This document shows positions 1-64,000 of a DNA stretch of 64,000 nucleotides, one piece after another. The number at the start of each line of letters is the position of its first letter. Position 1 is the first letter of the stretch. The DNA comes from a virus (taxonomy: Duplodnaviria > Heunggongvirae > Uroviricota > Caudoviricetes). Under the pieces are notes generated by a model. That model ran no database searches. It was not told where the DNA came from and saw only the letters and a program-made list of their open reading frames with translations. The stretch lies in the IMG/VR virus record IMGVR_UViG_3300011202_000010, positions 114,589 to 178,588 of that record. One strand, written 5' to 3'. The position numbers were made by a program, and so were the translations under genes.

Positions 1-570
1 ATAAAACTCATCCGAATATTTTTCAATTTCAATATAATTATGTAAGAAATGAACATAATCCTGTATAAGCCAAAGATTAGGGCTAGGCCAAATTTCATTA
101 CAGTCAACTTCTTTTGTGTCTATCTCAATTAAATCCTTCTCTAAAGATTTTATAAATTTTTCATCCGCATGATTATTATTATTTTTTATCACATCAATAA
201 AACTTTTTAATTCTGCTTTCATTTCAGCACGACTTTTTTGATATGTTTTTTTAAATACTGACTTTAAAGAAATATCACGATTCATTTCTGTTGCATCAAC
301 TATACGTGATTTTATATAGGATATGTCATCTTTTATATTATTGGGATTAACTTCCTCTACAAACACATCAATATTACCATATTGATTTTTTATAAAAATA
401 TAACATAAATTTGAATCTTCATTAATGATGTATTTCACCTCTATATCTTTAATTTTTAATAGAGGAAATAAGGCTGAATGAGAAAAAAACTCATCACTTT
501 TATTTATTATTACGCTACGAAAATCGTTTTGTTTATTTATCGCATCATATAGGAAGTTAGTATTTTGCAT
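1..570 (-). CDS. Family-A paralogue, partial (3' end lies beyond the window start); hypothetical
   Basis: ATG at 570 on minus strand, open frame to position 1. N-terminus MQNTNFLYDAINKQNDF...DIEVKYI matches the N-termini of the 2071-3582 and 4317-5810 products (AINKxKxF, EIREVKY). Confidence 0.45.
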   Translation of the reverse strand, partial: MQNTNFLYDAINKQNDFRSVIINKSDEFFSHSALFPLLKIKDIEVKYIINEDSNLCYIFIKNQYGNIDVFVEEVNPNNIKDDISYIKSRIVDATEMNRDISLKSVFKKTYQKSRAEMKAELKSFIDVIKNNNNHADEKFIKSLEKDLIEIDTKEVDCNEIWPSPNLWLIQDYVHFLHNYIEIEKYSDEFY

Positions 571-677
571 TAGGTTAATATTCCTTAAATATTTTCATCA
601 GTATATCATGAAATTTGTATATCAATTAAAACAATAAAAACAGCCTCGTGGGAGACTTTTTTTATTATCTATATTTT

Positions 678-2051
678 TTAAACTTTATTAAATAACAATA
701 AATCTTCACAGAAATCTATTGCATTATTAAGAGCTTTCTCTCGCGTATCTCCTCCATCACAACTAAGTGGTAAAGGTTTTTTATCTTTCAATACGTTAAT
801 AAAATACTCAAGAGCATCTATCCATTCTTTATTTAAAACCCAATCTCTTTTTTGTTTATAGAATGATACTATCAATAACTTCTCTTCCTTGTCTATTACT
901 TCTGGCAGATCTTCAATATAGAGATTAGTTTGATGGTAAACAAATCCTTTTTCTTTTTCATCATAATCAAAACCACCACCATTTCTTAATAAAGCTGCTG
1001 AAATCATCTCAAATTTAGAACATGAGCATAGCGTATTCTGATAACGTAGCTGATAATCAAAAGATTTTATATTTTCAGGATAAACAATTTCATCCATTAA
1101 ACCTTCTTTTTCCAAAATATAAGCAACGGTGCTTAAAATAACTACAAACCCATTCATTAAACCTTTTTTATCTGCATGAACAACTTTACCATTTACACAT
1201 TTTAAAAGCATATTTTCAAATGGTCGCTCTTTCAAAGCACCTGATTTTATTTGTTCTATAAATTTCTTCTTACTCAATTTATTATTGTCTGAATAAATAT
1301 TAACACCATCTTTATCTAAAGTGATCCCATATCTCCAATCAAAATCTTGAATAAATAAAACATCATCTTTTACAAATGTTTCATAATGAAAAAACTGCGA
1401 CTTTGACGTTAAGACGGAAGATACTTTTTCCAATTTAATAGATAATCCCTTTAATGCTTTTTGAATAAAACCTAAATCTTCGGATATAGATTCTTCATAT
1501 AATGGCTCAATATAAAGTTCTTCTCCTGAAAATATACTTAACTCTTTATAAAAATTAGATGTCTTATCAATATAGTTAGAGCAATTAAATAAACATTTTT
1601 TTAATCCATCTTTCATGATAGCTGTTTTATTTTCATCTTCATTTCCATTACATTTATTATCAATTTCTTTTAATAATGCTTTAGGAGAAATTCCAATATT
1701 AAAATCAGCTTCAAAGATAGAAAATATAAAATCATGGTTGGATTCATATGAATCTAGTGGATTATCTAAAGAACCTTTTAATGTTTTAATATTAGGATTC
1801 TTATTAGCTTTCGTAGAGAAAATAGAAACCTTTCTTTTTTCTCTTTCTAAGATGATGATATATTTTTCTGAACCATTTCCTTTAAAGGATTTAATATTTT
1901 CTTCAATATCAATAACTTTATCGCTTGACCATAATTTAATAACGGCTCGACCAAGACTATTGTAATAATCTTCGTTATTTAATACTGTATTACGTAATAA
2001 GCTTTTTTCATTTAACCAAGATTCAATATTCATTTTTACCCTCTGTTCCAT
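678..2051 (-). CDS. Family-A paralogue 1, hypothetical (457 aa; true start may be MNIESW)
   Basis: Long ORF. Shares motifs GGGFDYDEKEKGFVYHQTNLYIEDL and SFDYQLRYQNT with the two neighbouring paralogues. Confidence 0.6.
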   Translation of the reverse strand: MEQRVKMNIESWLNEKSLLRNTVLNNEDYYNSLGRAVIKLWSSDKVIDIEENIKSFKGNGSEKYIIILEREKRKVSIFSTKANKNPNIKTLKGSLDNPLDSYESNHDFIFSIFEADFNIGISPKALLKEIDNKCNGNEDENKTAIMKDGLKKCLFNCSNYIDKTSNFYKELSIFSGEELYIEPLYEESISEDLGFIQKALKGLSIKLEKVSSVLTSKSQFFHYETFVKDDVLFIQDFDWRYGITLDKDGVNIYSDNNKLSKKKFIEQIKSGALKERPFENMLLKCVNGKVVHADKKGLMNGFVVILSTVAYILEKEGLMDEIVYPENIKSFDYQLRYQNTLCSCSKFEMISAALLRNGGGFDYDEKEKGFVYHQTNLYIEDLPEVIDKEEKLLIVSFYKQKRDWVLNKEWIDALEYFINVLKDKKPLPLSCDGGDTREKALNNAIDFCEDLLLFNKV

Positions 2052-2070
2052 GAACCCAATTTATACCATT

Positions 2071-3582
2071 TTATTTTTTAAGAGCTTTTAATTTCTTATT
2101 TAAGTATTTTACCATTAAGGTATATTCATTTTTCTGCCTTTCTTTATCATCATTAAAAGCTTGAGATAATACTTCATTCTCATTAAATATTTTAACTAAT
2201 TTCTCAAAAGCGTTTAACCATTCAGTGTTTAAATATGTTATTTTATCTAACATAAATTTTGCACCAGATAGAGTATAAACTTTGTCATCGAATTTATTAT
2301 CTATTCCCTTCTCTGTCTCCAAATCTTCAATATAAGAAACATCTCTATAACAAATATTACCTGTTTCTTGATTATAACTTTGACCTGCCCCAATTAATAA
2401 AAACGTATGGAATATAAAATCATTTTCTTTTGTTTTATACTTTGTGAAAAAATATTTTCTTTGATAATCATATTCTGTTATATCGGTTTTATAATCAGGA
2501 GATCCAAGACCTTCTTCTACCATAACGTAAGAAGAGCTTTCAACATCTGAAAGAAATACATTCATAGGAAGACCACCATCAGCATACTCAACCTCTCCAT
2601 CTTTAACAACAAGAATAGCGTGTTTGAAAAAATCTACACTGTTATTTTTTAATGCTGCCTTAAATCGTGCTTCTTCTTTACTTTCTTCAATATGAATAGT
2701 TTCAAGATAATATACAGTAAAATTATCTTTATCACCTACAAAGAATAATGTGCAGCCTTGATCGTCTAATACTAATACATCATCTTCCATCCAAACATGA
2801 TTATCTAGATCATTAAAAGTAAATGGTTGCTCTCTTGTAAATTTCTCTTTTTTACAAATAGATTGGAAAAACGCCCTTTTTACTTTTATATCTTCTAAAT
2901 GTTTAGATGCTTCATTTTTTGCTTCAACCATTAACTCTTTGAAGAAATCATCACTATACAATTTCATTCCAGTCATGGTATTTAAAAATTTGTTAAGACA
3001 TACAAGTTTATAAAGATAATAACAGACCTCAACATCTTTTGATGTTTCTTGTTTTTTCATTTCTGTAAAGTTTTCAAGCATTTTTTCTACATCTGCTGAA
3101 TCTTTACCTTCTTGTTCAAGTTTGTTAACGAAAGCCTCCATGAGGTTTATCATTTCATCAGAGAAAAAATTGTGAGTTGTTCTCTGATTGCTGATTACCA
3201 ATGGGAAACCATAAATTTTATTTTCCTTAGCTTTCAGATTACTCAATCCATAACTTAACAAGTATTCTACAGTCTCGTCTTTATCATCTTGTTTATGACG
3301 AACCATATAAGCTTTAATAGCATTCCCTTTATTTAACTTTTCCAGAACATAGATAAAGTCAGTAGTATCAAAATATTTAACTTCTCTGATTTCGTCAGAA
3401 TAAAGATTTGTCATGAGAGATTTGTCAAAAAGAGTATAGAGAGAACTAATCATATCATCTCTGAATGATTTTTCTTTATTGATAGCATTTTGAATAAAAT
3501 GAGTTTCTGACATTATAAGTTCCTTAAAGTTTATATTTTTTCTATTATATCTTAGACCTTTATGAGTAACAACAAAAACCAC
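2071..3582 (-). CDS. Family-A paralogue 2, hypothetical (503 aa)
   Basis: Motifs FNDLDNHVWMEDDVLVLDDQGCTLFFVGDKDNFTVYYLET and EYDYQRKYFFTKY are shared with 4317-5810. Confidence 0.65.
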   Translation of the reverse strand: MVFVVTHKGLRYNRKNINFKELIMSETHFIQNAINKEKSFRDDMISSLYTLFDKSLMTNLYSDEIREVKYFDTTDFIYVLEKLNKGNAIKAYMVRHKQDDKDETVEYLLSYGLSNLKAKENKIYGFPLVISNQRTTHNFFSDEMINLMEAFVNKLEQEGKDSADVEKMLENFTEMKKQETSKDVEVCYYLYKLVCLNKFLNTMTGMKLYSDDFFKELMVEAKNEASKHLEDIKVKRAFFQSICKKEKFTREQPFTFNDLDNHVWMEDDVLVLDDQGCTLFFVGDKDNFTVYYLETIHIEESKEEARFKAALKNNSVDFFKHAILVVKDGEVEYADGGLPMNVFLSDVESSSYVMVEEGLGSPDYKTDITEYDYQRKYFFTKYKTKENDFIFHTFLLIGAGQSYNQETGNICYRDVSYIEDLETEKGIDNKFDDKVYTLSGAKFMLDKITYLNTEWLNAFEKLVKIFNENEVLSQAFNDDKERQKNEYTLMVKYLNKKLKALKK

Positions 3583-3594
3583 CCGAAGGTGGCT

Positions 3595-3765
3595 TTAATC
3601 TTTATACTTCCATTTATCTGGAGTATAGTAAACATAACTTGTACCAGAAAACCAAAGGTTTCCGATTCGATATAATTCAGCTTCTTCTCCATGAGGAGAA
3701 ATCGTTTTTACTGTTACATTCTCTTCTGGTAATTCTTTACGTGGAGATTTCCAGTTATTAGCCAT
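3595..3765 (-). CDS. Small ORF (56 aa, MANNWKSPRKELPEENVTVKT...), hypothetical; absent from the ORF track because it is under 60 aa
   Basis: AAGAGG SD 5 nt upstream of ATG. Hairpin CCACCTTCGGGTGG plus T-run terminator follows. Fills an otherwise empty gap. Confidence 0.35.
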   Translation of the reverse strand: MANNWKSPRKELPEENVTVKTISPHGEEAELYRIGNLWFSGTSYVYYTPDKWKYKD

Positions 3766-3776
3766 ACAACCTCTTT

Positions 3777-4226
3777 TTAGTTTACTTTTTTATTATCTTT
3801 AAAAACGATGCTTGGATATTTTTTAGATTCAAATGAAAAAATAGGTTCAACATATTTAATACCATCTTCGCTGTATGAAGACTGACAAATACCTGAAATA
3901 TTATTTTCATTACAGAAAGAGAACATTTTTTCAATCAACGCTTTGGCAATACCTTGACCTCTTAATGAAGGTTCAACACCAATATTCATCATTGCCCACT
4001 GGCAATCAGAATTCCCACTCCATCCTTTTTCGTAATATGAAAGACAGAGTAGACCAACAGCTTTTTCTCCATCAATGACTGCAAAATACAAGTTTTCACC
4101 ATTAAAGGAAGCATCAAAGTAAGGGACTTTTTCGTTAAAAAGATCATCATATAACTCATAAGCTTCTTTTACATCGCCTTTGAAGGTCATTTTTAATGAT
4201 TTCGAAAAAACTTGTACGTTTAACAT
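3777..4226 (-). CDS. GNAT-family N-acetyltransferase
   Basis: Motif A R-G-Q-G-I-A-K-A-L (Q/RxxGxG/A) in VEPSLRGQGIAKALIEKMF; 149 aa. Sits inside the family-A array. A TTGTGC-N17-TATAAT promoter lies upstream. Confidence 0.7.
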   Translation of the reverse strand: MLNVQVFSKSLKMTFKGDVKEAYELYDDLFNEKVPYFDASFNGENLYFAVIDGEKAVGLLCLSYYEKGWSGNSDCQWAMMNIGVEPSLRGQGIAKALIEKMFSFCNENNISGICQSSYSEDGIKYVEPIFSFESKKYPSIVFKDNKKVN

Positions 4227-4257
4227 ATTTTTAAACTCTCTTGTTTACATTGATGCC

Positions 4258-4286
4258 ATTATAACAAAAACACACATCATGCACAA
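4258..4286 (-). promoter_or_regulatory. Promoter, TTGTGCAT -35, 17-nt spacer, TATAAT -10
   Basis: Minus strand reads TTGTGCATGATGTGTGTTTTTGTTATAATGGCA. Drives 3777-4226. Confidence 0.55.
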
Positions 4287-4316
4287 GTTTAAAAATCCAT
4301 CCTTGGATTGTTTTTC

Positions 4317-5810
4317 TTACATTAGATGGATGTTATTTTCAATCTCTTTCAACTTATCTAATGTTTGCTGTCTAGCAGCGATAGCTTTATCTTTTTCTTC
4401 ATAGAAAACTGAATAATAACTATTTTCTGAAAACATTTTTACAAGGTGTTTAAATGCTTCATACCAATCTTTATTCAATGTTTTTTCAACTTGTTCTATG
4501 CTAAGAAATTCTGGCTGATAAACAATTTTATGTGATGGCTTTTTATTGATACGACTATCTTCTTCTTTTTTTAAAGTTTTTAAATATTCAATATCGCTAT
4601 ATTCAAAACAACCTTTTTCGCTCTTATAATCAGCGCCACCACCTAAAGTTAGGAAGGTGCGCATAAGGAAACTTAACTCATTCATGCCATATTTAGTATA
4701 GAAATAGTCTCTTTGATATTCATAGCTATAAATATCTTTATCGTATTTAACTTCTTCTAACCCTTCATTTCTCATAGCTTCTACTGAATATCGGATGTCT
4801 AACTTAAATACATACATCAATGAACTATCAGAAGCATAAATCACTTTACCATCTTTAACATCAAGCACTGTATGTTCAAAAAATCCATCTTTTTTACCAT
4901 TAAGATAAGTATTTAACTTTATCATTTCATCTTCAACAGAACTATATTCAGTATGTAGGAAATAAACAGTGAAATTATTGTCATCGTTTCCTTCAAAATA
5001 AAAAGTACAGTTTTGATCATTAATAAATAAATTATTATCCTGAACCCATACATGATTATCTAAATCATTAAACTCAAATTTGTTTTCTTTTGTAAACCCA
5101 TGCACATCACACATTTTTTTCAAATAGTTTTTCTTAACGATCCAATCACTCAGATATTCGGCGTTGATTTTAGTTGGTTCGTCAGCTAAAGATAAATAAA
5201 AATCATGAGAATACTCTTTCATATCAACATATTTAGCTAACAATTTGTTATAACTTAAGATAGCATCAATACTTGAACTTGTAAGTAAAGCATTAGCAAG
5301 AAAATCATCACTATTATTTTTTGTATATTCAATAACTTGCTTAACTTTTTTTATCATTTCTTGATTATTTTCTGCTTCAAATCTTTCCAGCATAATATTA
5401 AATTGTTCAAGAATATCTTCTACACTATGATCTTGTTTGAAAAGATTAATAGTCATTACTTTTTCAAAAGAATAAATCTCATCCTTCTTTTCTTTCATAC
5501 ATTGAAGACCATAATAAAGATGCTCAAGATCTTTTTTATCTTTTTCAAAATCATGAATCATTTCCCAATATACATTGAGCACTTTTCCTTTTTTCTCAAA
5601 AATATAAAAATAGTCATTTTCAGGGAGACGAATATATTTTACTTCCCTAATTTCATCTTTATGAAGTGGGAATAATAGATGATCCGATTCAAAAAATTTA
5701 ATCGTTGCTTTTTTTACATCTTCACAGAAATCTTTATTTTTATTAATGGCTGTTTCTGTATAGTTAACTTTGTTCATCAGGACTCCTTTTAGATTATAAA
5801 ATATTGACAC
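4317..5810 (-). CDS. Family-A paralogue 3, hypothetical (497 aa)
   Basis: Motifs FEFNDLDNHVWVQDNNLFINDQNCTFYFEGNDDNNFTVYFLHT and SYEYQRDYFYTKYG. Confidence 0.65.
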   Translation of the reverse strand: MSIFYNLKGVLMNKVNYTETAINKNKDFCEDVKKATIKFFESDHLLFPLHKDEIREVKYIRLPENDYFYIFEKKGKVLNVYWEMIHDFEKDKKDLEHLYYGLQCMKEKKDEIYSFEKVMTINLFKQDHSVEDILEQFNIMLERFEAENNQEMIKKVKQVIEYTKNNSDDFLANALLTSSSIDAILSYNKLLAKYVDMKEYSHDFYLSLADEPTKINAEYLSDWIVKKNYLKKMCDVHGFTKENKFEFNDLDNHVWVQDNNLFINDQNCTFYFEGNDDNNFTVYFLHTEYSSVEDEMIKLNTYLNGKKDGFFEHTVLDVKDGKVIYASDSSLMYVFKLDIRYSVEAMRNEGLEEVKYDKDIYSYEYQRDYFYTKYGMNELSFLMRTFLTLGGGADYKSEKGCFEYSDIEYLKTLKKEEDSRINKKPSHKIVYQPEFLSIEQVEKTLNKDWYEAFKHLVKMFSENSYYSVFYEEKDKAIAARQQTLDKLKEIENNIHLM

Positions 5811-5958
5811 ATTATAACAGTTTTAAAAATGTTTTACTATATTTTTTTGTAACTATAACCGATTGATTTTAAAGATAATTTAAAAGCGTAAAAATTATAT
5901 TTAACTAGCTTTTCTATGCGAAAATATGGTAAAATACTTAAAACAATAGGAGAAAAAG

Positions 5959-6510
5959 ATGATAAATATTAAATTAATTTGCTCTCATTTAATTACGGTT
6001 GGTACTGTAGAAATGTTTGAAAAAGCACCTGATTGGGCAACTCATCTTGTTAGCTTTAATGGAAGTAAATATTTTACAGATACAGCCAATCCCGAACCTC
6101 TTACTCGTTATTCTAAAGCTGCTCATCCTTATAATGAAGGACACTTTAATGAGCATATGTTTAAGTCAAAACATAAATTTATTGTTGAAGCAGCTAGGAT
6201 TAATCAAAAACAAGATTCTTGGGATGGCGAAGGAAGACCTCAAGTTGGTCAAGTTTGTGTTTTAGATTCTGATATCAACGTTGTCATTCTTGGGAAAACT
6301 AAAGATATTTTCAATAGAACAGTTTACACTGTTCAGGATGTAGATAGTCATGAAATTTTCATCGCTCGCTCTGATGAGTTTATGCCTTATTATTCTGATA
6401 GTGATTTAAAAGATCGTGAAGTTCTTATAGGCATTTCTAATATTCTTAGAAAAAGTATTGATGATGAACAAGTTTTGAAAATGTTTAGACTTTTTAAGGA
6501 AAATTCTTGA
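5959..6510 (+). CDS. Hypothetical protein (183 aa)
   Basis: AGGAG SD before the ATG. Bidirectional terminator at 6572-6594. Confidence 0.55.
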   Translation: MINIKLICSHLITVGTVEMFEKAPDWATHLVSFNGSKYFTDTANPEPLTRYSKAAHPYNEGHFNEHMFKSKHKFIVEAARINQKQDSWDGEGRPQVGQVCVLDSDINVVILGKTKDIFNRTVYTVQDVDSHEIFIARSDEFMPYYSDSDLKDREVLIGISNILRKSIDDEQVLKMFRLFKENS

Positions 6511-6571
6511 TGACGGCTCCATGAGCCTGTTACTACTACTATTAATGTTTTCCTTTTATTAAATATAAAAA

Positions 6572-6594
6572 AAGCGGCTGGGCCGCTTTTTTAT
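6572..6594. terminator. Bidirectional intrinsic terminator
   Basis: Hairpin GCGGCTGGGCCGC with an A-run before and a T-run after. Confidence 0.6.
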
Positions 6595-6742
6595 TTAATT
6601 TTTTTACTTATTATTATTTTTTATTTCATCTTCTTTTTTACTTTCTTTTAAAAAATGATCATATAATCCAGAGCAATCTTCATTTCGCTGGGAATGTAAA
6701 CCAATCATTGGAAAATCCTCATTTTTCATTTTTTCATCCTCT

Positions 6743-7498
6743 TTAAAGTGTCGCATTTTGATGTTCCTCTTTTATTGGGTTAGTTTGAGATACTATTTTC
6801 TTAAACCTTTCTAAATCAACCTTATCATTCATTAAGTATCGATTTATATTGAATATATTAGCTGTTTTAACATTAACTGGCGCACTATATACACCAAAAC
6901 CAGCAATATAACTATTTTTCTTTAGAGCATCAATTAACTCTTTATTCTTTTTCCCATATGGATAAACATAAATAGGAACAAATTTTCCAGTGGTTCTTAT
7001 TATTTGAGCTTTACTTGTTTCTACATCATGTTCCGGGAATCCAAGAAAATCTTTAACAAAATGGGTATGCGAATGATTAACAAATGTAAAATTATCTGCT
7101 CCATAAGCTTCTATATCATCTCTTTGTAAATAAGTTCTATTTTTAAATGTCTGATATTCCGTTATTAGAGCAAACATTGCAGGAAAACTGTATTGTTTTA
7201 GTACTTCCATTGCTGCTTTTTGTGTAGCCCAACCATCATCAAATGTAATAACAACACTTTTGGGTGGTAAGCTTTCTCTCTTTTTTATAGCTTCTACTAA
7301 ATCCATAGCAGGAATAACATTATAATTCTTTTCATAAAGATATTTCATTTGCTGCTTAAATAACTCTGGCGTTGTATTCATATCGTTTTTATAATGCGCT
7401 ATCTGATGATACATTAAAACAACTGATACATCCTTAGCTTGAGAATACATTGAAGCACTTGCCAAACATCCAGCCAACATCCATTTTAAAATTTTCAT
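6743..7498 (-). CDS. Secreted polysaccharide deacetylase (NodB/CE4 family)
   Basis: N-terminal signal peptide MKILKWMLAGCLASASMYSQA. NodB motifs VVITFDDGW and NHSHTHF. Confidence 0.75.
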   Translation of the reverse strand: MKILKWMLAGCLASASMYSQAKDVSVVLMYHQIAHYKNDMNTTPELFKQQMKYLYEKNYNVIPAMDLVEAIKKRESLPPKSVVITFDDGWATQKAAMEVLKQYSFPAMFALITEYQTFKNRTYLQRDDIEAYGADNFTFVNHSHTHFVKDFLGFPEHDVETSKAQIIRTTGKFVPIYVYPYGKKNKELIDALKKNSYIAGFGVYSAPVNVKTANIFNINRYLMNDKVDLERFKKIVSQTNPIKEEHQNATL

Positions 7499-7519
7499 TT
7501 TTTTCCTTATATTTAATAA

Positions 7520-8653
7520 TTATTTGTAATAACCAATTCCGTTTTCACGACACCAAATAGAAAGAACATTTGCTTCATGAGGTTTTAAAGATCTGTTAGC
7601 AAAACCTCTAGCTTGAGAAACTGTATGATAGCTACTCACTTCTACTGTTGCTACTCTTTTTTCTTCTGCATAACCCCAAGGAGTATTTGGGCGAACCTTT
7701 AACGACCAAATAGAACAACTGTTATTGATACATTTAGAACGATAACTATAAACACAGTGATGCATTTTATTGCCTTCTTCTGCTAAGGCTTTACCTTGCA
7801 AAATTTGTGTAATTGTCCAAACTACTTCTTTACCTTGCTCATCTTTACGAATATATTCTCCATTAGGAATATCAAAACCTTTCCAAGAATAACCAGAGTG
7901 CTCTTTAATACGACGAAGCTCATAGTGCCAATCTTTAACTCTTTCTAATAACGTTTTAATAGTGAAGCCTTGACCAAAAATTGAAAACTCCCTGTTTTCA
8001 TTCTTTTTACTTTCTAAGAAATCTAAAATATCATCAAGTTGTTCAATACTTTCTGGAACATTAGTAGCGAAGAAACGAGCACAATCACGCCAAAATTCGT
8101 TATTTTTTGGTTTTTTACCAAGCTTAGATCTAGCTATACGGAACGCAATACCATCACCTGCACCAGCACAAAACGCCGTAGCATAATAAATAGCTTCATT
8201 AATGCTTAATGGTTTTATACATGACATAAAAACATGAGTTTCTTTTTTAGTCATAAAGTCTTTTAGATATTCTTTATGTAATGAACCTCCAGTTCCTGCG
8301 CAAATATACCAATCATGATATTCATTTTTTGCTATTTTTTGGGAGTTTTCACCATATCTTCTCTGAGGATTTTCTTGCTTATACCAAGCTTGCTCTAAAA
8401 TTTTTGGAACCGGATATTTTACAAATAGATGCTTAACCATTTCAAGACGTTGCTTGATACGGTCTGATGAACGAGTTTTAAGTTGAAAATCACATACAGG
8501 ACGTATGCATTTTACTAAGATTTCATTAGGGAAATCATGTTCTATAGGAACATTTTCTTTTCCTTTTTGTTTAAGCTTTTTTCCATGATGAGAAAGCATT
8601 GCAAGCTCTTGCTCTGCTTTAATAATTTTTTCAGCTTTTGTTAGCTTAGACAT
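7520..8653 (-). CDS. PcfJ-like protein (tentative), 377 aa
   Basis: C-terminal MHHCVYSY... region recalls PcfJ-like domain proteins of plasmids and phages. Motif recalled from memory, not searched. Confidence 0.35.
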   Translation of the reverse strand: MSKLTKAEKIIKAEQELAMLSHHGKKLKQKGKENVPIEHDFPNEILVKCIRPVCDFQLKTRSSDRIKQRLEMVKHLFVKYPVPKILEQAWYKQENPQRRYGENSQKIAKNEYHDWYICAGTGGSLHKEYLKDFMTKKETHVFMSCIKPLSINEAIYYATAFCAGAGDGIAFRIARSKLGKKPKNNEFWRDCARFFATNVPESIEQLDDILDFLESKKNENREFSIFGQGFTIKTLLERVKDWHYELRRIKEHSGYSWKGFDIPNGEYIRKDEQGKEVVWTITQILQGKALAEEGNKMHHCVYSYRSKCINNSCSIWSLKVRPNTPWGYAEEKRVATVEVSSYHTVSQARGFANRSLKPHEANVLSIWCRENGIGYYK

Positions 8654-8733
8654 TTCTTTTCCTCAAAGTTTTTATGCTCTCATAATACTCTTTATCTCTA
8701 TAAAAAACAATCTTTTTATATAAAGATATTAGG

Positions 8734-9015
8734 TTAACTTACTGAAAAATCATGCTGTTCATCACCTACACATGTATAATGCTCATAGTAAGATGTAACA
8801 TAATCACACACTACTGGAGCACCACATTCCTCACAAATCCAGTCTGGATTACTCCTTGAAAAATCTTTCGCTAATGCTTCTTCTATCTGTTTCGCTTTAT
8901 CTTTTAAATCTTGTCCAGACAAATGAGTTTCATTTTTCAATAAAATTTTTACAGCGTTATCTAAAAATTTTTTGTTTTTAGGATTTTCATTACAATAAAT
9001 TTCTACAATATTCAT
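8734..9015 (-). CDS. Small Cys-rich hypothetical protein (93 aa)
   Basis: CEECGAPVVCDY...HYTCVGDE: four or five Cys spaced like a zinc ribbon. Confidence 0.45.
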   Translation of the reverse strand: MNIVEIYCNENPKNKKFLDNAVKILLKNETHLSGQDLKDKAKQIEEALAKDFSRSNPDWICEECGAPVVCDYVTSYYEHYTCVGDEQHDFSVS

Positions 9016-9140
9016 TTTATCTCCTTTTATTTTTCAAAAATATTAACTTATTTCTTTATGGAAAACAATGTTATTTTATTGCGTTACTTGATACCTTTGT
9101 TATGATTAATTATAATAAAAACAAAGTAAGGAACCTGTAA

Positions 9141-9878
9141 TTGAAAACTGTCAAACTATATCACGATGATTGCTTAAAAATCATGGAAACTATTCCAACA
9201 GCAAGCGTTGATCTTATTTTATGTGATTTACCCTATGGAACAACTCAAAATGAATGGGACACTATAATTCCTTTTGATTTATTATGGGAACAATATATGC
9301 GTATTAGTAAAGGTGCTATCGTTCTCTTTGCAGCGCAACCTTTCACATCGCTTCTTATAAGCTCCAACTTAAAATACTTTAAATATGATTGGGTATGGGA
9401 AAAAACAAAGGCTACAGGCCATTTAAACGCTAAAAAACAGCCTTTACGAAATAAAGAAGATATTCTTGTATTTTATAAAAAACAACCTACCTATAATCCT
9501 CAAATGAGTAAAGGTGAACCTTATAAAAATAAAACAGGAAAAGATATTAATGGTTCGTCATCCATGACAGCATCTTATGGTAAATATACCAATAAAAGAA
9601 ATGAAAATACGGGTTTTAGATATCCAAAACAAATACTTAAATTTAACACTGTTCAAAGAAATACATTACACCCTACTGAAAAACCCGTTCCATTATTAGA
9701 ATATCTTATTAAAACTTATACTAATAAAGGGGATTTGGTTCTTGATAACTGCATGGGTTCTGGTAGCACTGGTGAAGCGGCTGTTAATCTTGATAGACAT
9801 TTTATTGGGATAGAACAAGAACTTAAGTTTTTTACTAAAGCTTTAATAAGAATAGATAATGCAAGATTAAAAAAATAA
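9141..9878 (+). CDS. N6-adenine DNA methyltransferase, beta-class (DPPY before FxGxG)
   Basis: LILCDLPYG (DPPY motif IV), HPTEKP, and C-terminal DNCMGSGSTGEAA (motif I). TTG start with AAGGAA SD. Confidence 0.8.
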   Translation: MKTVKLYHDDCLKIMETIPTASVDLILCDLPYGTTQNEWDTIIPFDLLWEQYMRISKGAIVLFAAQPFTSLLISSNLKYFKYDWVWEKTKATGHLNAKKQPLRNKEDILVFYKKQPTYNPQMSKGEPYKNKTGKDINGSSSMTASYGKYTNKRNENTGFRYPKQILKFNTVQRNTLHPTEKPVPLLEYLIKTYTNKGDLVLDNCMGSGSTGEAAVNLDRHFIGIEQELKFFTKALIRIDNARLKK

Positions 9879-9899
9879 AGCCCCGAAGGGCTTTATTTT
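9878..9899. terminator. Bidirectional intrinsic terminator
   Basis: Hairpin AGCCCCGAAGGGGCT with flanking A and T runs. Confidence 0.6.
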
Positions 9900-10122
9900 A
9901 TTTCTTTGATAATTTATCTCTTATAAATGCTTGTAGATTTAATCCTGCTTTATTCGCTTCATTTATTAGATATTGATATGTTTCTTCTGGCAATCTAACA
10001 CTTATGTTCACCATACCCAAAACTTTATCAATTTCTTTTACTTCTTTTTGTGATACGACTTCAATATATCTCTCATCGCATCCTAACTCTCTGCTTTCCC
10101 AAGGGCATAATTCTTTTTTCAT
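9898..10122 (-). CDS. Small protein with a ribbon-helix-helix-like C-terminus (likely start MKKELCPW, 74 aa)
   Basis: GAGGAG SD before the internal ATG. ISVRLPEETYQYLINEANKAGLNLQAFIRDKL resembles Arc/CopG RHH folds. Divergent from the methyltransferase gene. Confidence 0.45.
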   Translation of the reverse strand: MKKELCPWESRELGCDERYIEVVSQKEVKEIDKVLGMVNISVRLPEETYQYLINEANKAGLNLQAFIRDKLSKK

Positions 10123-10359
10123 AAATAACTCCTCTGTTATTGAGTATGTAAAGCTTTTAAAACTAACAGATTTTATGAATACCCTTAAAATCACTTCAAA
10201 ACCTACTATAACACCTTCCTTTATTAAATACAATCAAAATATGACAAAACGATATATTAACACTTTTGATAAATACAAACACGAGATATCTTTTTAAATT
10301 TTAATATATTTACTTCTTACCACGTTACTTCTCTAAATGTAGATGTTATTTAAAAATAA

Positions 10360-11361
10360 TCAAAACTTAATTCCAAAATGATCATTATAATATTTATCTT
10401 TTTCTTTAGTTTTCGTTCCTTTTAAAACGTCATATTTTTGACTTAATTGAACGATCTGATCAAAAGTGATATAGTTATTGTATGTAGATATACTATTACC
10501 TCCAAAATATGCATCACGATTTAAGTTTTCTAAAGGAATATCAATGATTAATTGGCTGAAACTATGACCAATTTTAAATATTTCTCTTAGTTTTTTAGTT
10601 TCTCCATTTTTATAATATACTTTCATTTGTTGTATTTGTTTATTGTAATTACCAATAATTTCATTTTCGTAAAATCTATTAGCTTGACTACGATTTTTTA
10701 TCTGCCTGTATTCTTTCCATAAGTTTTGATCTATAAAATACGTGTTTGGATCATATCCTTTTTCAGTTAATAACTTTCCTAAATTATTAAAAATAACATC
10801 TCCTGCATATACACTACCAAATTCAGAAGCATTAGAACTTAACATTAATACTGAATTTCTAAACTTATCAAAATCTTTTTTATCATTTGTTTTTATATCT
10901 TCATATAAATCTATTACTGATTTCTTTTTCACGGCATCACTTGCTGATAAACCCCTTGTGTTATAAGCAATACTTTCTAATGTTTTATTCGCATCAACAT
11001 ATCTATATTTCATTTGTAGCATACTATTTAATCCTTTATCTTCACTAAACAAATTATTAAAAGTGATATTTCCATCTTGCATATACATATTTCCAAATAG
11101 TCTTAAATCTTCTTTAAATTGACTATCTGTATAAGGAATCTCATCTATTTTATTTTTAAATGTTTTATAGTTTTCTAATTGACTATAATAACTTGTTTTA
11201 TATTCTATAGTGTTATTGACTTGTACTACTTGGCTTGCTACAACTGAAAGCTCCCATCCAGTAGCAAAAACAAAAGGAGTCATAAAAGCTAATAGGATAC
11301 TTTTTTTCAGTCCTCTATTTATTTTATGATTGGTTTTTATTTTATCTTTAGTTAGTATCAT
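10360..11361 (-). CDS. Family-B paralogue 1, membrane-anchored hypothetical (333 aa)
   Basis: Starts MILTKDK. N-terminal TM helix. C-terminal YYKNGETKKLREIFKIGHSFSQLIID is shared with the next two genes. Confidence 0.6.
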   Translation of the reverse strand: MILTKDKIKTNHKINRGLKKSILLAFMTPFVFATGWELSVVASQVVQVNNTIEYKTSYYSQLENYKTFKNKIDEIPYTDSQFKEDLRLFGNMYMQDGNITFNNLFSEDKGLNSMLQMKYRYVDANKTLESIAYNTRGLSASDAVKKKSVIDLYEDIKTNDKKDFDKFRNSVLMLSSNASEFGSVYAGDVIFNNLGKLLTEKGYDPNTYFIDQNLWKEYRQIKNRSQANRFYENEIIGNYNKQIQQMKVYYKNGETKKLREIFKIGHSFSQLIIDIPLENLNRDAYFGGNSISTYNNYITFDQIVQLSQKYDVLKGTKTKEKDKYYNDHFGIKF

Positions 11362-11385
11362 TATATTTTCTCTTTTATATTTTAT

Positions 11386-12450
11386 TTAAAACCAATAGAA
11401 TAAATTCATATTTTCATAGTATTGTCTATTTTCTTGATTTACTAAGCCTTGCATTTCACTGTATTTTAAAACAAATTCACTTGGATCTATATATCCACTA
11501 ATATAACCAGAAATACCTATATTCATATTATTAAAATATAACCCTTTTCTTTCGAGTGTAGGGGCGTTTTCTATCATTATCTTACTGTAAGCATTACCTA
11601 TTTTAAAAACCTCTCTAAGTTTGTTATAATCTTTATTTTTGTAATAATTTAATAGGGTTTTCATATTATATTCACCTATTCTCTTTTTTTCTTCAAAAAA
11701 CTTTTCTCTTGACTCTTTTGATTTTGCGAATTCGTTTTGCTCGTTATATATTTTTTCTTCTTCGAGGTTTTTACTTATTAAACTTGTTGGAACTGAATAT
11801 AAATCAGCAGAGAAACCTTTGCTTAGCGTGTATTGTCTAATATTATTTAATTCATCTTTTATTAAAGGATAATTTATAAGATTATTATTACTTCCCATCA
11901 TAAATGTAGAAGACAATATTCTATTAAACTTTACTACTCCCCCATTTTTCTCATTTAATAGTTCTTTATATATTCTTGCCTTTTGATACGGGTTATAGCC
12001 ATTATTATCTGAATAATTCATAGAACTTGTTTCTTTTAAAAATTGTGGGAAAAACTCTTGCCGATCTAAATATTTTAATTTCATTTCAGTAAAATTATAA
12101 AACCCTACTTCTTTTGTATTAAATACCTTATCTGAAACGGCATTATTATTAACATATAAATATTCAAATAATGATAAGTCCTTTTTAAAGTCAGCTTCGG
12201 TATAAGGAACAGCTTCCATAGCTTTATAAAAGTTATTATAACTGTTTAAATTGTTATAATATTCTATTTTTTCTTTTACCAAATTAGAGATTTTAACAAC
12301 ATCAGAAGAAAGTATTACTGTATTACCTGCAACAAATAATCCACTAACAATAGCTATGGCAAATAAAGTTTTCTTCATTTTGTTTAATGGGTTTTTATAA
12401 ATCTTTTTTATTTTTGAACTATTTATTGTTTTGTCTTTTGTTAATATCAT
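11386..12450 (-). CDS. Family-B paralogue 2 (354 aa)
   Basis: MILTKDK start, TM helix, YYKNKDYNKLREVFKIGNAYSKIMIENAP. Confidence 0.6.
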   Translation of the reverse strand: MILTKDKTINSSKIKKIYKNPLNKMKKTLFAIAIVSGLFVAGNTVILSSDVVKISNLVKEKIEYYNNLNSYNNFYKAMEAVPYTEADFKKDLSLFEYLYVNNNAVSDKVFNTKEVGFYNFTEMKLKYLDRQEFFPQFLKETSSMNYSDNNGYNPYQKARIYKELLNEKNGGVVKFNRILSSTFMMGSNNNLINYPLIKDELNNIRQYTLSKGFSADLYSVPTSLISKNLEEEKIYNEQNEFAKSKESREKFFEEKKRIGEYNMKTLLNYYKNKDYNKLREVFKIGNAYSKIMIENAPTLERKGLYFNNMNIGISGYISGYIDPSEFVLKYSEMQGLVNQENRQYYENMNLFYWF

Positions 12451-12507
12451 TTAAACCTCTAATATTTTCAGATTTTTTTATAAATTTTTATTTAATATAA
12501 TAATCTC

Positions 12508-13635
12508 TTAGTAATTAAATATTATAAATTCTTTCCCATCATAATATTTGCTTGATTCTTCATTATAAGTTCCTTTTAGCTTTGCCACCTTTTTGGCATC
12601 ATTCATATAATATCTTTTAAAAGATTCTGAACCTTCGTCCTTTTCATCTTCTATTAAACCTATGTCACGCAATCCTGCTTCAACTAATAATGATGGTCTT
12701 ATTCCGTATTCCTCAAACTTACCCTTATTGGAAATGTCATCAACAATAATGTAAGAAAAACCATTTAATACTTTAAATATTTCCCTAAGCTTTTCATAAT
12801 CCCCATTTTTATAATATTCTTTTATTTTCTCTAATGATTCTTTTCTTGCTCCTGTAAAATCATAATCAACCTTATCTAAAGCTTTTTCATAATCACTTTT
12901 ATTTTTATAAGATTTCTCATGACCAATTATTCCTGAAAGAGCTTTCATATATTCTTGGTGTTTATTTTTCCCTAAATATAATAAATCTTCTGAAAATCCA
13001 TTTTCTTTTATTAATTGACGTATATTTTCATATATTTTATCATCAATAAAAACAGCTTTACCAAGAACTCCATTAAGTCTTATTGATGCTGATCTATAAT
13101 CTAACTTTTGTTTTTCATTAACATTATAATTAAGACGAGTAAGATTAAAAAAATTAGAATATTTTTTATTATTATAAGAGTTATAATCTATACTATCATT
13201 TTTGAATCTATTTGCTTCACCTATTATAGGTTTGAATATTTCATCAATATTATGACTTTTTATTGTGGCTCTATCTACTATAAAATTTCTCATCTCATAG
13301 TTACCATATCTTATTTTCATAAGAGGTATATCGTTGTTTCCAAATATATACCCAAAAATTTTTAGGTCCCTTTTAAATTCTTCATCTGTATAAGGAATAC
13401 TGTTTATTTTTTCTTTAAAATTTTCATAGTTATCCAAACCAGAGAAATGTTTCATGCTGGTATCTATGCTGTTGGAAATATTTATACTATTTGTTAATGT
13501 AACAGAGACTTCCCAACTAAATATAGCGCTAAATAAAATAGCTCCACCTATTATACTTTTTTTTATCAAACTTCTTTTTTTTAATGAGGTTTTTTCATTG
13601 TTTTTAAATAGTGTTTTATTTTTAGTGAGTATCAT
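12508..13635 (-). CDS. Family-B paralogue 3 (375 aa)
   Basis: MILTKNK start, TM helix, YYKNGDYEKLREIFKVLNGFSYIIVDD. Confidence 0.6.
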   Translation of the reverse strand: MILTKNKTLFKNNEKTSLKKRSLIKKSIIGGAILFSAIFSWEVSVTLTNSINISNSIDTSMKHFSGLDNYENFKEKINSIPYTDEEFKRDLKIFGYIFGNNDIPLMKIRYGNYEMRNFIVDRATIKSHNIDEIFKPIIGEANRFKNDSIDYNSYNNKKYSNFFNLTRLNYNVNEKQKLDYRSASIRLNGVLGKAVFIDDKIYENIRQLIKENGFSEDLLYLGKNKHQEYMKALSGIIGHEKSYKNKSDYEKALDKVDYDFTGARKESLEKIKEYYKNGDYEKLREIFKVLNGFSYIIVDDISNKGKFEEYGIRPSLLVEAGLRDIGLIEDEKDEGSESFKRYYMNDAKKVAKLKGTYNEESSKYYDGKEFIIFNY

Positions 13636-13743
13636 AGCTTGTTCCTTTAATTTTATTAATATATGATACCTTAAGTCATCTTTTAACTACAAATTTTTGA
13701 TTACTTTAAATACAAAAAAAGACTGCTATGCAGTCTTTTAACC

Positions 13744-14034
13744 TTAACAATATTGAGATATCTTATATCCTAATTCCGTTAATCCATATGAATGTGGATT
13801 AGAGCTTTTATCAACTTTTAATAGATCTTTATCTTGCAGAATCTTAATAGCGATATTAAGTTCATCACAAGTTAAGTTACATGATTGAGAAAACTTCTTT
13901 TTGTTCCCAACATTAAAGCAAACACCTGTAGGTAAAGGATGAGCTGCTCCTTTTTCAAAATCGTATTTTTTATTATCCAAAAATCTCAATACTGATTTTT
14001 CACAAGGATTTAACTCAATATTTACTTTTTTCAT
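13744..14034 (-). CDS. Hypothetical protein (96 aa)
   Basis: ORF with a TTGTGC-N17-TATAAT promoter at 14066-14094. Confidence 0.5.
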   Translation of the reverse strand: MKKVNIELNPCEKSVLRFLDNKKYDFEKGAAHPLPTGVCFNVGNKKKFSQSCNLTCDELNIAIKILQDKDLLKVDKSSNPHSYGLTELGYKISQYC

Positions 14035-14065
14035 TTTATCTATCCATCATATTTTTATTGTACTC

Positions 14066-14094
14066 ATTATATAACAGATAGTAGTCATGCACAA
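14066..14094 (-). promoter_or_regulatory. Promoter TTGTGCAT-N-TATAAT (17-nt spacer)
   Basis: TTGTGCATGACTACTATCTGTTATATAAT; drives 13744-14034. Confidence 0.55.
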
Positions 14095-14102
14095 GAAAAT
14101 GT

Positions 14103-14294
14103 TTATTTTTTGATAAATACTGATTGTTCTGGAACAACTTTATTATCGATAGACTCTATTTCTCCAGAGATTAAAAGACCATTAACAAAGCGCCAAGCAT
14201 CACGATACTTTTTACATGTGTGTTTACTTTCACCATCTCTTTTTACATGATATTCTTGAGTTGTTTCGTTATATTCTAGTAGAGCTTGTTTCAT
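14103..14294 (-). CDS. Hypothetical small protein (63 aa)
   Basis: ORF overlaps the next gene by ATGA-style coupling. Confidence 0.4.
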   Translation of the reverse strand: MKQALLEYNETTQEYHVKRDGESKHTCKKYRDAWRFVNGLLISGEIESIDNKVVPEQSVFIKK

Positions 14295-14503
14295 ACTACT
14301 TCCTTTTTATTTACTTTTATTTTGTTTAAAACAATAGATACGAAAGCCATTATTGCTAATCCAGCTACTAATGATAGAGGATAACTATAGGAGTTTTTAT
14401 CAACTTGTTGACTTATAAATAACACTATTAATAAAATAGGAGCATAGATGAAAAACTTCTCCATCTCTCCAAGTTTTTTACTTAATGAAATTTTATTATC
14501 CAT
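14291..14503 (-). CDS. Small membrane protein (70 aa)
   Basis: Two predicted TM helices (FFIYAPILLIVLFI, LVAGLAIMAFVSIVL). Confidence 0.45.
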   Translation of the reverse strand: MDNKISLSKKLGEMEKFFIYAPILLIVLFISQQVDKNSYSYPLSLVAGLAIMAFVSIVLNKIKVNKKEVV

Positions 14504-14680
14504 ATTTTATCCTCTAATAAAAACCTACCGGAGTAGCTTATTTAAATGTTAACAGTAAACTCATAGCAACGACCATTGCAGAACAAAAACCAAATAGTAC
14601 ACCTAAAGCAAAATAGACCTCTGATTTTGTTGCTGTTCGATTAGCTTCTTTCAGAAATTTTTGAAACGTAGCATTCATAT

Positions 14681-15451
14681 TTATTCTCCATCCTCTGTAT
14701 CATGATAGCCTTTAATATATGCTACATCATAAAGATCATCTTCTTTATTGAAAAGATAAACATATTCATCTACTGGACGTTGAAGATTTAATTCCGAAAT
14801 AATATACTCCAACATTTCTTTCCATTTATCTAAATCATGGGTGTAATAGGTATAGCAATCCATCCATTTTCCACCACGATTAAAATGACCAATTACTTCG
14901 TCCTTATATGAAACTCTGGAAGTAATATCTCCATATTTGAAATCACTATCCGTTTTTTCATAAATTCGCTCAATCTTAACATTATCAAGATGCTTATCAT
15001 AAAGGTCACTTAACTCATATTTATCTATACCTGTATATTGGCAAATAGCATCTTTTAATTCTTCTAAAGATTCTACTTCTAATACATCGGCATCTAATAA
15101 TTCTTGGTAGGAACCAACCTTAAATTTCCAATCAGGGATTTCTGATACAGGAATTTTATAAATATCTTCTTTAAAAATATCTTTGTTTTCATCATTTAAA
15201 CTTTGATATCTTAAATTATCACCAAACGCTGCTCTGAATTGATTGAGAGATTTTAACTCTGAAGGTTCTACATCTTTATCAGAAAAGATATACAACAAAC
15301 AAGAATAAGGTTTATCTTGAGAATCATTGCTTATAATACCAGCATAAAAAAATGAATTATTATTTTTCCATCTATTGAAAGTTTTTCGACGCTGTTCATT
15401 ACTTGAATTAATATTATTCCATAGATAATCAATCACTTTCTGCTTATTCAT
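14681..15451 (-). CDS. Hypothetical protein (256 aa)
   Basis: Long ORF, co-directional. Confidence 0.55.
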   Translation of the reverse strand: MNKQKVIDYLWNNINSSNEQRRKTFNRWKNNNSFFYAGIISNDSQDKPYSCLLYIFSDKDVEPSELKSLNQFRAAFGDNLRYQSLNDENKDIFKEDIYKIPVSEIPDWKFKVGSYQELLDADVLEVESLEELKDAICQYTGIDKYELSDLYDKHLDNVKIERIYEKTDSDFKYGDITSRVSYKDEVIGHFNRGGKWMDCYTYYTHDLDKWKEMLEYIISELNLQRPVDEYVYLFNKEDDLYDVAYIKGYHDTEDGE

Positions 15452-15545
15452 TTTACTCTCCAGTATTAAATTAGGAATGATTGTAACAGTTATTAAAGTA
15501 AAAAACCAGCATTAGAATACTGGTTTTCTTTTATTTTTCTAATAT

Positions 15546-15896
15546 TTAAGCTACTTTCTCTACTTCTTTATACTTAATCGTTGGGATATGTTCTGGTTTA
15601 GTAATTGCATACCTTAAAAAGTCTTTCCAGTTATCTTTTAAATGAAGAACAACAGACCCATTTAAGCCTGATTTAATATCAGGACGAGTTTTCATGCTAT
15701 CTACTACATCACATGGAACAGCGAGCGTTCCTCGACCATTGTTATAATATTCCAAACTTTCTAATACTTTTTCCTCACTGTATCGACCAGCATCCTCTAC
15801 AACAAAAGTATAACCTTTATTGTTATCTGCCCATAAGAGGATGTAACTATCTGCCTTATAAGTATGTGAAACACTTAAGATATAGTATTCTTTCAT
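15546..15896 (-). CDS. Hypothetical protein (116 aa)
   Basis: ORF. Confidence 0.5.
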   Translation of the reverse strand: MKEYYILSVSHTYKADSYILLWADNNKGYTFVVEDAGRYSEEKVLESLEYYNNGRGTLAVPCDVVDSMKTRPDIKSGLNGSVVLHLKDNWKDFLRYAITKPEHIPTIKYKEVEKVA

Positions 15897-15907
15897 TTTA
15901 ATTTCTC

Positions 15908-16621
15908 TTATTTTTTAGCGTGTTTTTCAATATATTCACGCAATGTGATTTTATTTACCAGATTTTTAGCACTAGAGGGTTCTTCTTTTCCCTTAAAGAA
16001 GTCTTCAATAATACCAAATTTAACATCATCTTTAAGTTCTACACTCTTTTCAAGAGATTCAAACGTTAATAGAAGATTATTGTAATCTTGCAGGGCGTTA
16101 TTCCATTCTTTGAAATAGCTATTCAAAACACTAACAATACGGTCTGTTCTTTGTTTTTCTGTTTCAAGAACTTCTTCTTCTGGTAGCTTCTGCTTAATCA
16201 CAAATGAAGAACTTGTATTTTGACATTCAACAGTAAATGGTGAATTAGGATCAAAGTTTGCCCCATCCTTTGTTTTTTTAACTAGCTCAACAATTACTTC
16301 ACTAATGCTTTTTTGAAGTGGTTCATTGAACTCTTTTACACCATTAAAGTTCTTAGAATGTACTTCATGCGAGGTGAATGAGTGGAAATCTAATGATGAA
16401 TACACTTTTTTATCAAAGATATTTGATAAAATATATTCTTTCACATCATCAAACCTAATGAAAAAACTTAGATTATTTGATTTTTTAAATAGCTTTCTTG
16501 TAAAAGCGGCAGTTCCAGCAAGGGATACTCGCATAGAGGCTTTTTCAATAGATTCGGTATCATATTTAGGCATAGGACCAATATGATTGATTAAGCACAA
16601 CTCCATTTCATTTAAACTCAT
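15908..16621 (-). CDS. Hypothetical protein (237 aa)
   Basis: ORF. Confidence 0.55.
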   Translation of the reverse strand: MSLNEMELCLINHIGPMPKYDTESIEKASMRVSLAGTAAFTRKLFKKSNNLSFFIRFDDVKEYILSNIFDKKVYSSLDFHSFTSHEVHSKNFNGVKEFNEPLQKSISEVIVELVKKTKDGANFDPNSPFTVECQNTSSSFVIKQKLPEEEVLETEKQRTDRIVSVLNSYFKEWNNALQDYNNLLLTFESLEKSVELKDDVKFGIIEDFFKGKEEPSSAKNLVNKITLREYIEKHAKK

Positions 16622-16693
16622 AACTACCTCGTTTTAGATTAACATTCATTATTTTGTTGATTGTAACAGAAAAAAACGTTCGTAACAAGGAAT

Positions 16694-17284
16694 TTATACT
16701 TTTAGTTTTACAATCAGGTTTTCTTTGTCATGAATACCCAAACAAAAATCAACTTTTTTAAACCCTTGATGTATGTATTTTTTTACAATTTTATAACCAG
16801 TTTCAAAATTTAAACGAACATTCCAAATCTCGGCGGAGATATCTTCCTTTTTATTGTTATTTTCGATCTTATCGTCAATAACATCAATGATATGCTCACA
16901 AGAAGTTTTTAAATCCAAAGCCATAATCTCATTATTTATTTTTACTAATTCCTCTAATGAATGAAAATGGCTAAAATAATTAGATCCCTTATATGTTTTT
17001 TTGAACTTAGGATCAACTAATAAGGTAATATCTTGCTCCTTAAATTTAATATCAAAAAAACCTAAATTTTGATAAATCTTACGAATAACATCTTCACAAT
17101 ATTTATCAGCGATTAAAATATAATTTAACATGTATTCAATTTCGAATTGACCTTTTTCATTCAAAGCATAATATGATTCTTTTTTCTTTAGATTGGATAA
17201 TGTTTTTTCTAGGCAAGTATCTACGTATTCAATATGTTCTTTGATACAATCAATTTGCATTTTAGTGAGGGTTAACATGTTCAT
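16694..17284 (-). CDS. Hypothetical protein (196 aa)
   Basis: ORF. Confidence 0.5.
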   Translation of the reverse strand: MNMLTLTKMQIDCIKEHIEYVDTCLEKTLSNLKKKESYYALNEKGQFEIEYMLNYILIADKYCEDVIRKIYQNLGFFDIKFKEQDITLLVDPKFKKTYKGSNYFSHFHSLEELVKINNEIMALDLKTSCEHIIDVIDDKIENNNKKEDISAEIWNVRLNFETGYKIVKKYIHQGFKKVDFCLGIHDKENLIVKLKV

Positions 17285-17352
17285 TTACGATACCTTTCTA
17301 TTTTGGGTTATTTACTTTATTCTAGCAATTGTTAGCATCTAATGCAATGAAA

Positions 17353-17372
17353 AAGGCTCCGAAGAGCCTTAC
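17353..17372 (-). terminator. Intrinsic terminator (minus strand)
   Basis: GGCTCCGAAGAGCC hairpin; T-run on the minus strand. Confidence 0.55.
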
Positions 17373-18535
17373 ATTTTCAGCTTTAAACTTTCATATTTTT
17401 TAATAGATTCCTGAATTTCTTCTTTTGAAACTGGAATAATATTGTAGCTATCACCTTTATTATGATCGATAAAAATATATTCTCTGATATCTATTGTCAC
17501 TTTATCTTTTATAAACAACTCATAATCATTATAAAATAAGTTTTGATTAGGTCTAAAGTTTTGCCTTTGGCTTCTATTCCTTTCAATACCTCCTACGACT
17601 CCATTTCTTGCCCTAAAATAGTCATAAAACTCTCCTTTTTTAGGGTATTCATCAAGAACTTCTTTTTTCTTGATTACAAGTTTTTCTTTTAAACCACTTC
17701 TAATAAACAGCTTAACCAACTTAATAAAGGTTTCTTCATCCATTTCTTTACTTTGTTTCCATACAGCAAGTTCTGTTGCTAATAAACCCATTTTTTTATG
17801 ATCATTAATAACAATATTATCCATAGATAACATTTCTTCGATATAAGGTTTTGTAAATTCAAATCCTTTACGATTACCATACATTACTAAAGTTCGGAAA
17901 AAAACATCCCCAACATTTGCTTTATTTTTCATTAAAAAAACAATTGCTTCTAAATAATATACACATGAGTTAACATGTTTCTGAATCTGCCCCTTACTTT
18001 CTTCCCTATTATAATGCTTCTCAAGAACTACCATTTCATTTTTAAAATAATTAGATAAATTTGAAACGTATTCTGATACAGTTTTGATGGAATAATCAAC
18101 CCCGAAATTATATGCTTTATCACAACTTAATGTCTTACTTATGATAAAAATAAGTTCTTTGATTGTTTTTTCCTTAATACCCTTTGAGTTAATCTCATTA
18201 AAGGTCTTAACAACTGCCCACTCTCTTACATTTGGGAAATAATCTCTCCCATCTTTTTTAGGAAAAAGGGTTGTTTCACATTTTGATAGCACATATTCAA
18301 GAATTTTTCCTTTTTCTACCCATTCTGAATTATAAACTAATTCTATAACATTAGGATTATCTTTATAAATAGCAAAATGAACGGCTTCATTAGCCAGTCT
18401 TTGATGTGGTCTACCATTTTCTAGCCAATGAGAAATTCTTTCTAAATCATTTTCTGATACCCATTTCTCCACTACCTTACGGTTAAAATGAGGGACATCA
18501 GTTTCATATTGTGGATCATACTGTTTTTCGCTCAT
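17369..18535 (-). CDS. Hypothetical protein (388 aa)
   Basis: ORF. Confidence 0.55.
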   Translation of the reverse strand: MSEKQYDPQYETDVPHFNRKVVEKWVSENDLERISHWLENGRPHQRLANEAVHFAIYKDNPNVIELVYNSEWVEKGKILEYVLSKCETTLFPKKDGRDYFPNVREWAVVKTFNEINSKGIKEKTIKELIFIISKTLSCDKAYNFGVDYSIKTVSEYVSNLSNYFKNEMVVLEKHYNREESKGQIQKHVNSCVYYLEAIVFLMKNKANVGDVFFRTLVMYGNRKGFEFTKPYIEEMLSMDNIVINDHKKMGLLATELAVWKQSKEMDEETFIKLVKLFIRSGLKEKLVIKKKEVLDEYPKKGEFYDYFRARNGVVGGIERNRSQRQNFRPNQNLFYNDYELFIKDKVTIDIREYIFIDHNKGDSYNIIPVSKEEIQESIKKYESLKLKM

Positions 18536-18604
18536 ATGGCACCATTTAGTTATCTATTTTATGATGCCATTATAACATATTCACCTTATCGTAATCAATC
18601 AATT

Positions 18605-19177
18605 TCAGTTTTTAGGTGAGGTATTCATTATTTTATAAGCTAACATATACATGTATTTTTTTACTCCAGTATAACCATAAGAATATTTGCTTAATATATC
18701 TAACATATCTTTTTTATCCTGAAGTCTATCTTCTGGTATAGCATCTAATAATTTATTAAAAAACTGCTTATCCATAATGGATTTATCAAATGCTACATTT
18801 ATACTTAATAACATTAACTTCTTCAGCCTAAAACTCATAAAGAAATGAAGAATAGCGCCATTTATAACTGTAGCTAAACCATAATACTGTTTTAAATCTG
18901 GAAAGTTAGAAATGCTATATAATGGCATTATTAGTAGATGAGCTATAAAGCACCATAAAGCAAAGTTTAAAAAACTGTTGAACAATCTTTTATCTAGATA
19001 AATAAAAGGCTTTTGTCTTATTTCCATGAATAATTTATTATTTGATAACCAACGATATTTTTCTTCTTTTAGCATTTTTTCTATTTTTAAGAATAACAGA
19101 AAATATTTTTGAGATTCACTATTATCTTTCGATTTCTTTAAAAGTACTTCTTTAAAATTATTGCTATTATCTGACAT
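18605..19177 (-). CDS. Membrane hypothetical protein (190 aa)
   Basis: Predicted TM segments (LNFALWCFIAHLLIMPLY, GLATVINGAILHFFMSF). Confidence 0.5.
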   Translation of the reverse strand: MSDNSNNFKEVLLKKSKDNSESQKYFLLFLKIEKMLKEEKYRWLSNNKLFMEIRQKPFIYLDKRLFNSFLNFALWCFIAHLLIMPLYSISNFPDLKQYYGLATVINGAILHFFMSFRLKKLMLLSINVAFDKSIMDKQFFNKLLDAIPEDRLQDKKDMLDILSKYSYGYTGVKKYMYMLAYKIMNTSPKN

Positions 19178-19308
19178 ATCTACCTCATTTACTTAATATC
19201 ATACATCTAACATTACTCTTTTTTTGTAGTCTAGTAAAACTTATTTTAAATTTGCATAAAATATAGTTAAAAACATATAATTCATTAAATAATAAATGAG
19301 GGTGAAGC

Positions 19309-19890
19309 ATGAAAAACATTATATTTTTTACCATTAAAGATTCATATGTAAAACATCTTAAAAGCATTTTTGTTAGTGACTTTTGGGAACTCTTTTCAGA
19401 TAAAGAACATTATATGAAAGATACAATAAAAGTTTCAGAAAGATTAGATTCAAAACTGACGTATGATTTTGTTGTTAACGACTCTGGTTATACTTATTTT
19501 GAACCACATGGAAATGGGAAGTTTTTTGATTTATTCAAAGAAGGAAAAGTATCTGCAGAACAGGCGATATCAGATATGATTAGAGCATCCTATTCTTCTT
19601 TTGAGAAGATTAAAAATGAAGATGGTATTCACCTATTTGCCATGTATGAAGATGACATAGAGGCTTTTAGAGAAGATGATTTATTATTTAAAAAGCTCTC
19701 TAAAGTAATATCGTCTAATAAAAAAGATAATAAAATAGCTGATGGCGATATTATTAGTGCAAGACTTTTTAAAGAAAACGAATTGCCATTTACTTATTTA
19801 GCTTATATTCCTAAAGATAAAGCATTATGGATTGATGTATCTAATGATCTTATAACTTTCTTTGGTCAGAAAAATATAGACTACAAATAA
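19309..19890 (+). CDS. Hypothetical protein (193 aa)
   Basis: GAGGGTGA SD. First of a two-gene plus-strand module. Confidence 0.55.
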   Translation: MKNIIFFTIKDSYVKHLKSIFVSDFWELFSDKEHYMKDTIKVSERLDSKLTYDFVVNDSGYTYFEPHGNGKFFDLFKEGKVSAEQAISDMIRASYSSFEKIKNEDGIHLFAMYEDDIEAFREDDLLFKKLSKVISSNKKDNKIADGDIISARLFKENELPFTYLAYIPKDKALWIDVSNDLITFFGQKNIDYK

Positions 19891-19902
19891 GAGGAATAGT
19901 TA

Positions 19903-21399
19903 ATGTCTCTAAAAAACTTTATTTTTGATAAAGCTGATTCTTTTGGTTCGGTTTTATCTGATCCACAAAATAAAATAGCAGATAACAATATTATAAAGAA
20001 TCTTCATGCCTTTTTATACTCATATGGTTCTACAATTAATAATGATAATATAAGGTTATATTATAAACATTTTCCTAAACATATTTCTTTATTGTTAGAC
20101 AGTTATGTAGAGTCTAATATAATATCAAATAATATAGAAAAAATAAAATCAGATAATGAATATCATTTTTTTAAAGATATTTATAGATCCTATTATTTAT
20201 ATATGGAACGTAATAGAGATGATACGGAACAAAAGATAAACATATTAAATACTATAAATAATAATATACTTTCTTTAAATGTATTTAATATATCTATACA
20301 TTCCTATGAAGAAATTACAAATATTTTAACACGCTTGTTATATATTTCTTATGGGATTAATAAATTCGATATCTCTTACCATCTTAATCTTATTCATAAG
20401 TATCTTAAGTATGATAACTCTTTAACCGAAGAAGAACTTAACTATTTGAAATCTTTTCTTTCTGATACAAAAGAGATATTAATTAAAGAAAAAATAAGAA
20501 TCGCTAATAAAATAGATTATGAAGCTTTAGTTAAAACAGGAAATTTTCAATTCCTCTTAGATGAAGCAATACCTGATTTCTTCTATAAAATAGAAAAAGA
20601 AGAAGTTCTTAATCAAAAAGATTTTGAAGATATTCTTAAATTTTTAAATAATCATGAAAAGGATACAGAATCACTTTCTTCATCTTATATAGAATCTTGG
20701 AATAAATATTGCGAATCGGAATATATTAAAGAAAATAAAAATAAGGTTTTATCTTGGGATGAAAAAAACGAAATATTTATTGAATTAAATCATTATATTT
20801 GTAATCAACTTGAAAATAAAAAGTTCTTTATAAATCTTTTTAATAACATAATTTCTGTAGAAAATAGAGAAAATCCAGATAAAGATCTAATATTTTTTAC
20901 TCTTATACATAAAAGTATATTAGATTCATCAATAAAGAACGCGACTTATATGTTTGATACTTTTTATTCTAAAGGTATACTTCGTCATATATATAGACCA
21001 CTATCTCTTTATCCTGATACTTTTAGAAATAATTATTATGATTTATCACTATTTAATAAATATTGCTCTTTTTATGGTTTTGAATTTAATAAAGAACAAA
21101 TAACCCAAGATAATCATAAAGAACAAGAGCACTCTTCTTATTGTTGCTATATTTTAAATAAAGTTGAACATATTTTGCCTTTATATTTTGACGAGAAACT
21201 GATATATAATAAATACTCTCAACATTATTCAGTTATTAAAAACAATGATATTATTTTAAATAAAATTACACGTTATTGTAAAAATAAAAATATTGATTCT
21301 TTATATATGAGTGATTTATTTAAGGCTTTAGGAGAAAAAGATATTTCACAAGAGGATAAAAAGCTTTTTATTAATACATTAGAATATTTAGCTTCTTAA
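19903..21399 (+). CDS. Hypothetical protein (498 aa), Asn/Ile/Tyr-rich
   Basis: AGAGGA SD 8 nt upstream. Confidence 0.55.
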   Translation: MSLKNFIFDKADSFGSVLSDPQNKIADNNIIKNLHAFLYSYGSTINNDNIRLYYKHFPKHISLLLDSYVESNIISNNIEKIKSDNEYHFFKDIYRSYYLYMERNRDDTEQKINILNTINNNILSLNVFNISIHSYEEITNILTRLLYISYGINKFDISYHLNLIHKYLKYDNSLTEEELNYLKSFLSDTKEILIKEKIRIANKIDYEALVKTGNFQFLLDEAIPDFFYKIEKEEVLNQKDFEDILKFLNNHEKDTESLSSSYIESWNKYCESEYIKENKNKVLSWDEKNEIFIELNHYICNQLENKKFFINLFNNIISVENRENPDKDLIFFTLIHKSILDSSIKNATYMFDTFYSKGILRHIYRPLSLYPDTFRNNYYDLSLFNKYCSFYGFEFNKEQITQDNHKEQEHSSYCCYILNKVEHILPLYFDEKLIYNKYSQHYSVIKNNDIILNKITRYCKNKNIDSLYMSDLFKALGEKDISQEDKKLFINTLEYLAS

Positions 21400-21433
21400 A
21401 AAATAAGGCGATGCCAATCGCCTTATTTATATT

Positions 21434-22054
21434 TTATTTATTTCTATATTCTTCCTGTAGTTTTTTTACTCTTTCAATTTCTTCACTTGAGTGAACTACA
21501 CCACCTGTATTGAGATCAATATAAAACTGAATCAAATCACCATAATCTCTAATATCATAAATTTCGAAAAGGAAAGAATAACGGCGTATAGCAAATGGCG
21601 TTCCAGCTAAGCTATTTACATCATGAGTCTCATTAAAGATTTTAAAATCGCCCCTCATGAAAGATAAAACAGCCGTCATACGTTGAAGACCATCAACACA
21701 GACCATATCGAATCCATTCATTCCTGTAACTTTTGCATGATAATCAATAAAATTAGCACAGTTAAATTTGATATTAATAGGTGCTACTCCGCGAATCAAG
21801 TTCTCAATATAACTAATTTGCTTGTCTAACGACCATACATGACCACGCTGAAAATCTGGATTCATTCTTAACTCACCACCATCCTTTTTGGCTTCGTTAT
21901 CATAGCGTTCGAGCTGACGCTCAAGATGATGGAGTTCAATACTTACGGCGTAGTTTGAACTTTGCATAGGACGAACAAGGTGATAAAGAGATTTTGTCTT
22001 ATCATCCAGTTCACTCCATAAGTTTGAACTTAATCCATAATAACCTTTACTCAT
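21434..22054 (-). CDS. DUF262 / ParB-like nuclease-NTPase domain protein (GmrSD N-terminal-like), 206 aa
   Basis: Motifs DFQRGHVWS and VDGLQR (DGQQR-like), the hallmarks of the DUF262/ParB-Srx fold. Confidence 0.55.
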   Translation of the reverse strand: MSKGYYGLSSNLWSELDDKTKSLYHLVRPMQSSNYAVSIELHHLERQLERYDNEAKKDGGELRMNPDFQRGHVWSLDKQISYIENLIRGVAPINIKFNCANFIDYHAKVTGMNGFDMVCVDGLQRMTAVLSFMRGDFKIFNETHDVNSLAGTPFAIRRYSFLFEIYDIRDYGDLIQFYIDLNTGGVVHSSEEIERVKKLQEEYRNK

Positions 22055-22115
22055 TTTATCACCTTTTGATTTAATTTAATGACATTATTTTATATTATTC
22101 ACTTATCAAGTACAA

Positions 22116-22142
22116 GCAAAAAGACCGCTCTCGCGGTCTTTT
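22116..22142. terminator. Bidirectional intrinsic terminator
   Basis: AGACCGCTCTCGCGGTCT hairpin with flanking A and T runs. Confidence 0.6.
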
Positions 22143-22144
22143 AT

Positions 22145-22297
22145 TTAATACGCTTCTTCAAGTTCAAAAGCTTCTTTTCGCCCTCTGACGGTTTTATTAA
22201 GCTTTTTGTTATCTCGTTTTGTATTTGAGGCCAAAGCACGATTCTGTTTTTTAGAATTATCAAATTTTTCAACACGATTACCATTAGAACTTTGCAT
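22145..22297 (-). CDS. Small basic protein (50 aa, MQSSNGNRVEKFDNSKKQNRA...); paralogue of 25859-26002
   Basis: AAGGA SD before the ATG. Terminator immediately downstream. Conserved N-terminus MQxSxGxRVEKFD. Not in the ORF track. Confidence 0.45.
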   Translation of the reverse strand: MQSSNGNRVEKFDNSKKQNRALASNTKRDNKKLNKTVRGRKEAFELEEAY

Positions 22298-22420
22298 AAC
22301 TTTATCCTTATTCACTTATTAATTAAAAACTTACTACTCTTTAAGTCAGTGAAAACAGTATATCAATATGACTTTTTTATTACAACAACTTTTTTGTTAT
22401 TTTAGTTTAAATGGTTATTT

Positions 22421-22858
22421 TTACAGCATTTCTCGCTCAACGAAATCTCCAATTTTCATTTTTTTTGTTTTTCCTTTTACAAAATATACCAGACCTTTAT
22501 AACCAATCTCTTGAAGTTCTTCATCACCAAAAATAGAAAGGAATGTATCTTCATCTGAAAAGTTGGAAATAATCAAAGCATCTTCACCATCATATTCTCT
22601 TACTACTTTCTTTTTAGATAAAGCATCTTTTATATCTTTAATGGTTGTAACTTCATATTTTACATACGGTGTAACGAAACACATTTGATTAGGCTCTACT
22701 TGAGTAGAATTGTAATCTTCTTTGGTAATAATGATTTTTCCATCAAGTTTTTCAACATCATAAATCAAATCATCTGAAATATAATCAGGACTTTGATCAT
22801 CTACTAATGATACTGTATAACATACTTTTTGTTCATCAAACATTTTAAACCTCTTCAT
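22421..22858 (-). CDS. Hypothetical protein (145 aa)
   Basis: ORF. Confidence 0.5.
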   Translation of the reverse strand: MKRFKMFDEQKVCYTVSLVDDQSPDYISDDLIYDVEKLDGKIIITKEDYNSTQVEPNQMCFVTPYVKYEVTTIKDIKDALSKKKVVREYDGEDALIISNFSDEDTFLSIFGDEELQEIGYKGLVYFVKGKTKKMKIGDFVEREML

Positions 22859-22874
22859 ATGAAAGAAATATTTA

Positions 22875-23177
22875 TTAATCTTCTGGAAAAATCTCTTTTA
22901 AGGCATTAAAAAGTAAATGTATATTTAGCTTTTTAGTAACATAATGAGATGAGTAATCATCATATTCCCAAATATTATACAACTCTAGCCTTTTAAATTG
23001 AAGGAAGGTCATATCTGAACAAAAAAGTTCTAAAACGTCAAGGAACTCTTTAGGATCTTTTGGTTCTTCATTGCCAATCTCCCATGATTTTTGAATAGTT
23101 AGATGCTTATTGCTTAGATATTCTTTAATAATATCTTCAAACTCTCTACAATTCTTAAGTTTACTTAACTCTTTCAT
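22875..23177 (-). CDS. Hypothetical protein (100 aa)
   Basis: ORF. Confidence 0.45.
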   Translation of the reverse strand: MKELSKLKNCREFEDIIKEYLSNKHLTIQKSWEIGNEEPKDPKEFLDVLELFCSDMTFLQFKRLELYNIWEYDDYSSHYVTKKLNIHLLFNALKEIFPED

Positions 23178-23254
23178 TTATAATCCTCATGCAATAAAAA
23201 AGAAACCAATAAGACAACATCTTATCAGTTTCCTTTATGATCTACAATGATTAT

Positions 23255-23821
23255 TTATTGGAATGAGAATGTTATTGTACCATTTTCTCCTGATATCTTA
23301 TCACAAACATCAGCAGTATTGGATACGCTATAAGACACGCTAGCCATGTCATTTTTAGCCCAATAAGAACCTACAGCAATAATTTCCATAGTTGGACCAA
23401 CAGCAGTTATTAGTTTAACACAGACATCTTTAGGAACATTATCGTATTGAACGTTTGCGACTACTTTACCAAAAGATGCCCAATTTGTAGCACTTAATGT
23501 TACTTTACCTCCAAAACTATTAACAACACCTGTTACTGTATTTCCACTCTTCTGCAACATGTTATCAGGAAATATATTGGCATTTATTGCTATCGTGTTA
23601 TTTATATTCCCAGCTATTGTTGCTTGTGAGGCGTATAATGCTAATATTCCCGATCTTATTGTTGCTATATTTTTTGCCTCAGCATCCACTGCCTGAGATG
23701 TTCTTACTTTGGGATAAACAATAAAAGCTGCAACGATTAATGCTGCTATTATTCCTAATACCAATAATAATTCCAATAAAGAAAATCCCTTTCCTTTGTT
23801 CATTTTTAAAAATTTACTCAT
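23255..23821 (-). CDS. Type IV pilin / pseudopilin-like protein (prepilin-type N-terminus), about 188 aa
   Basis: N-terminus ...KGKGFSLLELLLVLGIIAALIVAAFIVYPKV has G-1, F+1, E+5 and a hydrophobic helix. Paralogue of 24038-24598 and 56743-57303. Confidence 0.8.
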   Translation of the reverse strand: MSKFLKMNKGKGFSLLELLLVLGIIAALIVAAFIVYPKVRTSQAVDAEAKNIATIRSGILALYASQATIAGNINNTIAINANIFPDNMLQKSGNTVTGVVNSFGGKVTLSATNWASFGKVVANVQYDNVPKDVCVKLITAVGPTMEIIAVGSYWAKNDMASVSYSVSNTADVCDKISGENGTITFSFQ

Positions 23822-24037
23822 TATCTTTCCTTTATTGTAGATTAATTGTTAAATTAGCTTTCTCTTAAGCTATTAATTAACCATAATAAATAAAAAACAG
23901 TTGCGCAATACTGATATAACGAAATTATAATAAAGATTTTTATCATTGAGCCATATTTTATGTAAAAATATCATAAATAAAGGATATATTCTTTTAATAT
24001 CTTATATTTAAATAGAAATATTTCTTTAACATTTATT

Positions 24038-24598
24038 TTATTCAAAATAGAAATTTATTACTGTATTATTGTCTGTTATTTGACCACAAGCTTTTGAAAC
24101 ATTTGCTACACTATAAGGAACTCCAACATTTTCATTTAAAGCCCAATATCCACCGGCTGTTACTAAAAACATATTAGAGCCTACTGCGGTAATTAACTTT
24201 GTACAAAGCTCTGTTGGAACATTATTATATTGTAAAGTAACTACTGTTTTTCCATACCATAAACCTGTAACTAAAATTACGTCCCCTCCAAAACTATTTA
24301 CAACTTTTGAAACAGCGCTTCCATTTTTTATAAGCATGTTGTCTGGAAATATTTGCGCCTGTATTGCTATTGAGTTATTTAATCCTCCTGATATTGTTGC
24401 TTGAGAGGCATATAAAGCTAATATTCCTGATCTTATTGTTGCAATATTCTTTGCCTCGGCATCTATTGATTGAGAGTTTCTTACTTTTGGATAAACAATA
24501 AATGCTCCTACTATAAGAGCTGCTATAATTCCTAGTACTAATAATAACTCTAATAAAGAAAATCCTTTTTCTTTTTTAACTCTATAAAAAATATTCAT
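24038..24598 (-). CDS. Type IV pilin-like protein, 186 aa
   Basis: KEKGFSLLELLLVLGIIAALIVGAFIVYPKV. Shares AEAKNIATIRSGILALYASQATI with 23255-23821. Confidence 0.8.
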   Translation of the reverse strand: MNIFYRVKKEKGFSLLELLLVLGIIAALIVGAFIVYPKVRNSQSIDAEAKNIATIRSGILALYASQATISGGLNNSIAIQAQIFPDNMLIKNGSAVSKVVNSFGGDVILVTGLWYGKTVVTLQYNNVPTELCTKLITAVGSNMFLVTAGGYWALNENVGVPYSVANVSKACGQITDNNTVINFYFE

Positions 24599-24722
24599 TA
24601 TTTTTCCTTATGTTATTGTTTTAAATATCGCCATTTTTTGGCTATATTTTTAACATAATCAATAAATACACTTCAATCAATATTAACATATTTATATTAA
24701 TATTTTTTTGTATACTTTATGT

Positions 24723-24749
24723 AGACTTTTATATCCCATATAAGTCTTT
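24723..24749. promoter_or_regulatory. Imperfect inverted repeat upstream of pilin gene 24038-24598
   Basis: AGACTTTTATAT-CCC-ATATAAGTCT palindrome in the long AT-rich leader region. Confidence 0.3.
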
Positions 24750-24943
24750 TAAAAAATAGGAAAAAATCTTTTATATGTCTTTCTTTACATATTGAATTTA
24801 TTAAATATTATTTATATATATTATTTATTGAAAATAACATTTATAATACTTTTCATTAATTTATGGGTTGAAATAAACTTATTATGGTTAAAATAAATAA
24901 CCCAAAAGATAGGATAAGTGGAGGATTTACAAGGATACACTTA

Positions 24944-24972
24944 CAAAAAAGCCTCGGTGAACGAGGCTCAGT
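24944..24972. terminator. Bidirectional intrinsic terminator
   Basis: GCCTCGGTGAACGAGGC hairpin with an A-run before and a T-run after. Confidence 0.6.
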
Positions 24973-24975
24973 TTT

Positions 24976-25344
24976 TTATTTTACGGAAACAATCAATTTA
25001 TATTCTGTTTCGGATTCAGCAGGAGTATAGCCACCACCTCTATTAGGCTGACCAGTATAAGGAACTAGTTCCTCATGTGATTCTTGTTCAATATTAAATC
25101 CGGCATCACTATAAACTGCTTTTAGTTTTTCTAATGTTTCTTGATCTACAGGCTCTTTATGAAGATATACTGTAATTTTAAGATTATCATCTACACCTTT
25201 TAAATTTTTCAATTTAGCGCTAATATCTTCTTCAATTTTGGAAAAAGCTTTTTCAAAAGATGTGTGATTTTTTTCATGAATATCTTTTTTTAAAGTTTCA
25301 CTACGAGAAATGAGTTCTTTAGCATTAATTTTAGGAGTTAACAT
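24976..25344 (-). CDS. Hypothetical protein (122 aa)
   Basis: ORF. Confidence 0.5.
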   Translation of the reverse strand: MLTPKINAKELISRSETLKKDIHEKNHTSFEKAFSKIEEDISAKLKNLKGVDDNLKITVYLHKEPVDQETLEKLKAVYSDAGFNIEQESHEELVPYTGQPNRGGGYTPAESETEYKLIVSVK

Positions 25345-25355
25345 TTTAACCTCTC

Positions 25356-25775
25356 TTACACTTCGCCTTTATGAAAACAAATAGCGTTTTCTTCTACTTG
25401 TTTTGTTGAATATGAATTTATACTTCTTCCGAAAAAGAAATCATGGGCATACATACCATTTCCAATATTAAATAAAAAAAGGTATTTACTCTTATCACCT
25501 TTTTTAAGACGGAAAACAACAGCATCTGCACAAGTTATATTACCAGTATCAAAGCTATCAGATTTAAAGTAATTTAAATCAAACAACCAACCTGAATAAT
25601 CTTCTTCGTCTAACTGATTACTATTTTCTGCTTGATTAATGAGGTCATCAACAGATTCATTATCTTTTATATACCATCCAAAATCTTCACAGCACTGGAA
25701 TCTTAAATCGAAACCAACAAAGATATCATTTTCATCAATAAAGTTAATTGAATGGGCAAACTCTACTTTAATCAT
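25356..25775 (-). CDS. Hypothetical protein (139 aa)
   Basis: ORF. Confidence 0.5.
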   Translation of the reverse strand: MIKVEFAHSINFIDENDIFVGFDLRFQCCEDFGWYIKDNESVDDLINQAENSNQLDEEDYSGWLFDLNYFKSDSFDTGNITCADAVVFRLKKGDKSKYLFLFNIGNGMYAHDFFFGRSINSYSTKQVEENAICFHKGEV

Positions 25776-25858
25776 TTTATTTTCCTCAATAGTTTAAATA
25801 CACCGATTTTCTCTATTAAGGAAATGAGCTATGGTACGCACATAGCTCATATTACATC

Positions 25859-26002
25859 TTATACGCCTTCATACTCATCTTCAGGGCGTTTACCACGCTT
25901 TACTTTACCTTTTTTACGGTTGTCTTGCTTACCGCCAAACTCATTACGATTAGCACGTTTATCTTTATCAAACTTTTCAACACGACCAAAAGAGCCTTGC
26001 AT
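25859..26002 (-). CDS. Small basic protein (47 aa, MQGSFGRVEKFDKDKRANRNE...); paralogue of 22145-22297
   Basis: GAGGA SD. N-terminus is conserved with 22145-22297. Not in the ORF track; the plus-strand ORF 25752-26024 is its antisense artefact. Confidence 0.45.
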   Translation of the reverse strand: MQGSFGRVEKFDKDKRANRNEFGGKQDNRKKGKVKRGKRPEDEYEGV

Positions 26003-26185
26003 TTTTCATATCCTCATTTATTAAGTATTTTTTAAATTCAGGTTAGTCATCTAACCTACAAGAGAAGTATAACATTTCATAAAATCAACATCAACAATTA
26101 TTTTCGCCATTCAATATTTTTGAAGTACACCATCAAAAATAACCTATTGCATTATTTCATAAGTTATTATATTATGTATTTACTT

Positions 26186-26201
26186 TGTGATGTGGATCAC
26201 A
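26186..26201 (+). promoter_or_regulatory. CRP/FNR-type palindromic operator TGTGA-N6-TCACA
   Basis: Perfect TGTGATGTGGATCACA, about 30 nt upstream of the ATG of 26232-26435 and overlapping the likely -35 region. Confidence 0.5.
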
Positions 26202-26231
26202 AAATATAAATTAACTAAAAGGAAAAATATT

Positions 26232-26435
26232 ATGAAAAATACAAAAGTTGCTTTACCATTATTACTTGTTTCATTGTTTGTTGGTTCATTTTCTGTTCAA
26301 GCATCTGAAACTGGAAACGGTCCAGAAAACGTAGAACATACACAAAGTTATAAAAGCTTCATTAGCCATCAAGCAGTAGGTGGTCAGGTTCAAAGTGATG
26401 ATAGCGTGTTCCAACAACACGATAGTAACAACTAA
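26232..26435 (+). CDS. Small secreted protein (67 aa) with signal peptide
   Basis: AAGGAAAAA SD. MKNTKVALPLLLVSLFVGSFSVQASE signal. Terminator at 26441-26466. Confidence 0.55.
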   Translation: MKNTKVALPLLLVSLFVGSFSVQASETGNGPENVEHTQSYKSFISHQAVGGQVQSDDSVFQQHDSNN

Positions 26436-26440
26436 TAATA

Positions 26441-26466
26441 AAAAAAGGGAGCTAGGCTCCCTTTTT
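26441..26466. terminator. Bidirectional intrinsic terminator
   Basis: GGGAGCTAGGCTCCC hairpin with flanking A and T runs. Confidence 0.6.
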
Positions 26467-26470
26467 CTTA

Positions 26471-27094
26471 TCAAACATTTTCTTCTATTTTTAAACTATT
26501 AAACATTTCTTGGTTAATCACATCCCACAACACTTTAGATGTACCAATATTGAATCTTTCACTTTCTGGTGAACGACGTTCAAAATAAATTAAGTCCATT
26601 TTTTCAAGCTTATTAACTAATTCACGTTCCTTTTTATTTAACTCTGATTCAATAATAGACCCACCATTAAGCACAGCATAATGGATTTTATCAAATGTAG
26701 TTTTATTAACAGAGAAAGAACTTCCTGTTAACTCTTTACAGGTTTTAGCTCCTGATTGTGGATCAATACTCGATTTAGCAACATAGGTATCATAAAGAGT
26801 TTTAACAATAACATTCCATAAAGTCTCGTTAATTTCAACAAAATAAAAACCAACACAACCTTTAGCACGACCAAATTTAATCAACCCAACATCATTCATT
26901 TCTTTTAGAATATCTTTTTCTTCTTGATTAAGATTATTTCCATTCATTAATTTTTCATTAGCGAAACAGTTTTGAATAAACGGGAGTAAACGTAGTTCTC
27001 GTTGTGTTAGATTTCTACCAGTTACTTCTTTATAGATATTTACATCAGCATTTTCAAGCTTTCCACGAGGATTTAAAATAAACTCTTTAGACAT
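26471..27094 (-). CDS. Hypothetical protein (207 aa)
   Basis: ORF. Confidence 0.55.
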   Translation of the reverse strand: MSKEFILNPRGKLENADVNIYKEVTGRNLTQRELRLLPFIQNCFANEKLMNGNNLNQEEKDILKEMNDVGLIKFGRAKGCVGFYFVEINETLWNVIVKTLYDTYVAKSSIDPQSGAKTCKELTGSSFSVNKTTFDKIHYAVLNGGSIIESELNKKERELVNKLEKMDLIYFERRSPESERFNIGTSKVLWDVINQEMFNSLKIEENV

Positions 27095-27156
27095 AATGGC
27101 CTCTTAATGTTATTTATTGATGATTTAAGTATAGCAAAATCCCTTATTACATACTA

Positions 27157-27663
27157 TTAAATTGTGTATACTACTTCATTTTTATCCAAAAAATGCATTA
27201 ACTCAACTTTTGTTGTTCCAGCAAAATTATTTGTCAAAAAACGAGACACTGTTTTTTCGTCAATCACTACGGCACAAAGCCCTTGCATTTCTTCTTCTGA
27301 ATGCTGCCCTTTTTCAAACCATGTTCCCATGATATATCTGACTTCGTTTTGTGGGAGCTTCAGAATAAAACTATCAATTTCTTGACCTTTAGCTGATGTG
27401 GTACTAATAAAAGGCTTTATCTCACTTTTATAAGGTGTTAGATCATATCCAATTTCTTCTTTCACTTCACGAATAACAGCATCAAATGAAGATTCGCTAT
27501 CCTTAGCCACACCACCAATAAATCCATATCCACCATTCCAACGTGAACTCATTAGCACTCTAAGTTTTTCAGTGGAAAAACCTTCACAATACATTAAAAT
27601 GAAACCAGCCTTATTCATTATTTCTTTATTTCCTAATATCTTATAATAGAGGTTATTCCACAT
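27157..27663 (-). CDS. Nudix hydrolase
   Basis: Nudix box GVAKDSE-SSFDAVI-REVKEEIGY fits Gx5Ex7REVxEExGY. Confidence 0.75.
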   Translation of the reverse strand: MWNNLYYKILGNKEIMNKAGFILMYCEGFSTEKLRVLMSSRWNGGYGFIGGVAKDSESSFDAVIREVKEEIGYDLTPYKSEIKPFISTTSAKGQEIDSFILKLPQNEVRYIMGTWFEKGQHSEEEMQGLCAVVIDEKTVSRFLTNNFAGTTKVELMHFLDKNEVVYTI

Positions 27664-27696
27664 AACCTCTTCTTAATGCACAAGTATTAAATATAC

Positions 27697-28596
27697 TTAA
27701 AACACACCTTCTTCCATAAATTTAGAAAGACGTTTATTTTCATCATAGAAGTATAAATCCATATCTTCTAATGGCTTACCTTCATATTTTTTAATGAATT
27801 CTGCCATAACTGATGTTGGGACCATTTTAAACTCACGGCTACCATTTACACCTTCTTTTACAAAATATGCTTTTTCAAATGGTTTCACTAAATCAAACTT
27901 TTCAACCCTGACTTGATAGCCTAAGTCAGATGCTAATTTTTGAATATCTTCAATATCGTAATCCTTATCTTCGAAAAATACTTCATCAGAAGAAAGGCTA
28001 TAAATATCCTCTTCTTTTACACCTTTGTTGAAAACAGAGAAGATAATTTGTTCCATCATGTATTTTTGAACCTGTTGCTGACGAGCAGCAGATAAACCAC
28101 CAAAAATAACCTGTCTTGAGATCTTACTTTCCAGTAATACTTCATTAAAATTTCGACTTTTAGCAAAACTATTAAAGTCTTTAAAACCATCAAAAATTTC
28201 AGGCATAACAAACATAAATGATTGAAAGTTAGCTTTTACCAGATCGATACTAATATAACGCTTACCCTCATTACCTGTAACATACAGATCTTTGCTCTTA
28301 ATATTAAGTTTCTTGTTAAAGCGAGACATATCCATTTTAGAAAATGCTTGATACTCTGGTTTCGCTGCTAAATACTGCAGCGTTTCATTAAGCTTTTGCG
28401 AGTTATGCTTAAATAAACCTTCACCATATTTTTGATAAACTTGTTTAAAAATTTCATATTTACGTACTGTATCAAAATAAGGATTTAACAGATTTAAAAA
28501 ATAGGTAAAGTATGGCTCTTTATCAACAGCGATAGGCAACTTGAAGTTGCGAATAAAATTTTTATTAAACCGTTGCTGTTCTAATGTGTTCATCAT
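27697..28596 (-). CDS. Hypothetical protein (300 aa from MMNTLEQQ)
   Basis: AAGGAG SD before the internal ATGATG. A TTGTGC-N17-TATAAT promoter sits 19 nt upstream of that start, which supports it over the longer ORF. Confidence 0.55.
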   Translation of the reverse strand: MMNTLEQQRFNKNFIRNFKLPIAVDKEPYFTYFLNLLNPYFDTVRKYEIFKQVYQKYGEGLFKHNSQKLNETLQYLAAKPEYQAFSKMDMSRFNKKLNIKSKDLYVTGNEGKRYISIDLVKANFQSFMFVMPEIFDGFKDFNSFAKSRNFNEVLLESKISRQVIFGGLSAARQQQVQKYMMEQIIFSVFNKGVKEEDIYSLSSDEVFFEDKDYDIEDIQKLASDLGYQVRVEKFDLVKPFEKAYFVKEGVNGSREFKMVPTSVMAEFIKKYEGKPLEDMDLYFYDENKRLSKFMEEGVF

Positions 28597-28621
28597 TATA
28601 CTCCTTTTAAAATATGTTGTC

Positions 28622-28650
28622 ATTATACATTGTTTTTTTATGATGCACAA
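28622..28650 (-). promoter_or_regulatory. Promoter TTGTGCAT-N-TATAAT (17-nt spacer)
   Basis: TTGTGCATCATAAAAAAACAATGTATAATGACAACA; drives 27697-28596. Confidence 0.55.
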
Positions 28651-28729
28651 CCGTTTTTCATTGTTATATTTGTTTTTTTTACATATAATGAATTGATATA
28701 TTTCAATTATTTTTATAAAAGGTTTTTAT

Positions 28730-29272
28730 ATGAAAGATACAGAAAAAGAATTAAGAGAAAAACTTGGTATTACAGATCCGTTACAATTACTTCCAGCGGA
28801 TGGTAATATTATTCCAACAGAAAAAATTCAAAGAGATTTTACGTCTAAAATTTCTGATGATTTTCTAGCAGAACTTATGAAGGATAGAAAGTTAAGCACT
28901 GAGCAACAGCAACAAGTGTTAAATTCAGTTAAAGATGATAAAGTTGCTGTTATTGAAGGTTACCCATCAATTAATAACTCTATCGTAACAAAAAATATAA
29001 CAAAAGAAGAAGCTGAAAAACTATATTCTCAAAAACAAAAAATAGATTATCATAATGATTTATCTAGGCTTCCTCCTGTTGATATTCCAAGTCCAAAAAT
29101 AACACATCATACGACACCTATACAAATTATTAGGAAAGATCTACCATCAATTAATTCAAGTGATAAAAAAGAAACATTTTCTGAACGTTTTAAAGATGCT
29201 CAAAGAAGGATTCAATTAGAAGAAACTCATAAAGTGATATCTGTAAATAATCCTGTAGTGAAATTAAAATAA
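28730..29272 (+). CDS. Hypothetical protein (180 aa)
   Basis: ORF; weak SD. Confidence 0.45.
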   Translation: MKDTEKELREKLGITDPLQLLPADGNIIPTEKIQRDFTSKISDDFLAELMKDRKLSTEQQQQVLNSVKDDKVAVIEGYPSINNSIVTKNITKEEAEKLYSQKQKIDYHNDLSRLPPVDIPSPKITHHTTPIQIIRKDLPSINSSDKKETFSERFKDAQRRIQLEETHKVISVNNPVVKLK

Positions 29273-29316
29273 CTAACAAAATGATAAATAATAGCAGACG
29301 CCTCTGCTATTATTTT

Positions 29317-29766
29317 TTATACTTTAGGTTTTCTGGATTTCTTAGGCTCTACAATATATGGTTTAAAAAGAGCTTGCCCTTCTTTGGTTAAAGTTTCACT
29401 TACAACAAGGTTCTTTTTAAACTTTTCCTTTACTACTGATAACAACTGATTGCCATAACCTTTCATTCTTTCTTCTTGTTTTGTATAAGCTGTCACGATG
29501 ACATTATTTTCAACATTTCTTTTAGCATCTTTTAAATAAACTACTATTGCGCTAACAGGTTTATCATCTTTGTATAACAAAAAGCGATGTGAATATTCTG
29601 ATTTACATATTTTTATTCCATTACCAAGATCTTTTACTTTTTCATTCATATACAGTCTGAAAGCAGCTATTGAGTTAGGTTCAGCAAGTATAGATATACC
29701 TGATCCTTCATTAAATCCTGTTTCATCTATTGGTAAGTTATTTCTTATTGGTAGTCCATCATTCAT
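29317..29766 (-). CDS. Hypothetical protein (149 aa)
   Basis: ORF. Confidence 0.5.
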   Translation of the reverse strand: MNDGLPIRNNLPIDETGFNEGSGISILAEPNSIAAFRLYMNEKVKDLGNGIKICKSEYSHRFLLYKDDKPVSAIVVYLKDAKRNVENNVIVTAYTKQEERMKGYGNQLLSVVKEKFKKNLVVSETLTKEGQALFKPYIVEPKKSRKPKV

Positions 29767-29819
29767 ATATTTCCCCCTATTTTCTATATTATCTTAAATA
29801 TTCGTAATTTGGTCAAACA

Positions 29820-29850
29820 AAAAAGGCCACTCTAAAGTGACCTTTTATTT
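29820..29850. terminator. Intrinsic terminator
   Basis: GGCCACTCTAAAGTGACC hairpin followed by TTTTATTTTTT. Confidence 0.5.
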
Positions 29851-29861
29851 TTTATTTTCTT

Positions 29862-30317
29862 TTAACTCATTTTTAATTCAAACTTATTACCATCTTCATC
29901 ATAATAAAAAGCTCTTAAAAACTTCATTCCAGCAAAATAACGCTCATCTTCAGTTGGCATTCCCATATCAAACTCATACCAAATATCATATTCTTTACCG
30001 TTTTTTGTAAAGGTTATTACTTCGTTACTATCATCTACTTGAATATCTTCAAACTCTTCAATGTATTCTTTTTTTTCTTCCAGATAAAGCTGATTGTAAG
30101 GAATGCCATAACCCTTTCTTGATTCTTCAATTTCTTTTTCACAAATAGAAAAACAACGAATTATAATTTCTACATCTTCTTTACTAACATCTTCATAAGT
30201 CATAGGAGATGTATTAATCCAAGAATCATGTTCATTAACATCTGTATGAGCTTTTTGATAAAAAATCTCAAGAAAATTTTTAGGATTTTTTGAATCTAAT
30301 GGAATAAACTCAATCAT
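29862..30317 (-). CDS. Hypothetical protein (151 aa)
   Basis: ORF. Confidence 0.5.
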   Translation of the reverse strand: MIEFIPLDSKNPKNFLEIFYQKAHTDVNEHDSWINTSPMTYEDVSKEDVEIIIRCFSICEKEIEESRKGYGIPYNQLYLEEKKEYIEEFEDIQVDDSNEVITFTKNGKEYDIWYEFDMGMPTEDERYFAGMKFLRAFYYDEDGNKFELKMS

Positions 30318-30604
30318 TTTGCTTCCTTATTTTTTTCCATTTCAGCAATTTCTTCTTTTGTAGCAAGGCGGCGAATACCAAATCCACTCAAAATAGTTAC
30401 AGGTTGTTTTTTCTTCCATTTACTTACAACATTTTCACCAAAACGTTTAGGCGCATTACCGTTCCATGAAGCAATAACGTGATTTTCATGAACTTCAATG
30501 ATTTTAACCGGATAAATAGAAATAGTTTTTAAAGTGGTATTACCCATTTTTGTTTTTGCTACGTTGAAAACAAGATCGCCGGGTTTGAGAGAAGTTAATT
30601 TCAT
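30314..30604 (-). CDS. Hypothetical protein (96 aa)
   Basis: ORF overlapping the downstream gene by 4 nt. Confidence 0.5.
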   Translation of the reverse strand: MKLTSLKPGDLVFNVAKTKMGNTTLKTISIYPVKIIEVHENHVIASWNGNAPKRFGENVVSKWKKKQPVTILSGFGIRRLATKEEIAEMEKNKEAK

Positions 30605-30630
30605 TTTATAGTTTCCTATATTTTAGATGA

Positions 30631-30782
30631 AGAAATGGTTGTGGTTTCATTGACTATTTACCCGTACACTCTTTCGCCTCTGACAACGAAATACAGCGAA
30701 TGACTCTGTTCTCCCGGCTCATCGTCCAGTGTGCTTTTATTCAGAATTCCCATTCTCGGTAATCAACGAACCACAACCATCT
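30631..30782. ncRNA. Candidate structured RNA (strand undetermined) inside a 300-bp GC-enriched intergenic island
   Basis: A 14/15-bp long-range inverted repeat, GAAATGGTTGTGGTT ... AACCACAACCATCTC, encloses about 120 nt at roughly 45% GC. Flanking sequence is about 30% GC. No credible ORF. Confidence 0.35.
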
Positions 30783-30918
30783 CAAAAATCTGGCCTTGTC
30801 TTTATATATCCTGCTCTTGGGCTAGGAGGCTTTCACCCGACATTGACACCCGTTTAAAACGTTCCAGTCTGTGCCAACAAAACCATTCTAATACATCTTT
30901 CTATCAAATGCAAACACT

Positions 30919-31419
30919 TTATATATGACAATCTAAAATAATTATCTCTGTACTTTCAGGTAGTTCTTCAAACATTTTTTCAAAGTCTATTACCCATTGA
31001 GCATCTGATCCTGATCTTTTTGCATCATACCATTCACCATCTTTAAGGAAAGCAGAAGGAAGTCTGTATTCTTTACATCTTTTCTCAATATACTCTTCTT
31101 TTGTTAAGTATTCTCCTAATGTTCTTTTGACCATTCTTTTAAACTTTTCTTCTGATAAGCCTTCCATGTTTTCGAAGAAAGAATATTCAATTTCTGCTGT
31201 TTCTTTCATTTCACTTTTCATCGCTTCAAAATCAATATCACTTATTTTTACAGCAAAAGTACTTACACCATCTTTTCTAATAAAAAATTTTGCAAATCTT
31301 CTCCCTACGCCAAAATTATCCCATTTTGCTATAGGGTAATGATTATCTTCTGTTTCTTTATATTTCTCCATTTGTTCTTTTATATCTTTTGTTAAAATCG
31401 TCATAAGAGCATAATGCAT
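30919..31419 (-). CDS. Hypothetical protein (166 aa) ending in ...DCHI; C-terminal domain paralogous to 33656-34648
   Basis: Shared segments ISDIDFEAM / IKDIDFEGI and P[SF]AF[LV]KDG[EQ]W, plus an identical DCHI C-terminus. Confidence 0.55.
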   Translation of the reverse strand: MHYALMTILTKDIKEQMEKYKETEDNHYPIAKWDNFGVGRRFAKFFIRKDGVSTFAVKISDIDFEAMKSEMKETAEIEYSFFENMEGLSEEKFKRMVKRTLGEYLTKEEYIEKRCKEYRLPSAFLKDGEWYDAKRSGSDAQWVIDFEKMFEELPESTEIIILDCHI

Positions 31420-31555
31420 TTTTTAAGATTCCTTATTTTGTTTTAAATATAGAATAGCATATTTCTATTCGATTTAACAATATTAAAAATAAGTTGTAAT
31501 ACTCTATATTTTTAAGATAGAATATATCCTTAACATTTAATAATTAGGAGTTTTA

Positions 31556-32461
31556 ATGAAAATTTTAAAAGATGAGAAAGTTAACTTAAGCGCATCATAC
31601 TTAGGTGTAATTCTTACAGTATTATGTGTCGCTATTGCTGTTTATTCTGGCCTTAATGTTATTTCTGGAACTCAATATAGCGGTTGGAATGAAACAGCAT
31701 CGAATGTCTATTCTTATTGGGCTATTGCTGGCGTTGTGTCTTTTTCTATTGCTTCACTTATATTTTTCTTTAATAGCTTTATTGTTGTTTCACCTAATGA
31801 AAAAGTAGTTGTTAGCTTTTTAGGAAAATATAGAGGAACCATTAATGATGAAGGTGTTTCTTTAGTTAATCCTTTTTTCTCTTTTGAAAAAATAAGCACT
31901 AAAATTTCCACATTTGAAACTCAAGAAACAAAAATCAATGATAGAGAAGGTATTCCTCTTAATGTTTCTATGGTTGTTAACTATCGTGTAGAAATGGCGG
32001 CTCCTTATCATTATAATGCCGAAAAACCTGCTGAAATCATATTAAACACAAGTGAAAGCGAACTAAGAAAAATCGTTACACAACATGTTTTTGATAGTGA
32101 TGATGAAAATGAAGAAACATTAAGCAAAAACTTAGAAAACTTTTCTAAAGAGTTGGTAAATAATATAAATAATAAGATTCATGATATCGGTGTAGTTATT
32201 ATTAGCGCTAACATTACTAAGATATCTTATGCTCCAGAAATCGCTCATTCGATGCTACAGCGTCAACAAGCTAAGAAGGTAGGGGAAAGCCGTAAGGAAA
32301 TAGTTAAAGCTGCTGTATCGACTGTTAGGGACGCTATTAACGATCTTGAAAGAGAAGTTAATGTTAAGTTTGATGAAAAAGATAAAAAAGATTTACTTAA
32401 AAATCTAATGTTGGTTATTGTTTCTGAAAAATCAACAACACCTGTTATTCATCTTGATTAA
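31556..32461 (+). CDS. SPFH / band-7 (stomatin-prohibitin-like) membrane protein
   Basis: AGGAG SD. Two N-terminal TM helices, then SPNEKVVVSFLGKYRGT... a band-7-like core. Confidence 0.6.
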   Translation: MKILKDEKVNLSASYLGVILTVLCVAIAVYSGLNVISGTQYSGWNETASNVYSYWAIAGVVSFSIASLIFFFNSFIVVSPNEKVVVSFLGKYRGTINDEGVSLVNPFFSFEKISTKISTFETQETKINDREGIPLNVSMVVNYRVEMAAPYHYNAEKPAEIILNTSESELRKIVTQHVFDSDDENEETLSKNLENFSKELVNNINNKIHDIGVVIISANITKISYAPEIAHSMLQRQQAKKVGESRKEIVKAAVSTVRDAINDLEREVNVKFDEKDKKDLLKNLMLVIVSEKSTTPVIHLD

Positions 32462-32483
32462 ATATTTTTATTCTTAATATAAT

Positions 32484-32512
32484 AAAAAAGCCTCATCAGA
32501 GGCTTTTTATTT
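32484..32512. terminator. Bidirectional intrinsic terminator
   Basis: AGCCTCATCAGAGGCT hairpin with an A-run before and a T-run after. Confidence 0.6.
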
Positions 32513-33587
32513 ATTTGTTTAAAATATGAAGTGGTAAAACTTTATTAGAGAAAAAATCTGCTAAATATTCATAATATTCATTTTTCTCCCAATCTTCCGA
32601 TTCAATTATAATTTTATCTTTACCTTCTATCATCTTAGCAAAATATAAATATTCCTCATCATTTAAATGATTATAACATTGTTTAATCATTTTTTGTAGA
32701 TCTGAAAGATTTACTTCTTGCCAATGTAAACTTAACTTATTTGTGGGTAATGTATCATCCCATTTTTCTGGAATATTTTCAACAGCAGAAGCAATTCTTC
32801 TCATAAAATTAACTTCACTTTCTAAATCTCCGTCTTGTCCTGACGTTCTTACTGGACGTAACATCAGATTATAACAATACATACTGATTAGAAATTTATC
32901 TGTTTCTAAAGCTGCTCTCTCTATTTTTTTACTATCTATATTTAAATTCAATTTTTTTGCTAACTGTTTCATTCCCATAGTAGGCTCTTCTGAATATGCT
33001 ATAGGTTGTAAGTTGAAAAATCTTTTTTCAATGATAGAGAAATGATTGTCTGTCTTATCAATTTTATTATTTGATAATTCATTTTCAATCTGTTCATTTG
33101 AACCGATCATCACCTGATATACATTTTCATGAACAGCAAAAACAGCGACAAAAGGAAGATTGCTTTTATCTCTATTATAACTACCATTTAAAAATAAACG
33201 CCCACTATTAATCATGTCTTGAATTTTACCCCAAGATAAGTCATTTACTTTTACATCCATATGATCATGGAATTCGTTATATTCTTGTCCTTTTTCTGAA
33301 ACATTTTCAACATAATTAGTAGTAATGAAATCATGAATATAAAGGGCCTCAATAGATTTTTCATCAAAATCGTAAGAACCATAATCAACATAAGTCGCTG
33401 GAATAGAAACGCCACCAATTATTGTAAAATCATCCCAAGGATAACATTGTCCTCCTTTATTAATCGAATCTCTTTGTGGATCAAACTTATAACTAAATTG
33501 GTTTGAAAGTAAAAAGAATAGACGAACTTTATCTCCATCTCTAATAGAGGCATGGCTAACTGCACAAGTAGTATTAAACGATCCCAT
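32511..33587 (-). CDS. Hypothetical protein (358 aa)
   Basis: ORF. Confidence 0.55.
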   Translation of the reverse strand: MGSFNTTCAVSHASIRDGDKVRLFFLLSNQFSYKFDPQRDSINKGGQCYPWDDFTIIGGVSIPATYVDYGSYDFDEKSIEALYIHDFITTNYVENVSEKGQEYNEFHDHMDVKVNDLSWGKIQDMINSGRLFLNGSYNRDKSNLPFVAVFAVHENVYQVMIGSNEQIENELSNNKIDKTDNHFSIIEKRFFNLQPIAYSEEPTMGMKQLAKKLNLNIDSKKIERAALETDKFLISMYCYNLMLRPVRTSGQDGDLESEVNFMRRIASAVENIPEKWDDTLPTNKLSLHWQEVNLSDLQKMIKQCYNHLNDEEYLYFAKMIEGKDKIIIESEDWEKNEYYEYLADFFSNKVLPLHILNK

Positions 33588-33617
33588 TTATATCACCTTT
33601 ATTTGTTTAAATTAATA

Positions 33618-33640
33618 AATCCCCTCGAAAGGGGATTTTA
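33618..33640 (-). terminator. Intrinsic terminator
   Basis: ATCCCCTCGAAAGGGGAT hairpin followed by TTTTA. Confidence 0.5.
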
Positions 33641-33655
33641 TTACTATTTATTTTA

Positions 33656-34648
33656 TTAGATATGACAATCTACAACAGTTAGCAGAGTATCTTCTGGAAG
33701 AGATTTAATCATGTCATAAAACTCTTTGTTCCAATCATTTTGTTCTTTCTCATTACTTGTCATACCAAACCAACCCATTTCACCTTTCTCTACCCACTGA
33801 CCATCTTTAACAAAGGCGAATGGAACAATTGCTCCTACTCGGCGTTTTTCAACATATTCCTCTCTTGAAGCAGCATATTCATCATAAAAATCACCCCAAA
33901 TATAGAATTTGGCTTCGTCAAAATCTTTCACCACTTCATGGTTACGATACTCTTCTCTTGCAGCATCAATTTTTTCACCATGCTTTTCTAGAATTTCTGT
34001 CCAAGATGGATATTTCCTTCCTTTTAAAATGGACTCAATCTTATCATATACTTTATTTGCGTCTTGAATTGCTTCTTGCTCAATACCTTCAAAATCAATA
34101 TCTTTAATCCTGATTCTGTCATAATAACCTTTTTTTGCTGATGGTGTCATTAATCCCGGAGAGCCAGCAGAACCTTTAGCCGCTGCCTTACCTTTAAAGA
34201 AACCTGTCCAACCACCACCAATTTCATACCAATCCCATTTAGCATTAGGATTTTCCCAATAACCGTAAGCACCTTGAGATTCGTCATACTCATGTCCACA
34301 ATATTCTGATAAATAATCCTCAAAAGTAGGATATAGAATACTTAAAGAACCTTCATACTCTTTAGATCCTTCTGGAAGTTCTAAAACTTTTTCTCCAAAA
34401 ATATCTTTGGGATTTACATACTTTTCATACTTACGAATTTCACTACTGTAACGACTGTAATTAATTCCATTTAGTTCAACAATGGCGGTTTTACCTGTTT
34501 TATAATCTTCTTGAGCTTCTTTATCGTCGTTTTTATTTACAAATACACAAAAACCACTTTCTTTTGGATCAGAGGGACTTTCTTGGAATGGAGCAAGAGT
34601 TTGCTTAAGATTTTCTTCACCGACTACAACAACGACGAAATGTGACAT
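33656..34648 (-). CDS. Hypothetical protein (330 aa), DCHI-ending; paralogous C-terminal domain
   Basis: See 30919-31419. Confidence 0.55.
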   Translation of the reverse strand: MSHFVVVVVGEENLKQTLAPFQESPSDPKESGFCVFVNKNDDKEAQEDYKTGKTAIVELNGINYSRYSSEIRKYEKYVNPKDIFGEKVLELPEGSKEYEGSLSILYPTFEDYLSEYCGHEYDESQGAYGYWENPNAKWDWYEIGGGWTGFFKGKAAAKGSAGSPGLMTPSAKKGYYDRIRIKDIDFEGIEQEAIQDANKVYDKIESILKGRKYPSWTEILEKHGEKIDAAREEYRNHEVVKDFDEAKFYIWGDFYDEYAASREEYVEKRRVGAIVPFAFVKDGQWVEKGEMGWFGMTSNEKEQNDWNKEFYDMIKSLPEDTLLTVVDCHI

Positions 34649-34861
34649 ATTTTTTCCTCTTTTTATTTAAATGACATATTTATAAATTATCTAATTAAGG
34701 TTTTGATTATATCGTACTCACCCATGCTTCTCAAGAACTTATTCCTTTTCTTTCTTTTTTCTCCTGATTATTCAAATCTATCATTAAATGTTAAATTTCT
34801 TTTGCGTTATCTTTATTTTTTTGTTATTTCGTGCTATTTTTTTTAAAACATAGGAGGCAGT

Positions 34862-35965
34862 ATGAAATTTTTAAAAGATATTTCTGTTAGAACACTTATT
34901 TGTTTTATTCTTTTTTCGTTTTCAGTTTATTGTTTTATTCCTTTATTGCTATATTTTTCTGAATATAAGCCCATTGCAATGAAATTTTTTATATCCATTC
35001 CTTTTTTATTATTATTTATAACTTTTTTTATATATACCTACATGACTATTTATTTAGTTAGACCTATTAATAAAATTCAAGGTGCTCTCAAAGAAATAAC
35101 ATTAGGTAAAATAAATACACCTATAGACTTATTTGGAATGAACTGTGCTGGTAAACTTATACCTCAAATTAAGGATATGCAAAACTCAATTATTAATATT
35201 GTTAATGTTATAAATCAATCAGCAAAAGATATTTCTATTGAAGTAAATAATTTACAAAAAGGTAATGATGAACTTTCAGTTAGAACAGAGCAAGAACATC
35301 GCTCTATCCAAAATACTGCTGATAATATTAAAAACTTATACTCTTTCTCTCATCAAAATGAAAATGAGGCAAAAGAAGTTTATAATCACACCCAGCATAC
35401 TTTGGAAAGCATTTCAGAAACATTAGATAATACAAAAACGTTAACCTTATCTATAAATAATATTAGTGAACAATCTTCAGAGATAAATAAGATATCAGAC
35501 TTTATTAGTGAGATGGCATTTAAAACTAATATACTTTCTTTAAATGCTTCAATAGAAGCAGCAAGAGCGGGTTCTTATGGACAAGGTTTTTCTGTTGTGG
35601 CATCTGAAATAAGAAATTTAGCTCAAAGCTGTGCAGCATCAGCAAAAGATATTAAAAAATTAGTTGAGAACTCTTCAGGCCAAATTAAAAAGGCTGTTTC
35701 ATTAAATGATAAAAATGAAGAATATATAAAAGAGGTTTCTATTATGATTGAGAGAATCAATGATTCTTTATCTAAAATTAGTCAGGCATCTTTTTACCAG
35801 AGGGAAAAAATAGAAAATATTAATGTTTCTATTGATGAAATTAATATCATTGTTCAACAAAACTCTAATTTATCTATTAATACTGTAAGACTTTCTGATA
35901 ATATTAAAAATAAAGTATCTTTTTTAAATCATACTATTTCAAAATTCGATATTAATCAAAAATAA
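34862..35965 (+). CDS. Methyl-accepting chemotaxis protein: two TM helices, HAMP, and the methyl-accepting signalling domain; no periplasmic sensor domain
   Basis: AGGAGG SD. Highly conserved LSLNASIEAARAGSYGQGFSVVASEIRNLA signalling core. Only about 10 residues separate the two TM helices. Confidence 0.85.
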   Translation: MKFLKDISVRTLICFILFSFSVYCFIPLLLYFSEYKPIAMKFFISIPFLLLFITFFIYTYMTIYLVRPINKIQGALKEITLGKINTPIDLFGMNCAGKLIPQIKDMQNSIINIVNVINQSAKDISIEVNNLQKGNDELSVRTEQEHRSIQNTADNIKNLYSFSHQNENEAKEVYNHTQHTLESISETLDNTKTLTLSINNISEQSSEINKISDFISEMAFKTNILSLNASIEAARAGSYGQGFSVVASEIRNLAQSCAASAKDIKKLVENSSGQIKKAVSLNDKNEEYIKEVSIMIERINDSLSKISQASFYQREKIENINVSIDEINIIVQQNSNLSINTVRLSDNIKNKVSFLNHTISKFDINQK

Positions 35966-35992
35966 AAAGCACCCGGAGGTGCTTTTTTCTTA
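35964..35992. terminator. Bidirectional intrinsic terminator
   Basis: AGCACCCGGAGGTGCT hairpin with flanking A and T runs. Confidence 0.6.
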
Positions 35993-35998
35993 TTTGGT

Positions 35999-36307
35999 CT
36001 AGTAATTGTAATTCTGGCTATTTCGACACTGTTTTACATGAACTTCCTGAATATCACCATTATCTAAACGTTGTTTAGATACTTTTACAATACAACCATC
36101 AGAATCTTGATATGTAACTTCACGATTGTTTTGATATTGAGAGTTTTGATTACTATTATTATCTCCCATAGCGCTTTTAATCGCATAACCAGCAACTGCG
36201 CCTGCTGCTAACCAAGCAAGGTTTTTACTCGTTGATGATTTAGCCTGAGCACACATGGAGGACGCAATCAGAGCGATGCTCAGTAAAGCTACAGTGATTT
36301 TTTTCAT
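35999..36307 (-). CDS. Small secreted protein (102 aa)
   Basis: Signal peptide MKKITVALLSIALIASSMCAQA. TTGTGC-N17-TATAAT promoter at 36350-36378. Confidence 0.55.
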   Translation of the reverse strand: MKKITVALLSIALIASSMCAQAKSSTSKNLAWLAAGAVAGYAIKSAMGDNNSNQNSQYQNNREVTYQDSDGCIVKVSKQRLDNGDIQEVHVKQCRNSQNYNY

Positions 36308-36349
36308 TTTTTAGATCCTGTTAAGTAGGTTGTTTGTTTCTATGAAGCT

Positions 36350-36378
36350 ATTATACTACCTTCTTTTATCATGCACAA
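36350..36378 (-). promoter_or_regulatory. Promoter TTGTGCAT-N-TATAAT (17-nt spacer)
   Basis: TTGTGCATGATAAAAGAAGGTAGTATAAT; drives 35999-36307. Confidence 0.55.
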
Positions 36379-36392
36379 CAAAAACTTAATTA

Positions 36393-36791
36393 TTAATAAC
36401 TAAAAGTACCAAGTCTATCGAAAGACTCTTTACCTCTATTTTTTAGTTCAAGGATAACCACTTTTTTCTTATTCTTACCATATACTCTTTTTGCTGCTTC
36501 ATCATCAAAATATGGATTGCGCAGCTCCCATTCTCTTTTAGAGGCATACTCCTTTGCTTCTTCTTTTAGTTTTATCATAATATCTTCTGGAAGATCATCG
36601 AAACTTTTACGATTTTTCATTTCTTCGAACACCAGATTTTTAAAGATAGAATCAGCGCACTCTTTAAATAACAGGGTTTCCTCTACGTTTGAAGAAACTT
36701 TCTGATAATCACCAACAAAACCATTCCATACAAGGATTTCTGGATCTCCATTGATTTCATTTAATTTTTTGATCAGTTCACTTTTCTTCAT
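36393..36791 (-). CDS. Hypothetical protein (132 aa)
   Basis: ORF. Confidence 0.5.
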   Translation of the reverse strand: MKKSELIKKLNEINGDPEILVWNGFVGDYQKVSSNVEETLLFKECADSIFKNLVFEEMKNRKSFDDLPEDIMIKLKEEAKEYASKREWELRNPYFDDEAAKRVYGKNKKKVVILELKNRGKESFDRLGTFSY

Positions 36792-36815
36792 TTTATTTAC
36801 CTATTTTTAAAATAA

Positions 36816-36845
36816 AAAAGGCTGCTTGGCAGCCTTGTGTTTTTA
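36816..36845. terminator. Intrinsic terminator
   Basis: GGCTGCTTGGCAGCC hairpin followed by TTGTGTTTTT. Confidence 0.55.
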
Positions 36846-37298
36846 AGATTTTTGGAACAATTGAGCAACTTCTTTACCATTGTAACGGCCTTGGTAATTA
36901 GCTGACATAAATGACATAAAATCACGCATTGCTACACCATTTGATTTTTGTTCTGTAACCAATGCCTGTAGTTCTTCTGTTGACAAAGGAGGGAAGAAAG
37001 CAGTCTGGATATATTTCAGTTCTGCCTCTGCCTGTTCTTTTCGTTCTTTATCACCACGTTTTTCAAATACTTCAATAGCATTGGTGATGTTTTTAAGCAA
37101 TTTACCAATGTTATTTTCAATAAACTCTGATTCTGTAGCTGGAACTTTTTTACCATCTTTTTCAATAACCAAACCTTCTTCTTTCATAGATTGGGTTTGA
37201 AGTTCGCCAAGAACTCCGCTAACAACGTTAGACATTGCTTTGTTCTTTGTTTTCATTGCTTCAATTTTTTGAGCTTTAAGGAATTCTACTGTAATCAT
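36843..37298 (-). CDS. GatB/YqeY-domain protein (start at MITVEF, 151 aa)
   Basis: GGAGA SD before the internal ATG. LKAQKIEAMKTKNKAMSNVVSGVLGEL resembles the YqeY N-terminus. Confidence 0.5.
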   Translation of the reverse strand: MITVEFLKAQKIEAMKTKNKAMSNVVSGVLGELQTQSMKEEGLVIEKDGKKVPATESEFIENNIGKLLKNITNAIEVFEKRGDKERKEQAEAELKYIQTAFFPPLSTEELQALVTEQKSNGVAMRDFMSFMSANYQGRYNGKEVAQLFQKS

Positions 37299-37433
37299 GT
37301 TTATTCTCCATTTATTAACATTTTCATTAAGGACAACATTATATCTAAGCATTTTGTAAGATGCAAGCTATTTTTTTCAAAAAAAAAGCTATACCTGAAA
37401 AGTATAGCTTTGCTTTTTTTATCTTATCTTATC

Positions 37434-38801
37434 TTACAAACCATATTGAGACACTATATTATTACCAACTCGATATATTACTTTTCTATTTTTATTATCA
37501 AGAGCTAATGAAGATCTTTCTCCTGTCGTGCAACTCCATACCACACGAGCCGCAGGAGAGAAAGGAACATTGTAATATAACCTTCTAAACTCATTCATTA
37601 TTGTTGGGAAATTGGCAGAGCCTAATATATGATCATTTAATTCACTATATACTTTTGCATTCGTTAATGTTTTAGGTATTCTAAACATATTTCCAATTCC
37701 AGCAGTAGCATAATCACCTAAATCACAATATGTAGCATGAGAAGAGCAAGCTAATTTACCTGTCCCCCAACTATAACCTGTTTTTAATACATAGTATCTA
37801 TCACTTAATATATTTGACATTTGAATAGCATTTACATGAGGTAAAGTTGTTAGTATCGTAGCTGGCATATTATATTGGTAATGTTCAAAACTACAAGTAC
37901 CTGTTGTAGTTTTATATTCATACCATTCTTCTACACCATCTAGACCACCATCACTTACATAGTACATACTTTTACTGGTCATCACCGCATCTATATTATT
38001 GGCAGCAGATGCTGATATACTGTTTGATATACTAACACTTGTTGATACACTTTTTGAAGCAGAAGCAGAGGCGCTTATACTTGATGAAATGCTTGAACTT
38101 ATAGATTTACTTGTTGAAATACTTTTAGATGCTGATGTTGAAGCACTTACACTCGCACTCACTGAGGCACTAACAGAAGTAGATACTGATGTACTTACAC
38201 TTTTAGATGTTGATACACTCGTAGATACTGAGGTGCTTATGCTCGTCGAAACGCTTGTTGAAACACTCGCTTTATAAACAGTATCTCCTTCATAATAACT
38301 TGAAAATATAATTCCTTCATTTAGCGAATTTTTACAAAATGTAACTATATCTGGAATAGATGAATCGCTATTTATTGTTTTTGAATCAGATTTTCTTATT
38401 ACACTTTTAAATAATGGTCTTGATCTTCCTACAAGGTCTGGACAGGATTTTTCTGTCACTTTATAATAAGTAATGTCATAAAATTCATTTGTTCCATCAT
38501 GATCTGTTATTGTTATTTCACCACCCCAAGGATTAACTAATCTATTCCCTTGCTTCATATTACTAGGCAGTAAATTACCTCCTAGAATCATATTTCTCCC
38601 TTCTTCAACACTTGAATACGATCCTTCTATCTTGTTCATAGCTTGCTGAATATACCCTAAGCCTTTTATTGCTGTACTTACTTTTTGCCTTTCTGACATA
38701 ACGTTAAATACCCAAAAAATAACAGCCATCAATGCTACTATAGCTCCTAAAGAGAGCATCATTTCCATTAAAGAAAATCCTTTACTTTTCCTTTTAAACA
38801 T
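37434..38801 (-). CDS. Large prepilin-type protein (455 aa) with a central Ser-rich dipeptide-repeat region
   Basis: N-terminus [32 protein letters not shown] (G/F/E prepilin motif). About 90 aa of (S-x)n: [27 protein letters not shown]... Globular domains on both sides. Confidence 0.75.
   Translation of the reverse strand: MFKRKSKGFSLMEMMLSLGAIVALMAVIFWVFNVMSERQKVSTAIKGLGYIQQAMNKIEGSYSSVEEGRNMILGGNLLPSNMKQGNRLVNPWGGEITITDHDGTNEFYDITYYKVTEKSCPDLVGRSRPLFKSVIRKSDSKTINSDSSIPDIVTFCKNSLNEGIIFSSYYEGDTVYKASVSTSVSTSISTSVSTSVSTSKSVSTSVSTSVSASVSASVSASTSASKSISTSKSISSSISSSISASASASKSVSTSVSISNSISASAANNIDAVMTSKSMYYVSDGGLDGVEEWYEYKTTTGTCSFEHYQYNMPATILTTLPHVNAIQMSNILSDRYYVLKTGYSWGTGKLACSSHATYCDLGDYATAGIGNMFRIPKTLTNAKVYSELNDHILGSANFPTIMNEFRRLYYNVPFSPAARVVWSCTTGERSSLALDNKNRKVIYRVGNNIVSQYGL
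38000..38270. repeat. Tandem degenerate hexanucleotide repeat encoding the SRR segment of 37434-38801
   Basis: AGT/ACT/AGA-rich repeats on the plus strand. The Leu/Asp/Glu-rich antisense ORF 37999-38277 is an artefact of this region. Confidence 0.7.
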
Positions 38802-38904
38802 AAACTAAAAACTCCTAAATAATTTTACAGAACATTCTTAATTACAATAGCCTGTTATTTTTAAAAGATCAAATAAATACAAATAATAATTATTATCATT
38901 TAAA

Positions 38905-38930
38905 AAAGGCTACCGGAGTAGCCTTTGATT
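38905..38930 (-). terminator. Intrinsic terminator
   Basis: GGCTACCGGAGTAGCC hairpin flanked by A and T runs. Confidence 0.55.
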
Positions 38931-38946
38931 CATTATAATTTTTAAC

Positions 38947-49387: not shown

Positions 49388-50308
49388 TCATAAAAATTGA
49401 CCACATGCTGATTTTATTTCTGCTCCTGATGAATGTTGGATTTTCATCTTAGGTATGAAAGTTTTTAAATCACTCACAATTTCTTTCAATTTGATGCTTT
49501 CTTTAGTGCCATTATCAGGAGCGTTATAGCGCAATATACGAAATTCTGTGGCTACATCTATATTTTTGCTTAACAAATCTTTTAGAGAGCGAATATCAGA
49601 AATATTATCATTCACATTATTGATAAACATATGATGAACAATGAAATCTACATTATTAGTTTTACACCATTCTGATATAGCACTCATCGCTTTATCTGGA
49701 GATCGTGAGTTTGGTATTAAGTTTTCTCTTGTCGTATTTGAAGCACTATGTAAAGAATAAAAAAGACGTAAAGCACTACCATTATGCTTTGGATTTAATT
49801 CTATGTTATTAAGCGTTTTATTTAGCTCAGAAAAATCTTTTTTCCATTTATTTGTTTTAGGATAAGTTGTTGCGATATCTACACCATCTAATCCTACAGC
49901 AAGTTTCTGTTCTAAAACTTGTTTAACGATTTCTTTTGTTGCTTCTTTGACTTTTTCACTATATGTTAATGGTTCACCCGACCCCATCCAACATAATTTA
50001 ATAAACTTATTTTTTATTTCTGGTGTGAGTTCAGCTTGTTTTTTAATAGCTTCCATTACATTAGATATAATTTGTTCCGTTGATAGTTCTTTATGTTCTA
50101 TATTATTGGTTGTAATATGACAAAACTTACATGACATTAAGCAACCTACACTTCCAGAAATCACTATGCTGTATTTATTGTTATCTTTATGTTGTAAATT
50201 TAAGTTTTCATCATATTGACCTGATAAGGCTAACTTGATTGATGTTTCAGCACCATTATCATGAAGGTATTTTGTTACTTTTTTATCTTGGGTTTGAATA
50301 TGTTTCAT
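49388..50308 (-). CDS. RlmN/Cfr-family radical SAM RNA methyltransferase-like protein (306 aa from MKHIQ), N-terminally short
   Basis: GGAGCA SD before the internal ATG. Radical SAM CLMSCKFC (Cx3Cx2C). C-terminal ...SACGQFL matches the RlmN/Cfr catalytic-Cys motif (AACGQL). Confidence 0.6.
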   Translation of the reverse strand: MKHIQTQDKKVTKYLHDNGAETSIKLALSGQYDENLNLQHKDNNKYSIVISGSVGCLMSCKFCHITTNNIEHKELSTEQIISNVMEAIKKQAELTPEIKNKFIKLCWMGSGEPLTYSEKVKEATKEIVKQVLEQKLAVGLDGVDIATTYPKTNKWKKDFSELNKTLNNIELNPKHNGSALRLFYSLHSASNTTRENLIPNSRSPDKAMSAISEWCKTNNVDFIVHHMFINNVNDNISDIRSLKDLLSKNIDVATEFRILRYNAPDNGTKESIKLKEIVSDLKTFIPKMKIQHSSGAEIKSACGQFL

Positions 50309-50410
50309 TGATTTGCTCCAAATATTGAGGGGGATAATATATAATAAATCGCCTGTATATATTAACAATATCTGAATGAGGCAGTGTTGATTTCGATCAA
50401 TCTTTTACAC

Positions 50411-50440
50411 AAATAAAAAAGAGGATTTCTCCTCTTTTTA
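50411..50440 (-). terminator. Intrinsic terminator
   Basis: AGAGGATTTCTCCTCT hairpin followed by TTTTAC. Confidence 0.55.
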
Positions 50441-50445
50441 CTATT

Positions 50446-50841
50446 TTAATAACGGTGTGCTAAAATGATAGAATCTAAAATTAGCTTCTTGTTATTAGAA
50501 TTTATTTTATATGCTTTATATTTCGACCATAGCCATAAAAATATACTATTATTAGCGACAACTTCTTCACCACTTGTTATTTTTAGGCCGACAGGTCTAA
50601 AAAATGAATAATTGCCAAATTTAATATGATTCCCTTTTTCATCTTCAAGAAGAAAATTAAGAGACAGTTCAAAATCTGAAATTTCCTTGATTTTAAACTC
50701 ATGCCCTACTTGAAATGTAATAACATCTATTTCTGCCGAAGGGCTTTTTACTGTTATTGGATAAATAAGATAAACCTTATCACCTACTTTGTAGTCCGTT
50801 TCTTCTACTGACCAAAATTTAATATCTTTATTAATATTCAT
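50446..50841 (-). CDS. Hypothetical protein (131 aa)
   Basis: ORF. Confidence 0.5.
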   Translation of the reverse strand: MNINKDIKFWSVEETDYKVGDKVYLIYPITVKSPSAEIDVITFQVGHEFKIKEISDFELSLNFLLEDEKGNHIKFGNYSFFRPVGLKITSGEEVVANNSIFLWLWSKYKAYKINSNNKKLILDSIILAHRY

Positions 50842-50882
50842 GGATTCTCCAATTTCTAATAAAAATTATAAATACAAAGCTC

Positions 50883-51230
50883 TTAACCAAATACACAAGG
50901 AAAATCAGGATGATTAAGTCCGGGAACTTTATCTTCTGTTAAACCAACAGCTTTAGCCAGAACAGTACAGGCATGAGCAACATCAACTTCATTAGAGGAG
51001 GTAAACTCTACCATCAACCAATCATTAGAATTACCCTGAATGAACGGTTTAGCTCCAGAACAATCATGAATTTTAAGGGCAACAAAAATCTCGGTTTTTT
51101 GTTCTTCTGTTAAGCCTTGAAACTGGATATTGGTTAACTTATCGCAATACTCAAGACGACCAAAAACAGCAGCATGAGGCTGACCAACAACAACAGCAGA
51201 AGGACGAATCAACTTTTCCATTTTTATCAC
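50883..51230 (-). CDS. Hypothetical protein (115 aa)
   Basis: ORF. Confidence 0.5.
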   Translation of the reverse strand: MIKMEKLIRPSAVVVGQPHAAVFGRLEYCDKLTNIQFQGLTEEQKTEIFVALKIHDCSGAKPFIQGNSNDWLMVEFTSSNEVDVAHACTVLAKAVGLTEDKVPGLNHPDFPCVFG

Positions 51231-51281
51231 CTATATTTATTTATTGTTGTCATTATAAAAGAAAGCTTTATCTAAATCAAG

Positions 51282-51476
51282 TTAAACTTTATGCTCTTTT
51301 ATTGAAGGGCAAAAAGCTGAAACAACAATAAAAAATGCTGCATAAATAAAACTTAGCATCGCTAATAAAAAAGATAGCATATGAGGAATAACATTTTCGG
51401 TTGGGCGAACAAAAGGCAAGTCCGTATTATACATGAAGATGGCTAGGTACATCACTGACAATAAGAAAAGCTTCAT
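51282..51476 (-). CDS. Small membrane protein (64 aa)
   Basis: Two TM helices. TTGTGC-N17-TATAAT promoter at 51505-51533. Confidence 0.45.
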   Translation of the reverse strand: MKLFLLSVMYLAIFMYNTDLPFVRPTENVIPHMLSFLLAMLSFIYAAFFIVVSAFCPSIKEHKV

Positions 51477-51504
51477 TTTATGTCTCCAAAAGGTTTATGA
51501 AGCT

Positions 51505-51533
51505 ATTATACTATGATGTTTTGTTATGCACAA
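51505..51533 (-). promoter_or_regulatory. Promoter TTGTGCAT-N-TATAAT (17-nt spacer)
   Basis: TTGTGCATAACAAAACATCATAGTATAAT; drives 51282-51476. Confidence 0.55.
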
Positions 51534-51535
51534 GT

Positions 51536-51772
51536 TTATTCGATGATGATTGAAACTCTTTCAGAATGGAATGTTAAAAGATATTGAACTCGTTTATCGT
51601 TTAGATTAAGCTCTTTACCATTTTTAACTTCTTCATAAAACTGTCCATTCATTCCGGGATGAGCTTCACCAGCATCATAACCAAATTGTTCATAATAATC
51701 TTCGTTTGAACGAATAAAACTTTCAATTTGTTCAAGTAATTCTTTTTTGTTTGCGCGTAACTTTATACTCAT
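51536..51772 (-). CDS. Hypothetical protein (78 aa)
   Basis: ORF. Confidence 0.45.
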   Translation of the reverse strand: MSIKLRANKKELLEQIESFIRSNEDYYEQFGYDAGEAHPGMNGQFYEEVKNGKELNLNDKRVQYLLTFHSERVSIIIE

Positions 51773-51788
51773 TTTTGTTATCCTTATT

Positions 51789-51822
51789 ATTAAAAAAGCT
51801 ACCCGTAAGTAGCTCTATATTT
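51789..51822. terminator. Intrinsic terminator
   Basis: AGCTACCCGTAAGTAGCT hairpin flanked by A and T runs. Confidence 0.55.
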
Positions 51823-51825
51823 TTA

Positions 51826-52077
51826 TTATTCTCTTCTTCCGATAAACAATTCTACACGACCATAGTAAGGTTTATCTTTGAAATAATCAGAAGTATAACT
51901 TACCACTTCAAATGTTTCATCGTAAGCACCTTCTTTCGATGGTTTGACCATCATATCGACAACCTCAATATTACCACCTTGATCGTAATGCCCTGATCCA
52001 CTAGTATGGCTAATACAAGTAACAACAGCTTCTTGAGGCTGTGTCTTCAACCATTCAATCAATTCCGCAACTGTCAT
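51826..52077 (-). CDS. Hypothetical protein (83 aa from MTVAELIEWLK)
   Basis: GAGGTAA SD before the internal ATG. A promoter at 52112-52140 places the TSS downstream of the longer ORF's start. Confidence 0.5.
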   Translation of the reverse strand: MTVAELIEWLKTQPQEAVVTCISHTSGSGHYDQGGNIEVVDMMVKPSKEGAYDETFEVVSYTSDYFKDKPYYGRVELFIGRRE

Positions 52078-52111
52078 TTTGATTACCTCACTATGCAAAT
52101 TTTATAAGATC

Positions 52112-52140
52112 AGTATAGCAGGAATAGATATAATGCACAA
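52112..52140 (-). promoter_or_regulatory. Promoter TTGTGCAT-N-TATACT (17-nt spacer)
   Basis: TTGTGCATTATATCTATTCCTGCTATACT; drives 51826-52077. Confidence 0.5.
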
Positions 52141-52154
52141 CTTATTGTTATATA

Positions 52155-52295
52155 TTATTTTGTTAATTTTGCTAAAGCATTATCACGACGAACTTGGGCG
52201 CGAATTTGATCTCCATAGCTTTTTGAAGATTTCACATCTTCATCATATTGATCAAGGATTTCTTTTTTTGTTAAAACTGTTTTATTTTCTGACAT
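52155..52295 (-). CDS. Small protein (46 aa, MSENKTVLTKKEILDQYDEDVKSSKSYGDQIRAQVRRDNALAKLTK)
   Basis: GAGGAAATAAAT-ATG. Paralogue of 52362-52538 (SYG..R..RRD.AL.KL). Not in the ORF track. Confidence 0.45.
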   Translation of the reverse strand: MSENKTVLTKKEILDQYDEDVKSSKSYGDQIRAQVRRDNALAKLTK

Positions 52296-52361
52296 ATTTA
52301 TTTCCTCATTAAATTGTTTAAGTATGGTTATGGTGCATTATTTATATATTAGTACAATATT

Positions 52362-52538
52362 TTATTTAGAGCGTTGGTAAGATGGAAGCTTTTTCAATGC
52401 TTCATCTCTACGATGTTTTGCCCAATGTTCTTCACCATAAGATTTTGCCTTAACTGATTCTTCCATATATTTATTATGGATTTTTCTTTCTTCTGGTGTG
52501 TATGGAGCACGATAATCTCCGGTAGCATCATAAAACAT
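52362..52538 (-). CDS. Small protein (58 aa, MFYDATGDYRAPYTPEERKIHNKYMEESVKAKSYGEEHWAKHRRDEALKKLPSYQRSK)
   Basis: Paralogue of 52155-52295. Not in the ORF track. Confidence 0.4.
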   Translation of the reverse strand: MFYDATGDYRAPYTPEERKIHNKYMEESVKAKSYGEEHWAKHRRDEALKKLPSYQRSK

Positions 52539-52550
52539 ATATACCCCTCT

Positions 52551-52596
52551 GATTTATTCCAATGATTTATTCCAATGATTTATTCCAATGATTTTT
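52551..52596. repeat. 13-bp tandem direct repeat (GATTTATTCCAAT x3.5)
   Basis: Read directly. Lies in the 5' leader and promoter region of sORF 52362-52538. Confidence 0.8.
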
Positions 52597-52679
52597 CTCA
52601 TTTTATCAAAATTTATTGCTTATATTTTTACCTTAAAGCAATTTTTTATTGATTATATAATTTTATGCCATCAGTTACA

Positions 52680-52710
52680 ATAAAAAAGCCTCCGAAGAGG
52701 CTTCTATTAT
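52680..52710. terminator. Intrinsic terminator
   Basis: AGCCTCCGAAGAGGCT hairpin with an A-run before and T-rich sequence after. Confidence 0.55.
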
Positions 52711-54593
52711 TTATATTTTTTATACAACTCTATATGCTGACTTAAAAAATCATCTTGATACATGATTTCCACATCATTTCCTTTATCTACCAAAATAGGT
52801 GTCATGAATCCCATAACATTAGCTAATCCCAAGCTGCTTACACGCTCTAATACTTCTTTATGCACTAATGGGTTAACTTTAGTTCCATATGCTTCTACAA
52901 GCTTTTTAGCCGCTTCAAAATCGCCTTCTGATTTAATACGCTGAATCTCAGATAAAAGAACTCCAACAAGTGTTCTTACATATTCAAGATCGTTAACTTC
53001 AATATAAAAGCGACCATCTTTTGTAACCATTGCCATTTTATCTTTTTCAGCATGATCTAACAGCCATGTTGAAATAATTTGACGATTCCTAAAATGCGCT
53101 TGCGTTAGATCATTCCCTAACTTGATTCTTCTTAGCTGACCAATAGCACCATTTGTAAAATATGCGATATATTTAGCTAGAGCTGCATCTTTTACATCCA
53201 CATCTTGAGCAAACACACCGATTTCTTTCAATTTCTCATCAGGAATATAATAAAGTGCTACTAGATCTGCTCGACATTCTTCAATTACAGAATAATAGGT
53301 TGAAAGAACATCGGTATTAACACCATCTAACACTTTGCCCGACCCATGACCCGCAATTTCATGTAGATCTGTATGAAGAACACCTGTTTCATTACCATAA
53401 CGCTTAATTAAAGCTTGATACTTATCAAGATAAAGCGCCTTCATTAATGGAACATCATAAGTATTCCTTGAAGAATCAACATTAGCTAACGTAACTGATT
53501 TAGATCCATGTTTTTTGCGAATCCAATCACTGTTTGGTAAATTAATGCCAAGAGGTAATACAGGAGATGGATCACCTGCCATTGAAATAACATTAATAGA
53601 ACTTGCCGATAAACCAACAGCTTTATCTTTTTTAAATTTACTATCAAATGGCAAGTTATTTTCAAACCATTGAATATTTTCAATAATCTTTTCAACTTTT
53701 GCCGTTTGTGATGGATCTTTAAATGCAACTATGCTTTCAAAATTACAAGCAATACCTAAAGGATCTTTATAGGACTCAATCAAGCCATTTACAAAATAAA
53801 TAGAACTTTCTTTATCTTTTGTCCATGCTACACAATGTTTATCAAAATCAGCAGCATCACCCGTTTTATAAAATTGAATTAGTGTTTCAATTGATTCTTT
53901 TTGTTGTTCATTCTCACTATAGAAAAGTGCTTTTTCAAGCTCTTTAATAATTTTTCCAACATAATGAGCATAAAGACCAACAGAACTAATTACTTGACGA
54001 TCAATTGAACCATCACTATTTTTTACGAGTCTTTCATTAAATCCATAAGGAGGAATTTCATCACCCTCTACTTTTGGATAGACCTCCTCACGGAACTGCT
54101 TCACTTCATCAGTTGTTAGACCTACATAAAAGTTAGCACCAGATTCTTTAACAACATCGACACCATCTTTTTGAACTGTTCTATAGTGAGGCATTAGATC
54201 TTTGCTAAATAGAATTTCTTCTACAGCTTTAGCAGCAGTAAAAGTTTCAATTGTATCTTTGATTTTCCTAAGTTCTTCCAACTGAATTGGAAAATCAAGA
54301 CGCTCACCTGTTGTTGTATGGTAAACACCACCATGAGCAAAAAATGTGAAAAGAGTATCTCGCAACTGTTCCCATACTTTTTCTTCATGATTAACTTCTT
54401 CAAATAGAAAAATCAGATTATCAAGTAGACGAATATTATAAGCTGACGCTTGGTGAAGAGAAATAACCTTACCCCACATACCTGCTTCTGATAGATGATA
54501 TACCAGCTTTTTCTTTTTCAAATCCATATCAGAAAAACCTGTAGTATCTAGTTTTACAATTGCAATATCATTTAAACGTTCTGAATAAGTCAT
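52707..54593 (-). CDS. M49-family zinc metallopeptidase (dipeptidyl-peptidase III-like), 628 aa
   Basis: HEIAGHGSG (the HExxGH variant characteristic of DPP III) and downstream EECRADL (the EECRAE second zinc-ligand motif). Confidence 0.65.
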   Translation of the reverse strand: MTYSERLNDIAIVKLDTTGFSDMDLKKKKLVYHLSEAGMWGKVISLHQASAYNIRLLDNLIFLFEEVNHEEKVWEQLRDTLFTFFAHGGVYHTTTGERLDFPIQLEELRKIKDTIETFTAAKAVEEILFSKDLMPHYRTVQKDGVDVVKESGANFYVGLTTDEVKQFREEVYPKVEGDEIPPYGFNERLVKNSDGSIDRQVISSVGLYAHYVGKIIKELEKALFYSENEQQKESIETLIQFYKTGDAADFDKHCVAWTKDKESSIYFVNGLIESYKDPLGIACNFESIVAFKDPSQTAKVEKIIENIQWFENNLPFDSKFKKDKAVGLSASSINVISMAGDPSPVLPLGINLPNSDWIRKKHGSKSVTLANVDSSRNTYDVPLMKALYLDKYQALIKRYGNETGVLHTDLHEIAGHGSGKVLDGVNTDVLSTYYSVIEECRADLVALYYIPDEKLKEIGVFAQDVDVKDAALAKYIAYFTNGAIGQLRRIKLGNDLTQAHFRNRQIISTWLLDHAEKDKMAMVTKDGRFYIEVNDLEYVRTLVGVLLSEIQRIKSEGDFEAAKKLVEAYGTKVNPLVHKEVLERVSSLGLANVMGFMTPILVDKGNDVEIMYQDDFLSQHIELYKKYK

Positions 54594-54729
54594 ACTTTCT
54601 CCTTTAAAATTTAGTTAAATATACCATAAAGACCTTTTAATGAAAACCTTTTTTTATTCATATATTATGTTGATTTTCATTACTAATTTTATCTATAATG
54701 TAGATATCTTTCATTTCATAAGGAAACAT

Positions 54730-55098
54730 ATGTCTAGACCTTATAGAGCAGTAAGTTTTAGAGGCTTAAAAATTGTTGCCTATGGCAATAAACCTATGTC
54801 TATTAATGACAGTCCGATGTTTGTTGACGGGGAATATGTTGACAATAATTTAAATATCTATGACTCATATGTAGATAGGCATGGTTCAAGTAGAGTAAGA
54901 TGTTATAGCTCTTGGTCTCAAGCAGAATCTGTAGCAGATTCATGGAATGATGCCTATGAAGAAAACGAAAGGGAAGAACGCATTAAACAAGAGCAGCGAA
55001 GAAAAGCTTATGAAGCAGCAAAAGCTGAAAGAAAACGAAAAATCAAAGCTTTTATTTCAAAGATTAGGAATATATTTAAGAATAAAAGAGCGGCCTAA
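54730..55098 (+). CDS. Hypothetical protein (122 aa from MSRPYRAV), basic KR-rich C-terminus
   Basis: AAGGAAACAT-ATG SD. Terminator at 55084-55110. Confidence 0.5.
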   Translation: MSRPYRAVSFRGLKIVAYGNKPMSINDSPMFVDGEYVDNNLNIYDSYVDRHGSSRVRCYSSWSQAESVADSWNDAYEENEREERIKQEQRRKAYEAAKAERKRKIKAFISKIRNIFKNKRAA

Positions 55099-55110
55099 CC
55101 GCTCTTTTAT
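55084..55110. terminator. Bidirectional intrinsic terminator
   Basis: AGAGCGGCCTAACCGCTCT hairpin. Confidence 0.6.
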
Positions 55111-55114
55111 TAAT

Positions 55115-55297
55115 TTAATAATTATCTATATCTATCCATTCATCAATTAAAATTTGAGTTGTATTACTATCAAATCCTTTTCCTGACATAGAATATTGGG
55201 GACTACTTACCAAATCTAGATCTATATTTTCATCTTGTTTTTTAGATTTTATGTTGCAGGACGAACCTGCCTCACACTCTCCCCATAAATCAATCAT
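55115..55297 (-). CDS. Small acidic hypothetical protein (60 aa)
   Basis: ORF only. Confidence 0.3.
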   Translation of the reverse strand: MIDLWGECEAGSSCNIKSKKQDENIDLDLVSSPQYSMSGKGFDSNTTQILIDEWIDIDNY

Positions 55298-55422
55298 ATG
55301 AATCTCCTATTTTAAGATTATAGATATTTTATCTTTATAGCTTTTTATAATCAACAAAAATATTTAAAATTTGCCTAACAACTTTTGTATGTATATATTA
55401 AAAACAAAAACGGAGGGATTTT

Positions 55423-56376
55423 ATGTTTAATCTTACAGATATATTACAAATCATGGATAATCGTAGCAGAGAGTTTGAAGGTCTTAGAGAAGATCAGGTA
55501 TTTATGTTTGATGCTTCTGCAGAAGAAATTATTAACAGGATGAAAAAGAGAACATTATTTGGATTAAAGAAACCAGCACTATTGGATTTTAACGTAAAAA
55601 CCAATAGTGGATTTACTCCTTTTATGAAAACAGATGAACTTGAAAAAATTAAACTTTTTATTGAGAATGATGCCAATATCAACTCACTTGATATGAATGG
55701 TGAAAATGCTTTATTTCATCATACCCACAGTATTGATAATACTTCTTATTTATTAGAAAAAGGTATAAATGTTAATCAAAGTAATAAGAATAGAAAAAAT
55801 ATTTTAGATAAACATCACTTTACTTTTGATGATGATGAAAGAATAGCTGAACTTTATGTAAAATACGGAATAGATATTCATAGAGTTAATTCTAAAACTC
55901 AAAGAAATGCACTATTTACATTAGATTATAAAAAAGGCTTATTTCTGGTTAAACATGGTATAAATATTCATCAAGTAGATAAGCATGGAAGAAATATGCT
56001 TTTTTATTTAGACAGCAATGATAAAGATGGAAGTCTAGAATTAATGAATACTCTCATTGAAAAAGGTATAAATGTTAATCAGGTAGATGAATGTGGACGA
56101 AATGCTTTATTTGGTGCTGGTGCTGATTTAGAAAAAGCTAAATTACTTATAGCAGCAGGTATAAATATTCATCAGATTGATAACGAAGGTAAAAGTGCTC
56201 TAGAATATACGTATTGGGATGATAATGAAAGATTGTTATTTTCACATGGCATAAAAGATAGAGAATATGATGAAACGTTTACTAAAGCTAAAATGGCTCC
56301 ATTTATGAGAGGTCATAGGTCTGGTAATTATGAGAAGCTTTTTCATCAAGAACCCAAACTTAGTTTTAACTATTAA
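55423..56376 (+). CDS. Ankyrin-repeat protein (317 aa, about 6 repeats)
   Basis: ACGGAGGG SD. Repeated G-x-NALF-x(n)-LIEKGINVNQ units, e.g. GRNALFGAGADLEKAKLLIAAGINIHQIDNEGKSALEY. Confidence 0.6.
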   Translation: MFNLTDILQIMDNRSREFEGLREDQVFMFDASAEEIINRMKKRTLFGLKKPALLDFNVKTNSGFTPFMKTDELEKIKLFIENDANINSLDMNGENALFHHTHSIDNTSYLLEKGINVNQSNKNRKNILDKHHFTFDDDERIAELYVKYGIDIHRVNSKTQRNALFTLDYKKGLFLVKHGINIHQVDKHGRNMLFYLDSNDKDGSLELMNTLIEKGINVNQVDECGRNALFGAGADLEKAKLLIAAGINIHQIDNEGKSALEYTYWDDNERLLFSHGIKDREYDETFTKAKMAPFMRGHRSGNYEKLFHQEPKLSFNY

Positions 56377-56381
56377 ATAAA

Positions 56382-56457
56382 TGGTGCATTCGGTAGGATT
56401 TGAACCTACGACACCCGGATCTTCAATCCAGTGCTCTACCAACTGAGCTACAAATGC
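56382..56457 (-). tRNA. tRNA-Phe (anticodon GAA), 76 nt with encoded CCA
   Basis: Cloverleaf read by hand: acceptor GCATTTG/CGAATGC, anticodon stem CTGGA/TCCGG with loop TTGAAGA, T-arm GTAGGTTCAAATCCTAC. Confidence 0.8.
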
Positions 56458-56591
56458 ATTAGGCTTACTAGGTCAGGTGTTGTATCGGCCCACCTCTTAA
56501 ACGATAATAGGAAAGTCTGGTTTTTCTCCAAACGTGCTATTACCTTTTACGCCCACTCTTAGTCATCGGGCGCGACCTAATAAGTTTCATG

Positions 56592-56667
56592 TGGTTTCTG
56601 TAGGACTTGAACCTACACTCATAGCGGAACCCTGCCGCTACTGCTCTACCAATTGAGCCAAGAAACC
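56592..56667 (-). tRNA. Atypical tRNA or tRNA-like; nominal anticodon GGG (Pro) but non-canonical loop
   Basis: Perfect acceptor GGTTTCT/AGAAACC and T-arm GTAGGTTCAAGTCCTAC. The anticodon hairpin AGCGG-CAGGGTT-CCGCT has A33 and U37. Three extra nt between the D and anticodon stems. No encoded CCA. Confidence 0.45.
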
Positions 56668-56742
56668 AAAATATCTTATAACATCTTCTTTGTTAACGAG
56701 ATAAAGATAATAACAATATTTTTTATGATAAACAACTCTTTT

Positions 56743-57303
56743 TTAATAAAAAGAGAAAGAAATCGTTGAGCTTACACCAGCAGAATTACATGCTGTAGCA
56801 GCATTCGCTATATTCCAATCTATATTCGATATATCGCTTTTCACTATGCTTCCGCCAATATTGATTATTGACATACTTGGAGCAACTGCAGCAACAAGTT
56901 TTACGCAAGCATCTTGAGGGACATTCGCATAACCTATATTAAATACAACCTTTCCATATGAAGCATAGTTAGTTGCTGATAGAGTTACTTTACCTTTAAA
57001 ACCATTAACAACATCTACTACAGAGCTTCCACTCTTCACTAACATATTATCAGGAAATATTTGTGCATTGATTCCTACTGTATTGTTAACCGTTGTTATA
57101 TCTGTTGTTGCTGAATATAATGATAACAAGCCTCCCCTTATTGTAGCTATGTTTTTAGATTCAGCATCCACTATTTGAGAGGTTCTTACTTTGGGATAAA
57201 CTATAAAAGCGGCAACAATTAAAGCAGCTATTATACCTAAAACAAGCAATAACTCTAATAATGAAAAACCCTTTCTTCTTTTTATTTCTGAAATCTTACT
57301 CAT
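56743..57303 (-). CDS. Type IV pilin-like protein (186 aa)
   Basis: MSKISEIKRRKGFSLLELLLVLGIIAALIVAAFIVYPKV. Paralogue of 23255-23821. Confidence 0.8.
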   Translation of the reverse strand: MSKISEIKRRKGFSLLELLLVLGIIAALIVAAFIVYPKVRTSQIVDAESKNIATIRGGLLSLYSATTDITTVNNTVGINAQIFPDNMLVKSGSSVVDVVNGFKGKVTLSATNYASYGKVVFNIGYANVPQDACVKLVAAVAPSMSIINIGGSIVKSDISNIDWNIANAATACNSAGVSSTISFSFY

Positions 57304-57526
57304 ATTATTTAGCGCTCCTTATTATTAATTTTAGTAACAGTTAAGTTACAAAGTTACAACAATAAGGAAATAATAAAAGTTTTATGCCAACAAAAAATTG
57401 TTTCTGGATGTTTTTTGACATTTTTTGATCAAAAATAAATTTTATAGATCATTTCACCTTTTATATATGTATACTTAAAATACATTTTTATTTGTGGTAT
57501 AATGTATGTTTTATTGAGAGGCCAAA

Positions 57527-57766
57527 ATGAGAAATATACAAATCAAAAAACAAGATTTTAAACATACATCAATTTTACATTATCTGTTAGATAAAGGTGT
57601 TATTGTTAATTTTCATTGTCTCGATGGATTTTGTGGAACTTGCCATAGCAAATTAATTTCTGGTGAGGTTTTATTCATTAAAGACGAAATTGGTTTTAAA
57701 GCTAAAGAAGAGTTTTTACTTTGTTGTGCCGTTCCTAAAACAGATATTGAGATATCTATTTACTAA
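57527..57766 (+). CDS. YfaE-like [2Fe-2S] ferredoxin (79 aa)
   Basis: CLDGFCGTC (CxxGxCGxC), ...LCCAVPKTDIEISIY. Collinear with E. coli YfaE (CREGYCGSC ... PCCCRAKGDIEIEM). Confidence 0.65.
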   Translation: MRNIQIKKQDFKHTSILHYLLDKGVIVNFHCLDGFCGTCHSKLISGEVLFIKDEIGFKAKEEFLLCCAVPKTDIEISIY

Positions 57767-57770
57767 TTTT

Positions 57771-57845
57771 TGGTGTCCCGTGCAGGAATCGAACCTGCAA
57801 CTACTTCTTAGGAGGAAGTCGTTATATCCATTTAACTAACAGGAC
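57771..57845 (-). tRNA. tRNA-Arg (anticodon CCU), 75 nt with CCA
   Basis: Acceptor GTCCTGT/ACGGGAC, anticodon stem ACTTC/GAAGT with loop CTCCTAA, T-arm GCAGGTTCGATTCCTGC. Confidence 0.7.
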
Positions 57846-57877
57846 ATTAGCACCAATCTCTTGATGCTATTTTGTTT

Positions 57878-58198
57878 TTATTTGATAAATACACACTCTG
57901 ATTTATCAACTTTAGCAAAGATCATGGATGTAGCTTCTGGAACCATTGTTAACTCAACCAGATCGCCCATAACATCAAGAACAATAACGGACTTGAAATC
58001 AACCGCATTAATATTGCTACTTAAGTTGATTTGAGATAAAACATCAGTAATCTTCTGACTTTCTTCCCTTAGATCGTCATCATTACTATCATTCGCATCT
58101 TCTGTTCGAGAAACATATGCCGATTGAACAGCCGTTGTAAAAAAGTTTTTAAAAAAATGAGTAAGTTTTTCGTTATGAATTAATTTCTGAACCATCAT
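57878..58198 (-). CDS. Hypothetical protein (106 aa)
   Basis: ORF overlapping the upstream gene by 4 nt. Confidence 0.5.
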   Translation of the reverse strand: MMVQKLIHNEKLTHFFKNFFTTAVQSAYVSRTEDANDSNDDDLREESQKITDVLSQINLSSNINAVDFKSVIVLDVMGDLVELTMVPEATSMIFAKVDKSECVFIK

Positions 58199-58590
58199 GC
58201 TTTACTCCCACTTTTAGTTTGAGATTCTTTCCATTCTTTATATTGTAACTCAATGATGCTAAGACCACGCTCAAAAGTATCTTTCATATGATTAATAACT
58301 TCTTCTGGAATATCTGCCTTTTTCATACTGGCAATAAAAGAATCGTTATGCTTTTTGATTTCAATAATATCATCACTTGAAGCCATAATGCTTTGACTTA
58401 CTTCAAAAGATTCTGTTTTATTAGTGTTATAGAAATTCATAACTTTAACAGCCATCCAAGACATAAAGCCAGCATGGTTATAACCGATATTACGACATAA
58501 CATACCTGAAACATAATCATCTTTTCTACGTTTAATCTGATCAACAACATTTGATTCAACGTTAATGCTTGTGATTTCAATAGTATTCAT
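58195..58590 (-). CDS. Hypothetical protein (131 aa)
   Basis: ORF. TTGTGC-N17-TATAAT promoter at 58622-58650. Confidence 0.55.
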   Translation of the reverse strand: MNTIEITSINVESNVVDQIKRRKDDYVSGMLCRNIGYNHAGFMSWMAVKVMNFYNTNKTESFEVSQSIMASSDDIIEIKKHNDSFIASMKKADIPEEVINHMKDTFERGLSIIELQYKEWKESQTKSGSKA

Positions 58591-58621
58591 AATAAAGGTT
58601 CTCTCATTAAGTTAGGTTGTC

Positions 58622-58650
58622 ATTATAACAATTTATTCAGTTATGCACAA
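58622..58650 (-). promoter_or_regulatory. Promoter TTGTGCAT-N-TATAAT (17-nt spacer, TGT-extended -10)
   Basis: TTGTGCATAACTGAATAAATTGTTATAATGACAAC; drives 58195-58590. Confidence 0.55.
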
Positions 58651-58656
58651 GCTTTT

Positions 58657-59049
58657 TTAGATAATTTTGTTCTGACGTAGTTCCTTGAACACGTTGTTAA
58701 CCATTTCTTGTTTGTTTTTGAGTTCTTTATTATAGTATTTTTCATAATCGCTTTCTTCATGACCAACCAGACCGATTTTTTCTAATGAAGAAAGATAATT
58801 ACTACAGTATCCTAATACTTTTTTAAAGGTGATAGAATCTTGCTTAGAAAAAGAAATATCTTCACCATTGACTTTTTTGATTAGATTTTCAAAAAGAGTT
58901 CCTGTTTTTTCGGATTTTTCATTTGCTTTACGAATTTCTTCTTTAGCAAGATCTTCAGGGAAAATAACAGATACATCAATCTTATGCTTTTCAATGTTAT
59001 GAGCATAAAGAGTTTTCATCAGATTTAAGCCTTCAATAACATTTTTCAT
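58657..59049 (-). CDS. Hypothetical protein (130 aa from MKNVIEGL)
   Basis: Upstream cassette TATAAT ... AAAAAAAGAGGTTTTTAAA-ATG is identical to the one before 59097-59498. Confidence 0.5.
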   Translation of the reverse strand: MKNVIEGLNLMKTLYAHNIEKHKIDVSVIFPEDLAKEEIRKANEKSEKTGTLFENLIKKVNGEDISFSKQDSITFKKVLGYCSNYLSSLEKIGLVGHEESDYEKYYNKELKNKQEMVNNVFKELRQNKII

Positions 59050-59096
59050 TTTAAAAACCTCTTTTTTTAGAGCCTTTATTATACAACAAAGCATTC

Positions 59097-59498
59097 TTAA
59101 TGTGTAGAGAAAGGTACTTTTTTTATAGAAATAGTATGAATTGTATTAGAAAAGAAGCCAGCCTGATAAAATTTAAAGGCTATTTCTGGTGAAATAATTT
59201 TACTATATGAACCAGCATTACTGTAATGACACTTAAAATACTTTTTCAAGTTCTTCTCTAAATGTTTACATTGATCTCTAATCATCATTTCTTTAGACAT
59301 TTGATGGGAAGAGAGAAATACCATTAAGATGGTAGTTAAAATATGACCAATTTTACCAATAAAAGAGGCTTTTTTGAAAAGTCGTTTTTTGAAAGCTTTG
59401 TCTTCAGCATAAGATTGATTTTCTCTAATAATACACATAAGAAATTCTTTCGCTACGAGGTTGTTCTGGTGAACTTGTTGAATGGTCAGAATACTCAT
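59097..59498 (-). CDS. Hypothetical protein (133 aa), one predicted TM helix
   Basis: Same promoter/RBS cassette (TGCTATAATGACAAC ... AAAAAAAGAGGTTTTTAAA-ATG). Confidence 0.5.
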   Translation of the reverse strand: MSILTIQQVHQNNLVAKEFLMCIIRENQSYAEDKAFKKRLFKKASFIGKIGHILTTILMVFLSSHQMSKEMMIRDQCKHLEKNLKKYFKCHYSNAGSYSKIISPEIAFKFYQAGFFSNTIHTISIKKVPFSTH

Positions 59499-59589
59499 TT
59501 TAAAAACCTCTTTTTTTACTTAATGTTGTCATTATAGCAAAAAGCCTTCTTTGAAGAAAGCTTTTTGTTTAGAGATTTTTACTTAGTTT

Positions 59590-59799
59590 TTAATGCATCA
59601 CCATCATACCGACTGTATGGCAAATACAAGTACAAAGTTTTATCTTTTGAAGATTTTTTCTTATTACTTTATTTTGAGGTTCATCAACTAAAACTTTATA
59701 TTTACCTTCACCATATATTTCATCAAGCCCCTCTTTATTTAAACTTCCATCTACGTTTAGATACTTTCTGTAACATAAATCACAACATGCCATTACCAT
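59590..59799 (-). CDS. Small Cys-rich protein (69 aa); paralogue of 59810-60148
   Basis: MVMACCDLCYRKYLN...CTCICHTVGMMVMH: 7 Cys plus His, shared N- and C-terminal Cys motifs. Confidence 0.55.
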   Translation of the reverse strand: MVMACCDLCYRKYLNVDGSLNKEGLDEIYGEGKYKVLVDEPQNKVIRKNLQKIKLCTCICHTVGMMVMH

Positions 59800-59809
59800 T
59801 ATAATCTCC

Positions 59810-60148
59810 TTAATGAAGGACTGTCATGCCAATTATATGACAATCGCAACCACATAATTCTTGTTCTTTATTATCTATTTTAACTTTATATTTATACTCA
59901 AACTCTTTATCAAGTCCTTTTATATTATGGATATATTTACTTCCATTAGGTTTTACACCTCCTTCAACAAAAGAGTAATTATTTTCTCCATATATTTGAT
60001 CCATTATTGCTTTCTTATTGTAAGGTTTTTTCTCAATGATTAATTGATATTTATTTTTACCAAATATTTCGTCTAAACATTTTTTTGATACTTCGCCATC
60101 TTTATTTAAATATTTTTTATAACATAAGTTACAACAAGCCATTACCAT
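59810..60148 (-). CDS. Small Cys-rich protein (112 aa); paralogue of 59590-59799
   Basis: MVMACCNLCYKKYLN...CGCDCHIIGMTVLH. Confidence 0.55.
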   Translation of the reverse strand: MVMACCNLCYKKYLNKDGEVSKKCLDEIFGKNKYQLIIEKKPYNKKAIMDQIYGENNYSFVEGGVKPNGSKYIHNIKGLDKEFEYKYKVKIDNKEQELCGCDCHIIGMTVLH

Positions 60149-60195
60149 GATTATCTCCTCTTTTTGTTTATTATATCTTTAAAAAAATATAAAAA

Positions 60196-60222
60196 CAAAA
60201 AAAGAACCATCTCTGGTTCTTT
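60196..60222 (-). terminator. Intrinsic terminator
   Basis: AGAACCATCTCTGGTTCT hairpin flanked by A and T runs. Confidence 0.55.
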
Positions 60223-60225
60223 TTG

Positions 60226-60300
60226 TGGTGCCTAATGCAGGATTCGAACCCGCGACAAAGAATTTTAGGGACTCCCGTTCTACCGCTGAACTAATTAGGC
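60226..60300 (-). tRNA. tRNA with anticodon CUA (amber-reading/suppressor-type), class I, 75 nt with CCA
   Basis: Perfect acceptor GCCTAAT/ATTAGGC, D-arm GTTC-AGCGGTA-GAAC, anticodon stem GGAGT/ATTCT (two G-U pairs) with loop CCCTAAA (C33 is unusual), T-arm GCGGGTTCGAATCCTGC. Confidence 0.55.
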
Positions 60301-60381
60301 TTTTTAATTAACACCAGTGATCATACCTCAACAGGCGGTACTCAACACATGTCCCCATCCAGAGCCGCACTGGTATTAATT

Positions 60382-60457
60382 TGGTGGCCCTTGTTGGATT
60401 TGAACCAACGACCAATCGATTATGAGTCGACTGCTCTAACCACTGAGCTAAGGGGCC
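60382..60457 (-). tRNA. tRNA-Met (anticodon CAU), 76 nt with CCA
   Basis: Acceptor GGCCCCT/AAGGGCC (one C-A mismatch), anticodon stem GTCGA/TCGAT with loop CTCATAA, T-arm GTTGGTTCAAATCCAAC. Confidence 0.7.
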
Positions 60458-60460
60458 ATT

Positions 60461-60557
60461 CGGCGTACATAGGACTTGAACCTACAATCATCCGGTGGAT
60501 TAACAAGGTAATGAAACCTATACCGTTGGAATCGACTTCTTAAACAGTCGTGATACG
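60461..60557 (-). ncRNA. tRNA-like element, unresolved (about 97 nt)
   Basis: Canonical T-arm GTAGGTTCAAGTCCTAT and a 6-bp acceptor pairing (GCGTAT/GTACGC), but no clean D/anticodon fold and about 10 nt too long for a standard tRNA. Confidence 0.3.
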
Positions 60558-60559
60558 CA

Positions 60560-60646
60560 TGGTGCCTGAAGTGGGATTCGAACCCACAAGCCCTATATGG
60601 GCGGGAGATTTTAAGTCTCCTGTGTATACCATTCCACCATTCAGGC
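60560..60646 (-). tRNA. tRNA-Leu (anticodon UAA), class II with long variable arm, 87 nt with CCA
   Basis: Acceptor GCCTGAA/TTCAGGC, anticodon stem GGAGA/TCTCC with loop CTTAAAA, variable hairpin GCCC-ATATA-GGGC, T-arm GTGGGTTCGAATCCCAC. Confidence 0.75.
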
Positions 60647-60737
60647 ATAAAAGAGTGGGAGAACACTCTTTAATTAAATGAAAACTTTTAGCAGTACTTT
60701 TATTCACAATCACAACAACGCATATAGGAGACTATGC

Positions 60738-60814
60738 TGGTGGCCCTTGCTGGACTTGAACCAGCGACCAATCGATTATGAGTCGACTGCTCTGACCAAC
60801 TGAGCTAAAGGGCC
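60738..60814 (-). tRNA. tRNA-Met (anticodon CAU), second copy, 77 nt with CCA
   Basis: Acceptor GGCCCTT/AAGGGCC perfect. Anticodon arm identical to the 60382-60457 copy. T-arm GCTGGTTCAAGTCCAGC. Confidence 0.75.
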
Positions 60815-61032
60815 ATCTATTTACTTATTTTACTACTATTTTTTTTACAGTACAAGCTCTTTTTTACTTTATTTTAAAACAAGTTATTGATTTATAAAAC
60901 CTTATCTCGTTTCGATGAATATATAATACCAAATCAGATCTTGAAGTACAACTTTTTTTTCATCTTTTTTGTTTGTTTGATCGCTTTTTAAGCATAAAAT
61001 AAAAAACCACCTCGGAAGATGGCTTTATATTA

Positions 61033-61500
61033 TTATTTTACGAAAATAAGGTCTGATTCTTTGATATCAGCAATCATCGAGCCAGCGGCATATTGGAATT
61101 TAGATACTTGATCTACATATTCTTTTGAGCCATATTGAAGATTTCCAGAGTTTAACAGCGTTCTAGCTTCTTCTTGCTCTTTATACGCTTCCATACGAAG
61201 AGATAAATCATATACACACTCACCAGCATTGTTATGATGCTGACGAACTACGAAAGCTCGCATACCTTCATATTTCTTATTTAGGGGAGCAATATCAAAA
61301 ATTGCAAGCATTTCATCTTTGATTTCACCTACTTCAACTAAACTTCCAATACTAATTTTATGTATTTTTTTAATAGCTTTCGTTTCGGTTGATACTAAAA
61401 TGCCGTTTTCATATTTAGCAGTAATCATGTGTTCCATTTTTAGTCCTATATATGTTTCTTCAGAGAAGTTTATTATGACAACATATACTGTTAATTTCAA
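61033..61500 (-). CDS. Hypothetical protein (155 aa; start may be the internal MEHMITAKY)
   Basis: ORF overlapping the upstream gene by 4 nt. Confidence 0.5.
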   Translation of the reverse strand: MKLTVYVVIINFSEETYIGLKMEHMITAKYENGILVSTETKAIKKIHKISIGSLVEVGEIKDEMLAIFDIAPLNKKYEGMRAFVVRQHHNNAGECVYDLSLRMEAYKEQEEARTLLNSGNLQYGSKEYVDQVSKFQYAAGSMIADIKESDLIFVK

Positions 61501-62318
61501 GCTTTTTCTTCTGACATTAGTTCTTTTATTACTTTTTCAGAAATATCATCATACATATTACTAACTTCTTCTGTTTGCCAAAATGGGCGAAAATCTAACC
61601 CTTTTTGATCAAGAACTTTTGTCATTGCTACAATATAATCCAGATATTCAGGCATATTATAGGCAAATACTTTTTTAAGCTCTGGATTATTTTTTTGTTC
61701 TGGATCAGAGAGCATACGTAAATATTTACGGTTTCCTTCCAAATAATTTTTAGTGGATGTTCCATTAAGTTTCAACTTACGACCAAAACCAAAGGCATAG
61801 CTGTTATGCATTGTGCTTACAATGTTATTTCCCATTTCATGTGGTGCTTCTCCGCCTTTTTTTACTTCGCCATCTTCTGTGTAGAATACAGAAGTATGAT
61901 GATTCATAACTGTTGAATGTGATACATCAACAAAGCCAAAGAAAACATAGGAGTGAAGACCATTAATCAATGAAGGGACTTCAAGAAACATTATTTCTGA
62001 AATAATATCACTGCTGAAAATAGATTTATACAATTGTAATTCATTATTTCCTAAAATACCTTTTAAATCAGAATCGTTTAGGAATGAAAGATTTGGATTA
62101 TTGTAATGATCATAAGATGGTGTTAAAGTAATCTGATCACTGATTTCGATATCTGAAATGCTGTTATCAACATCAGACACTGAAATAGTTAAAGTGCTTT
62201 TAGAATAATTAGGAATAGCTAAAGATGAGGTAAAATGACCTAAAATAGCGGTATTGCGCTGACAAAGCACTGATGGATCAACAAAGAAGAGTTCAACCTG
62301 CTTAGCAATACTTTTCAT
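61497..62318 (-). CDS. Hypothetical protein (273 aa)
   Basis: ORF. Promoter TTGTGC-N17-TAGAAT at 62358-62386. Confidence 0.55.
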   Translation of the reverse strand: MKSIAKQVELFFVDPSVLCQRNTAILGHFTSSLAIPNYSKSTLTISVSDVDNSISDIEISDQITLTPSYDHYNNPNLSFLNDSDLKGILGNNELQLYKSIFSSDIISEIMFLEVPSLINGLHSYVFFGFVDVSHSTVMNHHTSVFYTEDGEVKKGGEAPHEMGNNIVSTMHNSYAFGFGRKLKLNGTSTKNYLEGNRKYLRMLSDPEQKNNPELKKVFAYNMPEYLDYIVAMTKVLDQKGLDFRPFWQTEEVSNMYDDISEKVIKELMSEEKA

Positions 62319-62357
62319 TTTTTAGCCTCATTAATCATATTTGATTTCAATAAAGCT

Positions 62358-62386
62358 ATTCTAGCAGAAAACATAGTTATGCACAA
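62358..62386 (-). promoter_or_regulatory. Promoter TTGTGCAT-N-TAGAAT (17-nt spacer)
   Basis: TTGTGCATAACTATGTTTTCTGCTAGAAT; drives 61497-62318. Confidence 0.5.
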
Positions 62387-62410
62387 GGATTTTAATGCTT
62401 AATCAAGATT

Positions 62411-62440
62411 AAAAAAGAGCACTCCGGGAAGTGCTCTTTC
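62411..62440. terminator. Intrinsic terminator
   Basis: AGAGCACTCCGGGAAGTGCTCT hairpin followed by TTCATT. Confidence 0.5.
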
Positions 62441-62459
62441 ATTAGAATAATAACTATTT

Positions 62460-62777
62460 TTATACTGCTTCTTTTACATCAATCCAGCTCAAACCTTCTT
62501 CTTCACTTACAGCTTTCATGAACGCTTTAAGGAAAGCATCGCTCTTTTCTTTTGAATCCATGTTGCAAGGCCATTCCATTCCAGTAAGCTTTTGAGCTAA
62601 TATCTCCTGAAACATTTCACGTTCTGCGGTATCAATACCATCAATTTCTATCATGCTTTTTTTAGCATATGAACCTTCAAGTAAATCATTAAGATAATCA
62701 TCGGTAGCTTTAATCTGCATCTTACCAAGGATTTTGTTCAGTTCATTAATCAATTTTGGTGATAGTTTTTTGCTCAT
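62460..62777 (-). CDS. Hypothetical protein (105 aa)
   Basis: ORF. Confidence 0.5.
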   Translation of the reverse strand: MSKKLSPKLINELNKILGKMQIKATDDYLNDLLEGSYAKKSMIEIDGIDTAEREMFQEILAQKLTGMEWPCNMDSKEKSDAFLKAFMKAVSEEEGLSWIDVKEAV

Positions 62778-62801
62778 AATATTCTCTTTTTGATAGGTTT
62801 A

Positions 62802-63431
62802 TTATTTATTCCAACGCTTAGCTACTTTTAAACATGCTTTACACGTCACTTCACTTACATACTGACCTTCATCATCGCCGGATGTTCTTTTTAGATCTAC
62901 CCATTCCTTACCATTGGTTCCCTTTTCTGTCGTACACAAAAAAGAACCTGATTTACGCTTAAAAGAACCTTCATGAATATCTTCTTCAAGCAATACATGA
63001 ATAACAGAACGACGATTAGTTCCATTACAATTGCTGTTCTCTGTTAATCCAGAGATTACTGATTTAAAACCACTCGTCCATTTTACAGGAATATGAAGCT
63101 TTTCATTAGCTTGCTTCGCCTTTTCTCTTACTGCTTTTTCTCTGGATTTTCTTTCAGCTTCTTCTTTTAAGCAAGATTTTTTAATAGCTGCTTCTCGTTC
63201 AACTTTTTCCTTTTCAACTTCTTCTTCTGTTTTACCTACTAAATGATAACTTCCCGGAATGATGATAACTTTTGTTCCAATGACTGGAAGTTCACCCTCA
63301 AGAAGATTTAATGTATCAATAGAGGTTTTCACTGTATTTTCAGAAATTACTTCTCCTTCTACAGCATCTCCTCTTACCTTAGAAGAAAACCAAAAAGGAC
63401 TTGGGAAAGCAGGCCATTTTAGAAGAAACAT
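62802..63431 (-). CDS. Hypothetical protein (209 aa), Cys-containing basic C-terminus
   Basis: ORF. Confidence 0.5.
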   Translation of the reverse strand: MFLLKWPAFPSPFWFSSKVRGDAVEGEVISENTVKTSIDTLNLLEGELPVIGTKVIIIPGSYHLVGKTEEEVEKEKVEREAAIKKSCLKEEAERKSREKAVREKAKQANEKLHIPVKWTSGFKSVISGLTENSNCNGTNRRSVIHVLLEEDIHEGSFKRKSGSFLCTTEKGTNGKEWVDLKRTSGDDEGQYVSEVTCKACLKVAKRWNK

Positions 63432-63480
63432 AATCTCACCTCATACCGTTATTATGACAATATGATATCATAAGAAGATG

Positions 63481-63510
63481 TAAAAAGCCACCCGAAGATG
63501 GCTTTTTATT
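63481..63510. terminator. Intrinsic terminator
   Basis: AGCCACCCGAAGATGGCT hairpin followed by TTTTATTTAATTT. Confidence 0.55.
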
Positions 63511-63517
63511 TAATTTA

Positions 63518-63928
63518 TTATTCTTCCTCACTAGGATTATCAATGGCATCTCTCGCGCCATCAGGAACCTTATTTTCCATCAACTGAAACTCTTTAAGTG
63601 GAGGAACGACAAAAGAGCTGCTCCCTTCTGCTTCATCAACATTAGCAATGAAATACATTCCACCAAATGTACTAAAGGCATAACCACCTTTATCCAAATC
63701 AAAGATATCAATATCACCAATATCGTCATGACCATGTTTTATATCAGACAGAAGCGCATGAGCTTCTTTGGAAATAGCAACACAACCTACATCAGCAACA
63801 ACATAACCAAGAGAACCTGTATCAAATGGCGTTGTTACAATATCATTACTTTCTTTCGTTTTATATTCTACTACGATGTGATTCTTATAAGTTGTTACTT
63901 CAGCATAGATAGGTTTAGTCATTATCAT
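63518..63928 (-). CDS. Hypothetical acidic protein (136 aa)
   Basis: ORF. Confidence 0.5.
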   Translation of the reverse strand: MIMTKPIYAEVTTYKNHIVVEYKTKESNDIVTTPFDTGSLGYVVADVGCVAISKEAHALLSDIKHGHDDIGDIDIFDLDKGGYAFSTFGGMYFIANVDEAEGSSSFVVPPLKEFQLMENKVPDGARDAIDNPSEEE

Positions 63929-64000
63929 CTCCAGTTTTTAAATTTAGAACCATATTTTAACAATAAGCGTAATCATAATCAATAAAAAAGGCTCTTAGGA

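Follow-up and report, generated by a model that had tools for sequence, protein, structure and literature searches.

Four co-directional genes on the minus strand, A, B, C and D, form a tandem array of one protein family in the window (the whole 64,000-nucleotide stretch of DNA that was analysed). By sequence searches and by fold searches with a whole model, the family is previously undescribed and lineage-restricted. The genes and associated features are listed in Table 1. Between A and B sit a GNAT acetyltransferase gene and a conserved 56-aa gene (sORF). The open reading frames of A and B reach further up, to GTG 5810 and GTG 3582 respectively, and A is preceded by an SD-like AAGGAG. The fragment of D inside the window matched the family HMM with an E value of 4e-13 and shares 99.5% identity with the N-terminal 190 aa of a 338-aa gene in locus L002 (12944-13960). 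The initial annotation of this DNA had counted at least four paralogues, with a possible continuation past the window edge. L002 and L016, the closest relatives, carry D in full (338 aa); the array stops with it, and a cation-efflux gene comes next. The array therefore has exactly four members and goes on past the edge only to the end of D. With the family HMM, no further members were found in the rest of the 64-kb window.

Table 1. Positions of the array genes, the two genes between A and B, and transcription signals in the window.
Feature	Position	Strand	Evidence or detail
Copy A, full-length subtype	4317..5777	-	486 aa from ATG 5777; family HMM E 1e-131
Copy B, full-length subtype	2071..3513	-	480 aa from ATG 3513; family HMM E 4e-121
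Copy C, C-subtype	678..2033	-	451 aa; family HMM E 6e-86
Copy D, short subtype	1..570	-	first 190 codons of a 338-aa gene; the window edge cuts the rest
GNAT acetyltransferase, 149 aa	3777..4226	-	Pfam PF00583 (Acetyltransf_1) E 4e-8, 33.9 bits against a cutoff of 20.7
Conserved 56-aa gene (sORF)	3595..3765	-	dN/dS; homologues in L011 and L017
Promoter-like site upstream of A (TTCGCA-17-TATAAT)	5894..5922	-	10/12 consensus matches
Promoter-like site upstream of B (TTGTTA-17-TATAAT)	3544..3572	-	10/12 consensus matches
Intrinsic-terminator-like hairpin right after the sORF stop codon	3575..3596	-	9-bp stem and T run
Terminator-like hairpin after C	642..657	-	hairpin scan

The predicted transcription units are A-GNAT-sORF, B-C and D. 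Terminator-like sites were enriched in the region (7 found and 1.5 expected), whereas promoter-like sites were not (30 found and 42.6 expected from shuffled sequences). A giant virus or an alternative genetic code was considered for the source DNA and rejected, since the SD sites, the intrinsic terminators and the stop usage (TAA 59, TGA 7 and TAG 2) are those of standard bacterial translation.

Pairwise alignments gave 34% identity between A and B over 481 aa (E 1e-70), 25% between B and C over 318 aa (E 1e-13) and 25% between A and C over the C-terminal 183 aa (E 4e-10). The 190-aa fragment of D was 27% identical to A (E 5e-5 to 1e-4). The four copies are thus the moderately similar paralogues that had been described, at 25-34% identity and all with significant scores. 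The N- and C-terminal motifs said to be shared by all copies hold for A and B, and only partly for C and D. D retains AINK..DF and IEVKY. C retains C-terminal motifs only (SFDYQLRY, GGGFDYD and LNKEW), and a 10-residue deletion has removed its FNDLDNHVW.

Three conserved subtypes were distinguished: the full-length form (A and B), C and D. The full-length form starts with an alpha/beta domain, followed by a variable helical linker, a middle beta domain bearing F.FNDLDNHVW...DQN and a C-terminal alpha/beta domain bearing Y.YQ..Y, LGGG.Y and LN.DW. In the C form the C-terminal domain is present and the NDLDNH loop has been lost, whereas the D form (~340 aa) retains the NDxDN-DQN beta domain and is without a C-terminal domain. 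Short forms of ~330-370 aa turned up repeatedly in the HMM search as separate family representatives. The helical linker (residues 100-160 of B) is the most variable region of the proteins, and their C termini are not conserved. No internal repeat was found between domains by hhalign. The proteins are predicted to be soluble, with a maximum Kyte-Doolittle 19-residue score below 1.4 and an acidic net charge, and hydropathy gave no signal peptide or transmembrane segment.

The motifs had been reported to fit no recognised family, and the searches bear this out. A-D gave nothing above the curated cutoffs of Pfam, NCBIfam and PHROGs. Among PDB sequences there was no family match. Pfam also gave no match for 58 diverse family members, nor for longer, possibly fused forms (515-617 aa) that were searched for a "Rosetta stone" fusion. 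PADLOC 2.0 found no defence-system match for A-D, the GNAT, the sORF, orf183 or the PcfJ-domain protein, and so does not identify the array as a known defence system. Among 1.84 billion proteins, an exhaustive HMM search yielded only 102 representatives, almost all from low-GC uncultured bacteria. A word-index search of 5.8 billion proteins found 8 distinct clusters, at least one of which, P0008 (265 aa), has a composition and an N-terminus unlike those of a family member. GTDB species representatives gave no match to the A2 profile or to a DNA pattern for [FY]NDLDNH[VILM]W. Megablast of window positions 1-8000 and tblastn of B found nothing in the GenBank phage and PLSDB plasmid collections, and tblastn of C, P0012 and P0026 found nothing in GenBank phages. 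Scans of IMG/VR found one contig only, which is a provirus call within a bacterial contig.

An AlphaFold2 model of copy B (pLDDT 74, pTM 0.69) was searched with Foldseek as a whole and gave no convincing match among solved structures. The best PDB match was a SAVED domain with an E value of 0.2, a probability of 0.12 and a TM score of 0.10. Membership of the SAVED/CARF sensors was rejected, as this match is not significant. The sole significant structural match was UniProt A0A345MMJ9, a 445-aa unnamed viral protein in BFVD (Foldseek E 7.5e-21, probability 1.00, TM 0.64/0.69 over the whole length, 20% identity). Judged by its predicted structure, A0A345MMJ9 is probably a true family member. Searches by tblastn with B, C, P0012 and P0026 did not locate it among GenBank phages. 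Since it has neither a name nor an assigned function, it adds nothing on function, and literature searches on A0A345MMJ9 and PcfJ gave nothing helpful.

We compared the array with related loci. The order AB-C-D, with the 56-aa gene ahead, is kept in two clades whose GC contents lie about 10 points apart. In L011, from the sister clade (GC 38-40%), the order is PcfJ (66%), deacetylase (62%), sORF (66%), AB, C, D (342 aa) and cation-efflux gene (79%). Copy number varies between relatives from 3 to 5, in answer to the comparative check proposed in the initial annotation: there are 3 copies in L001, 4 each in the window, L002 and L016, and 5 in L003. D is missing in L001, and L004 carries only a 121-aa remnant of it. 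Elsewhere D is 338-342 aa long (L002, L003, L011 and L018), and C orthologues are intact in every locus compared. The extra copy in L003, named x, is truncated to 298 aa. Most of the distant lineages have a single full-length copy. In the low-GC clade, A and the GNAT were inserted by duplication.

L003 also differs from the window in another way. Between the two, identity is only 45-49% for C and D but 84-92% for the flanking genes. The x-C-D segment of L003 has 79-89% nucleotide identity to that of L011, in comparison with only ~69-70% for PcfJ and the deacetylase. In L003, the GC content is 34-37.5% for x, C and D and 26-27% for A and B. The dS values are 0.5-1.1 for x, C and D and 2.5 for the adjoining cation-efflux gene. 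L003 has swapped its C-D segment for the cassette of the sister clade by recombination. An imported allele, not fast evolution in place, accounts for the low identity that C and D show in L003. Taken as sequence histories, the compared loci show an array that evolves by duplication, loss, truncation and whole-cassette replacement between clades.

Gene-wide dN/dS (Nei-Gojobori, a measure that localised positive selection may escape) was 0.10-0.31 across A, B, C, D and x. The values were 0.11-0.16 for A, 0.11-0.31 for B, 0.10-0.28 for C, 0.14-0.21 for D and 0.20 for x. This indicates that every subtype is under purifying selection gene-wide, and the diversifying selection that had been proposed does not agree with it. 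Nor are the copies recently diverged. Their differences are old, as the three subtypes stand in conserved order across two clades.

The embedded gene was correctly called a GNAT acetyltransferase. Besides its match to PF00583 above the curated cutoff, it matches PF13508 (28.5 bits against a cutoff of 27) and weakly the RimI model (24.7 bits against a cutoff of 86.4), and its dN/dS is 0.12. A role as partner toxin or modifier had been suggested for it. However, the GNAT is missing from the otherwise syntenic sister-clade locus L011 and is therefore not a fixed component. It would rather be a lineage-specific add-on, co-transcribed with copy A in the predicted unit. The 56-aa sORF is a real gene by dN/dS and by its homologue in the 38-40% GC clade. 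Its dN/dS was 0.05-0.06 against L002-L004 and 0.24 against L001, the least diverged comparison. The homologue, 66-70% identical, lies upstream of the array in L011 and L017. The sORF pattern W..ELPE..V.V....G presumably recalls DUF551-like small phage proteins. Assignment to DUF551 was rejected, since no match was found in Pfam at E values up to 0.1 or in PHROG; NCBIfam also gave no match.

The neighbours of the array are the GNAT, the sORF, orf183, a polysaccharide deacetylase and a PcfJ-domain protein. Genes of mobile-element type nearby include a methyltransferase (9141-9878), which matches the PADLOC MTase_II/oMTase models (orphan or type II), the PcfJ domain and a NikA/CopG-like gene; L011 has a resolvase. 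PcfJ found nothing in the plasmid collection. In IMG/VR, the sister-clade region is called a provirus of 259 kb within a contig of 866 kb. Both the long-range synteny and the cation-efflux gene at the flank have a chromosomal look, unlike a recently mobile element. The ORFs reached by walking past the window are small and uncharacterised. The carrier organism is present in hundreds of public sequencing runs, where its contigs reach 1.37 Mb, and absent from the GTDB species representatives. Its tRNAs share about 75% identity with those of E. coli.

We tentatively favour, as an explanation that falls a little short of an even chance, that the paralogues of the heterotypic array cooperate as subunits of an accessory module, located in a variable region that holds mobile-element-type genes. 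The full-length form would be the complete subunit, and C and D would hold complementary halves of the conserved features. The three subtypes would act jointly as paralogous subunits of one hetero-oligomeric module. They most likely work together, because of the complementary halves of C and D and because x, C and D were imported as one cassette. The module would be carried as accessory cargo in a variable region where mobile-element-type genes are frequent. Its likeliest role would be in conflict between genomes (the interplay of phages and mobile elements), a housekeeping role being less likely. Taken by itself, the context of mobile-element-type genes may point to immunity or anti-defence. 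Against a module, the case for hetero-oligomerisation consists of conserved co-occurrence and complementary domain loss. The full-length form can work alone and C and D are not universally needed, since L001 is without D and most of the distant lineages have a single full-length copy. Against a role in conflict, PADLOC found no known defence or anti-defence gene as a direct partner.

The copies could instead be rapidly diversifying immunity, anti-defence or host-range proteins, each with its own specificity and with the GNAT as partner toxin or modifier. The variable copy number and the cassette replaced between strains would fit, as would the divergence of C and D from L003 within conserved flanks, the methyltransferase, PcfJ and NikA-like genes close by, and the variable linker. 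We nevertheless consider this doubtful. The dN/dS values are low throughout, C and D of L003 are an imported allele, the subtypes are ancient and ordered with no swarm of recent copies, the sister clade is without the GNAT, and PADLOC gave no match. The truncation of D and x relative to A and B, the absence of D from L001 and its short remnant in L004 could also suggest that the copies are redundant or decaying duplicates, with one copy functional and D and x as pseudogene remnants. This is improbable given that D has a steady length across clades, that D and x have low dN/dS, that the short forms recur as separate representatives, and that C is intact in every locus.

Effector families often expand by duplication, and the array might encode secreted effectors or host-interaction factors of a host-associated bacterium. 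The low-GC genome is rich in genes without relatives (Pfam matched only 14 families among 51 ORFs scanned). An ankyrin-repeat protein and several further sets of tandem paralogues are encoded in it, other strains have a truncated Band-7 gene, and distant family members adjoin DUF285 gene arrays in 4 lineages. The proteins themselves, however, carry no signal peptide or transmembrane segment by hydropathy, no eukaryote-like domain and no conserved C terminus, and there is no adjoining secretion-system gene, so that this explanation is quite unlikely. Tandem diverged paralogues are typical of polymorphic-toxin immunity loci, and such a function had also been put forward in the initial annotation. 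We give it very little credence. Pfam and NCBIfam gave no toxin- or secretion-associated domain within ~10 kb, and Pfam gave no Imm or SUKH match. Typical immunity proteins are far smaller than the 340-490 aa of this family, which is 3 to 4 times their size.

Three complementary paralogue types that stay together, move between lineages as one block and remain under purifying selection represent an unusual organisation. This joint pattern leads to the testable hypothesis that paralogous subunits co-assemble. In its boldest form, which we regard as rather unlikely, the accessory module would be of a new multi-subunit kind with a complete subunit, two "half-degenerate" complementary paralogues and a 56-aa partner. 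It would be exchanged as a cassette among uncultured low-GC bacteria and would act in phage or mobile-element conflict through an undescribed fold and chemistry, with the invariant motifs NDxDN-H/DQN, Y.YQ..Y and GGG.Y as its active or ligand-binding site. If the family is without relatives among known folds, it would be a fresh entry among bacterial protein families. If a domain-wise fold search places it in a known superfamily, it would be an ordinary lineage-specific expansion. Genes without relatives and paralogue arrays abound in the carrier genome, and naming the carrier could outweigh the array in importance.

The nearest solved structures, none of them a convincing match, are beta-sheet-plus-helix folds: FcpB (6pwb), the cryptic polo box (4nkb and 5lhx) and Cap4 SAVED (6vm6). 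Polymorphic-toxin immunity arrays (SUKH/Imm and TipC) differ from the family in that it has no toxin neighbour, larger proteins and purifying selection. DUF285 arrays resemble it in being made of co-directional, diverged paralogues, in varying in copy number and in occurring in low-GC genomes where genes without relatives abound. In contrast to DUF285 arrays, with which they share no sequence similarity, the proteins of this family look cytoplasmic and fall into three ordered subtypes rather than equivalent repeats.

The start of the window was described in the initial annotation as a tandem array of diverged paralogues, and comparison of the four copies (A, B, C and D, members of family A) bears this out. 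By BLASTP, A and B were 34% identical (E 1e-70), B and C 25% (E 1e-13), A and C 25% over 183 C-terminal residues (E 4e-10), and D and A 27% (E about 1e-4). All four matched the family HMM, with E values from 4e-13 to 1e-131, and the HMM detected no further member in the 64-kb window. Six co-directional genes occupy window positions 1-5810.

Coordinates of the array genes and of other features in the window and in related loci
Feature	Sequence	Coordinates	Strand	Length or content
A	window	4317-5777	-	486 aa
GNAT acetyltransferase	window	3777-4226	-	149 aa
56-aa gene (sORF)	window	3595-3765	-	56 aa
B	window	2071-3513	-	480 aa
C	window	678-2033	-	451 aa
D	window	570-1	-	initial 190 codons; remainder beyond window edge
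Second tandem array	window	10360-13635	-	333, 354, 375 aa
Eight pilin-like paralogues	window	23255-24598, 37434-42238, 47241-48691, 56743-57303
sraL-like element (RF01408)	window	30766-30878	-
Band-7/SPFH gene	window	31556-32461	+	301 aa
Two adjacent GtrII-type glucosyltransferase genes	window	43821-47043	+
Seven tRNA genes	window	56382-60814	-	Phe, Pro-GGG, Arg-CCT, two CAT, Leu-TAA, one CTA
tRNA with anticodon CTA	window	60226-60300
Cassette (truncated AB copy, C, D)	L003; L011	11553-16272; 9908-15081
KVW-ending paralogue pair	L001; L003	14662-16238; 16526-18200		252, 254 aa
Family members of about 580 aa	L024; L026; L027	7380-9125; 7389-9125; 7392-9125

An SD-like purine run precedes the ATG of every array gene by 6-12 nt, and the ORFs of the window end in TAA (59), TGA (7) or TAG (2), which is consistent with standard bacterial translation. 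A consensus scan found a promoter-like site 5' of A, a hairpin with a T run directly 3' of the 56-aa gene followed by a promoter-like site ahead of B, and a second terminator-like site 3' of C. Terminator-like sites were enriched relative to shuffled sequence; promoter-like sites showed no such enrichment. The placement of these sites suggests three predicted transcription units: A-GNAT-sORF, B-C and D.

Alignment of the copies separated three subtypes. A and B represent the complete form. In C the N-terminus is diverged and the NDLDNH loop is lost to a 10-residue deletion; all C-terminal motifs are kept. D retains FND(A/G)DN(Y/H)(V/I)W...DDQNC and the NG.V.YAD hairpin, and stops at about residue 340, ahead of the C-terminal domain. 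We rejected the possibility that D is a pseudogene, given its length of 338-342 aa in both the low-GC clade, to which the window belongs, and its sister clade, and its dN/dS of 0.14-0.21 there.

The neighbourhood is the same in the sister clade (loci L011, L014, L018 and L019; 38-40% GC). The order there is a PcfJ-domain gene (66% identity to the window clade), a polysaccharide deacetylase (62%), a homologue of orf183, the 183-aa gene upstream of A (33%), the 56-aa gene (66%), one AB-type gene, a C-type gene, a D-type gene of 342 aa, and a cation-efflux gene (79% to the copy in L001; this gene lies past the window end). There is no GNAT in the sister-clade locus. This common order marks the AB-C-D triad, preceded by the 56-aa gene, as ancestral, and the second full-length copy and the GNAT as additions of the low-GC clade. 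The GNAT is lineage-specific, and the 56-aa gene is conserved in two clades.

Copy number varies between close relatives, a point that the initial annotation had proposed to check. L002, L016 and the window carry A, B, C and D; L001 carries A, B, C and then the cation-efflux gene, with D missing; L003 has an extra 298-aa copy (x) between B and C; and D is reduced to a 121-aa remnant in L004. Past the cation-efflux gene and one opposite-strand ORF, L001 and L003 have an adjacent pair of paralogues that both end in KVW and have no Pfam match.

In identity matrices, x, C and D of L003 and L004 were 79-87% identical to AB, C and D of the sister clade, but only 40-46% identical to A, C and D of the window. 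L003 11659-16272 was 79-89% identical to L011 at the DNA level, compared with about 69-70% for the PcfJ and deacetylase genes. Within L003, the GC content of x, C and D is 34-37.5% versus 26-27% for A and B, and dS was 0.5-1.1 for x, C and D versus 2.5 for the adjoining cation-efflux gene. The left junction of the imported segment is marked by an incomplete duplicate of the 56-aa gene. These data are most simply read as replacement of the whole cassette through recombination with DNA of the higher-GC clade, with crossovers near the 56-aa and cation-efflux genes. The cassette as delimited in the table moved between clades of ~29% and ~39% GC. A MerR-resolvase gene lies downstream in L011.

More distant lineages have one family gene within about 8 kb, and in four of them DUF285 gene arrays adjoin it. 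The members of about 580 aa match the family in their first ~330 residues only; their C-terminal 250 aa differ and have no Pfam match, and a conserved 251-aa gene comes next in all three loci.

To quantify selection, we calculated gene-wide dN/dS (Nei-Gojobori). The values were 0.11-0.16 for A, 0.11-0.31 for B, 0.10-0.28 for C, 0.11-0.21 for D, 0.20 for x and 0.12-0.13 for the GNAT. The 56-aa gene gave 0.05-0.06 against L002-L004 and 0.24 against L001. Flanking genes had similar values. C and D of the window share very little identity with those of L003 because an allele was imported, not because they evolved rapidly in place. Thus, diversifying selection, which the initial annotation invoked, is not supported as a pervasive force (0.10-0.31 overall), and the family is under purifying selection gene-wide.

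A to D had no match in Pfam, PHROGs, NCBIfam or PADLOC, and neither 58 diverse members nor the longer forms (515-617 aa) matched Pfam. A profile search of PDB sequences gave nothing below E 0.19. The AlphaFold2 model of B has a mean pLDDT of 74 and a pTM of 0.69, with residues 170-480 confident. Foldseek with the whole model found nothing below E 0.2 in the PDB and one clear match in BFVD, the unnamed 445-aa viral protein A0A345MMJ9 (E 7.5e-21, TM 0.64/0.69, 20% identity). A remote relationship to a known fold may exist, folds having been compared by whole model against these two collections. The conserved core comprises F.FNDLDNHVW...DQN, NGKV.Y, Y..DI.SY.YQ..Y, LGGGF.YD and LN.DW, with Y350 and W432 (B numbering) invariant; the helical linker (residues 100-160) is the most variable and least confidently modelled part. 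Family members are acidic and lack any hydrophobic segment.

A word-index search of 5.8 billion proteins returned 8 distinct clusters, mostly orthologues from one clade; at least one of them, P0008 (265 aa), has a composition and N-terminus unlike a family member. An exhaustive HMM search of 1.84 billion representatives returned 102 proteins at E up to 1e-3 (44 below 1e-30). Their lengths are mostly 430-500 aa, but shorter proteins of about 330-370 aa recur and match profile positions 1-335 only. Nearly all members have the amino-acid composition of low-GC genomes. The family is absent from GTDB species-representative genomes and had no tblastn match in phage and plasmid collections. In IMG/VR it is on one contig, whose coordinates correspond to the final 259 kb of a metagenome contig of 866 kb; the entry is therefore a provirus call made within a bacterial contig. 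The records concerned are IMGVR_UViG_3300031087_000527 (L011, L014, L030) and Ga0308161_1000008 (L019). A provirus call of 259 kb is very large, and genes without known relatives may have produced it as a false positive.

Logan and ENA contigs, hundreds in number and up to 1.37 Mb long, carry exact copies of window proteins, and the only NCBI names attached to such copies are 'Shigella flexneri' and 'Enterobacter hormaechei'. Four window proteins share 90%-identity clusters with the NCBI proteins EPP7234111.1, EPP7234119.1, EPP7234122.1 and EPP7234183.1, from a 982-kb 'Shigella flexneri' contig. With 28% GC and no counterpart among GTDB representatives, the DNA probably stems from an undescribed organism that entered this record as a contaminant or under a wrong label. 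The sister-clade label 'Serratia sp. Se-RSBMAAmG' comes from an enrichment-culture metagenome (PMC10665472). All three labels most likely reflect contamination or mis-binning.

Upstream of A lie the opposite-strand 183-aa gene, a polysaccharide deacetylase (signal-peptide-like), a PcfJ-domain protein, a Cys-rich ORF of 93 aa, a DNA methyltransferase (orphan or type II) and a NikA/CopG-like gene. The remainder of the window holds mostly genes without known relatives, together with an MCP-domain gene, an ankyrin-repeat gene, an M49 peptidase, a GmrSD_N gene and the GtrII pair (mutually 51% identical). The second array consists of three diverged paralogues (24-27% identity, no Pfam match), one of which shares only 32% identity with its L003/L004 counterpart; this array, too, thus differs between strains. 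The pilin-like paralogues have a prepilin N-terminal methylation motif; three are 455-552 aa, two have an 86%-identical 177-aa segment in common, and PilS and Bundlin matches (Pfam) occur among the window ORFs. The Band-7/SPFH gene is present as 120-240-aa fragments in same-cluster strains, which suggests ongoing pseudogenisation in the window lineage.

All tRNAs of the cluster except tRNA-Pro(GGG) encode the 3' CCA, and the small ORFs around them look phage-like. The tRNA with anticodon CTA is of amber-suppressor type, yet TAG is the stop of 2 of the 68 ORFs. The sraL-like element matched the Rfam Hfq-binding sRNA with 46.7 bits (gathering score 39); it has 47% GC within ~28% GC DNA and its central hairpins align well. 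sraL is enterobacterial. Either the element is a true homologue, which would point to the taxon, or its structure arose by convergence.

Duplication, truncation, loss and cassette exchange all alter the array, whose three subtypes are conserved in a fixed order. C retains one half of the conserved features and D the complementary half, and x, C and D arrived in a single imported cassette. On these grounds the subtypes may work jointly as paralogous subunits of a single module. This module would be accessory cargo carried in a variable region that also holds mobile-element-type genes, a setting that favours a role in conflict between genomes as the most likely of several weak options. We hold the joint reading tentatively, a little short of even confidence; its descriptive part is much firmer than its functional part.

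The initial view of a diversifying immunity or anti-defence array agrees with the tandem paralogy and copy-number change and is at odds with the low gene-wide dN/dS; we consider it unlikely. That the family proteins are secreted effectors is somewhat less likely again. The remnant in L004 notwithstanding, decaying duplicates are improbable, since D keeps its 338-342 aa in both clades under low dN/dS, and we give very little credence to an array for polymorphic-toxin immunity.

We prefer the subunit module carried as accessory cargo. For specialists, the interest lies in the ordered complementary triad, the between-clade cassette swap and the host organism; nothing so far points to a new mechanism. 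The family is real, rare and undescribed. Compared with the sequence libraries and, by whole model, with the folds in the PDB and BFVD, it is of no known kind.

What the first reader, a model, noticed from the sequence alone, without database searches (positions are those of the whole stretch)
4258..62386. A single highly conserved promoter (TTGTGCAT, exact 17-nt spacer, TATAAT, often TGTTATAATGACAA) precedes at least nine dispersed minus-strand genes
The plus-strand octamer ATGCACAA recurs 25 to 40 nt upstream of many minus-strand start codons. In every listed case an ATTATA-type hexamer lies exactly 17 nt downstream of it, in transcription direction. The -10 is frequently extended (TGTTATAAT) and followed by GACAA. 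The -35 TTGTGCAT is not the generic sigma70 TTGACA. Such uniformity over 58 kb implies either one dedicated transcription programme, such as a phage early or middle class needing a factor that reads TTGTGCAT, or recent spread of a promoter cassette. The promoter positions also arbitrate start codons, for example favouring MMNTLEQQ at 28596 and MTVAEL at 52077. A second repeated cassette, TATAAT...AAAAAAAGAGGTTTTTAAA-ATG, precedes both 58657-59049 and 59097-59498.
Basis: seen in the sequence. Interest (0 to 1): 0.6.

Follow-up and report, generated by a model that had tools for sequence, protein, structure and literature searches.

The report
Clade-specific promoter class of a jumbo phage
An uncultivated jumbo phage drives many of its accessory genes and tRNAs from an unusually rigid bacterial-type promoter whose upstream half (TTGTGCATnA or TTGTACTTnA) is not the standard -35 box, so some still unidentified host or phage protein must read it.

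Summary
TTGTGCAT is followed by exactly 15 nt and then TATAAT. That equals 17 nt only if the -35 is read as the hexamer TTGTGC. Nine window sites fit, against about 0.04 expected. All are intergenic, on the minus strand, and 22-44 nt upstream of ribosome-binding sites. A tenth octamer (27683) lacks a -10 and is doubtful.

The octamer is the main subtype of a broader promoter:
- A-tract, then S-TTGT-R-C-W-T-n-A at -36 to -26
- 13 nt, often with TGn
- TAtAaT, RRC, then Y and A(+1)

Across 137 kb of this phage and three relatives, TTGTRC sites number 36 on the gene strand (0.8 expected) and 0 on the other strand. Canonical TTGACA is not enriched. GCA-type sites precede protein genes. ACT-type sites mostly precede tRNAs. 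Positions -31 and -29 covary.

The motif survives in a relative with 39% GC and 41-54% protein identity, while the surrounding DNA is unalignable. Spacers and flanks match only at background level, so this is not a copied cassette. An equally distant relative (L157) has ordinary degenerate promoters, so the element is clade-specific.

No sigma, MotA, AsiA or RNA polymerase gene lies in the window. The protein that reads the element remains unidentified.

The parts
62351..62386 (-). GCA-type promoter. 10-mer TTGTGCATAA at 62377-62386, -10 TAGAAT at 62358-62363, predicted +1 at 62351. Drives 61497-62318 (273 aa). An intrinsic terminator (62413-62440) lies just upstream.
   Evidence: Identical in 6 variants. 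The ortholog is kept in L149 (3175) and L153 (2814).
58615..58650 (-). GCA-type promoter. TTGTGCATAA, TGT-TATAAT at 58622-58627, GACAAC, predicted +1 at 58615. Drives 58195-58590 (131 aa) and 57878-58198 (106 aa).
   Evidence: The ortholog in L153 (5126) sits before a 53%-identical 131-aa gene, and only the motif aligns.
52105..52140 (-). GCA-type promoter. TTGTGCATTA, -10 TATACT at 52112-52117, predicted +1 at 52105. Drives 51826-52077 (83 aa, PHROG 14647) and 51536-51772.
   Evidence: In L151 (7110) and L153 (13784) a GCA-type promoter upstream of the orthologous 83/85-aa gene runs first into a ~220-nt nested tRNA-like RNA.
51498..51533 (-). GCA-type promoter. C-TTGTGCATAA, TATAAT at 51505-51510, AGCTTCATA, predicted +1 at 51498. 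Drives 51282-51476 (64 aa).
   Evidence: The ortholog L153 14562 keeps CTTGTGCAT, TATACT and CTTCATA in otherwise unalignable DNA.
43717..43752 (-). GCA-type promoter. TTGTGCATCA, TATAAT at 43724-43729, predicted +1 at 43717. Drives the trypsin-like protease genes 43061-43681 and 42439-43005.
   Evidence: In variant L001 the flanks diverge (88.5% identity) but the octamer and -10 are kept.
36343..36378 (-). GCA-type promoter. TTGTGCATGA, TATAAT at 36350-36355, AGCTTCATA, predicted +1 at 36343. Drives 35999-36307 (102 aa).
   Evidence: The ortholog in L149 (21808) reads TTGTGCAAGA, which shows that -28 tolerates change.
28615..28650 (-). GCA-type promoter. TTGTGCATCA, TATAAT at 28622-28627, GACAAC, predicted +1 at 28615. 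Drives 27697-28596 (299 aa; true start ATG 28596 or 28593).
14059..14094 (-). GCA-type promoter. C-TTGTGCATGA, TATAAT at 14066-14071, predicted +1 at 14059. Drives 13744-14034 (96 aa; weak winged-helix hit, E = 0.004).
4251..4286 (-). GCA-type promoter. C-TTGTGCATGA, TGT-TATAAT at 4258-4263, predicted +1 at 4251. Drives the GNAT acetyltransferase gene 3777-4226 and probably 3595-3765, 2071-3582 and 678-2051.
27648..27683 (-). Doubtful member. TTGTGCATTA is followed by the hairpin AGAGGTTAT..ATAACCTCT and TGGAAT in place of a -10. It lies upstream of the NUDIX gene 27157-27618.
   Evidence: It reads TTGTACAT in variant L001.
60820..60855 (-). ACT-type promoter. TTGTACTGTA, -10 TAAAAT at 60827-60832, predicted +1 at 60820, which is 6 nt before the 5' end of tRNA-Met (60738-60814).
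60916..60951 (-). ACT-type promoter. A-tract, G-TTGTACTTCA, -10 TATTAT at 60923-60928. It lies at the head of the tRNA cluster.
   Evidence: The ortholog is L149 4609.
22080..22115 (-). ACT-type promoter. C-TTGTACTTGA, -10 TAAAAT at 22087-22092, predicted +1 at 22080. Drives 21434-22054 (GmrSD_N-like).
59047..59070 (-). Copy 2 of the shared 24-nt translation-initiation cassette TAAAAAAAGAGGTTTTTAAAATG, ending in the ATG at 59049 (gene 58657-59049).
59496..59519 (-). Copy 1 of the same 24-nt cassette, ending in the ATG at 59498 (gene 59097-59498). It is preceded by TATAATGACAAC (T1 of the -10 at 59536) with no TTGTRC element.

Best explanation
These sites are transcription start signals of a clade-specific promoter class in an uncultivated jumbo phage. 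The genome is at least 220 kb and about 29% GC.

Shown by sequence:
- Each site has the full layout of a sigma70-family promoter.
- An A-rich tract lies at about -46 to -38.
- A rigid 11-bp element, S-TTGT-R-C-W-T-n-A, lies at -36 to -26.
- The hexamer-to-hexamer spacer is almost always exactly 17 bp, often with TGn.
- The -10 is TAtAaT, followed by an RRC discriminator and a pyrimidine/A start 7 nt after the -10.
- The sites head co-directional transcription units that end at intrinsic terminators.
- Two covarying subtypes exist. TTGTGCA(T) serves accessory protein genes: GNAT acetyltransferase, proteases and small ORFans. TTGTACT(T) serves mostly tRNA genes.

Inferred mechanism:
- A bacterial multisubunit RNA polymerase, meaning the host core enzyme, initiates here. 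A sigma70-type region 2 reads the -10.
- The TTG at -35 to -33 is contacted as in a normal -35.
- The extra invariant bases down to -26 are read by a specificity protein that is not the standard host sigma region 4. The likeliest candidate is a phage-encoded sigma with altered region 4. The alternative is a phage activator or co-factor that sits at -32 to -26 beside sigma.
- The class would therefore be a dedicated, probably post-immediate-early, programme.
- The opposite-strand host-like genes and a few canonical promoters (for example TTGACT-N17-TATAAT at 49340-49368) would be read by unmodified host holoenzyme.
For: It is a real, selected promoter.
- 9 composite sites in the window against 0.04 expected.
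- 36 TTGTRC...A-N13-TAnnnT sites on the gene strand against 0.8 expected, and 0 on the other strand, in 137 kb of family sequence.
- 0 sites in 288 kb of distant phage and MAG loci.
- The spacer is 17 bp in 27 of 29 sites and never 16.
- Without selecting for it, -26 is A in 36 of 38 sites and -36 is C or G in 31 of 38.
- A Y(-1)/A(+1) signature is present.
- The predicted +1 lies 2 nt before a conserved structured RNA and 6 nt before tRNA-Met.
- Phylogenetic footprint: only the motif aligns between the window and L153, where proteins are 41-54% identical and GC is 39%.
- Flanks are at background identity.
- Intrinsic terminators number 21 against 6.3 expected, which points to a bacterial-type RNA polymerase.

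A non-standard reader is involved.
- TTGTGC matches TTGACA at only 3 of 6 positions, and canonical TTGACA is not enriched.
- Conservation runs to -26, beyond the -35 hexamer.
- The class is all-or-none, with almost no degenerate cloud.
- -31 and -29 covary strictly (GA 23, AT 10, AA 1, GT 0), and the subtypes partition by target type.
- Opposite-strand genes never use the element.
- An equally distant relative, L157, has ordinary degenerate TTGCAT, TTGAAT or TTGTAA-N17-TATAAT promoters, so the element is a clade-specific innovation.
- 65 kb of candidate host-lineage chromosome holds none.
Against: - No sigma, MotA, AsiA or RNA polymerase domain was found in any window protein or in the genes annotated on the fetched flanks. 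Only about 80 kb of a genome of at least 220 kb could be read.
- The host is unidentified. A host primary sigma with an unusual -35 preference cannot be excluded.
- Every element of a strong host-only promoter is present: UP-like A-tract, TTG, 17-bp spacer, TGn and TATAAT. T4 early promoters likewise carry consensus beyond the canonical boxes (PMC2988021).
- The region looks like an early or accessory region, which fits host-only transcription.
- No transcript data exist.
Confidence: 0.5

Rival explanations
1. Host-only 'uber' early promoters. Unmodified host sigmaA/sigma70 holoenzyme reads the whole signal immediately after infection. The unusual, extended -35 side reflects the particular preferences of an unstudied host's sigma region 4 and alpha-CTD. 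The rigidity reflects selection for maximal strength, as in T4 and T5 early promoters.
For: - The architecture is complete and optimal: A-tract at -46 to -38 (5.3-5.5 A of 9 against 3.4 expected), an obligatory TTG (36 of 36), a 17-bp spacer, TGn in about half the sites, and a near-consensus -10.
- The sites lie in a co-directional block of small ORFans, host-takeover-type enzymes and tRNAs, within about 5 kb of a contig end.
- No phage transcription factor was found in 64 kb.
- T4 early promoters are described as UP/-35/TGn/-10 promoters with additional consensus regions (PMC2988021).
Against: - Positions -32 to -30 (T-R-C) contradict the near-universal ACA.
- Canonical TTGACA is not enriched.
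- Invariance extends to -26.
- Two covarying subtypes partition by target.
- Opposite-strand genes, which also need host polymerase, never use the element.
- Relative L157 uses ordinary degenerate -35s.
- 65 kb of candidate host-lineage chromosome holds none, though this is weak evidence because the sample is small and the host assignment uncertain.
Confidence: 0.3
2. A host-type promoter with an overlapping operator. Host holoenzyme uses the TTG, TGn, -10 and A-tract. The bases T-R-C-W-T-n-A at -32 to -26 are the binding site of a phage repressor, or a class II-type activator, that switches the whole set off or on together. The two subtypes would be sites of different affinity, or sites for two paralogous regulators.
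For: - The conserved 7 bp beyond TTG lie where a protein would block or touch sigma region 4.
- The class is all-or-none and the subtypes covary.
- One promoter drives a 96-aa protein with a weak winged-helix hit (HTH_45, E = 0.004), which could be an autoregulator.
Against: - The element is not palindromic, and no second half-site is conserved.
- The winged-helix hit is below the Pfam threshold, the structure model was unusable (pLDDT 46), and no PDB relative was found.
- Nothing links any protein to the site.
Confidence: 0.12
3. T4-type sigma appropriation. An AsiA-like protein remodels sigma region 4, and a MotA-like activator binds the 10-mer at -35 to -26, replacing -35 recognition.
For: - The footprint and register match. 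The MotA box (a/t)(a/t)(a/t)TGCTTtA occupies -35 to -26 when it lies 13 bp from the -10 (PMC2988021). Here TTGTGCATnA and TTGTACTTnA lie 13 bp from the -10.
- 7 to 8 of 10 positions agree.
- ACTT is a natural T4 variant centre (P46; PMC2988021).
- T4 middle promoters also serve tRNAs (PMC2988021).
Against: - TTG at -35 to -33 is obligatory here, whereas the MotA box needs only A/T there and AsiA removes sigma from the -35.
- MotA tolerates deviations (PMC2988021), whereas this class is rigid.
- The spacer is fixed, whereas the MotA box sits 12 +/- 1 bp from the -10.
- No MotA or AsiA Pfam hit occurs in the window.
- Nothing else suggests a T4-like phage.
Confidence: 0.05
4. A recently spread promoter cassette or mobile element. 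The sites are similar because they are recent copies.
For: A few pairs share longer runs. Sites 36378 and 51533 share TAGTATAATAGCTTCATA. Sites 43752 and 28650 share TTGTGCATCATAAAAAA.
Against: - Mean pairwise identity in spacers and flanks is 0.30-0.34 against 0.29 for random sequence.
- Orthologous sites persist in relatives whose proteins are only 41-54% identical.
- No repeat boundaries are present.
Confidence: 0.02

Closest known systems
Bacteriophage T4 early promoters (the 'uber' UP/-35/TGn/-10 class; PMC2988021)
   Same: - A phage-specific, highly conserved sigma70-architecture promoter class with a UP-like A-tract, TGn, a near-consensus -10 and consensus beyond the canonical boxes.
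- It drives early and accessory genes and competes for bacterial RNA polymerase.
   Different: - T4 early promoters carry an excellent match to the host -35. Here -32 to -30 is T-R-C, canonical TTGACA is not enriched, and conservation runs to -26.
- There are two covarying subtypes.
- The host and the timing of expression are unknown.
Bacteriophage T4 middle promoters (MotA box with a sigma70 -10; MotA/AsiA sigma appropriation; PMC2988021, PMC6755090)
   Same: - A 10-bp phage-specific element occupies -35 to -26, 13 bp upstream of a normal -10.
- The sequence is similar in register: wwwTGCTTtA against TTGTGCATnA and TTGTACTTnA.
- The class also serves tRNA genes and coexists with a separate host-type class.
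   Different: - TTG is obligatory here, and the spacing and sequence are rigid, whereas MotA boxes are tolerant and sit 12 +/- 1 bp from the -10.
- A UP-like tract is present.
- No MotA or AsiA homolog was found in the accessible sequence.
- The phage is not T4-like.
Phage-encoded sigma factors that define promoter classes (e.g. Bacillus phage SPO1 gp28 and gp33/34; from my own knowledge, not tested here)
   Same: One rigid promoter consensus recurs across a large phage genome and is distinct from the host consensus on at least one half.
   Different: - The SPO1 middle and late consensus differs from the host in both the -35 and the -10. Here the -10 is the housekeeping TATAAT and only the upstream half is unusual.
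- No sigma gene has been identified.

Membership tests
Sigma70-family (-35/-10) bacterial promoter | A -10 hexamer close to TATAAT, with A at position 2 and T at position 6 | tested here: met
   T(-12), A(-11), A(-9) and T(-7) are present in 17 of 17 octamer-selected sites, where the -10 was not part of the selection. The window's nine sites are TATAAT (7), TAGAAT (1) and TATACT (1).
Sigma70-family (-35/-10) bacterial promoter | An upstream hexamer starting with TTG, 16-18 bp (optimum 17) from the -10 | tested here: met
   TTG is present in 36 of 36 sites when anchoring on -32 to -26 alone. The spacer is 17 bp in 27 of 29 sites and 18 bp in 2.
Sigma70-family (-35/-10) bacterial promoter | A -35 hexamer matching TTGACA (at least 4 of 6) | tested here: not met
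   TTGTGC and TTGTAC match TTGACA at 3 of 6 positions. The generic scanner misses every site. TTGACA at this register: 0 observed against 1.2 expected.
Sigma70-family (-35/-10) bacterial promoter | Transcription starts 6-8 nt downstream of the -10 | not testable with these tools
   Support is indirect only: a Y(-1)/A(+1) signature, and the 5' ends of a structured RNA and of tRNA-Met lying 2 and 6 nt after the predicted +1. There are no transcript data.
T4 MotA-dependent middle promoter | A MotA box (a/t)(a/t)(a/t)TGCTTtA centred at -30, 12 +/- 1 bp from the -10, replacing the -35 element | tested here: inconclusive
   The position (-35 to -26, 13 bp from the -10) fits, and 7 to 8 of 10 bases match. 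However, the first three bases are an invariant TTG, so a -35-like contact is kept rather than replaced.
T4 MotA-dependent middle promoter | The phage encodes MotA (MotA_activ/MotCF) and AsiA | tested here: not met
   No such Pfam hit occurs in any window protein. This covers only the window and about 15 kb of flanks; the rest of the genome could not be fetched.
T4-type early ('uber') promoter | UP-element-like A/T tract, good -35, TGn and -10, active with unmodified host RNA polymerase | tested here: inconclusive
   The A-tract is enriched, TGn occurs in about 10 of 17 sites and the -10 is near consensus. The -35 is non-canonical. Dependence on host polymerase alone cannot be tested here.
Repeated mobile promoter cassette | Similarity extends through the spacers and flanks of the copies | tested here: not met
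   Spacers and flanks show 0.30-0.34 identity against 0.29 for random sequence.

The most novel reading that the evidence does not exclude
This clade of jumbo phages carries its own promoter-specificity system. The factor would be a sigma70-like protein, or a partner of sigma region 4, that keeps TTG and TATAAT recognition but adds base-specific reading of -32 to -26. It would come in two flavours, GCA and ACT, that separately programme accessory mRNAs and tRNAs. That would be a mode of polymerase redirection intermediate between plain host-promoter mimicry (T4 early) and full sigma appropriation (T4 middle).
Probability: 0.35. Interest if true: 0.75.

Novelty: new variant of a known kind. Interest (0 to 1): 0.55.

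Why it matters
- **Transcription map without RNA data.** The motif gives a ready-made transcription map for an uncultivated jumbo phage of at least 220 kb. It covers unit starts, true start codons and tRNA promoters.
- **Clade marker.** The motif is a sharp sequence tag for recognising members of this clade in metagenomes.
- **Possible new mechanism.** The rigid 11-bp upstream element has two covarying subtypes that split by target type. It is absent from an equally distant relative. This suggests a dedicated recognition protein. If that protein is phage-encoded, it would be a new way of retargeting bacterial RNA polymerase and a source of orthogonal promoter/factor pairs.
- **If host sigma alone reads it.** That would reveal a non-canonical -35 preference in an unstudied gut bacterial lineage.

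Tried and rejected
- **Literal pattern (octamer, N17, TATAAT).** It hits none of the sites. The geometry was corrected to N15.
- **Close relatives by protein.** None exist in IMG/VR or GTDB genomes; the best were 38-43% identical. There is no near DNA match in INPHARED phages. Relatives came only through exact-protein look-ups in Logan and ENA assemblies.
- **Generic sigma70 scanner.** It has no power in 29% GC DNA (109 matches against 112 expected) and misses the class.
- **Host identification.**
  - Sample and assembly accessions were not found in the literature.
  - Cluster names were empty.
  - The MCP is only about 30-33% identical to plasmid copies.
  - Tetranucleotide signatures did not discriminate.
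  - The chromosomal tRNA(CUA) in L156 is unrelated to the phage's.
  - The idea of an ankyrin-rich, CheX-bearing, low-GC bacterium such as Brachyspira is my inference only.
- **Trans-factor search.**
  - Pfam and PHROGs on essentially all window proteins found no sigma, MotA, AsiA or RNA polymerase. The 'Serglycin' hits are artefacts of my GS linkers.
  - PDB sequence searches of three promoter-proximal ORFans found nothing.
  - A single-sequence AlphaFold model of the 96-aa winged-helix candidate had pLDDT 46, so no fold search was run.
- **Literature.** Searches for TTGTGCAT, TTGTGC or TTGTAC together with TATAAT found no described promoter class.
- **Genome walking.** I did not walk further along the genome. 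Each 10-kb step costs a full protein-database search, with a low chance of reaching a regulator.

Full report
**What the window is**

The window is 64 kb at about 29% GC. It is densely coded, mostly on the minus strand, and holds seven tRNA genes. It has no near DNA match among 50,697 deposited phages. Few proteins have Pfam or PHROG hits. Those that match phage families do so at about 30% identity, several of them to jumbo phages.

Exact-protein look-ups place the window in uncultivated metagenome assemblies. One contig of 219,637 bp contains window 52802-64000 and ends about 4.7 kb beyond the window's right edge. The window is therefore part of a jumbo-phage-sized replicon. It consists of accessory genes: GNAT acetyltransferase, NUDIX hydrolase, trypsin-like proteases, M49 peptidase, pilins, an MCP-domain protein, GtrII, a DNA methylase and many ORFans. 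No structural or replication genes were recognised.

**Check of the observation**

- TTGTGCAT occurs 12 times against 2.7 expected, and 10 copies are on the minus strand.
- The pattern as literally written (octamer, 17 nt, TATAAT) matches none of them. The true geometry is octamer, exactly 15 nt, then the -10. That is 17 nt between the hexamers TTGTGC and TATAAT.
- Nine sites fit: seven with TATAAT, one with TAGAAT and one with TATACT. About 0.04 are expected per strand.
- All nine are intergenic and lie upstream of a ribosome-binding site and start codon.
- An unbiased word count ranks (C)TTGTGCAT first among oriented 8-mers in the 7.4 kb of intergenic DNA, with none in the opposite orientation.
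- The tenth minus-strand octamer (27683) is followed by a hairpin and TGGAAT. It reads TTGTACAT in a 96.6%-identical variant. I treat it as doubtful.
- The start-codon inferences hold. For 28596, the long ORF's TTG is the motif's own TTG. For 52077, the RBS and the orthologs agree.
- The 'second cassette' is an exact 24-nt translation-initiation region shared by two non-homologous genes.
- 'Often TGTTATAATGACAA' is overstated: each extension occurs at 2 of 9 sites.

**The motif is larger than an octamer**

I aligned 17 non-redundant octamer sites from the window, its left flank and three relatives. The following positions were not part of the selection:

| Position | Base | Count |
|---|---|---|
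| -36 | C or G | 15 of 17 |
| -27 | mostly purine | G 8, A 6 of 17 |
| -26 | A | 17 of 17 |
| -15 / -14 | T / G | 12 / 10 of 17 |
| -4 | C | 12 of 17 |
| -1 | C or T | 17 of 17 |
| +1 | A | 13 of 17 |
| +2 | T | 13 of 17 |

- The -10 was also not part of the selection and reads TAtAaT.
- An A-tract at about -46 to -38 is enriched.
- This is the full layout of a sigma70-type promoter with a start 7 nt after the -10.
- Two observations support that start site. In L151 and L153 a conserved structured RNA begins 2 nt after the predicted +1. In the window, tRNA-Met begins 6 nt after the predicted +1 of an ACT-type site.
- Intrinsic terminators are enriched (21 against 6.3), which fits a bacterial-type polymerase.

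**The octamer is one subtype of a broader class**

Near-miss sites are not random.

- TTGTGCAA and TTGTGCAG occur at promoter-like positions. One of them is the L149 ortholog of window site 36378.
- TTGTACTT, TTGTACTG and TTGTACAT recur in the same register.

Counts at fixed register with TAnnnT, over 137 kb of family sequence:

| Upstream element | Gene strand observed | Expected | Other strand |
|---|---|---|---|
| TTGTGCATNA | 19 | ~0 | 0 |
| TTGTACTTNA | 8 | 0.13 | 0 |
| TTGTRCNNNA | 36 | 0.8 | 0 |
| TTGACA (canonical) | 0 | 1.2 | 0 |

- GCA-type sites (24) precede protein genes, plus the structured RNA. ACT-type sites (12) mostly precede tRNA genes.
- Positions -31 and -29 covary: GA 23, AT 10, AA 1, GT 0.
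- Anchoring only on -32 to -26 and the -10, the triplet at -35 to -33 is TTG in all 36 real sites.
- The hexamer spacer is 17 in 27 of 29 sites and never 16.
- The window also holds ACT-type sites at 60951, 60855 and 22115.
- A few promoters share the same -10 and discriminator but carry a canonical-looking -35. Examples are TTGACT-N17-TATAAT at 49340-49368 and TTGATT at 51280.

**Conservation and phylogenetic limits**

Relatives were found through homologs of the M49 peptidase.

- L149 (92% M49 identity), L151 (79%) and L153 (73%; 294-kb contig; 39% GC) are syntenic and keep the motif.
- Between the window and L153, the proteins downstream of orthologous promoters are 41-54% identical. The intergenic DNA is unalignable except for C-TTGTGCAT-R-A, the -10 and the start region, all in register.
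- Within the window, spacers and flanks of the nine sites are at background identity (0.30-0.34 against 0.29). The element scores 0.87 and the -10 scores 0.93. This rules out a recently copied cassette.
- 288 kb of distant phage and MAG loci contain no composite site.
- L157 is about as divergent as L153 (shared proteins 53-71% identical). It has ordinary, degenerate promoters: TTGCAT, TTGCAG, TTGAAT or TTGTAA, then N17 and TATAAT. The rigid element is therefore clade-specific.
- M49 homologs of 68% identity or less lie on apparently bacterial chromosomes rich in ankyrin-repeat genes, with CheX. Their 65 kb contains no site. The sample is small, and these bacteria are only candidates for the host lineage.

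**Mechanism**

What is shown is a selected, strand-specific promoter class with sigma70 architecture and a non-canonical, extended upstream element in two covarying subtypes. What reads the upstream element is inferred.

I favour a dedicated specificity protein (confidence 0.5): a phage sigma with altered region 4, or a factor beside sigma at -32 to -26. The reasons are:
- the deviation from ACA at -32 to -30;
- the lack of enrichment for TTGACA;
- invariance out to -26;
- the all-or-none character of the class;
- the partition of subtypes by target;
- non-use by opposite-strand genes;
- absence from L157.

The main rival (0.3) is host holoenzyme alone. In that case these would be T4-early-like 'uber' promoters tuned to an unstudied host. 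This fits the optimal architecture, the accessory-gene context and the absence of any transcription-factor gene in the window.

An overlapping operator (0.12) is possible but has no protein attached to it.

Strict T4-type sigma appropriation (0.05) is attractive because of the register and sequence resemblance to the MotA box (PMC2988021). The obligatory TTG, the rigidity and the absence of MotA or AsiA argue against it.

**Limits**

- Only about 80 kb of a genome of at least 220 kb could be read, because the tools return at most 10 kb around proteins of the window.
- The host is unidentified.
- There are no transcript data.
- The structure model of the one weak DNA-binding candidate was unusable.

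Noticed in passing
window 60226-60300 (-); also L149 4905-4978, L151 469-543, L143 8401-8475: A tRNA with a CUA anticodon, which would act as an amber suppressor, is conserved across the phage relatives (65-68 of 75 nt identical). TAG is a rare stop codon in the window (3 of 91 genes; TAA 78, TGA 10). This suggests TAG may be recoded in another, possibly late, part of the genome.
   Followed up: partly
L153 13821-14044 and L151 7147-7370 (not present in the window; the window's promoter before the orthologous 83-aa gene is at 52140): A conserved non-coding RNA of about 220 nt starts 2 nt after a predicted promoter +1. An outer acceptor-like stem ends in ACCA, with D- and T-arms, and encloses a second tRNA-like unit. 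RNAalifold finds 61 pairs, 9 of them compensatory between the two sequences. Default ARAGORN and Rfam do not call it. ARAGORN with -i calls a tRNA with a 128-129-nt 'intron' but assigns inconsistent anticodons.
   Followed up: partly
L149 7827-7901 and L153 6875-6951 (the window counterpart is tRNA-Pro GGG at 56591-56667): ARAGORN reports tRNAs with four-base anticodons (aggg, agaa) in relatives. These could act as frameshift suppressors or could be degenerate genes.
   Followed up: no
window 37434-42238 (-): Three tandem paralogous genes (455, 460 and 552 aa) are 68-74% identical at the DNA level and have no family hit. They coincide with a contig break in one metagenome assembly.
   Followed up: partly
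window 23255-23821, 24038-24598, 47241-47786, 48128-48691, 56743-57303: Five type IV pilin-like genes carry the N-terminal GFSLLELLLVLGIIAAL motif. Pfam PilS, Bundlin or N_methyl hits were obtained for those scanned. Some are on the plus strand. This is unusual cargo for a phage.
   Followed up: partly
window 34862-35965 (+), 43821-47043 (+), 55423-56376 (+), 52707-54593 (-): The window carries host-like genes: a protein with a methyl-accepting chemotaxis signalling domain, two GtrII glucosyltransferases, an ankyrin-repeat protein and an M49 dipeptidyl-peptidase. The peptidase is 61-68% identical to copies on bacterial chromosomes rich in ankyrin genes (L154-L156), which hints at the host lineage. 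The plus-strand genes among them never use the TTGTRC promoter.
   Followed up: partly
window 52550-52594: A perfect 13-nt tandem repeat (TGATTTATTCCAA, 3.5 copies) lies in the intergenic region upstream of the 58-aa gene 52362-52538.
   Followed up: no
L140 702-2641 (corresponds to the methylase gene at window 9141-9878): In one natural variant an IS605-family OrfB/TnpB gene (Cas12f1-like_TNB, 538 aa) sits next to a truncated N6/N4 DNA methylase (83 aa). The methylase is intact (245 aa) in the window and in L141.
   Followed up: no
L156 6981-7055: The 1.9-Mb chromosomal contig (GCA_040384245.1) that carries a 61%-identical M49 homolog also encodes a tRNA with a CUA anticodon. It is unrelated in sequence to the phage's (45 of 80 nt identical).
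   Followed up: partly
window 59047-59070 and 59496-59519 (-): An exact 24-nt ribosome-binding and start region (TAAAAAAAGAGGTTTTTAAAATG) is shared by two adjacent genes that are not homologous.
   Followed up: yes

Follow-up and report, generated by a model that had tools for sequence, protein, structure and literature searches.

A tandem trio of orphan paralogues, putatively exported to the host envelope, in the accessory region of an uncultivated giant phage

What might three adjacent genes that open with the same seven residues be doing in the accessory region of a giant phage? The genes, here called A, B, and C, are adjoining minus-strand ORFs in a 64,000-nucleotide stretch of viral DNA (the window), and our ORF listing reproduces exactly the coordinates given in a first-pass annotation made from the sequence (Table 1). 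That annotation described paralogues that begin with MILTK[DN]K. All three starts do carry the heptapeptide, and a six-frame scan of the window found M[IL]LTK only at these starts. The spacers between the genes are short (57 nt for A-B and 24 nt for B-C), and each gene is preceded by a Shine-Dalgarno-like site of its own. Outside the short N-terminal motif the proteins are only about 25% identical. They are nevertheless true paralogues, as had been proposed, homologous along their full length: BLASTP with SEG filtering on aligned 270 to 300 residues (E values of 1.5e-12 for A-B, 5e-19 for A-C, and 1.5e-14 for B-C), and the result was unchanged once the first 50 residues were removed. A family HMM run against the window found A, B, and C as the only copies.

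Table 1. Coordinates of the trio, its shared segments, and its neighbouring features in the window
Feature	Position	Strand	Remarks
Gene A	12508-13635	minus	375 aa; family HMM E 7.7e-102
Gene B	11386-12450	minus	354 aa; most TM-like hydrophobic segment of the trio
Gene C	10360-11361	minus	333 aa; most conserved copy
Heptapeptide MILTKNK of A	13615-13635	minus	copies at 12430-12450 (B) and 11341-11361 (C)
Apolar core of A	13513-13557	minus	aa 27-41, SIIGGAILFSAIFSW
Apolar core of B	12325-12369	minus	aa 28-42
Apolar core of C	11254-11301	minus	aa 21-36
Conserved block 1 of A	13346-13437	minus	L.NY..FK.KI..IPYTD..FK.DL..F
Conserved block 1, copies	12158-12249 (B), 11087-11178 (C)	minus	repeat family D1, 64-72% DNA identity
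Conserved block 2 of A	12740-12816	minus	YYKNGDYEKLREIFKVLNGFS
Conserved block 2, copies	11570-11646 (B), 10541-10617 (C)	minus	repeat family D2, 68-71% DNA identity
Region upstream of A	13636-13716	minus	promoter-like TTGTAG-N18-TATCAT and ribosome-binding site
Intrinsic terminator	13717-13739	minus	10-bp stem and T-run; terminates the wHTH gene upstream, setting it apart from A
Winged-helix-like (wHTH) gene	13744-14034	minus	96 aa; upstream; weak HTH_45 match, E 0.004
TTGTGCAT box of the wHTH gene	14087-14094		
RHH gene (CopG/NikA/BrnA-like)	9898-10122	minus	74 aa; downstream of C
Bidirectional intrinsic terminator	9872-9899	both	12-bp stem, T-runs on either strand

The C-terminal block noticed earlier, YYKNGDYxKLREIFK..N.FS, is present in all three proteins and is the most conserved part of the family profile (22 clusters at 50% identity); BLASTP with SEG and the profile together rule out a low-complexity coincidence. 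The picture of a single shared block was incomplete, since a second, equally strong block lies just after the hydrophobic segment in A, B, and C. This block 1 contains the only residues invariant across the family (Y77, F82, and D85 in the numbering of C). Within the heptapeptide, M1, L3, T4, and K5 are invariant among 28 orthologues and paralogues, while the codons differ from copy to copy (repeat family D3), so the constraint acts on the protein and not on the DNA.

A, B, and C belong to a real but rare orphan family that matches nothing known. It comprises 22 clusters among 1.84 billion representatives. A metagenome scan with a closer alignment located two loci, and a third, word-indexed homologue search with a broad alignment added only P0052. 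No recurrent or significant match came from scans of the trio and 25 diverse members with Pfam, PHROG, NCBIfam, and PADLOC, and no known domain was detected, in agreement with the earlier impression that no catalytic motif is recognisable. A sequence-profile search of the PDB gave no match, nor did tblastn with B as the query against 50,697 phage records; IMG/VR and 185,579 GTDB species genomes, scanned by pattern and tblastn, yielded no relatives. When the locus was compared by megablast with phages and plasmids, the sole match was a short one inside the methylase gene. The AlphaFold model of C (pLDDT 80.7, pTM 0.80) predicts an all-helical, globular protein in which residues 16 to 60 are drawn as one continuous helix. 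Structure comparison of the model gave no neighbour, tail fibres and adhesins included, and the predicted fold is apparently new.

Each protein has one hydrophobic segment, preceded by a strongly basic N-region of 20 to 31 residues (20 to 27 ahead of the apolar cores listed in Table 1) with 7 to 9 K/R and followed by a stretch of net charge near 0. Part of the earlier claim of an N-terminal TM anchor thus stands, namely the one segment per protein; as a TM helix the segment is marginal, because its apolar core has 15 to 16 residues and a bilayer-spanning helix needs about 18 to 20 or more. Kyte-Doolittle maxima over 19 residues are 1.64 in A, 2.25 in B, and 1.56 in C (classical threshold, 1.6), and the uncharged stretch is longer in B (22 residues) than in A and C (15 to 16). 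The same layout recurs in all 37 family sequences examined, with N-regions of 20 to 45 residues holding 5 to 11 K/R, a core that in most has 15 residues, and then D/E. In A and C a conserved pair of one aromatic and one acidic residue follows the core, and in alignments many members have [IAVG]-x-[SAGT] before this W/Y-D/E pair.

Signals for Sec and signal peptidase I typically have an N-region of fewer than 10 residues, a core of about 7 to 15, and small residues at -3 and -1. The 15-residue core and basic N-region of the trio fit this scheme; an N-region of 20 to 31 residues with a conserved tip is atypical, and ordinary signal peptides of this genome and window have far shorter ones. In its long N-region with a conserved motif, ordinary core, and plausible signal-peptidase site the segment recalls the ESPR of autotransporters and two-partner secretion proteins, whereas the ESPR Pfam model does not match the trio, whose passenger domain is neither a beta-helix nor an autotransporter. 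Family alignments contain no conserved RR motif of the Tat type, and a lipobox is excluded by the complete lack of cysteines in A, B, and C. A pilin identity was also rejected, as the trio has no conserved Gly(-1) or Glu(+5) and no PilS, N_methyl, or Bundlin match, all three of which the genuine pilins of the window do match, together with carrying K/RGFSL(L/M)E. By the positive-inside rule, a basic N-terminus followed by a single hydrophobic segment should leave the remaining 300 or so residues outside the cytoplasm, which upholds the extracytoplasmic bulk of the first-pass annotation. The helical domain should therefore be exported, whether by an uncleaved signal-anchor or by a cleaved signal peptide.

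Where such a domain would reside depends on the host. Lipoproteins, KGFSLLE-type pilins (at least 8 such genes in the window), and Gtr O-antigen enzymes suggest a host that is probably Gram-negative, and in such a host the proteins, which had been called "surface-exposed," would face the periplasm. Envelope-directed accessory genes abound in the window, among them a polysaccharide deacetylase with a signal peptide, the lipoproteins, the pilin-like genes, and two GtrII/GtrC-like enzymes. Indirect features indicate that the element is an uncultivated, AT-rich giant phage with the array in an accessory region: a cluster of 7 tRNA genes includes a CTA suppressor, the large ORFs are almost devoid of Pfam matches, PHROG matches are strong, and one protein is shared with Rak2/CBB-like jumbo phages. 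Weighing against this identity, the window contains no capsid, portal, or terminase gene. A literature search on pilin-bearing jumbo phages returned nothing useful.

The three genes are, to judge from their divergence, ancient paralogues and not recent duplicates. DNA identity among them is just 64 to 76% in the conserved blocks, on which ground recent duplication or gene conversion was rejected; no conversion tracts were found among A, B, and C, and the paralogue branches are deep in the tree. The A-B-C order is the same in every close relative (six related loci), while at this site more distant relatives have 1, 2, or 5 copies. Locus L013 has five in the same syntenic slot, L007 has 2 in tandem, and L011 has at least 3. 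Spacers in the array loci are tight (9 to 57 nt) or the genes overlap. Among orthologues, dN/dS is 0.30 for A, 0.22 for B, and 0.21 for C, values of purifying selection which, with the deep branches, suggest that all three genes are kept and non-redundant. "Diversifying paralogues," the label given earlier, is therefore a poor general description of a set with ancient duplication, fixed order, and purifying selection on each gene.

It does suit one member, since gene A is a local hotspot of divergence. Nucleotide identity to related loci is 71 to 79% over gene A versus 85 to 100% in the flanks, and A alone of the trio forms such a valley. Its orthologues (P0013-16 and P0018-20) are 61 to 95% identical; gene B is identical to P0001 and has orthologues of about 90% identity, and gene C is identical to P0025 and has orthologues of 85 to 100%. 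At residues 141 to 200 of A, dN/dS rises to 0.85 to 0.9, against 0.30 overall. With a dS of 0.65 the divergence is largely synonymous as well, which points to old or exchanged alleles rather than to demonstrated positive selection. We read gene A from these patterns as a fast-evolving, mosaic copy.

The trio appears to form its own transcription unit. Five loci conserve the hairpin that separates it from the wHTH gene, and in L013 the stem carries compensatory changes. The region between this hairpin and gene A, where hexamers read from the sequence make up a putative promoter, is nearly invariant among L001 and L003-L005 despite a flanking-gene dS of 0.2 to 0.65. Downstream, the RHH gene (weak Pfam and NCBIfam matches: NikA-like, 3.9e-4; CopG_antitoxin, 9e-4; BrnA, 0.03) comes after the array in L001-L006 and L013. 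No terminator was predicted between it and C, and it is possibly co-transcribed with the trio; the bidirectional terminator is the first terminator-like site downstream of A-B-C(-RHH). The wHTH gene, a syntenic neighbour of the array across related loci, has its own strong sigma-70-like promoter with a TTGTGCAT box. This box is enriched (12 observed versus 2.7 expected), mostly upstream of minus-strand genes, as part of the motif TTGTGCAT...TGnTATAAT, from which the promoters of the region would be of a sigma-70-like, early type. The box is absent from the region upstream of A itself. The genes around the array (wHTH, RHH, DNA methylase, and PcfJ) include no lysin or lipoprotein gene.

We postulate, with a probability of roughly 0.4, that A, B, and C are exported, periplasm-facing accessory proteins that act on the host envelope, perhaps in exclusion; topology and neighbourhood are what suggest this role. 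Each protein would comprise a cytoplasmic N-terminus that is rich in lysine and has a conserved tip, an apolar segment of 15 residues, and an all-helical globular domain of about 280 to 330 residues. The Sec pathway would carry that domain across the host inner membrane to the periplasmic side. There an uncleaved signal-anchor (N-in, C-out) would keep it tethered, or signal peptidase would free it, in which case cleavage might fall just before the conserved W/Y-D/E pair. Presumably transcribed together from their own conserved promoter region, within an accessory region of mainly sigma-70-like (early-type) promoters and other envelope-directed genes, the proteins may act during infection as a set or as a hetero-oligomer. 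The most plausible single role would be to guard the infected cell against competing phages or to remodel its envelope, in a superinfection-exclusion-like manner, and gene A could be the exchangeable, specificity-type member.

The closest known systems for such a role are T4 Imm and Sp and P22 SieA, superinfection-exclusion proteins that act at the inner membrane or periplasm. Like the trio, they are phage-encoded, non-structural, made in the infected cell, and located in accessory regions; they also share N-terminal hydrophobic targeting to the inner membrane or periplasm and variation between related phages. They differ in size (about 80 to 160 residues versus 333 to 375) and have no sequence similarity to A, B, or C, which occur as 1 to 5 tandem paralogues with a novel, predicted all-helical globular domain. 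Our searches linked the trio by homology to no exclusion, lysis, or envelope protein, and the superinfection-exclusion and anti-phage defence models in PADLOC, Pfam, and PHROG do not match the trio. A bolder version, which we consider rather unlikely as a whole, is a new giant-phage envelope module: 2 to 5 inner-membrane-tethered periplasmic paralogues of a new all-helical fold would form a hetero-oligomer with gene A as its exchangeable specificity subunit, block competing phages or re-wire the envelope, and use the cytoplasmic tip as a docking or regulatory signal.

The tip also figures in a different reading, doubtful in our view, in which the proteins are bitopic inner-membrane scaffold subunits: the tip (NKTLF in other clades) would dock a cytoplasmic phage or host partner while the periplasmic domains hetero-oligomerise, so that the envelope is coupled to a cytoplasmic process. 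Although codons change, every orthologue of A, B, and C keeps the extreme N-terminus as protein, which would be odd for a cleaved signal peptide, and the L013 clade has a related motif. Such a scaffold would work on the lines of the alignment proteins PilN, PilO, and GspM, possibly serving the phage's own pilin-like proteins. PilN, PilO, and GspM are bitopic paralogues encoded next to one another, in which a short, conserved N-terminus in the cytoplasm leads into one TM segment and then a periplasmic domain, a layout that the trio resembles; the trio's fixed order and tight spacing fit, as does the number of pilin-like genes that the phage encodes. However, linkage of the family to pilin genes was rejected, because no pilin motif lies within about 10 kb of it in any of 13 loci, and the window has no T4P/T2SS ATPase, platform, or secretin domain. 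The periplasmic domain of PilN, PilO, and GspM is ferredoxin-like and about 100 residues long, in contrast to the roughly 300 residues predicted as all-helical here; none of their Pfam models matches, and a copy number of 1 to 5 would be odd for a machine of fixed stoichiometry. Improbable, too, is a function in lysis or its control, as holin- or antiholin-like (T4 T, RI) or i-spanin-like type II membrane proteins. The short N-terminus, one hydrophobic segment, and helical periplasmic part do recall T4 holin T, RI, and Rz, and the marginal hydrophobicity of A and C recalls signal-anchor-release (SAR) segments. Yet the trio is not homologous to these proteins, the only Pfam or PHROG holin, antiholin, or spanin match was a noise-level holin (E 0.075, 1 of 25 members), and no endolysin or o-spanin lipoprotein gene adjoins. 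The predicted domain is globular and not an extended coiled coil, the neighbourhood has early-type promoters, and the array has three to five paralogues, a number that to our knowledge is not seen for lysis genes.

Very improbable is the idea that the proteins are packaged in the virion and ejected, with the heptapeptide as a capsid-targeting or propeptide signal (compare the T4 internal proteins) and the hydrophobic helix inserting into the host membrane at ejection. A short N-terminal motif common to otherwise 25%-identical paralogues would suit it, and paralogous head or ejection proteins are frequent in giant phages. Against this, a strongly basic N-region with an apolar core is what classically targets a protein to Sec/YidC, and the trio would then end up in the membrane of the cell that makes it; moreover, there are no structural genes nearby, BFVD yielded no similarity to virion proteins, and the region resembles an early or accessory one. 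Least credible is the suggestion made earlier of receptor-binding or adhesion proteins on a surface, diversifying under host-range selection. What speaks for it is gene A, which diverges more than any other gene of the neighbourhood and has a dN/dS of about 0.9 in a central segment, whereas B and C are about 90% conserved with a dN/dS of about 0.2. Receptor-binding proteins of phages carry no export signal, their assembly taking place in the cytoplasm. The trio instead combines an export signal with a predicted all-helical globule, not a beta-rich fibre or adhesin fold; no tail genes adjoin the array, and an inner-membrane anchor could not reach the cell surface of a diderm host.

Giant phages give much of their genomes to arrays of orphan paralogues of unassigned role, and such accessory gene sets are often carried by them; A-B-C is a clean, tractable example, offering a confident model of an apparently new fold, an export signal, a conserved slot, and an accordion-like copy number of 1 to 5, with a gene A that behaves like an exchangeable allele. 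If the exclusion or envelope-remodelling role is true, the trio would be a new family among the few known periplasmic factors of phage-phage competition, and it would also mark out a clade of AT-rich giant phages that are uncultivated. If it is false, this is one more orphan family, which by itself opens no long-standing question.

We rejected stop-codon recoding as a means of fusing or lengthening the genes, given that A, B, and C end in TAA, TAA, and TGA and the standard code yields 82% long-ORF coverage.

Three adjacent minus-strand open reading frames (ORFs), here called A, B, and C, were recovered by ORF listing at exactly the positions assigned to them in the first-pass annotation, and all three have an ATG start and share MILTK[DN]K, the opening peptide that it had described. 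The spacers are short (57 nt between A and B and 24 nt between B and C), and each gene is preceded by a purine-rich ribosome-binding site of its own. A six-frame scan for M[IL]LTK returned only these three gene starts in the window, and the family HMM likewise detected no further copies anywhere in the 64 kb. Pairwise identity in a multiple alignment is 27 to 33%. BLASTP with low-complexity masking gave E values of 1.5e-12 (A-B), 5e-19 (A-C), and 1.5e-14 (B-C) over 270 to 300 residues, with the same result when the first 50 residues were cut off; the similarity is thus full-length homology and not a compositional coincidence. The C-terminal block reported earlier, YYKNGDYxKLREIFK..N.FS, is real. 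A second block, equally strong, lies right behind the hydrophobic segment (L.NY..FK.KI..IPYTD..FK.DL..F), and only there are residues invariant across the family.

Coordinates of the three paralogues and other features of the window
Feature	Position	Strand	Remark
Gene A	12508-13635	minus	375 aa, stop TAA
Gene B	11386-12450	minus	354 aa, stop TAA
Gene C	10360-11361	minus	333 aa, stop TGA
C-terminal tail of A	12511-12525		...IIFNY
C-terminal tail of B	11389-11403		...LFYWF
C-terminal tail of C	10363-10377		...GIKF
PcfJ-like gene	7520-8653	minus	E 2e-11
Ribbon-helix-helix gene	9898-10122	minus	NikA/CopG/BrnA-like
Pilin-like gene	23255-23821	minus
Pilin-like gene	24038-24598	minus
Pilin-like gene	37434-38801	minus
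Pilin-like gene	38947-40329	minus
Pilin-like gene	40580-42238	minus
Pilin-like gene	47241-47786	plus
Pilin-like gene	48128-48691	plus
Pilin-like gene	56743-57303	minus
Two lipoprotein genes	42439-43681
GtrII/GtrC-like gene	43821-45431	plus
GtrII/GtrC-like gene	45448-47043	plus
sraL match	30766-30878	minus	intergenic
Seven-tRNA cluster	56382-60814
CTA-anticodon (amber-suppressor) tRNA	60226-60300	minus	called tRNA-Pyl by ARAGORN
TTGTGCAT box	4279-4286	minus
TTGTGCAT box	14087-14094	minus
TTGTGCAT box	27676-27683	minus
TTGTGCAT box	36371-36378	minus
TTGTGCAT box	43745-43752	minus
TTGTGCAT box	58643-58650	minus
TTGTGCAT box	62379-62386	minus

The C-terminal tails of the three proteins are rich in aromatic residues. 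The last residue is F, Y, or W in 14 of 20 cluster representatives, and aromatic tails also occur in database members P0034 to P0051. Outer-membrane proteins carry a C-terminal YxF signature that is read by periplasmic PDZ proteases, and the family's tail is reminiscent of it.

Across 37 family sequences, an N-region of 20 to 31 residues (longer in a few) contains 5 to 11 K/R and almost no acidic residues; it is followed by an apolar core, exactly 15 residues long in most, and then usually by an aromatic and acidic pair (W/Y-D/E). By the positive-inside rule, the N-terminus would be cytoplasmic and the helical domain outside. Kyte-Doolittle maxima over 19 residues are 2.25 for B, 1.64 for A, and 1.56 for C; the segment of B looks like a transmembrane helix, and those of A and C appear borderline. 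In the alignment read by eye, positions -1 and -3 relative to the W/Y-D/E pair are often occupied by small residues, a pattern resembling that of signal-peptidase I sites. Speaking against cleavage, the N-region is much longer than that of the window's ordinary signal peptides (e.g., MKILKWMLAGCLASASMYSQA|KD, gene 6743-7498). At the N-terminal tip, M1, L3, T4, and K5 do not vary among the 28 sequences aligned, and kindred motifs (ML(K)TK.. / NKTLF) occur in the clade of L013, a distantly related contig; we argue from this conservation that the tip is retained and functional. Whether the segment acts as an uncleaved signal-anchor or as part of an extended cleavable signal peptide, the domain would lie in the periplasm or extracytoplasm.

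Two other identities were considered for A to C and rejected: they lack the Gly(-1)/Glu(+5) of pilins, unlike the window's K/RGFSL(L/M)E genes, and they contain zero cysteines and hence no lipobox. No conserved twin-arginine motif was found in them.

An AlphaFold2 model of B built with close homologues only was poor (pLDDT 60); a model of C built from a diverse 25-sequence alignment reached a mean pLDDT of 80.7 and a pTM of 0.80, and all five C models scored 76 to 81. The C model has one long helix (residues 16 to 60) followed by about 15 helices arranged as a globular domain, with zero strands. Relatives of the three proteins are few. A word-indexed search of 5.8 billion clusters returned only 23 plus 8 proteins, all metagenomic and unnamed, and when 1.84 billion representatives at 50% identity were searched exhaustively with a profile, 22 clusters emerged at E <= 1e-3, all of 311 to 379 aa and of one common architecture. 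No relatives were present in the 50,697 phage records, IMG/VR, and 185,579 GTDB species genomes searched. Searches with A, B, and C against Pfam, PHROG, NCBIfam, PADLOC, and PDB sequences gave zero matches, and 25 diverse family members had no recurring match in domain and family databases. The family is real, rare, and unannotated, with a fold that appears to be new. Giant phages commonly carry arrays of orphan, membrane-targeted paralogues; we place this family among phage-encoded exported accessory proteins, and nothing so far demonstrates a new kind of system.

An intrinsic terminator (13739-13717) ends the upstream winged-helix gene and is conserved, with compensatory stem changes in L013. 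The 80 nt from this terminator to the start of A are near-invariant among genomes with a coding dS of 0.2 to 0.65 and hold a weak sigma-70-like pair, TTGTAG-N18-TATCAT. No terminator was predicted from A down to a bidirectional one at 9872-9899, past the ribbon-helix-helix gene, and A, B, and C therefore very probably form a single transcription unit. The ribbon-helix-helix gene is possibly part of it; the 237-nt gap before that gene could hold a promoter. Many neighboring minus-strand genes are preceded by a strong motif, TTGTGCAT-N(12-14)-TGnTATAAT. The TTGTGCAT box occurs 12 times, versus 2.7 expected, with 10 of the 12 on the minus strand upstream of genes; the region upstream of the trio itself is without it. 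This motif probably represents the early (host sigma-70) class of promoters of the element, and we infer that the region bearing it is an early, host-RNA-polymerase-dependent part of the phage genome.

The duplications that produced the trio are old, as DNA identity in the two conserved blocks is only 64 to 76%, the synonymous codons of the MILTK[DN]K heptapeptide differ between copies, and neither gene conversion nor the recombination tracts that the first-pass annotation had suggested looking for were found between A, B, and C. The A-B-C order and the flanking genes are alike in every close relative recovered (L001 to L006 and L009). Upstream lie two small ORFs and a winged-helix-like gene of 96 aa; downstream are a ribbon-helix-helix gene of 74 aa and genes for an N6/N4 DNA methylase, a PcfJ-like protein, and a polysaccharide deacetylase. 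More distant relatives encode one (L012), two (L007), or at least three tandem (L011) family members, and L013, a 215-kb JGI contig, has five in tandem in the same slot, with spacers of 9 to 15 nt or overlaps. A neighbor-joining tree gave separate deep branches for A, B, C, and the L013 copies. Across four genomes, dN/dS was 0.30 for A, 0.22 for B, and 0.21 for C (neighboring genes, 0.06 to 0.27), and each gene is kept by purifying selection and is non-redundant.

Orthologues of A are only 61 to 95% identical. Nucleotide identity to related loci is 71 to 79% across A versus 85 to 100% on both sides, and between L001 and L004 it is 72% in A, rising to 100% from mid-C onward. A central segment of A (aa ~141 to 200) has a dN/dS of ~0.85 to 0.9; the dS of A is also high (0.65). 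Such divergence resembles the recombinational exchange of old alleles more than it does proven positive selection. A 35-aa ORF is inserted between the first two genes in L004 (5885-5992) and in L005 and L006 (7150-7257); the window has just the 57-nt spacer there. In L007 (388-8832), about 14 tandem paralogues of another kind lie ahead of the two family members, which are themselves in tandem. These paralogues are proteins of ~190 to 213 aa with two central hydrophobic segments and, at the C-terminus, the conserved motif MF..S.VD.E.LK.F...YGE..L..LL..K..LTY.DI; they form another accordion-like array of membrane proteins, and a much larger one.

GC content is 25 to 34% across the whole window, and the standard genetic code fits it. 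TAG is the stop of 1 of 68 long ORFs there; parts of the genome beyond the window may recode it. Pfam domains are absent from nearly all large ORFs, several of which strongly match PHROG families of unknown function. One of these PHROG-matching proteins (32511-33587) also occurs in jumbo phages, Rak2/CBB-like ones and others, that infect Yersinia, Erwinia, Serratia, Pectobacterium, Vibrio, and Aeromonas. Related contigs reach 162 to 234 kb; among them are the 234-kb ENA scaffold PICK22-1_SAMEA7766773 scaffold_5, the 219-kb NODE_165, and the 215-kb Ga0157372_10000018. We infer that the window belongs to the accessory part of the genome of a giant phage that is AT-rich and uncultivated. No capsid, portal, or terminase genes lie in the window. 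Its pilin load is unusual for a phage: at least eight type IV pilin-like genes bear a class III signal of canonical form, K/RGFSL(L/M)E; five of them match Pfam PilS, N_methyl, or Bundlin, and three are unusually large (455 to 552 aa). The window showed no sign of a pilus ATPase, platform, secretin, or prepilin peptidase. Two tandem paralogues resemble GtrII/GtrC O-antigen glucosyltransferases (Pfam, 5e-36; PHROG, 4e-50) and adjoin two lipoprotein genes; these are further envelope-modifying accessory genes. Together, the GtrII/GtrC-like enzymes, lipoproteins, secreted polysaccharide deacetylase, and pilin-like genes point to a diderm host with lipopolysaccharide and pili. The PcfJ-like gene, of a conjugative-plasmid family, and the ribbon-helix-helix gene border the trio, and their synteny with it extends to the distant L013 clade; they are plasmid-type genes within the phage accessory region.

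In the reading that we find best supported, A, B, and C would be produced in the infected cell as Sec-targeted accessory proteins whose helical domains, either tethered or released, face the periplasm at the inner membrane. They would be expressed together and retained as a non-redundant set that acts on the host envelope and may form a hetero-oligomer. We give this overall reading a probability of about 0.4. Superinfection exclusion or envelope protection would be the single most plausible function, for which the accordion-like variation in copy number, the exchangeability of gene A, and a neighborhood that is envelope-directed and of early type all speak; a specific exclusion function is about half as probable as the overall reading. 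That the trio forms a new hetero-oligomeric periplasmic module for exclusion or remodeling, with an exchangeable specificity subunit, is a speculative extension that we consider rather unlikely.

Should the conserved cytoplasmic tip dock a partner, the proteins could instead be bitopic scaffolds following the logic of PilN/PilO/GspM. This is also unlikely, as the C model is all-helical and pilin or machine genes are absent from the flanks of the 13 loci. A role in lysis control, or as spanin-like proteins, is less probable again: homology and a lysin or lipoprotein partner are both absent, and the paralogues are too many. A role as ejection proteins packaged in the virion and targeted by an N-terminal peptide would be a slightly poorer fit still, because the N-terminus is a classic membrane-targeting signal and structural genes are absent nearby. 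Least probable is the receptor-binding or adhesin role first suggested for the trio; a phage receptor-binding protein should not have an export signal, fold as a helical globule, or be tethered to the inner membrane.

The intergenic match to the enterobacterial Hfq-binding small RNA sraL (Rfam, 46.7 bits versus a gathering score of 39; E, 4e-7) could be a real small RNA mimic or a chance match in AT-rich DNA. The protein index lists a 1,021,904-bp JGI contig for exact P0001 and P0025, which are identical to B and C; to our knowledge, this length is far above that of any phage genome, and the contig may be a co-assembly artifact, a concatemer, or of cellular or episomal origin. In L003 (4867-6674), a 234-kb ENA scaffold, the methylase beside the trio is cut to 83 aa by an inserted 494-aa TnpB/Cas12f-like (OrfB_IS605) gene, whereas in L002 (4867-5604), an otherwise near-identical Logan contig, it is intact at 245 aa; the comparison suggests that an IS200/IS605-type element is active in this phage lineage.

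Follow-up and report, generated by a model that had tools for sequence, protein, structure and literature searches.

What is encoded in the GC-rich gap between the ORFs at 30919-31419 and 30314-30604, both on the minus strand of a 64-kb stretch of jumbo phage DNA (64,000 nt; here referred to as the window)? A first-pass annotation had described this gap as the only markedly GC-richer non-coding stretch besides the tRNA genes and had proposed a candidate structured RNA from a 14/15-bp inverted repeat that closes about 120 nt. We found that the GC island fills the entire gap. Using 300-nt segments, the GC content was 0.41 at 30551-30950 compared with a mean of 0.294 (sd 0.044) in the window; only the tRNA clusters were higher, and the few other segments near 0.40 (e.g., 40951-41150 inside the ORF at 40580-42238) all overlap listed ORFs. 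The inverted repeat (GAAATGGTTGTGGTT / AACCACAACCATCTC; 30632-30646 and 30769-30783) is present, with 14 of 15 positions complementary and 122 nt between the arms; because the single mismatch is a G.U on the minus-strand RNA, all 15 positions pair. By itself, the repeat is not beyond chance, since the AT-rich window contains four 14/15 inverted repeats spaced by 20-250 nt and shuffled sequences contain one to five. Rather, the structured RNA is confirmed by a strand-specific fold (−87 kcal/mol and z −3.23 for the minus strand; z −0.88 for the plus strand) together with covariation.

We identified eight homologues in three phage lineages, and the covariation derives from only three independent lineages. 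Standard pairs were present in 99.6% of 462 pair cells compared with 36-42% when the partners were slid, and 17 compensatory pairs were observed versus 0-3 in the slid controls; with the L137 copy added, this number rose to 18 (65 consensus pairs, eight homologues). Moreover, in a relative that is 97.8% identical (L093), all three substitutions inside the RNA keep pairing. Homologous loci, therefore, carry the compensatory changes on which the first-pass annotation had made its proposal depend. The 14-bp stem that it had described is real and extends to 20-23 bp; however, it is merely one helix of a two-domain RNA of ∼247 nt on the minus strand.

The RNA is located at the same position in all three lineages, with 72% identity between lineages, which argues against the recent transfer of one sequence; the flanking proteins are 64-67% identical. 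Other relatives (L099-L104, L106, L109, and L110) lack the RNA and retain the promoter and the gene for a 96-aa protein. The RNA is an accessory module that was apparently deleted in close relatives. Its GC content is 44-49% across backgrounds of 29% (window), 30% (L088 and L093 loci), and 39% (L091 locus). A functionless foreign DNA fragment captured by the phage could account for a GC content foreign to the phage and for the presence/absence polymorphism; nevertheless, we consider an inert passenger extremely improbable in light of the compensatory changes, the lack of broken pairs in the long stem, the promoter and terminators kept across lineages, and the divergence of the flanking proteins. 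BLAST searches of GenBank phages with the island, the surrounding 24 kb, and the L111 copy gave no true match, and neither did a search of E. coli genomes with the island. Exact-pattern scans of IMG/VR with five patterns gave the L037 contig as the sole real match and otherwise chance matches; a pattern scan of metagenomes recovered the same two lineages and none further; and a genome scan for the 3' domain gave one chance match in a Bacteroides gene. With the phage-built covariance model R1, the syntenic regions in Yersinia phage fHe-Yen9-04, GAP32, and CBB gave no match.

We conclude that a Rak2/GAP32-like jumbo phage carries a non-coding RNA gene in this island (Table 1). Model R1 matched 30625-30885 with 315 bits. 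A sigma-70-type promoter begins immediately past the stop codon of the upstream gene, which encodes a 166-aa protein, and the pattern TTGC..N17..TA(G/T)AAT is retained in all lineages, including the relatives without the RNA. In the window, 6 nt separate the −10 box from the start of the RNA body; the spacing is equal in E. coli sraL and in a copy on a Vibrio plasmid (see below). We note that the phage promoter has good −35 and −10 hexamers, which reveal little about the sigma factor involved. Between lineages, indels of 1, 2, and 5 nt exclude that the RNA is coding; a small protein encoded in the island was rejected given the lack of conservation of the ORFs and the frame disruption by the indels. 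The RNA consists of two domains, i.e., a SraL-like 5' half and a 3' fold without a described family.

Table 1. Features of the RNA locus (window coordinates; pairing partners are joined by "with")
Feature	Position	Strand	Basis or detail
Sigma-70-type promoter	30885..30914	-	−35 TTTGCA 30914-30909, 18-nt spacer, −10 TAGAAT 30890-30885 (promoter scan)
Structured ncRNA, ∼247 nt	30632..30878	-	Inferred 5' end G30878; structured 3' end C30632
5' SraL/RyjA-like domain, ∼95 nt	30784..30878	-	Rfam match and family-wide fold
Helix P2a	30878-30871 with 30849-30842	-	5' domain
Invariant internal loop AGACUGGAA	30870-30862	-	5' domain
Hairpin P2b	30861-30851	-	5' domain
Closing helix	GUC 30841-30839 with GAC 30800-30798	-	5' domain
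GNRA hairpin (GAAA)	30838-30827	-	5' domain
Hairpin P4	30826-30810	-	5' domain
Linker, A/G-rich then U-rich	30797-30784	-	5' domain
Long stem, 5' arm GAGAUGGUUGUGG U UCGUUGAUUA	30760..30783	-	Pairs with 30656-30632
3' core, ∼105 nt, four helices	30657..30759	-	RNAalifold and pair counts
Junction strand CCGAGAAUGGG	Within core 30657..30759	-	
P6	GCAC 30734-30731 with GUGU 30669-30666	-	
Hairpin P7	30729-30714	-	
Hairpin P8, loop GUCAUUC	30709-30693	-	
Hairpin P9	30689-30674	-	
Candidate pseudoknot	GAAUGG 30755-30750 with UCAUUC 30703-30698	-	
Long stem, 3' arm UAGUCAAUGA AA CCACAACCAUUUC	30632..30656	-	Pair counts
Spacer, RBS AGGA (30617-30614), and ATG (30604-30602) of the 96-aa gene	30602..30631	-	Sequence

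Based on Rfam, the 5' domain belongs to a known family. RF01408 (sraL) matched 30766-30878 on the minus strand with 46.7 bits (gathering score 39; E 4.3e-7 for the 64 kb and all families), and the other phage copies scored 49.3 (L105), 46.7 (L115), 40.5 (L113), and 39.3 bits (L111), while the L037 copy, with 37.7 bits, is just under the gathering score. Reciprocally, model R1 matched E. coli ryjA with 20.9 bits (E ∼5e-8 in 3 kb). In the family-wide alignment A10, which comprises E. coli ryjA, two plasmid copies, and five phage copies, 95.3% of the cells were paired and 11 of 24 pairs were compensatory compared with 0-2 when the partners were slid. Thus, the 5' domain is a member of the SraL/RyjA family by sequence and fold. 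In deriving this fold, we exchanged the CUG/CGG pairing that alifold gave in the 5' hairpin for CGU(U)/(A)ACG, for which there is family-wide covariation. We also discarded helix P1 of the first alifold structure (UGGUU/GGCCA), which contains A.C mismatches and is upstream of where the RNA is inferred to start. When E. coli sraL was searched by BLAST against the phage collection, only two unannotated records of 1.5-2.8 kb and two Salmonella genome contigs were returned, which we take as host DNA rather than phage genes. The family-wide SraL pattern, when scanned against IMG/VR, also matched a conserved coding region in four contigs.

This assignment refines the first-pass annotation, which had recognized no tmRNA, 6S, SRP, or RNase P signature and had overlooked SraL. 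In agreement with the former, Rfam at E values up to 10 gave, within 30400-31100, only sraL and one spurious match, with no tRNA, tmRNA, 6S, SRP, or RNase P, and ARAGORN placed seven tRNAs at 56-61 kb only and none in the island. A group I or II intron, a ribozyme, a tRNA-like element, and tmRNA were rejected, as no model matched and the flanking genes are separate in the relatives without the RNA. Also rejected was a TnpB/IscB guide RNA (omega or re-RNA): in relatives, TnpB-like genes are separated from this position by 1.7-2 kb that include another gene, and they are found irrespective of whether the RNA is present; the window has no TnpB gene at the corresponding position upstream of the Band_7 gene.

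The 3' domain consists of a long stem and the core that it encloses. The long stem has 20-23 bp (12 + 8-11 bp) with one small internal loop; both sides changed in 8 of 18 aligned pairs and none was broken, and its inner extension also pairs in the L037 lineage with a different sequence. In the core, P7, P8, and P9 each have compensatory pairs (three of four pairs in P8). Except for one G.U to A-U change, P6 and the pseudoknot do not vary, which is consistent with pairing; we consider the pseudoknot probable. The core had no match in Rfam at E values up to 10. Strong covariation in a 150-nt domain that matches no family makes this domain a candidate for a new structured RNA class.

The long stem raises the possibility that the 3' domain serves RNA processing. 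A 20-23-bp stem with a small internal loop is similar to the sites that RNase III cleaves in early phage transcripts and in rRNA precursors. The phage stem has the duplex length of about two helical turns expected for RNase III, and its size as a substrate leads us to propose cleavage there. One could take this further and regard the stem and core as nothing but an RNase III/RNase E module or a self-cleaving ribozyme for maturation of the SraL-like sRNA and the mRNA downstream of it, with no separate function for the core; the stem occupies the place of the terminator in SraL, and the SraL terminator hairpin is aligned to it by model R1. We find this improbable, because a simple hairpin would suffice for processing, yet a core of ∼105 nt with invariant junctions is conserved in three lineages, and no known ribozyme family matches.

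A second question is whether the RNA acts in cis. The first-pass annotation had offered either a leader or riboswitch of the gene at 30314-30604 or an independent sRNA. A terminator scan of 30000-31600 gave no site; thus, neither a SraL-type terminator after the 5' body nor a terminator between the RNA and the 96-aa gene is present in the window, where the RNA runs on into the mRNA of the 96-aa gene, and the RNA is a leader by position, in the window lineage only. In the copies from L037, L111, and L113 and in L137, an intrinsic terminator is located at the end of the RNA, and the terminator sequences of L037 and L137 differ. Beyond it, the neighbors vary between lineages: an additional ORF of 80 aa intervenes in L037, L111, and L113, while a promoter-like stretch, as read from the sequence, is followed by a gene for a 99-aa protein in L137. 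On inspection, the L037 and L137 terminators look unconditional, and we saw no alternative pairing that could form a riboswitch expression platform, and Rfam gave no riboswitch match. The 96-aa protein had no sequence match in Pfam, PHROG, PADLOC, or PDB. Its AlphaFold model (pLDDT 80) is mostly beta-strand, and the Foldseek neighbors, including SH3 and KOW domains, are weak and non-significant (best E 0.47) and, therefore, give no link to RNA biology.

A cis-acting leader or riboswitch, in which the 3' core would sense a ligand or protein and control the translation or stability of the 96-aa gene mRNA, would explain why the RNA, wherever present, precedes a member of this gene family and, in the window, lies between the promoter and the RBS. 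The core is also aptamer-like, i.e., a multi-helix junction with invariant junction bases and a probable pseudoknot. Nonetheless, we regard cis-regulation as unlikely. Two lineages have a plain intrinsic terminator after the RNA, followed by the 80-aa ORF or the promoter-like stretch; close relatives have the same gene behind the same promoter without the RNA; a closing stem of 20-23 bp is too stable for a switching P1; and the 5' half shares homology with an sRNA that acts in trans. Of the two options in the first-pass annotation, the independent sRNA fits best based on the RNA's own promoter, the terminators in sister lineages, and the membership in the SraL family, while the leader is positional only and a riboswitch is unlikely.

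What would such an sRNA do? In Salmonella in stationary phase, SraL makes up about half of the ligands of ProQ and is its dominant ligand (PMC8136791). It represses tig and raises rho expression (PMC8136791, PMC9977716, PMC3753932, PMC12360218); base pairing with tig was genetically validated (PMC3753932), and a site in the rho leader was reported (PMC12360218). Transcription of sraL depends on RpoS, and both Hfq and ProQ bind SraL (PMC3753932, PMC8136791). The role that we favor, with roughly an even chance of being correct, is that of a phage-made, trans-acting SraL mimic that acts on ProQ/Hfq-dependent regulation in the host. The host polymerase would transcribe the RNA early, and the RNA would engage in trans the host partners of SraL, i.e., ProQ and Hfq as RNA chaperones and, among its mRNA targets, for example the rho and tig leaders. 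Host post-transcriptional control, for instance Rho-dependent termination, may thereby shift in favor of the phage. RNase III cleavage at the long stem would probably release the SraL-like module from the core and both from the mRNA downstream, and the core could provide stability, a second binding partner, or a ligand-binding site.

The invariant loop CAGACUGGAACG was predicted to pair with the E. coli rho leader at −18 to −22 kcal/mol (z −1 to −2.6), which is only modestly better than the 30 shuffles across several tests and concerns a leader that may not be that of the host. Segment-wise duplex prediction against the E. coli tig leader gave nothing, and the invariant loop and the linker had no more targets inside the 64-kb window than expected by chance. 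Unrestricted duplex folding against the tig and rho leaders was discarded, as it gave meaningless whole-length duplexes. The 5'-end segment of SraL, to which the 2013 paper attributes a part in tig pairing, is not conserved in sequence in the phage RNAs. The A/G-rich linker differs by lineage (GACAAGG, GAGUAGG, and GACCUAAG), making a single conserved mRNA target there doubtful. Also counting against a mimic is the absence from the window copy of a terminator hairpin and U-tail, the features by which Hfq and ProQ usually hold an RNA.

A different trans-acting function is also conceivable, in which the RNA would bind and titrate ProQ, Hfq, Rho, or a phage protein via its conserved loops and junctions rather than by pairing with mRNAs, with the core as a second platform. 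The loop A(A/G)AC(C/U)GGAA and the GGAUA..AAAG junction are nearly invariant among chromosomal, plasmid, phage-plasmid, and jumbo-phage copies, from Vibrio to Escherichia, which is unusual for species-specific mRNA seeds, while the segments that could be mRNA seeds vary between lineages; that SraL is the dominant ProQ ligand also fits. On the other hand, SraL itself acts on tig by validated pairing and has a reported rho-leader site, and the missing terminator hairpin of the window copy weakens the case for a sponge as well. The strong sequence conservation of loops and junctions among the copies from Vibrio, enterobacteria, and phages is as compatible with a protein or tertiary contact as with base pairing. 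We consider a protein decoy rather unlikely and retain the SraL mimic as the preferred role.

Rho silences foreign DNA. For this reason, modulation of rho expression by a phage product would make an interesting device for take-over or counter-silencing. Core bacterial sRNAs are usually seen as chromosomal and lineage-restricted, while SraL is found here in jumbo phages, a Vibrio phage-plasmid, and small plasmids, which suggests that mobile elements use SraL to manipulate RNA-based regulation in their hosts. Because natural relatives with and without the RNA exist, the system is directly testable.

Compared with SraL/RyjA (RF01408), the phage 5' domain shares P2a, the internal loop ..AC(C/U)GGAA.., a small P2b hairpin, the GAAA/GNRA hairpin, the P4 hairpin, the GGAUA..AAAGA junction, and compensatory changes between copies. 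In contrast, sequence identity is only 54-62%, and the phage P2b hairpin is much shorter than that of SraL. Chromosomal sraL lies between soxR and ghxP, antisense to the 3' end of soxR, whereas, in the lytic-type jumbo phage, the window copy is flanked by two phage ORFs and is preceded by a promoter that looks sigma-70-like rather than of the RpoS type described for sraL. Finally, SraL is an RNA of ∼140 nt with the terminator hairpin right after the body, whereas the phage RNAs have the 150-nt domain there instead. RNase III processing stems are long, near-perfect duplexes that flank a structured RNA, as the long stem does; in the phage, however, the enclosed RNA is the 105-nt core and not an rRNA or mRNA boundary, and the cleavage is predicted.

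Two other viral sRNAs may offer a functional parallel, which we draw by inference only. A phage sRNA that hijacks host replication (bioRxiv 10.1101/2024.10.31.621285) and an EHEC prophage sRNA that counters xenogeneic silencing (PMC13502914) share with the jumbo phage RNA the general concept of a viral sRNA that draws on host RNA chaperones to reprogram host gene expression. Going by titles and abstracts, both derive from temperate phages or prophages, unlike the jumbo phage RNA, and homology to a core host sRNA or an additional structured domain is mentioned in neither abstract.

The nearest relatives of the phage 5' domain are SraL-like RNAs on Vibrio P1-like phage-plasmids (p48/10 and relatives; 70-77% identity) and on mobilizable ColE1-type plasmids of 5.4-5.8 kb from Escherichia, Enterobacter, and Klebsiella (63-69%). 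Our literature search found no paper describing them. The plasmid copies share the short P2b hairpin with the phage RNAs; they differ in that they are SraL-sized (∼135-140 nt), have an ordinary terminator end and no 3' domain, and have P3 loops that are not GNRA. The Vibrio copy has promoter-like hexamers of its own, and the Vibrio and small-plasmid copies each have their own terminator. The presence of SraL-like RNAs on a phage-plasmid and on small plasmids indicates that this module was repeatedly carried by mobile elements. More tentatively, and with the odds against it, we speculate that SraL is more than a core sRNA of enterobacteria, being a mobile module spread by plasmids, phage-plasmids, and jumbo phages to take over ProQ- and Rho-linked control, and that the jumbo phage version was fused to a new class of structured RNA, the pseudoknotted four-helix core, which may bind a ligand or protein or be catalytic.

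The GC-rich island between two minus-strand ORFs (Table) is a genuine structured non-coding RNA gene. Measured in 300-nt windows, GC is 0.41 in the island and averages 0.294 (sd 0.044) over the window. Only the tRNA clusters are richer in GC, and the few comparable 300-nt windows elsewhere overlap listed ORFs, in agreement with the first-pass annotation, which had singled the island out as the only markedly GC-richer non-coding stretch apart from the tRNA genes. The inverted repeat lies where it had been placed; because the AT-rich window contains four repeats of that kind and shuffled sequences contain 1-5, the repeat alone is no evidence. The minus-strand fold reaches -87 kcal/mol (z -3.23 compared with shuffles), and the plus-strand fold shows no marked gain over shuffles (z -0.88). 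G.U pairs are numerous on the minus strand, and the single "mismatch" of the repeat is one of them.

Coordinates and membership of the features discussed
Feature	Location	Strand	Details
Upstream ORF	30919-31419	minus	166 aa
Intergenic gap	30605-30918		between the minus-strand ORFs of 166 aa and 96 aa
Downstream ORF	30314-30604	minus	96 aa
Inverted repeat arms	30632-30646 / 30769-30783		14/15 complementary, 122 nt between
Promoter TTTGCA-18-TAGAAT	30914-30885	minus	promoter scan
RNA lineage 1	L088/L093, L105, L115		window-like phages
RNA lineage 2	L037/L111/L113		higher GC
RNA lineage 3	L137
Unannotated SraL-family RNA	L143:2994-3129		V. vulnificus plasmid p48/10, NC_025128.1; 58.6 bits
Unannotated SraL-family RNA	L144:1449-1582		E. 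coli plasmid CP016039.1; 84.7 bits
GtrII-type pair	43821-47043	plus	unusual cargo
M49-family peptidase	52707-54593	minus	unusual cargo
Band_7-homologue protein	31556-32461	plus	unusual cargo
TnpB-like genes	L037:121-1581; L099:356-1504; L103:356-1504

Searches with the flanking proteins, plus a single pattern scan of metagenomes, brought up the related contigs. R1, a covariance model built from the phage RNA copies, matches the RNA in three lineages (~72% identity between lineages over the RNA), always directly after the homologue of the 166-aa gene, wherever that gene sits on the contig. The covariation by which the first-pass annotation had proposed to check its candidate is present: in an RNAalifold consensus of eight sequences, 18 of 65 pairs carry compensatory changes, which, together with the minus-strand fold, bears out the structured-RNA reading. 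When seven sequences are laid on a structure that contains a candidate pseudoknot, standard pairs fill 99.6% of 462 pair cells versus 36-42% with partners slid, and 17 pairs show double changes versus 0-3. The long stem reaches 20-23 bp in every lineage, with differing sequences (8/18 aligned pairs compensatory, zero broken cells), and each of the P7, P8, and P9 hairpins covaries. Save for one G.U to A-U change, P6 (GCAC/GUGU) and the pseudoknot GAAUGR:UCAUUC do not vary, which is compatible with the putative pairing in both. All three substitutions within the RNA of L093, a 97.8% identical relative, keep pairing. The helix UGGUU/GGCCA of the first consensus was dropped, having A.C mismatches and lying probably upstream of the RNA start; a coding reading of the island was ruled out by indels of 1, 2, and 5 nt between copies. 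In the window lineage only, the 5' end at 30866-30887 (AUGGUUUUGUUGGCAC) is similar to the long stem's 5' arm at 30760-30783 (AUGGUUGUGGUUCGUU; minus strand), such that the 3' arm could pair with it instead (22 nt, 73% complementary). Because the L037 lineage does not keep this alternative, it is probably coincidental, or else a vestige of the process that produced the deletion in relatives.

The 5' domain is a new SraL-family member borne by a mobile element. At gathering thresholds, cmscan found seven tRNAs and sraL (RF01408) at 30766-30878 (minus strand; 46.7 bits, gathering score 39, E 4e-7) and nothing else, and ARAGORN found no tRNA or tmRNA in the island. The Rfam scan suggested by the first-pass annotation thus names the 5' domain only: since a permissive scan of 30400-31100 added nothing credible, the 3' 150 nt are without a family, and the 3' domain is without a known relative. 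All phage variants score 37.7-49.3 bits with the sraL model, and, reciprocally, R1 picks up E. coli ryjA. The promoter elements TTGC..TA(G/T)AAT are kept across all lineages, and the -10 hexamer lies 6 nt from the SraL-like body, as in E. coli sraL (TACAAT + 6) and a Vibrio plasmid copy (TAGTAT + 6). Given this common spacing, transcription would start at G30878.

Using the L037 copy as a BLAST query, we found further SraL relatives on mobile elements. One is on Vibrio plasmids of ~80 kb (V. vulnificus p48/10; 58.6 bits with the sraL model), which encode P1-like portal, Pro, and PmgS and are therefore phage-plasmids; others are on mobilizable ColE1-type plasmids of 5.4-5.8 kb from Escherichia, Enterobacter, and Klebsiella (84.7 bits). 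Because of these copies, the SraL family extends beyond the enterobacterial chromosome; we found no publication that describes SraL on phages or plasmids. The phage 5' domain is 70-77% identical to the Vibrio copy, 63-69% to the small plasmids, and 54-62% to chromosomal SraL. The small-plasmid copy partially overlaps, in antisense, an annotated hypothetical CDS. Neither domain was found beyond these lineages in five pattern scans of IMG/VR, one of JGI metagenomes, and one of GTDB genomes; because such scans demand exact matches, the number of copies found is only a lower bound.

Neither GenBank phages nor E. coli gave a nucleotide match to the window. Rak2/GAP32-type jumbo phages (Yersinia fHe-Yen9-04, Erwinia, Serratia BF, Pectobacterium CBB) encode proteins that share 40-52% identity with most of the window's 358-aa protein, and Cronobacter GAP32 matches the N-terminal 45% of this protein with 62% identity. 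Because, moreover, one relative lies on a 347,831-bp contig, the window is, judged by sequence, part of a jumbo phage of that group. Listed contigs of two related phages far exceed a 350-kb genome (L091, Ga0308161_1000008, 866,249 bp; P0005, longest 1,369,952 bp) and may be concatemeric or chimeric assemblies, or something larger. A seven-tRNA cluster (56.4-60.8 kb) includes a tRNA with a CUA anticodon (60226-60300, minus strand; labeled tRNA-Pyl by ARAGORN), an amber-suppressor type and thus a possible sign that this phage suppresses or reassigns a stop codon. Cargo unusual for a phage comprises two neighboring genes for GtrII-type glucosyltransferases, a gene for an M49-family peptidase, and, opposite the RNA locus, one for a protein that has Band_7-domain homologues in related loci.

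Close relatives (L099-L104, L106, L109, L110; flanking proteins 77-79% identical) lack the RNA but retain the promoter and the first ~13 nt of the RNA, with an intergenic spacing of just ~110 nt; deletion most simply explains the absence. At L099:3505-3613, L106:866-980, and L109:3383-3500, these nucleotides (GTTTTGTTGACA) precede a 65-75-nt AT-rich leader, and the arrangement looks like a decayed 5'-hairpin remnant that a deletion left behind. R1 found no copy in the syntenic regions of fHe-Yen9-04, GAP32, and CBB. Some relatives, irrespective of RNA presence, carry an IS605-type TnpB gene (OrfB_IS605/Cas12f1-like) ~1.7-2 kb upstream of the RNA site; the window has none there.

In the window lineage, no terminator follows the RNA, and the transcript would enter the RBS of the 96-aa gene. 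The first-pass annotation had considered a leader or riboswitch of the 30314-30604 operon besides an sRNA; such cis-regulation is unlikely, because in L037/L111/L113 an intrinsic terminator (GACGCUUCGGCGUC-U6) and then an extra 80-aa ORF come after the RNA, and in L137 a different terminator (AAGCUUCUUCGGAAGCUU-U7), a promoter-like stretch (recognized by eye), and the 99-aa gene; the downstream arrangement thus varies from lineage to lineage, and relatives devoid of the RNA have the same gene behind the same promoter. The 96-aa protein is uninformative about the role of the RNA: it matches no family or PDB entry, and its predicted, mainly beta-strand model (pLDDT 80) has no significant structural neighbor.

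SraL is RpoS-dependent and represses tig via pairing (PMC3753932), guards the rho leader against premature Rho-dependent termination according to PMC12360218 (citing Silva 2019), and accounts for at least half of the stationary-phase ligands of ProQ (PMC8136791; also PMC9977716). Given these roles, we infer, by homology only, that the phage RNA may act in trans on the host machinery that SraL itself works through, either by pairing or by ProQ/Hfq titration. For the invariant loop CAGACUGGAACG, pairing is predicted with CGUUUCAGUUCUG in the rho leader of E. coli, which may not be the host, and at only a modest gain over shuffles. The linker sequence differs between lineages, and target sites inside the window do not exceed chance. 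The long stem is sized like an RNase III site, and cleavage there would detach the core, and in the window also the mRNA, from the SraL-like module.

Jointly aligned, chromosomal, plasmid, and phage copies share a fold of P2a, an invariant internal loop A(A/G)AC(C/U)GGAA, a short P2b hairpin, a three-pair closing helix, P3, and P4 (95.3% paired, 11/24 pairs compensatory). The GNRA loop of P3 (GAAA, GAGA, GCAA) is common to chromosomal and phage copies. The chromosomal and plasmid copies finish in an ordinary terminator, whereas the phage RNAs have the long stem and ~105-nt core there; the R1 alignment superposes the terminator hairpin and the long stem, which is a match of position only, without sequence similarity.
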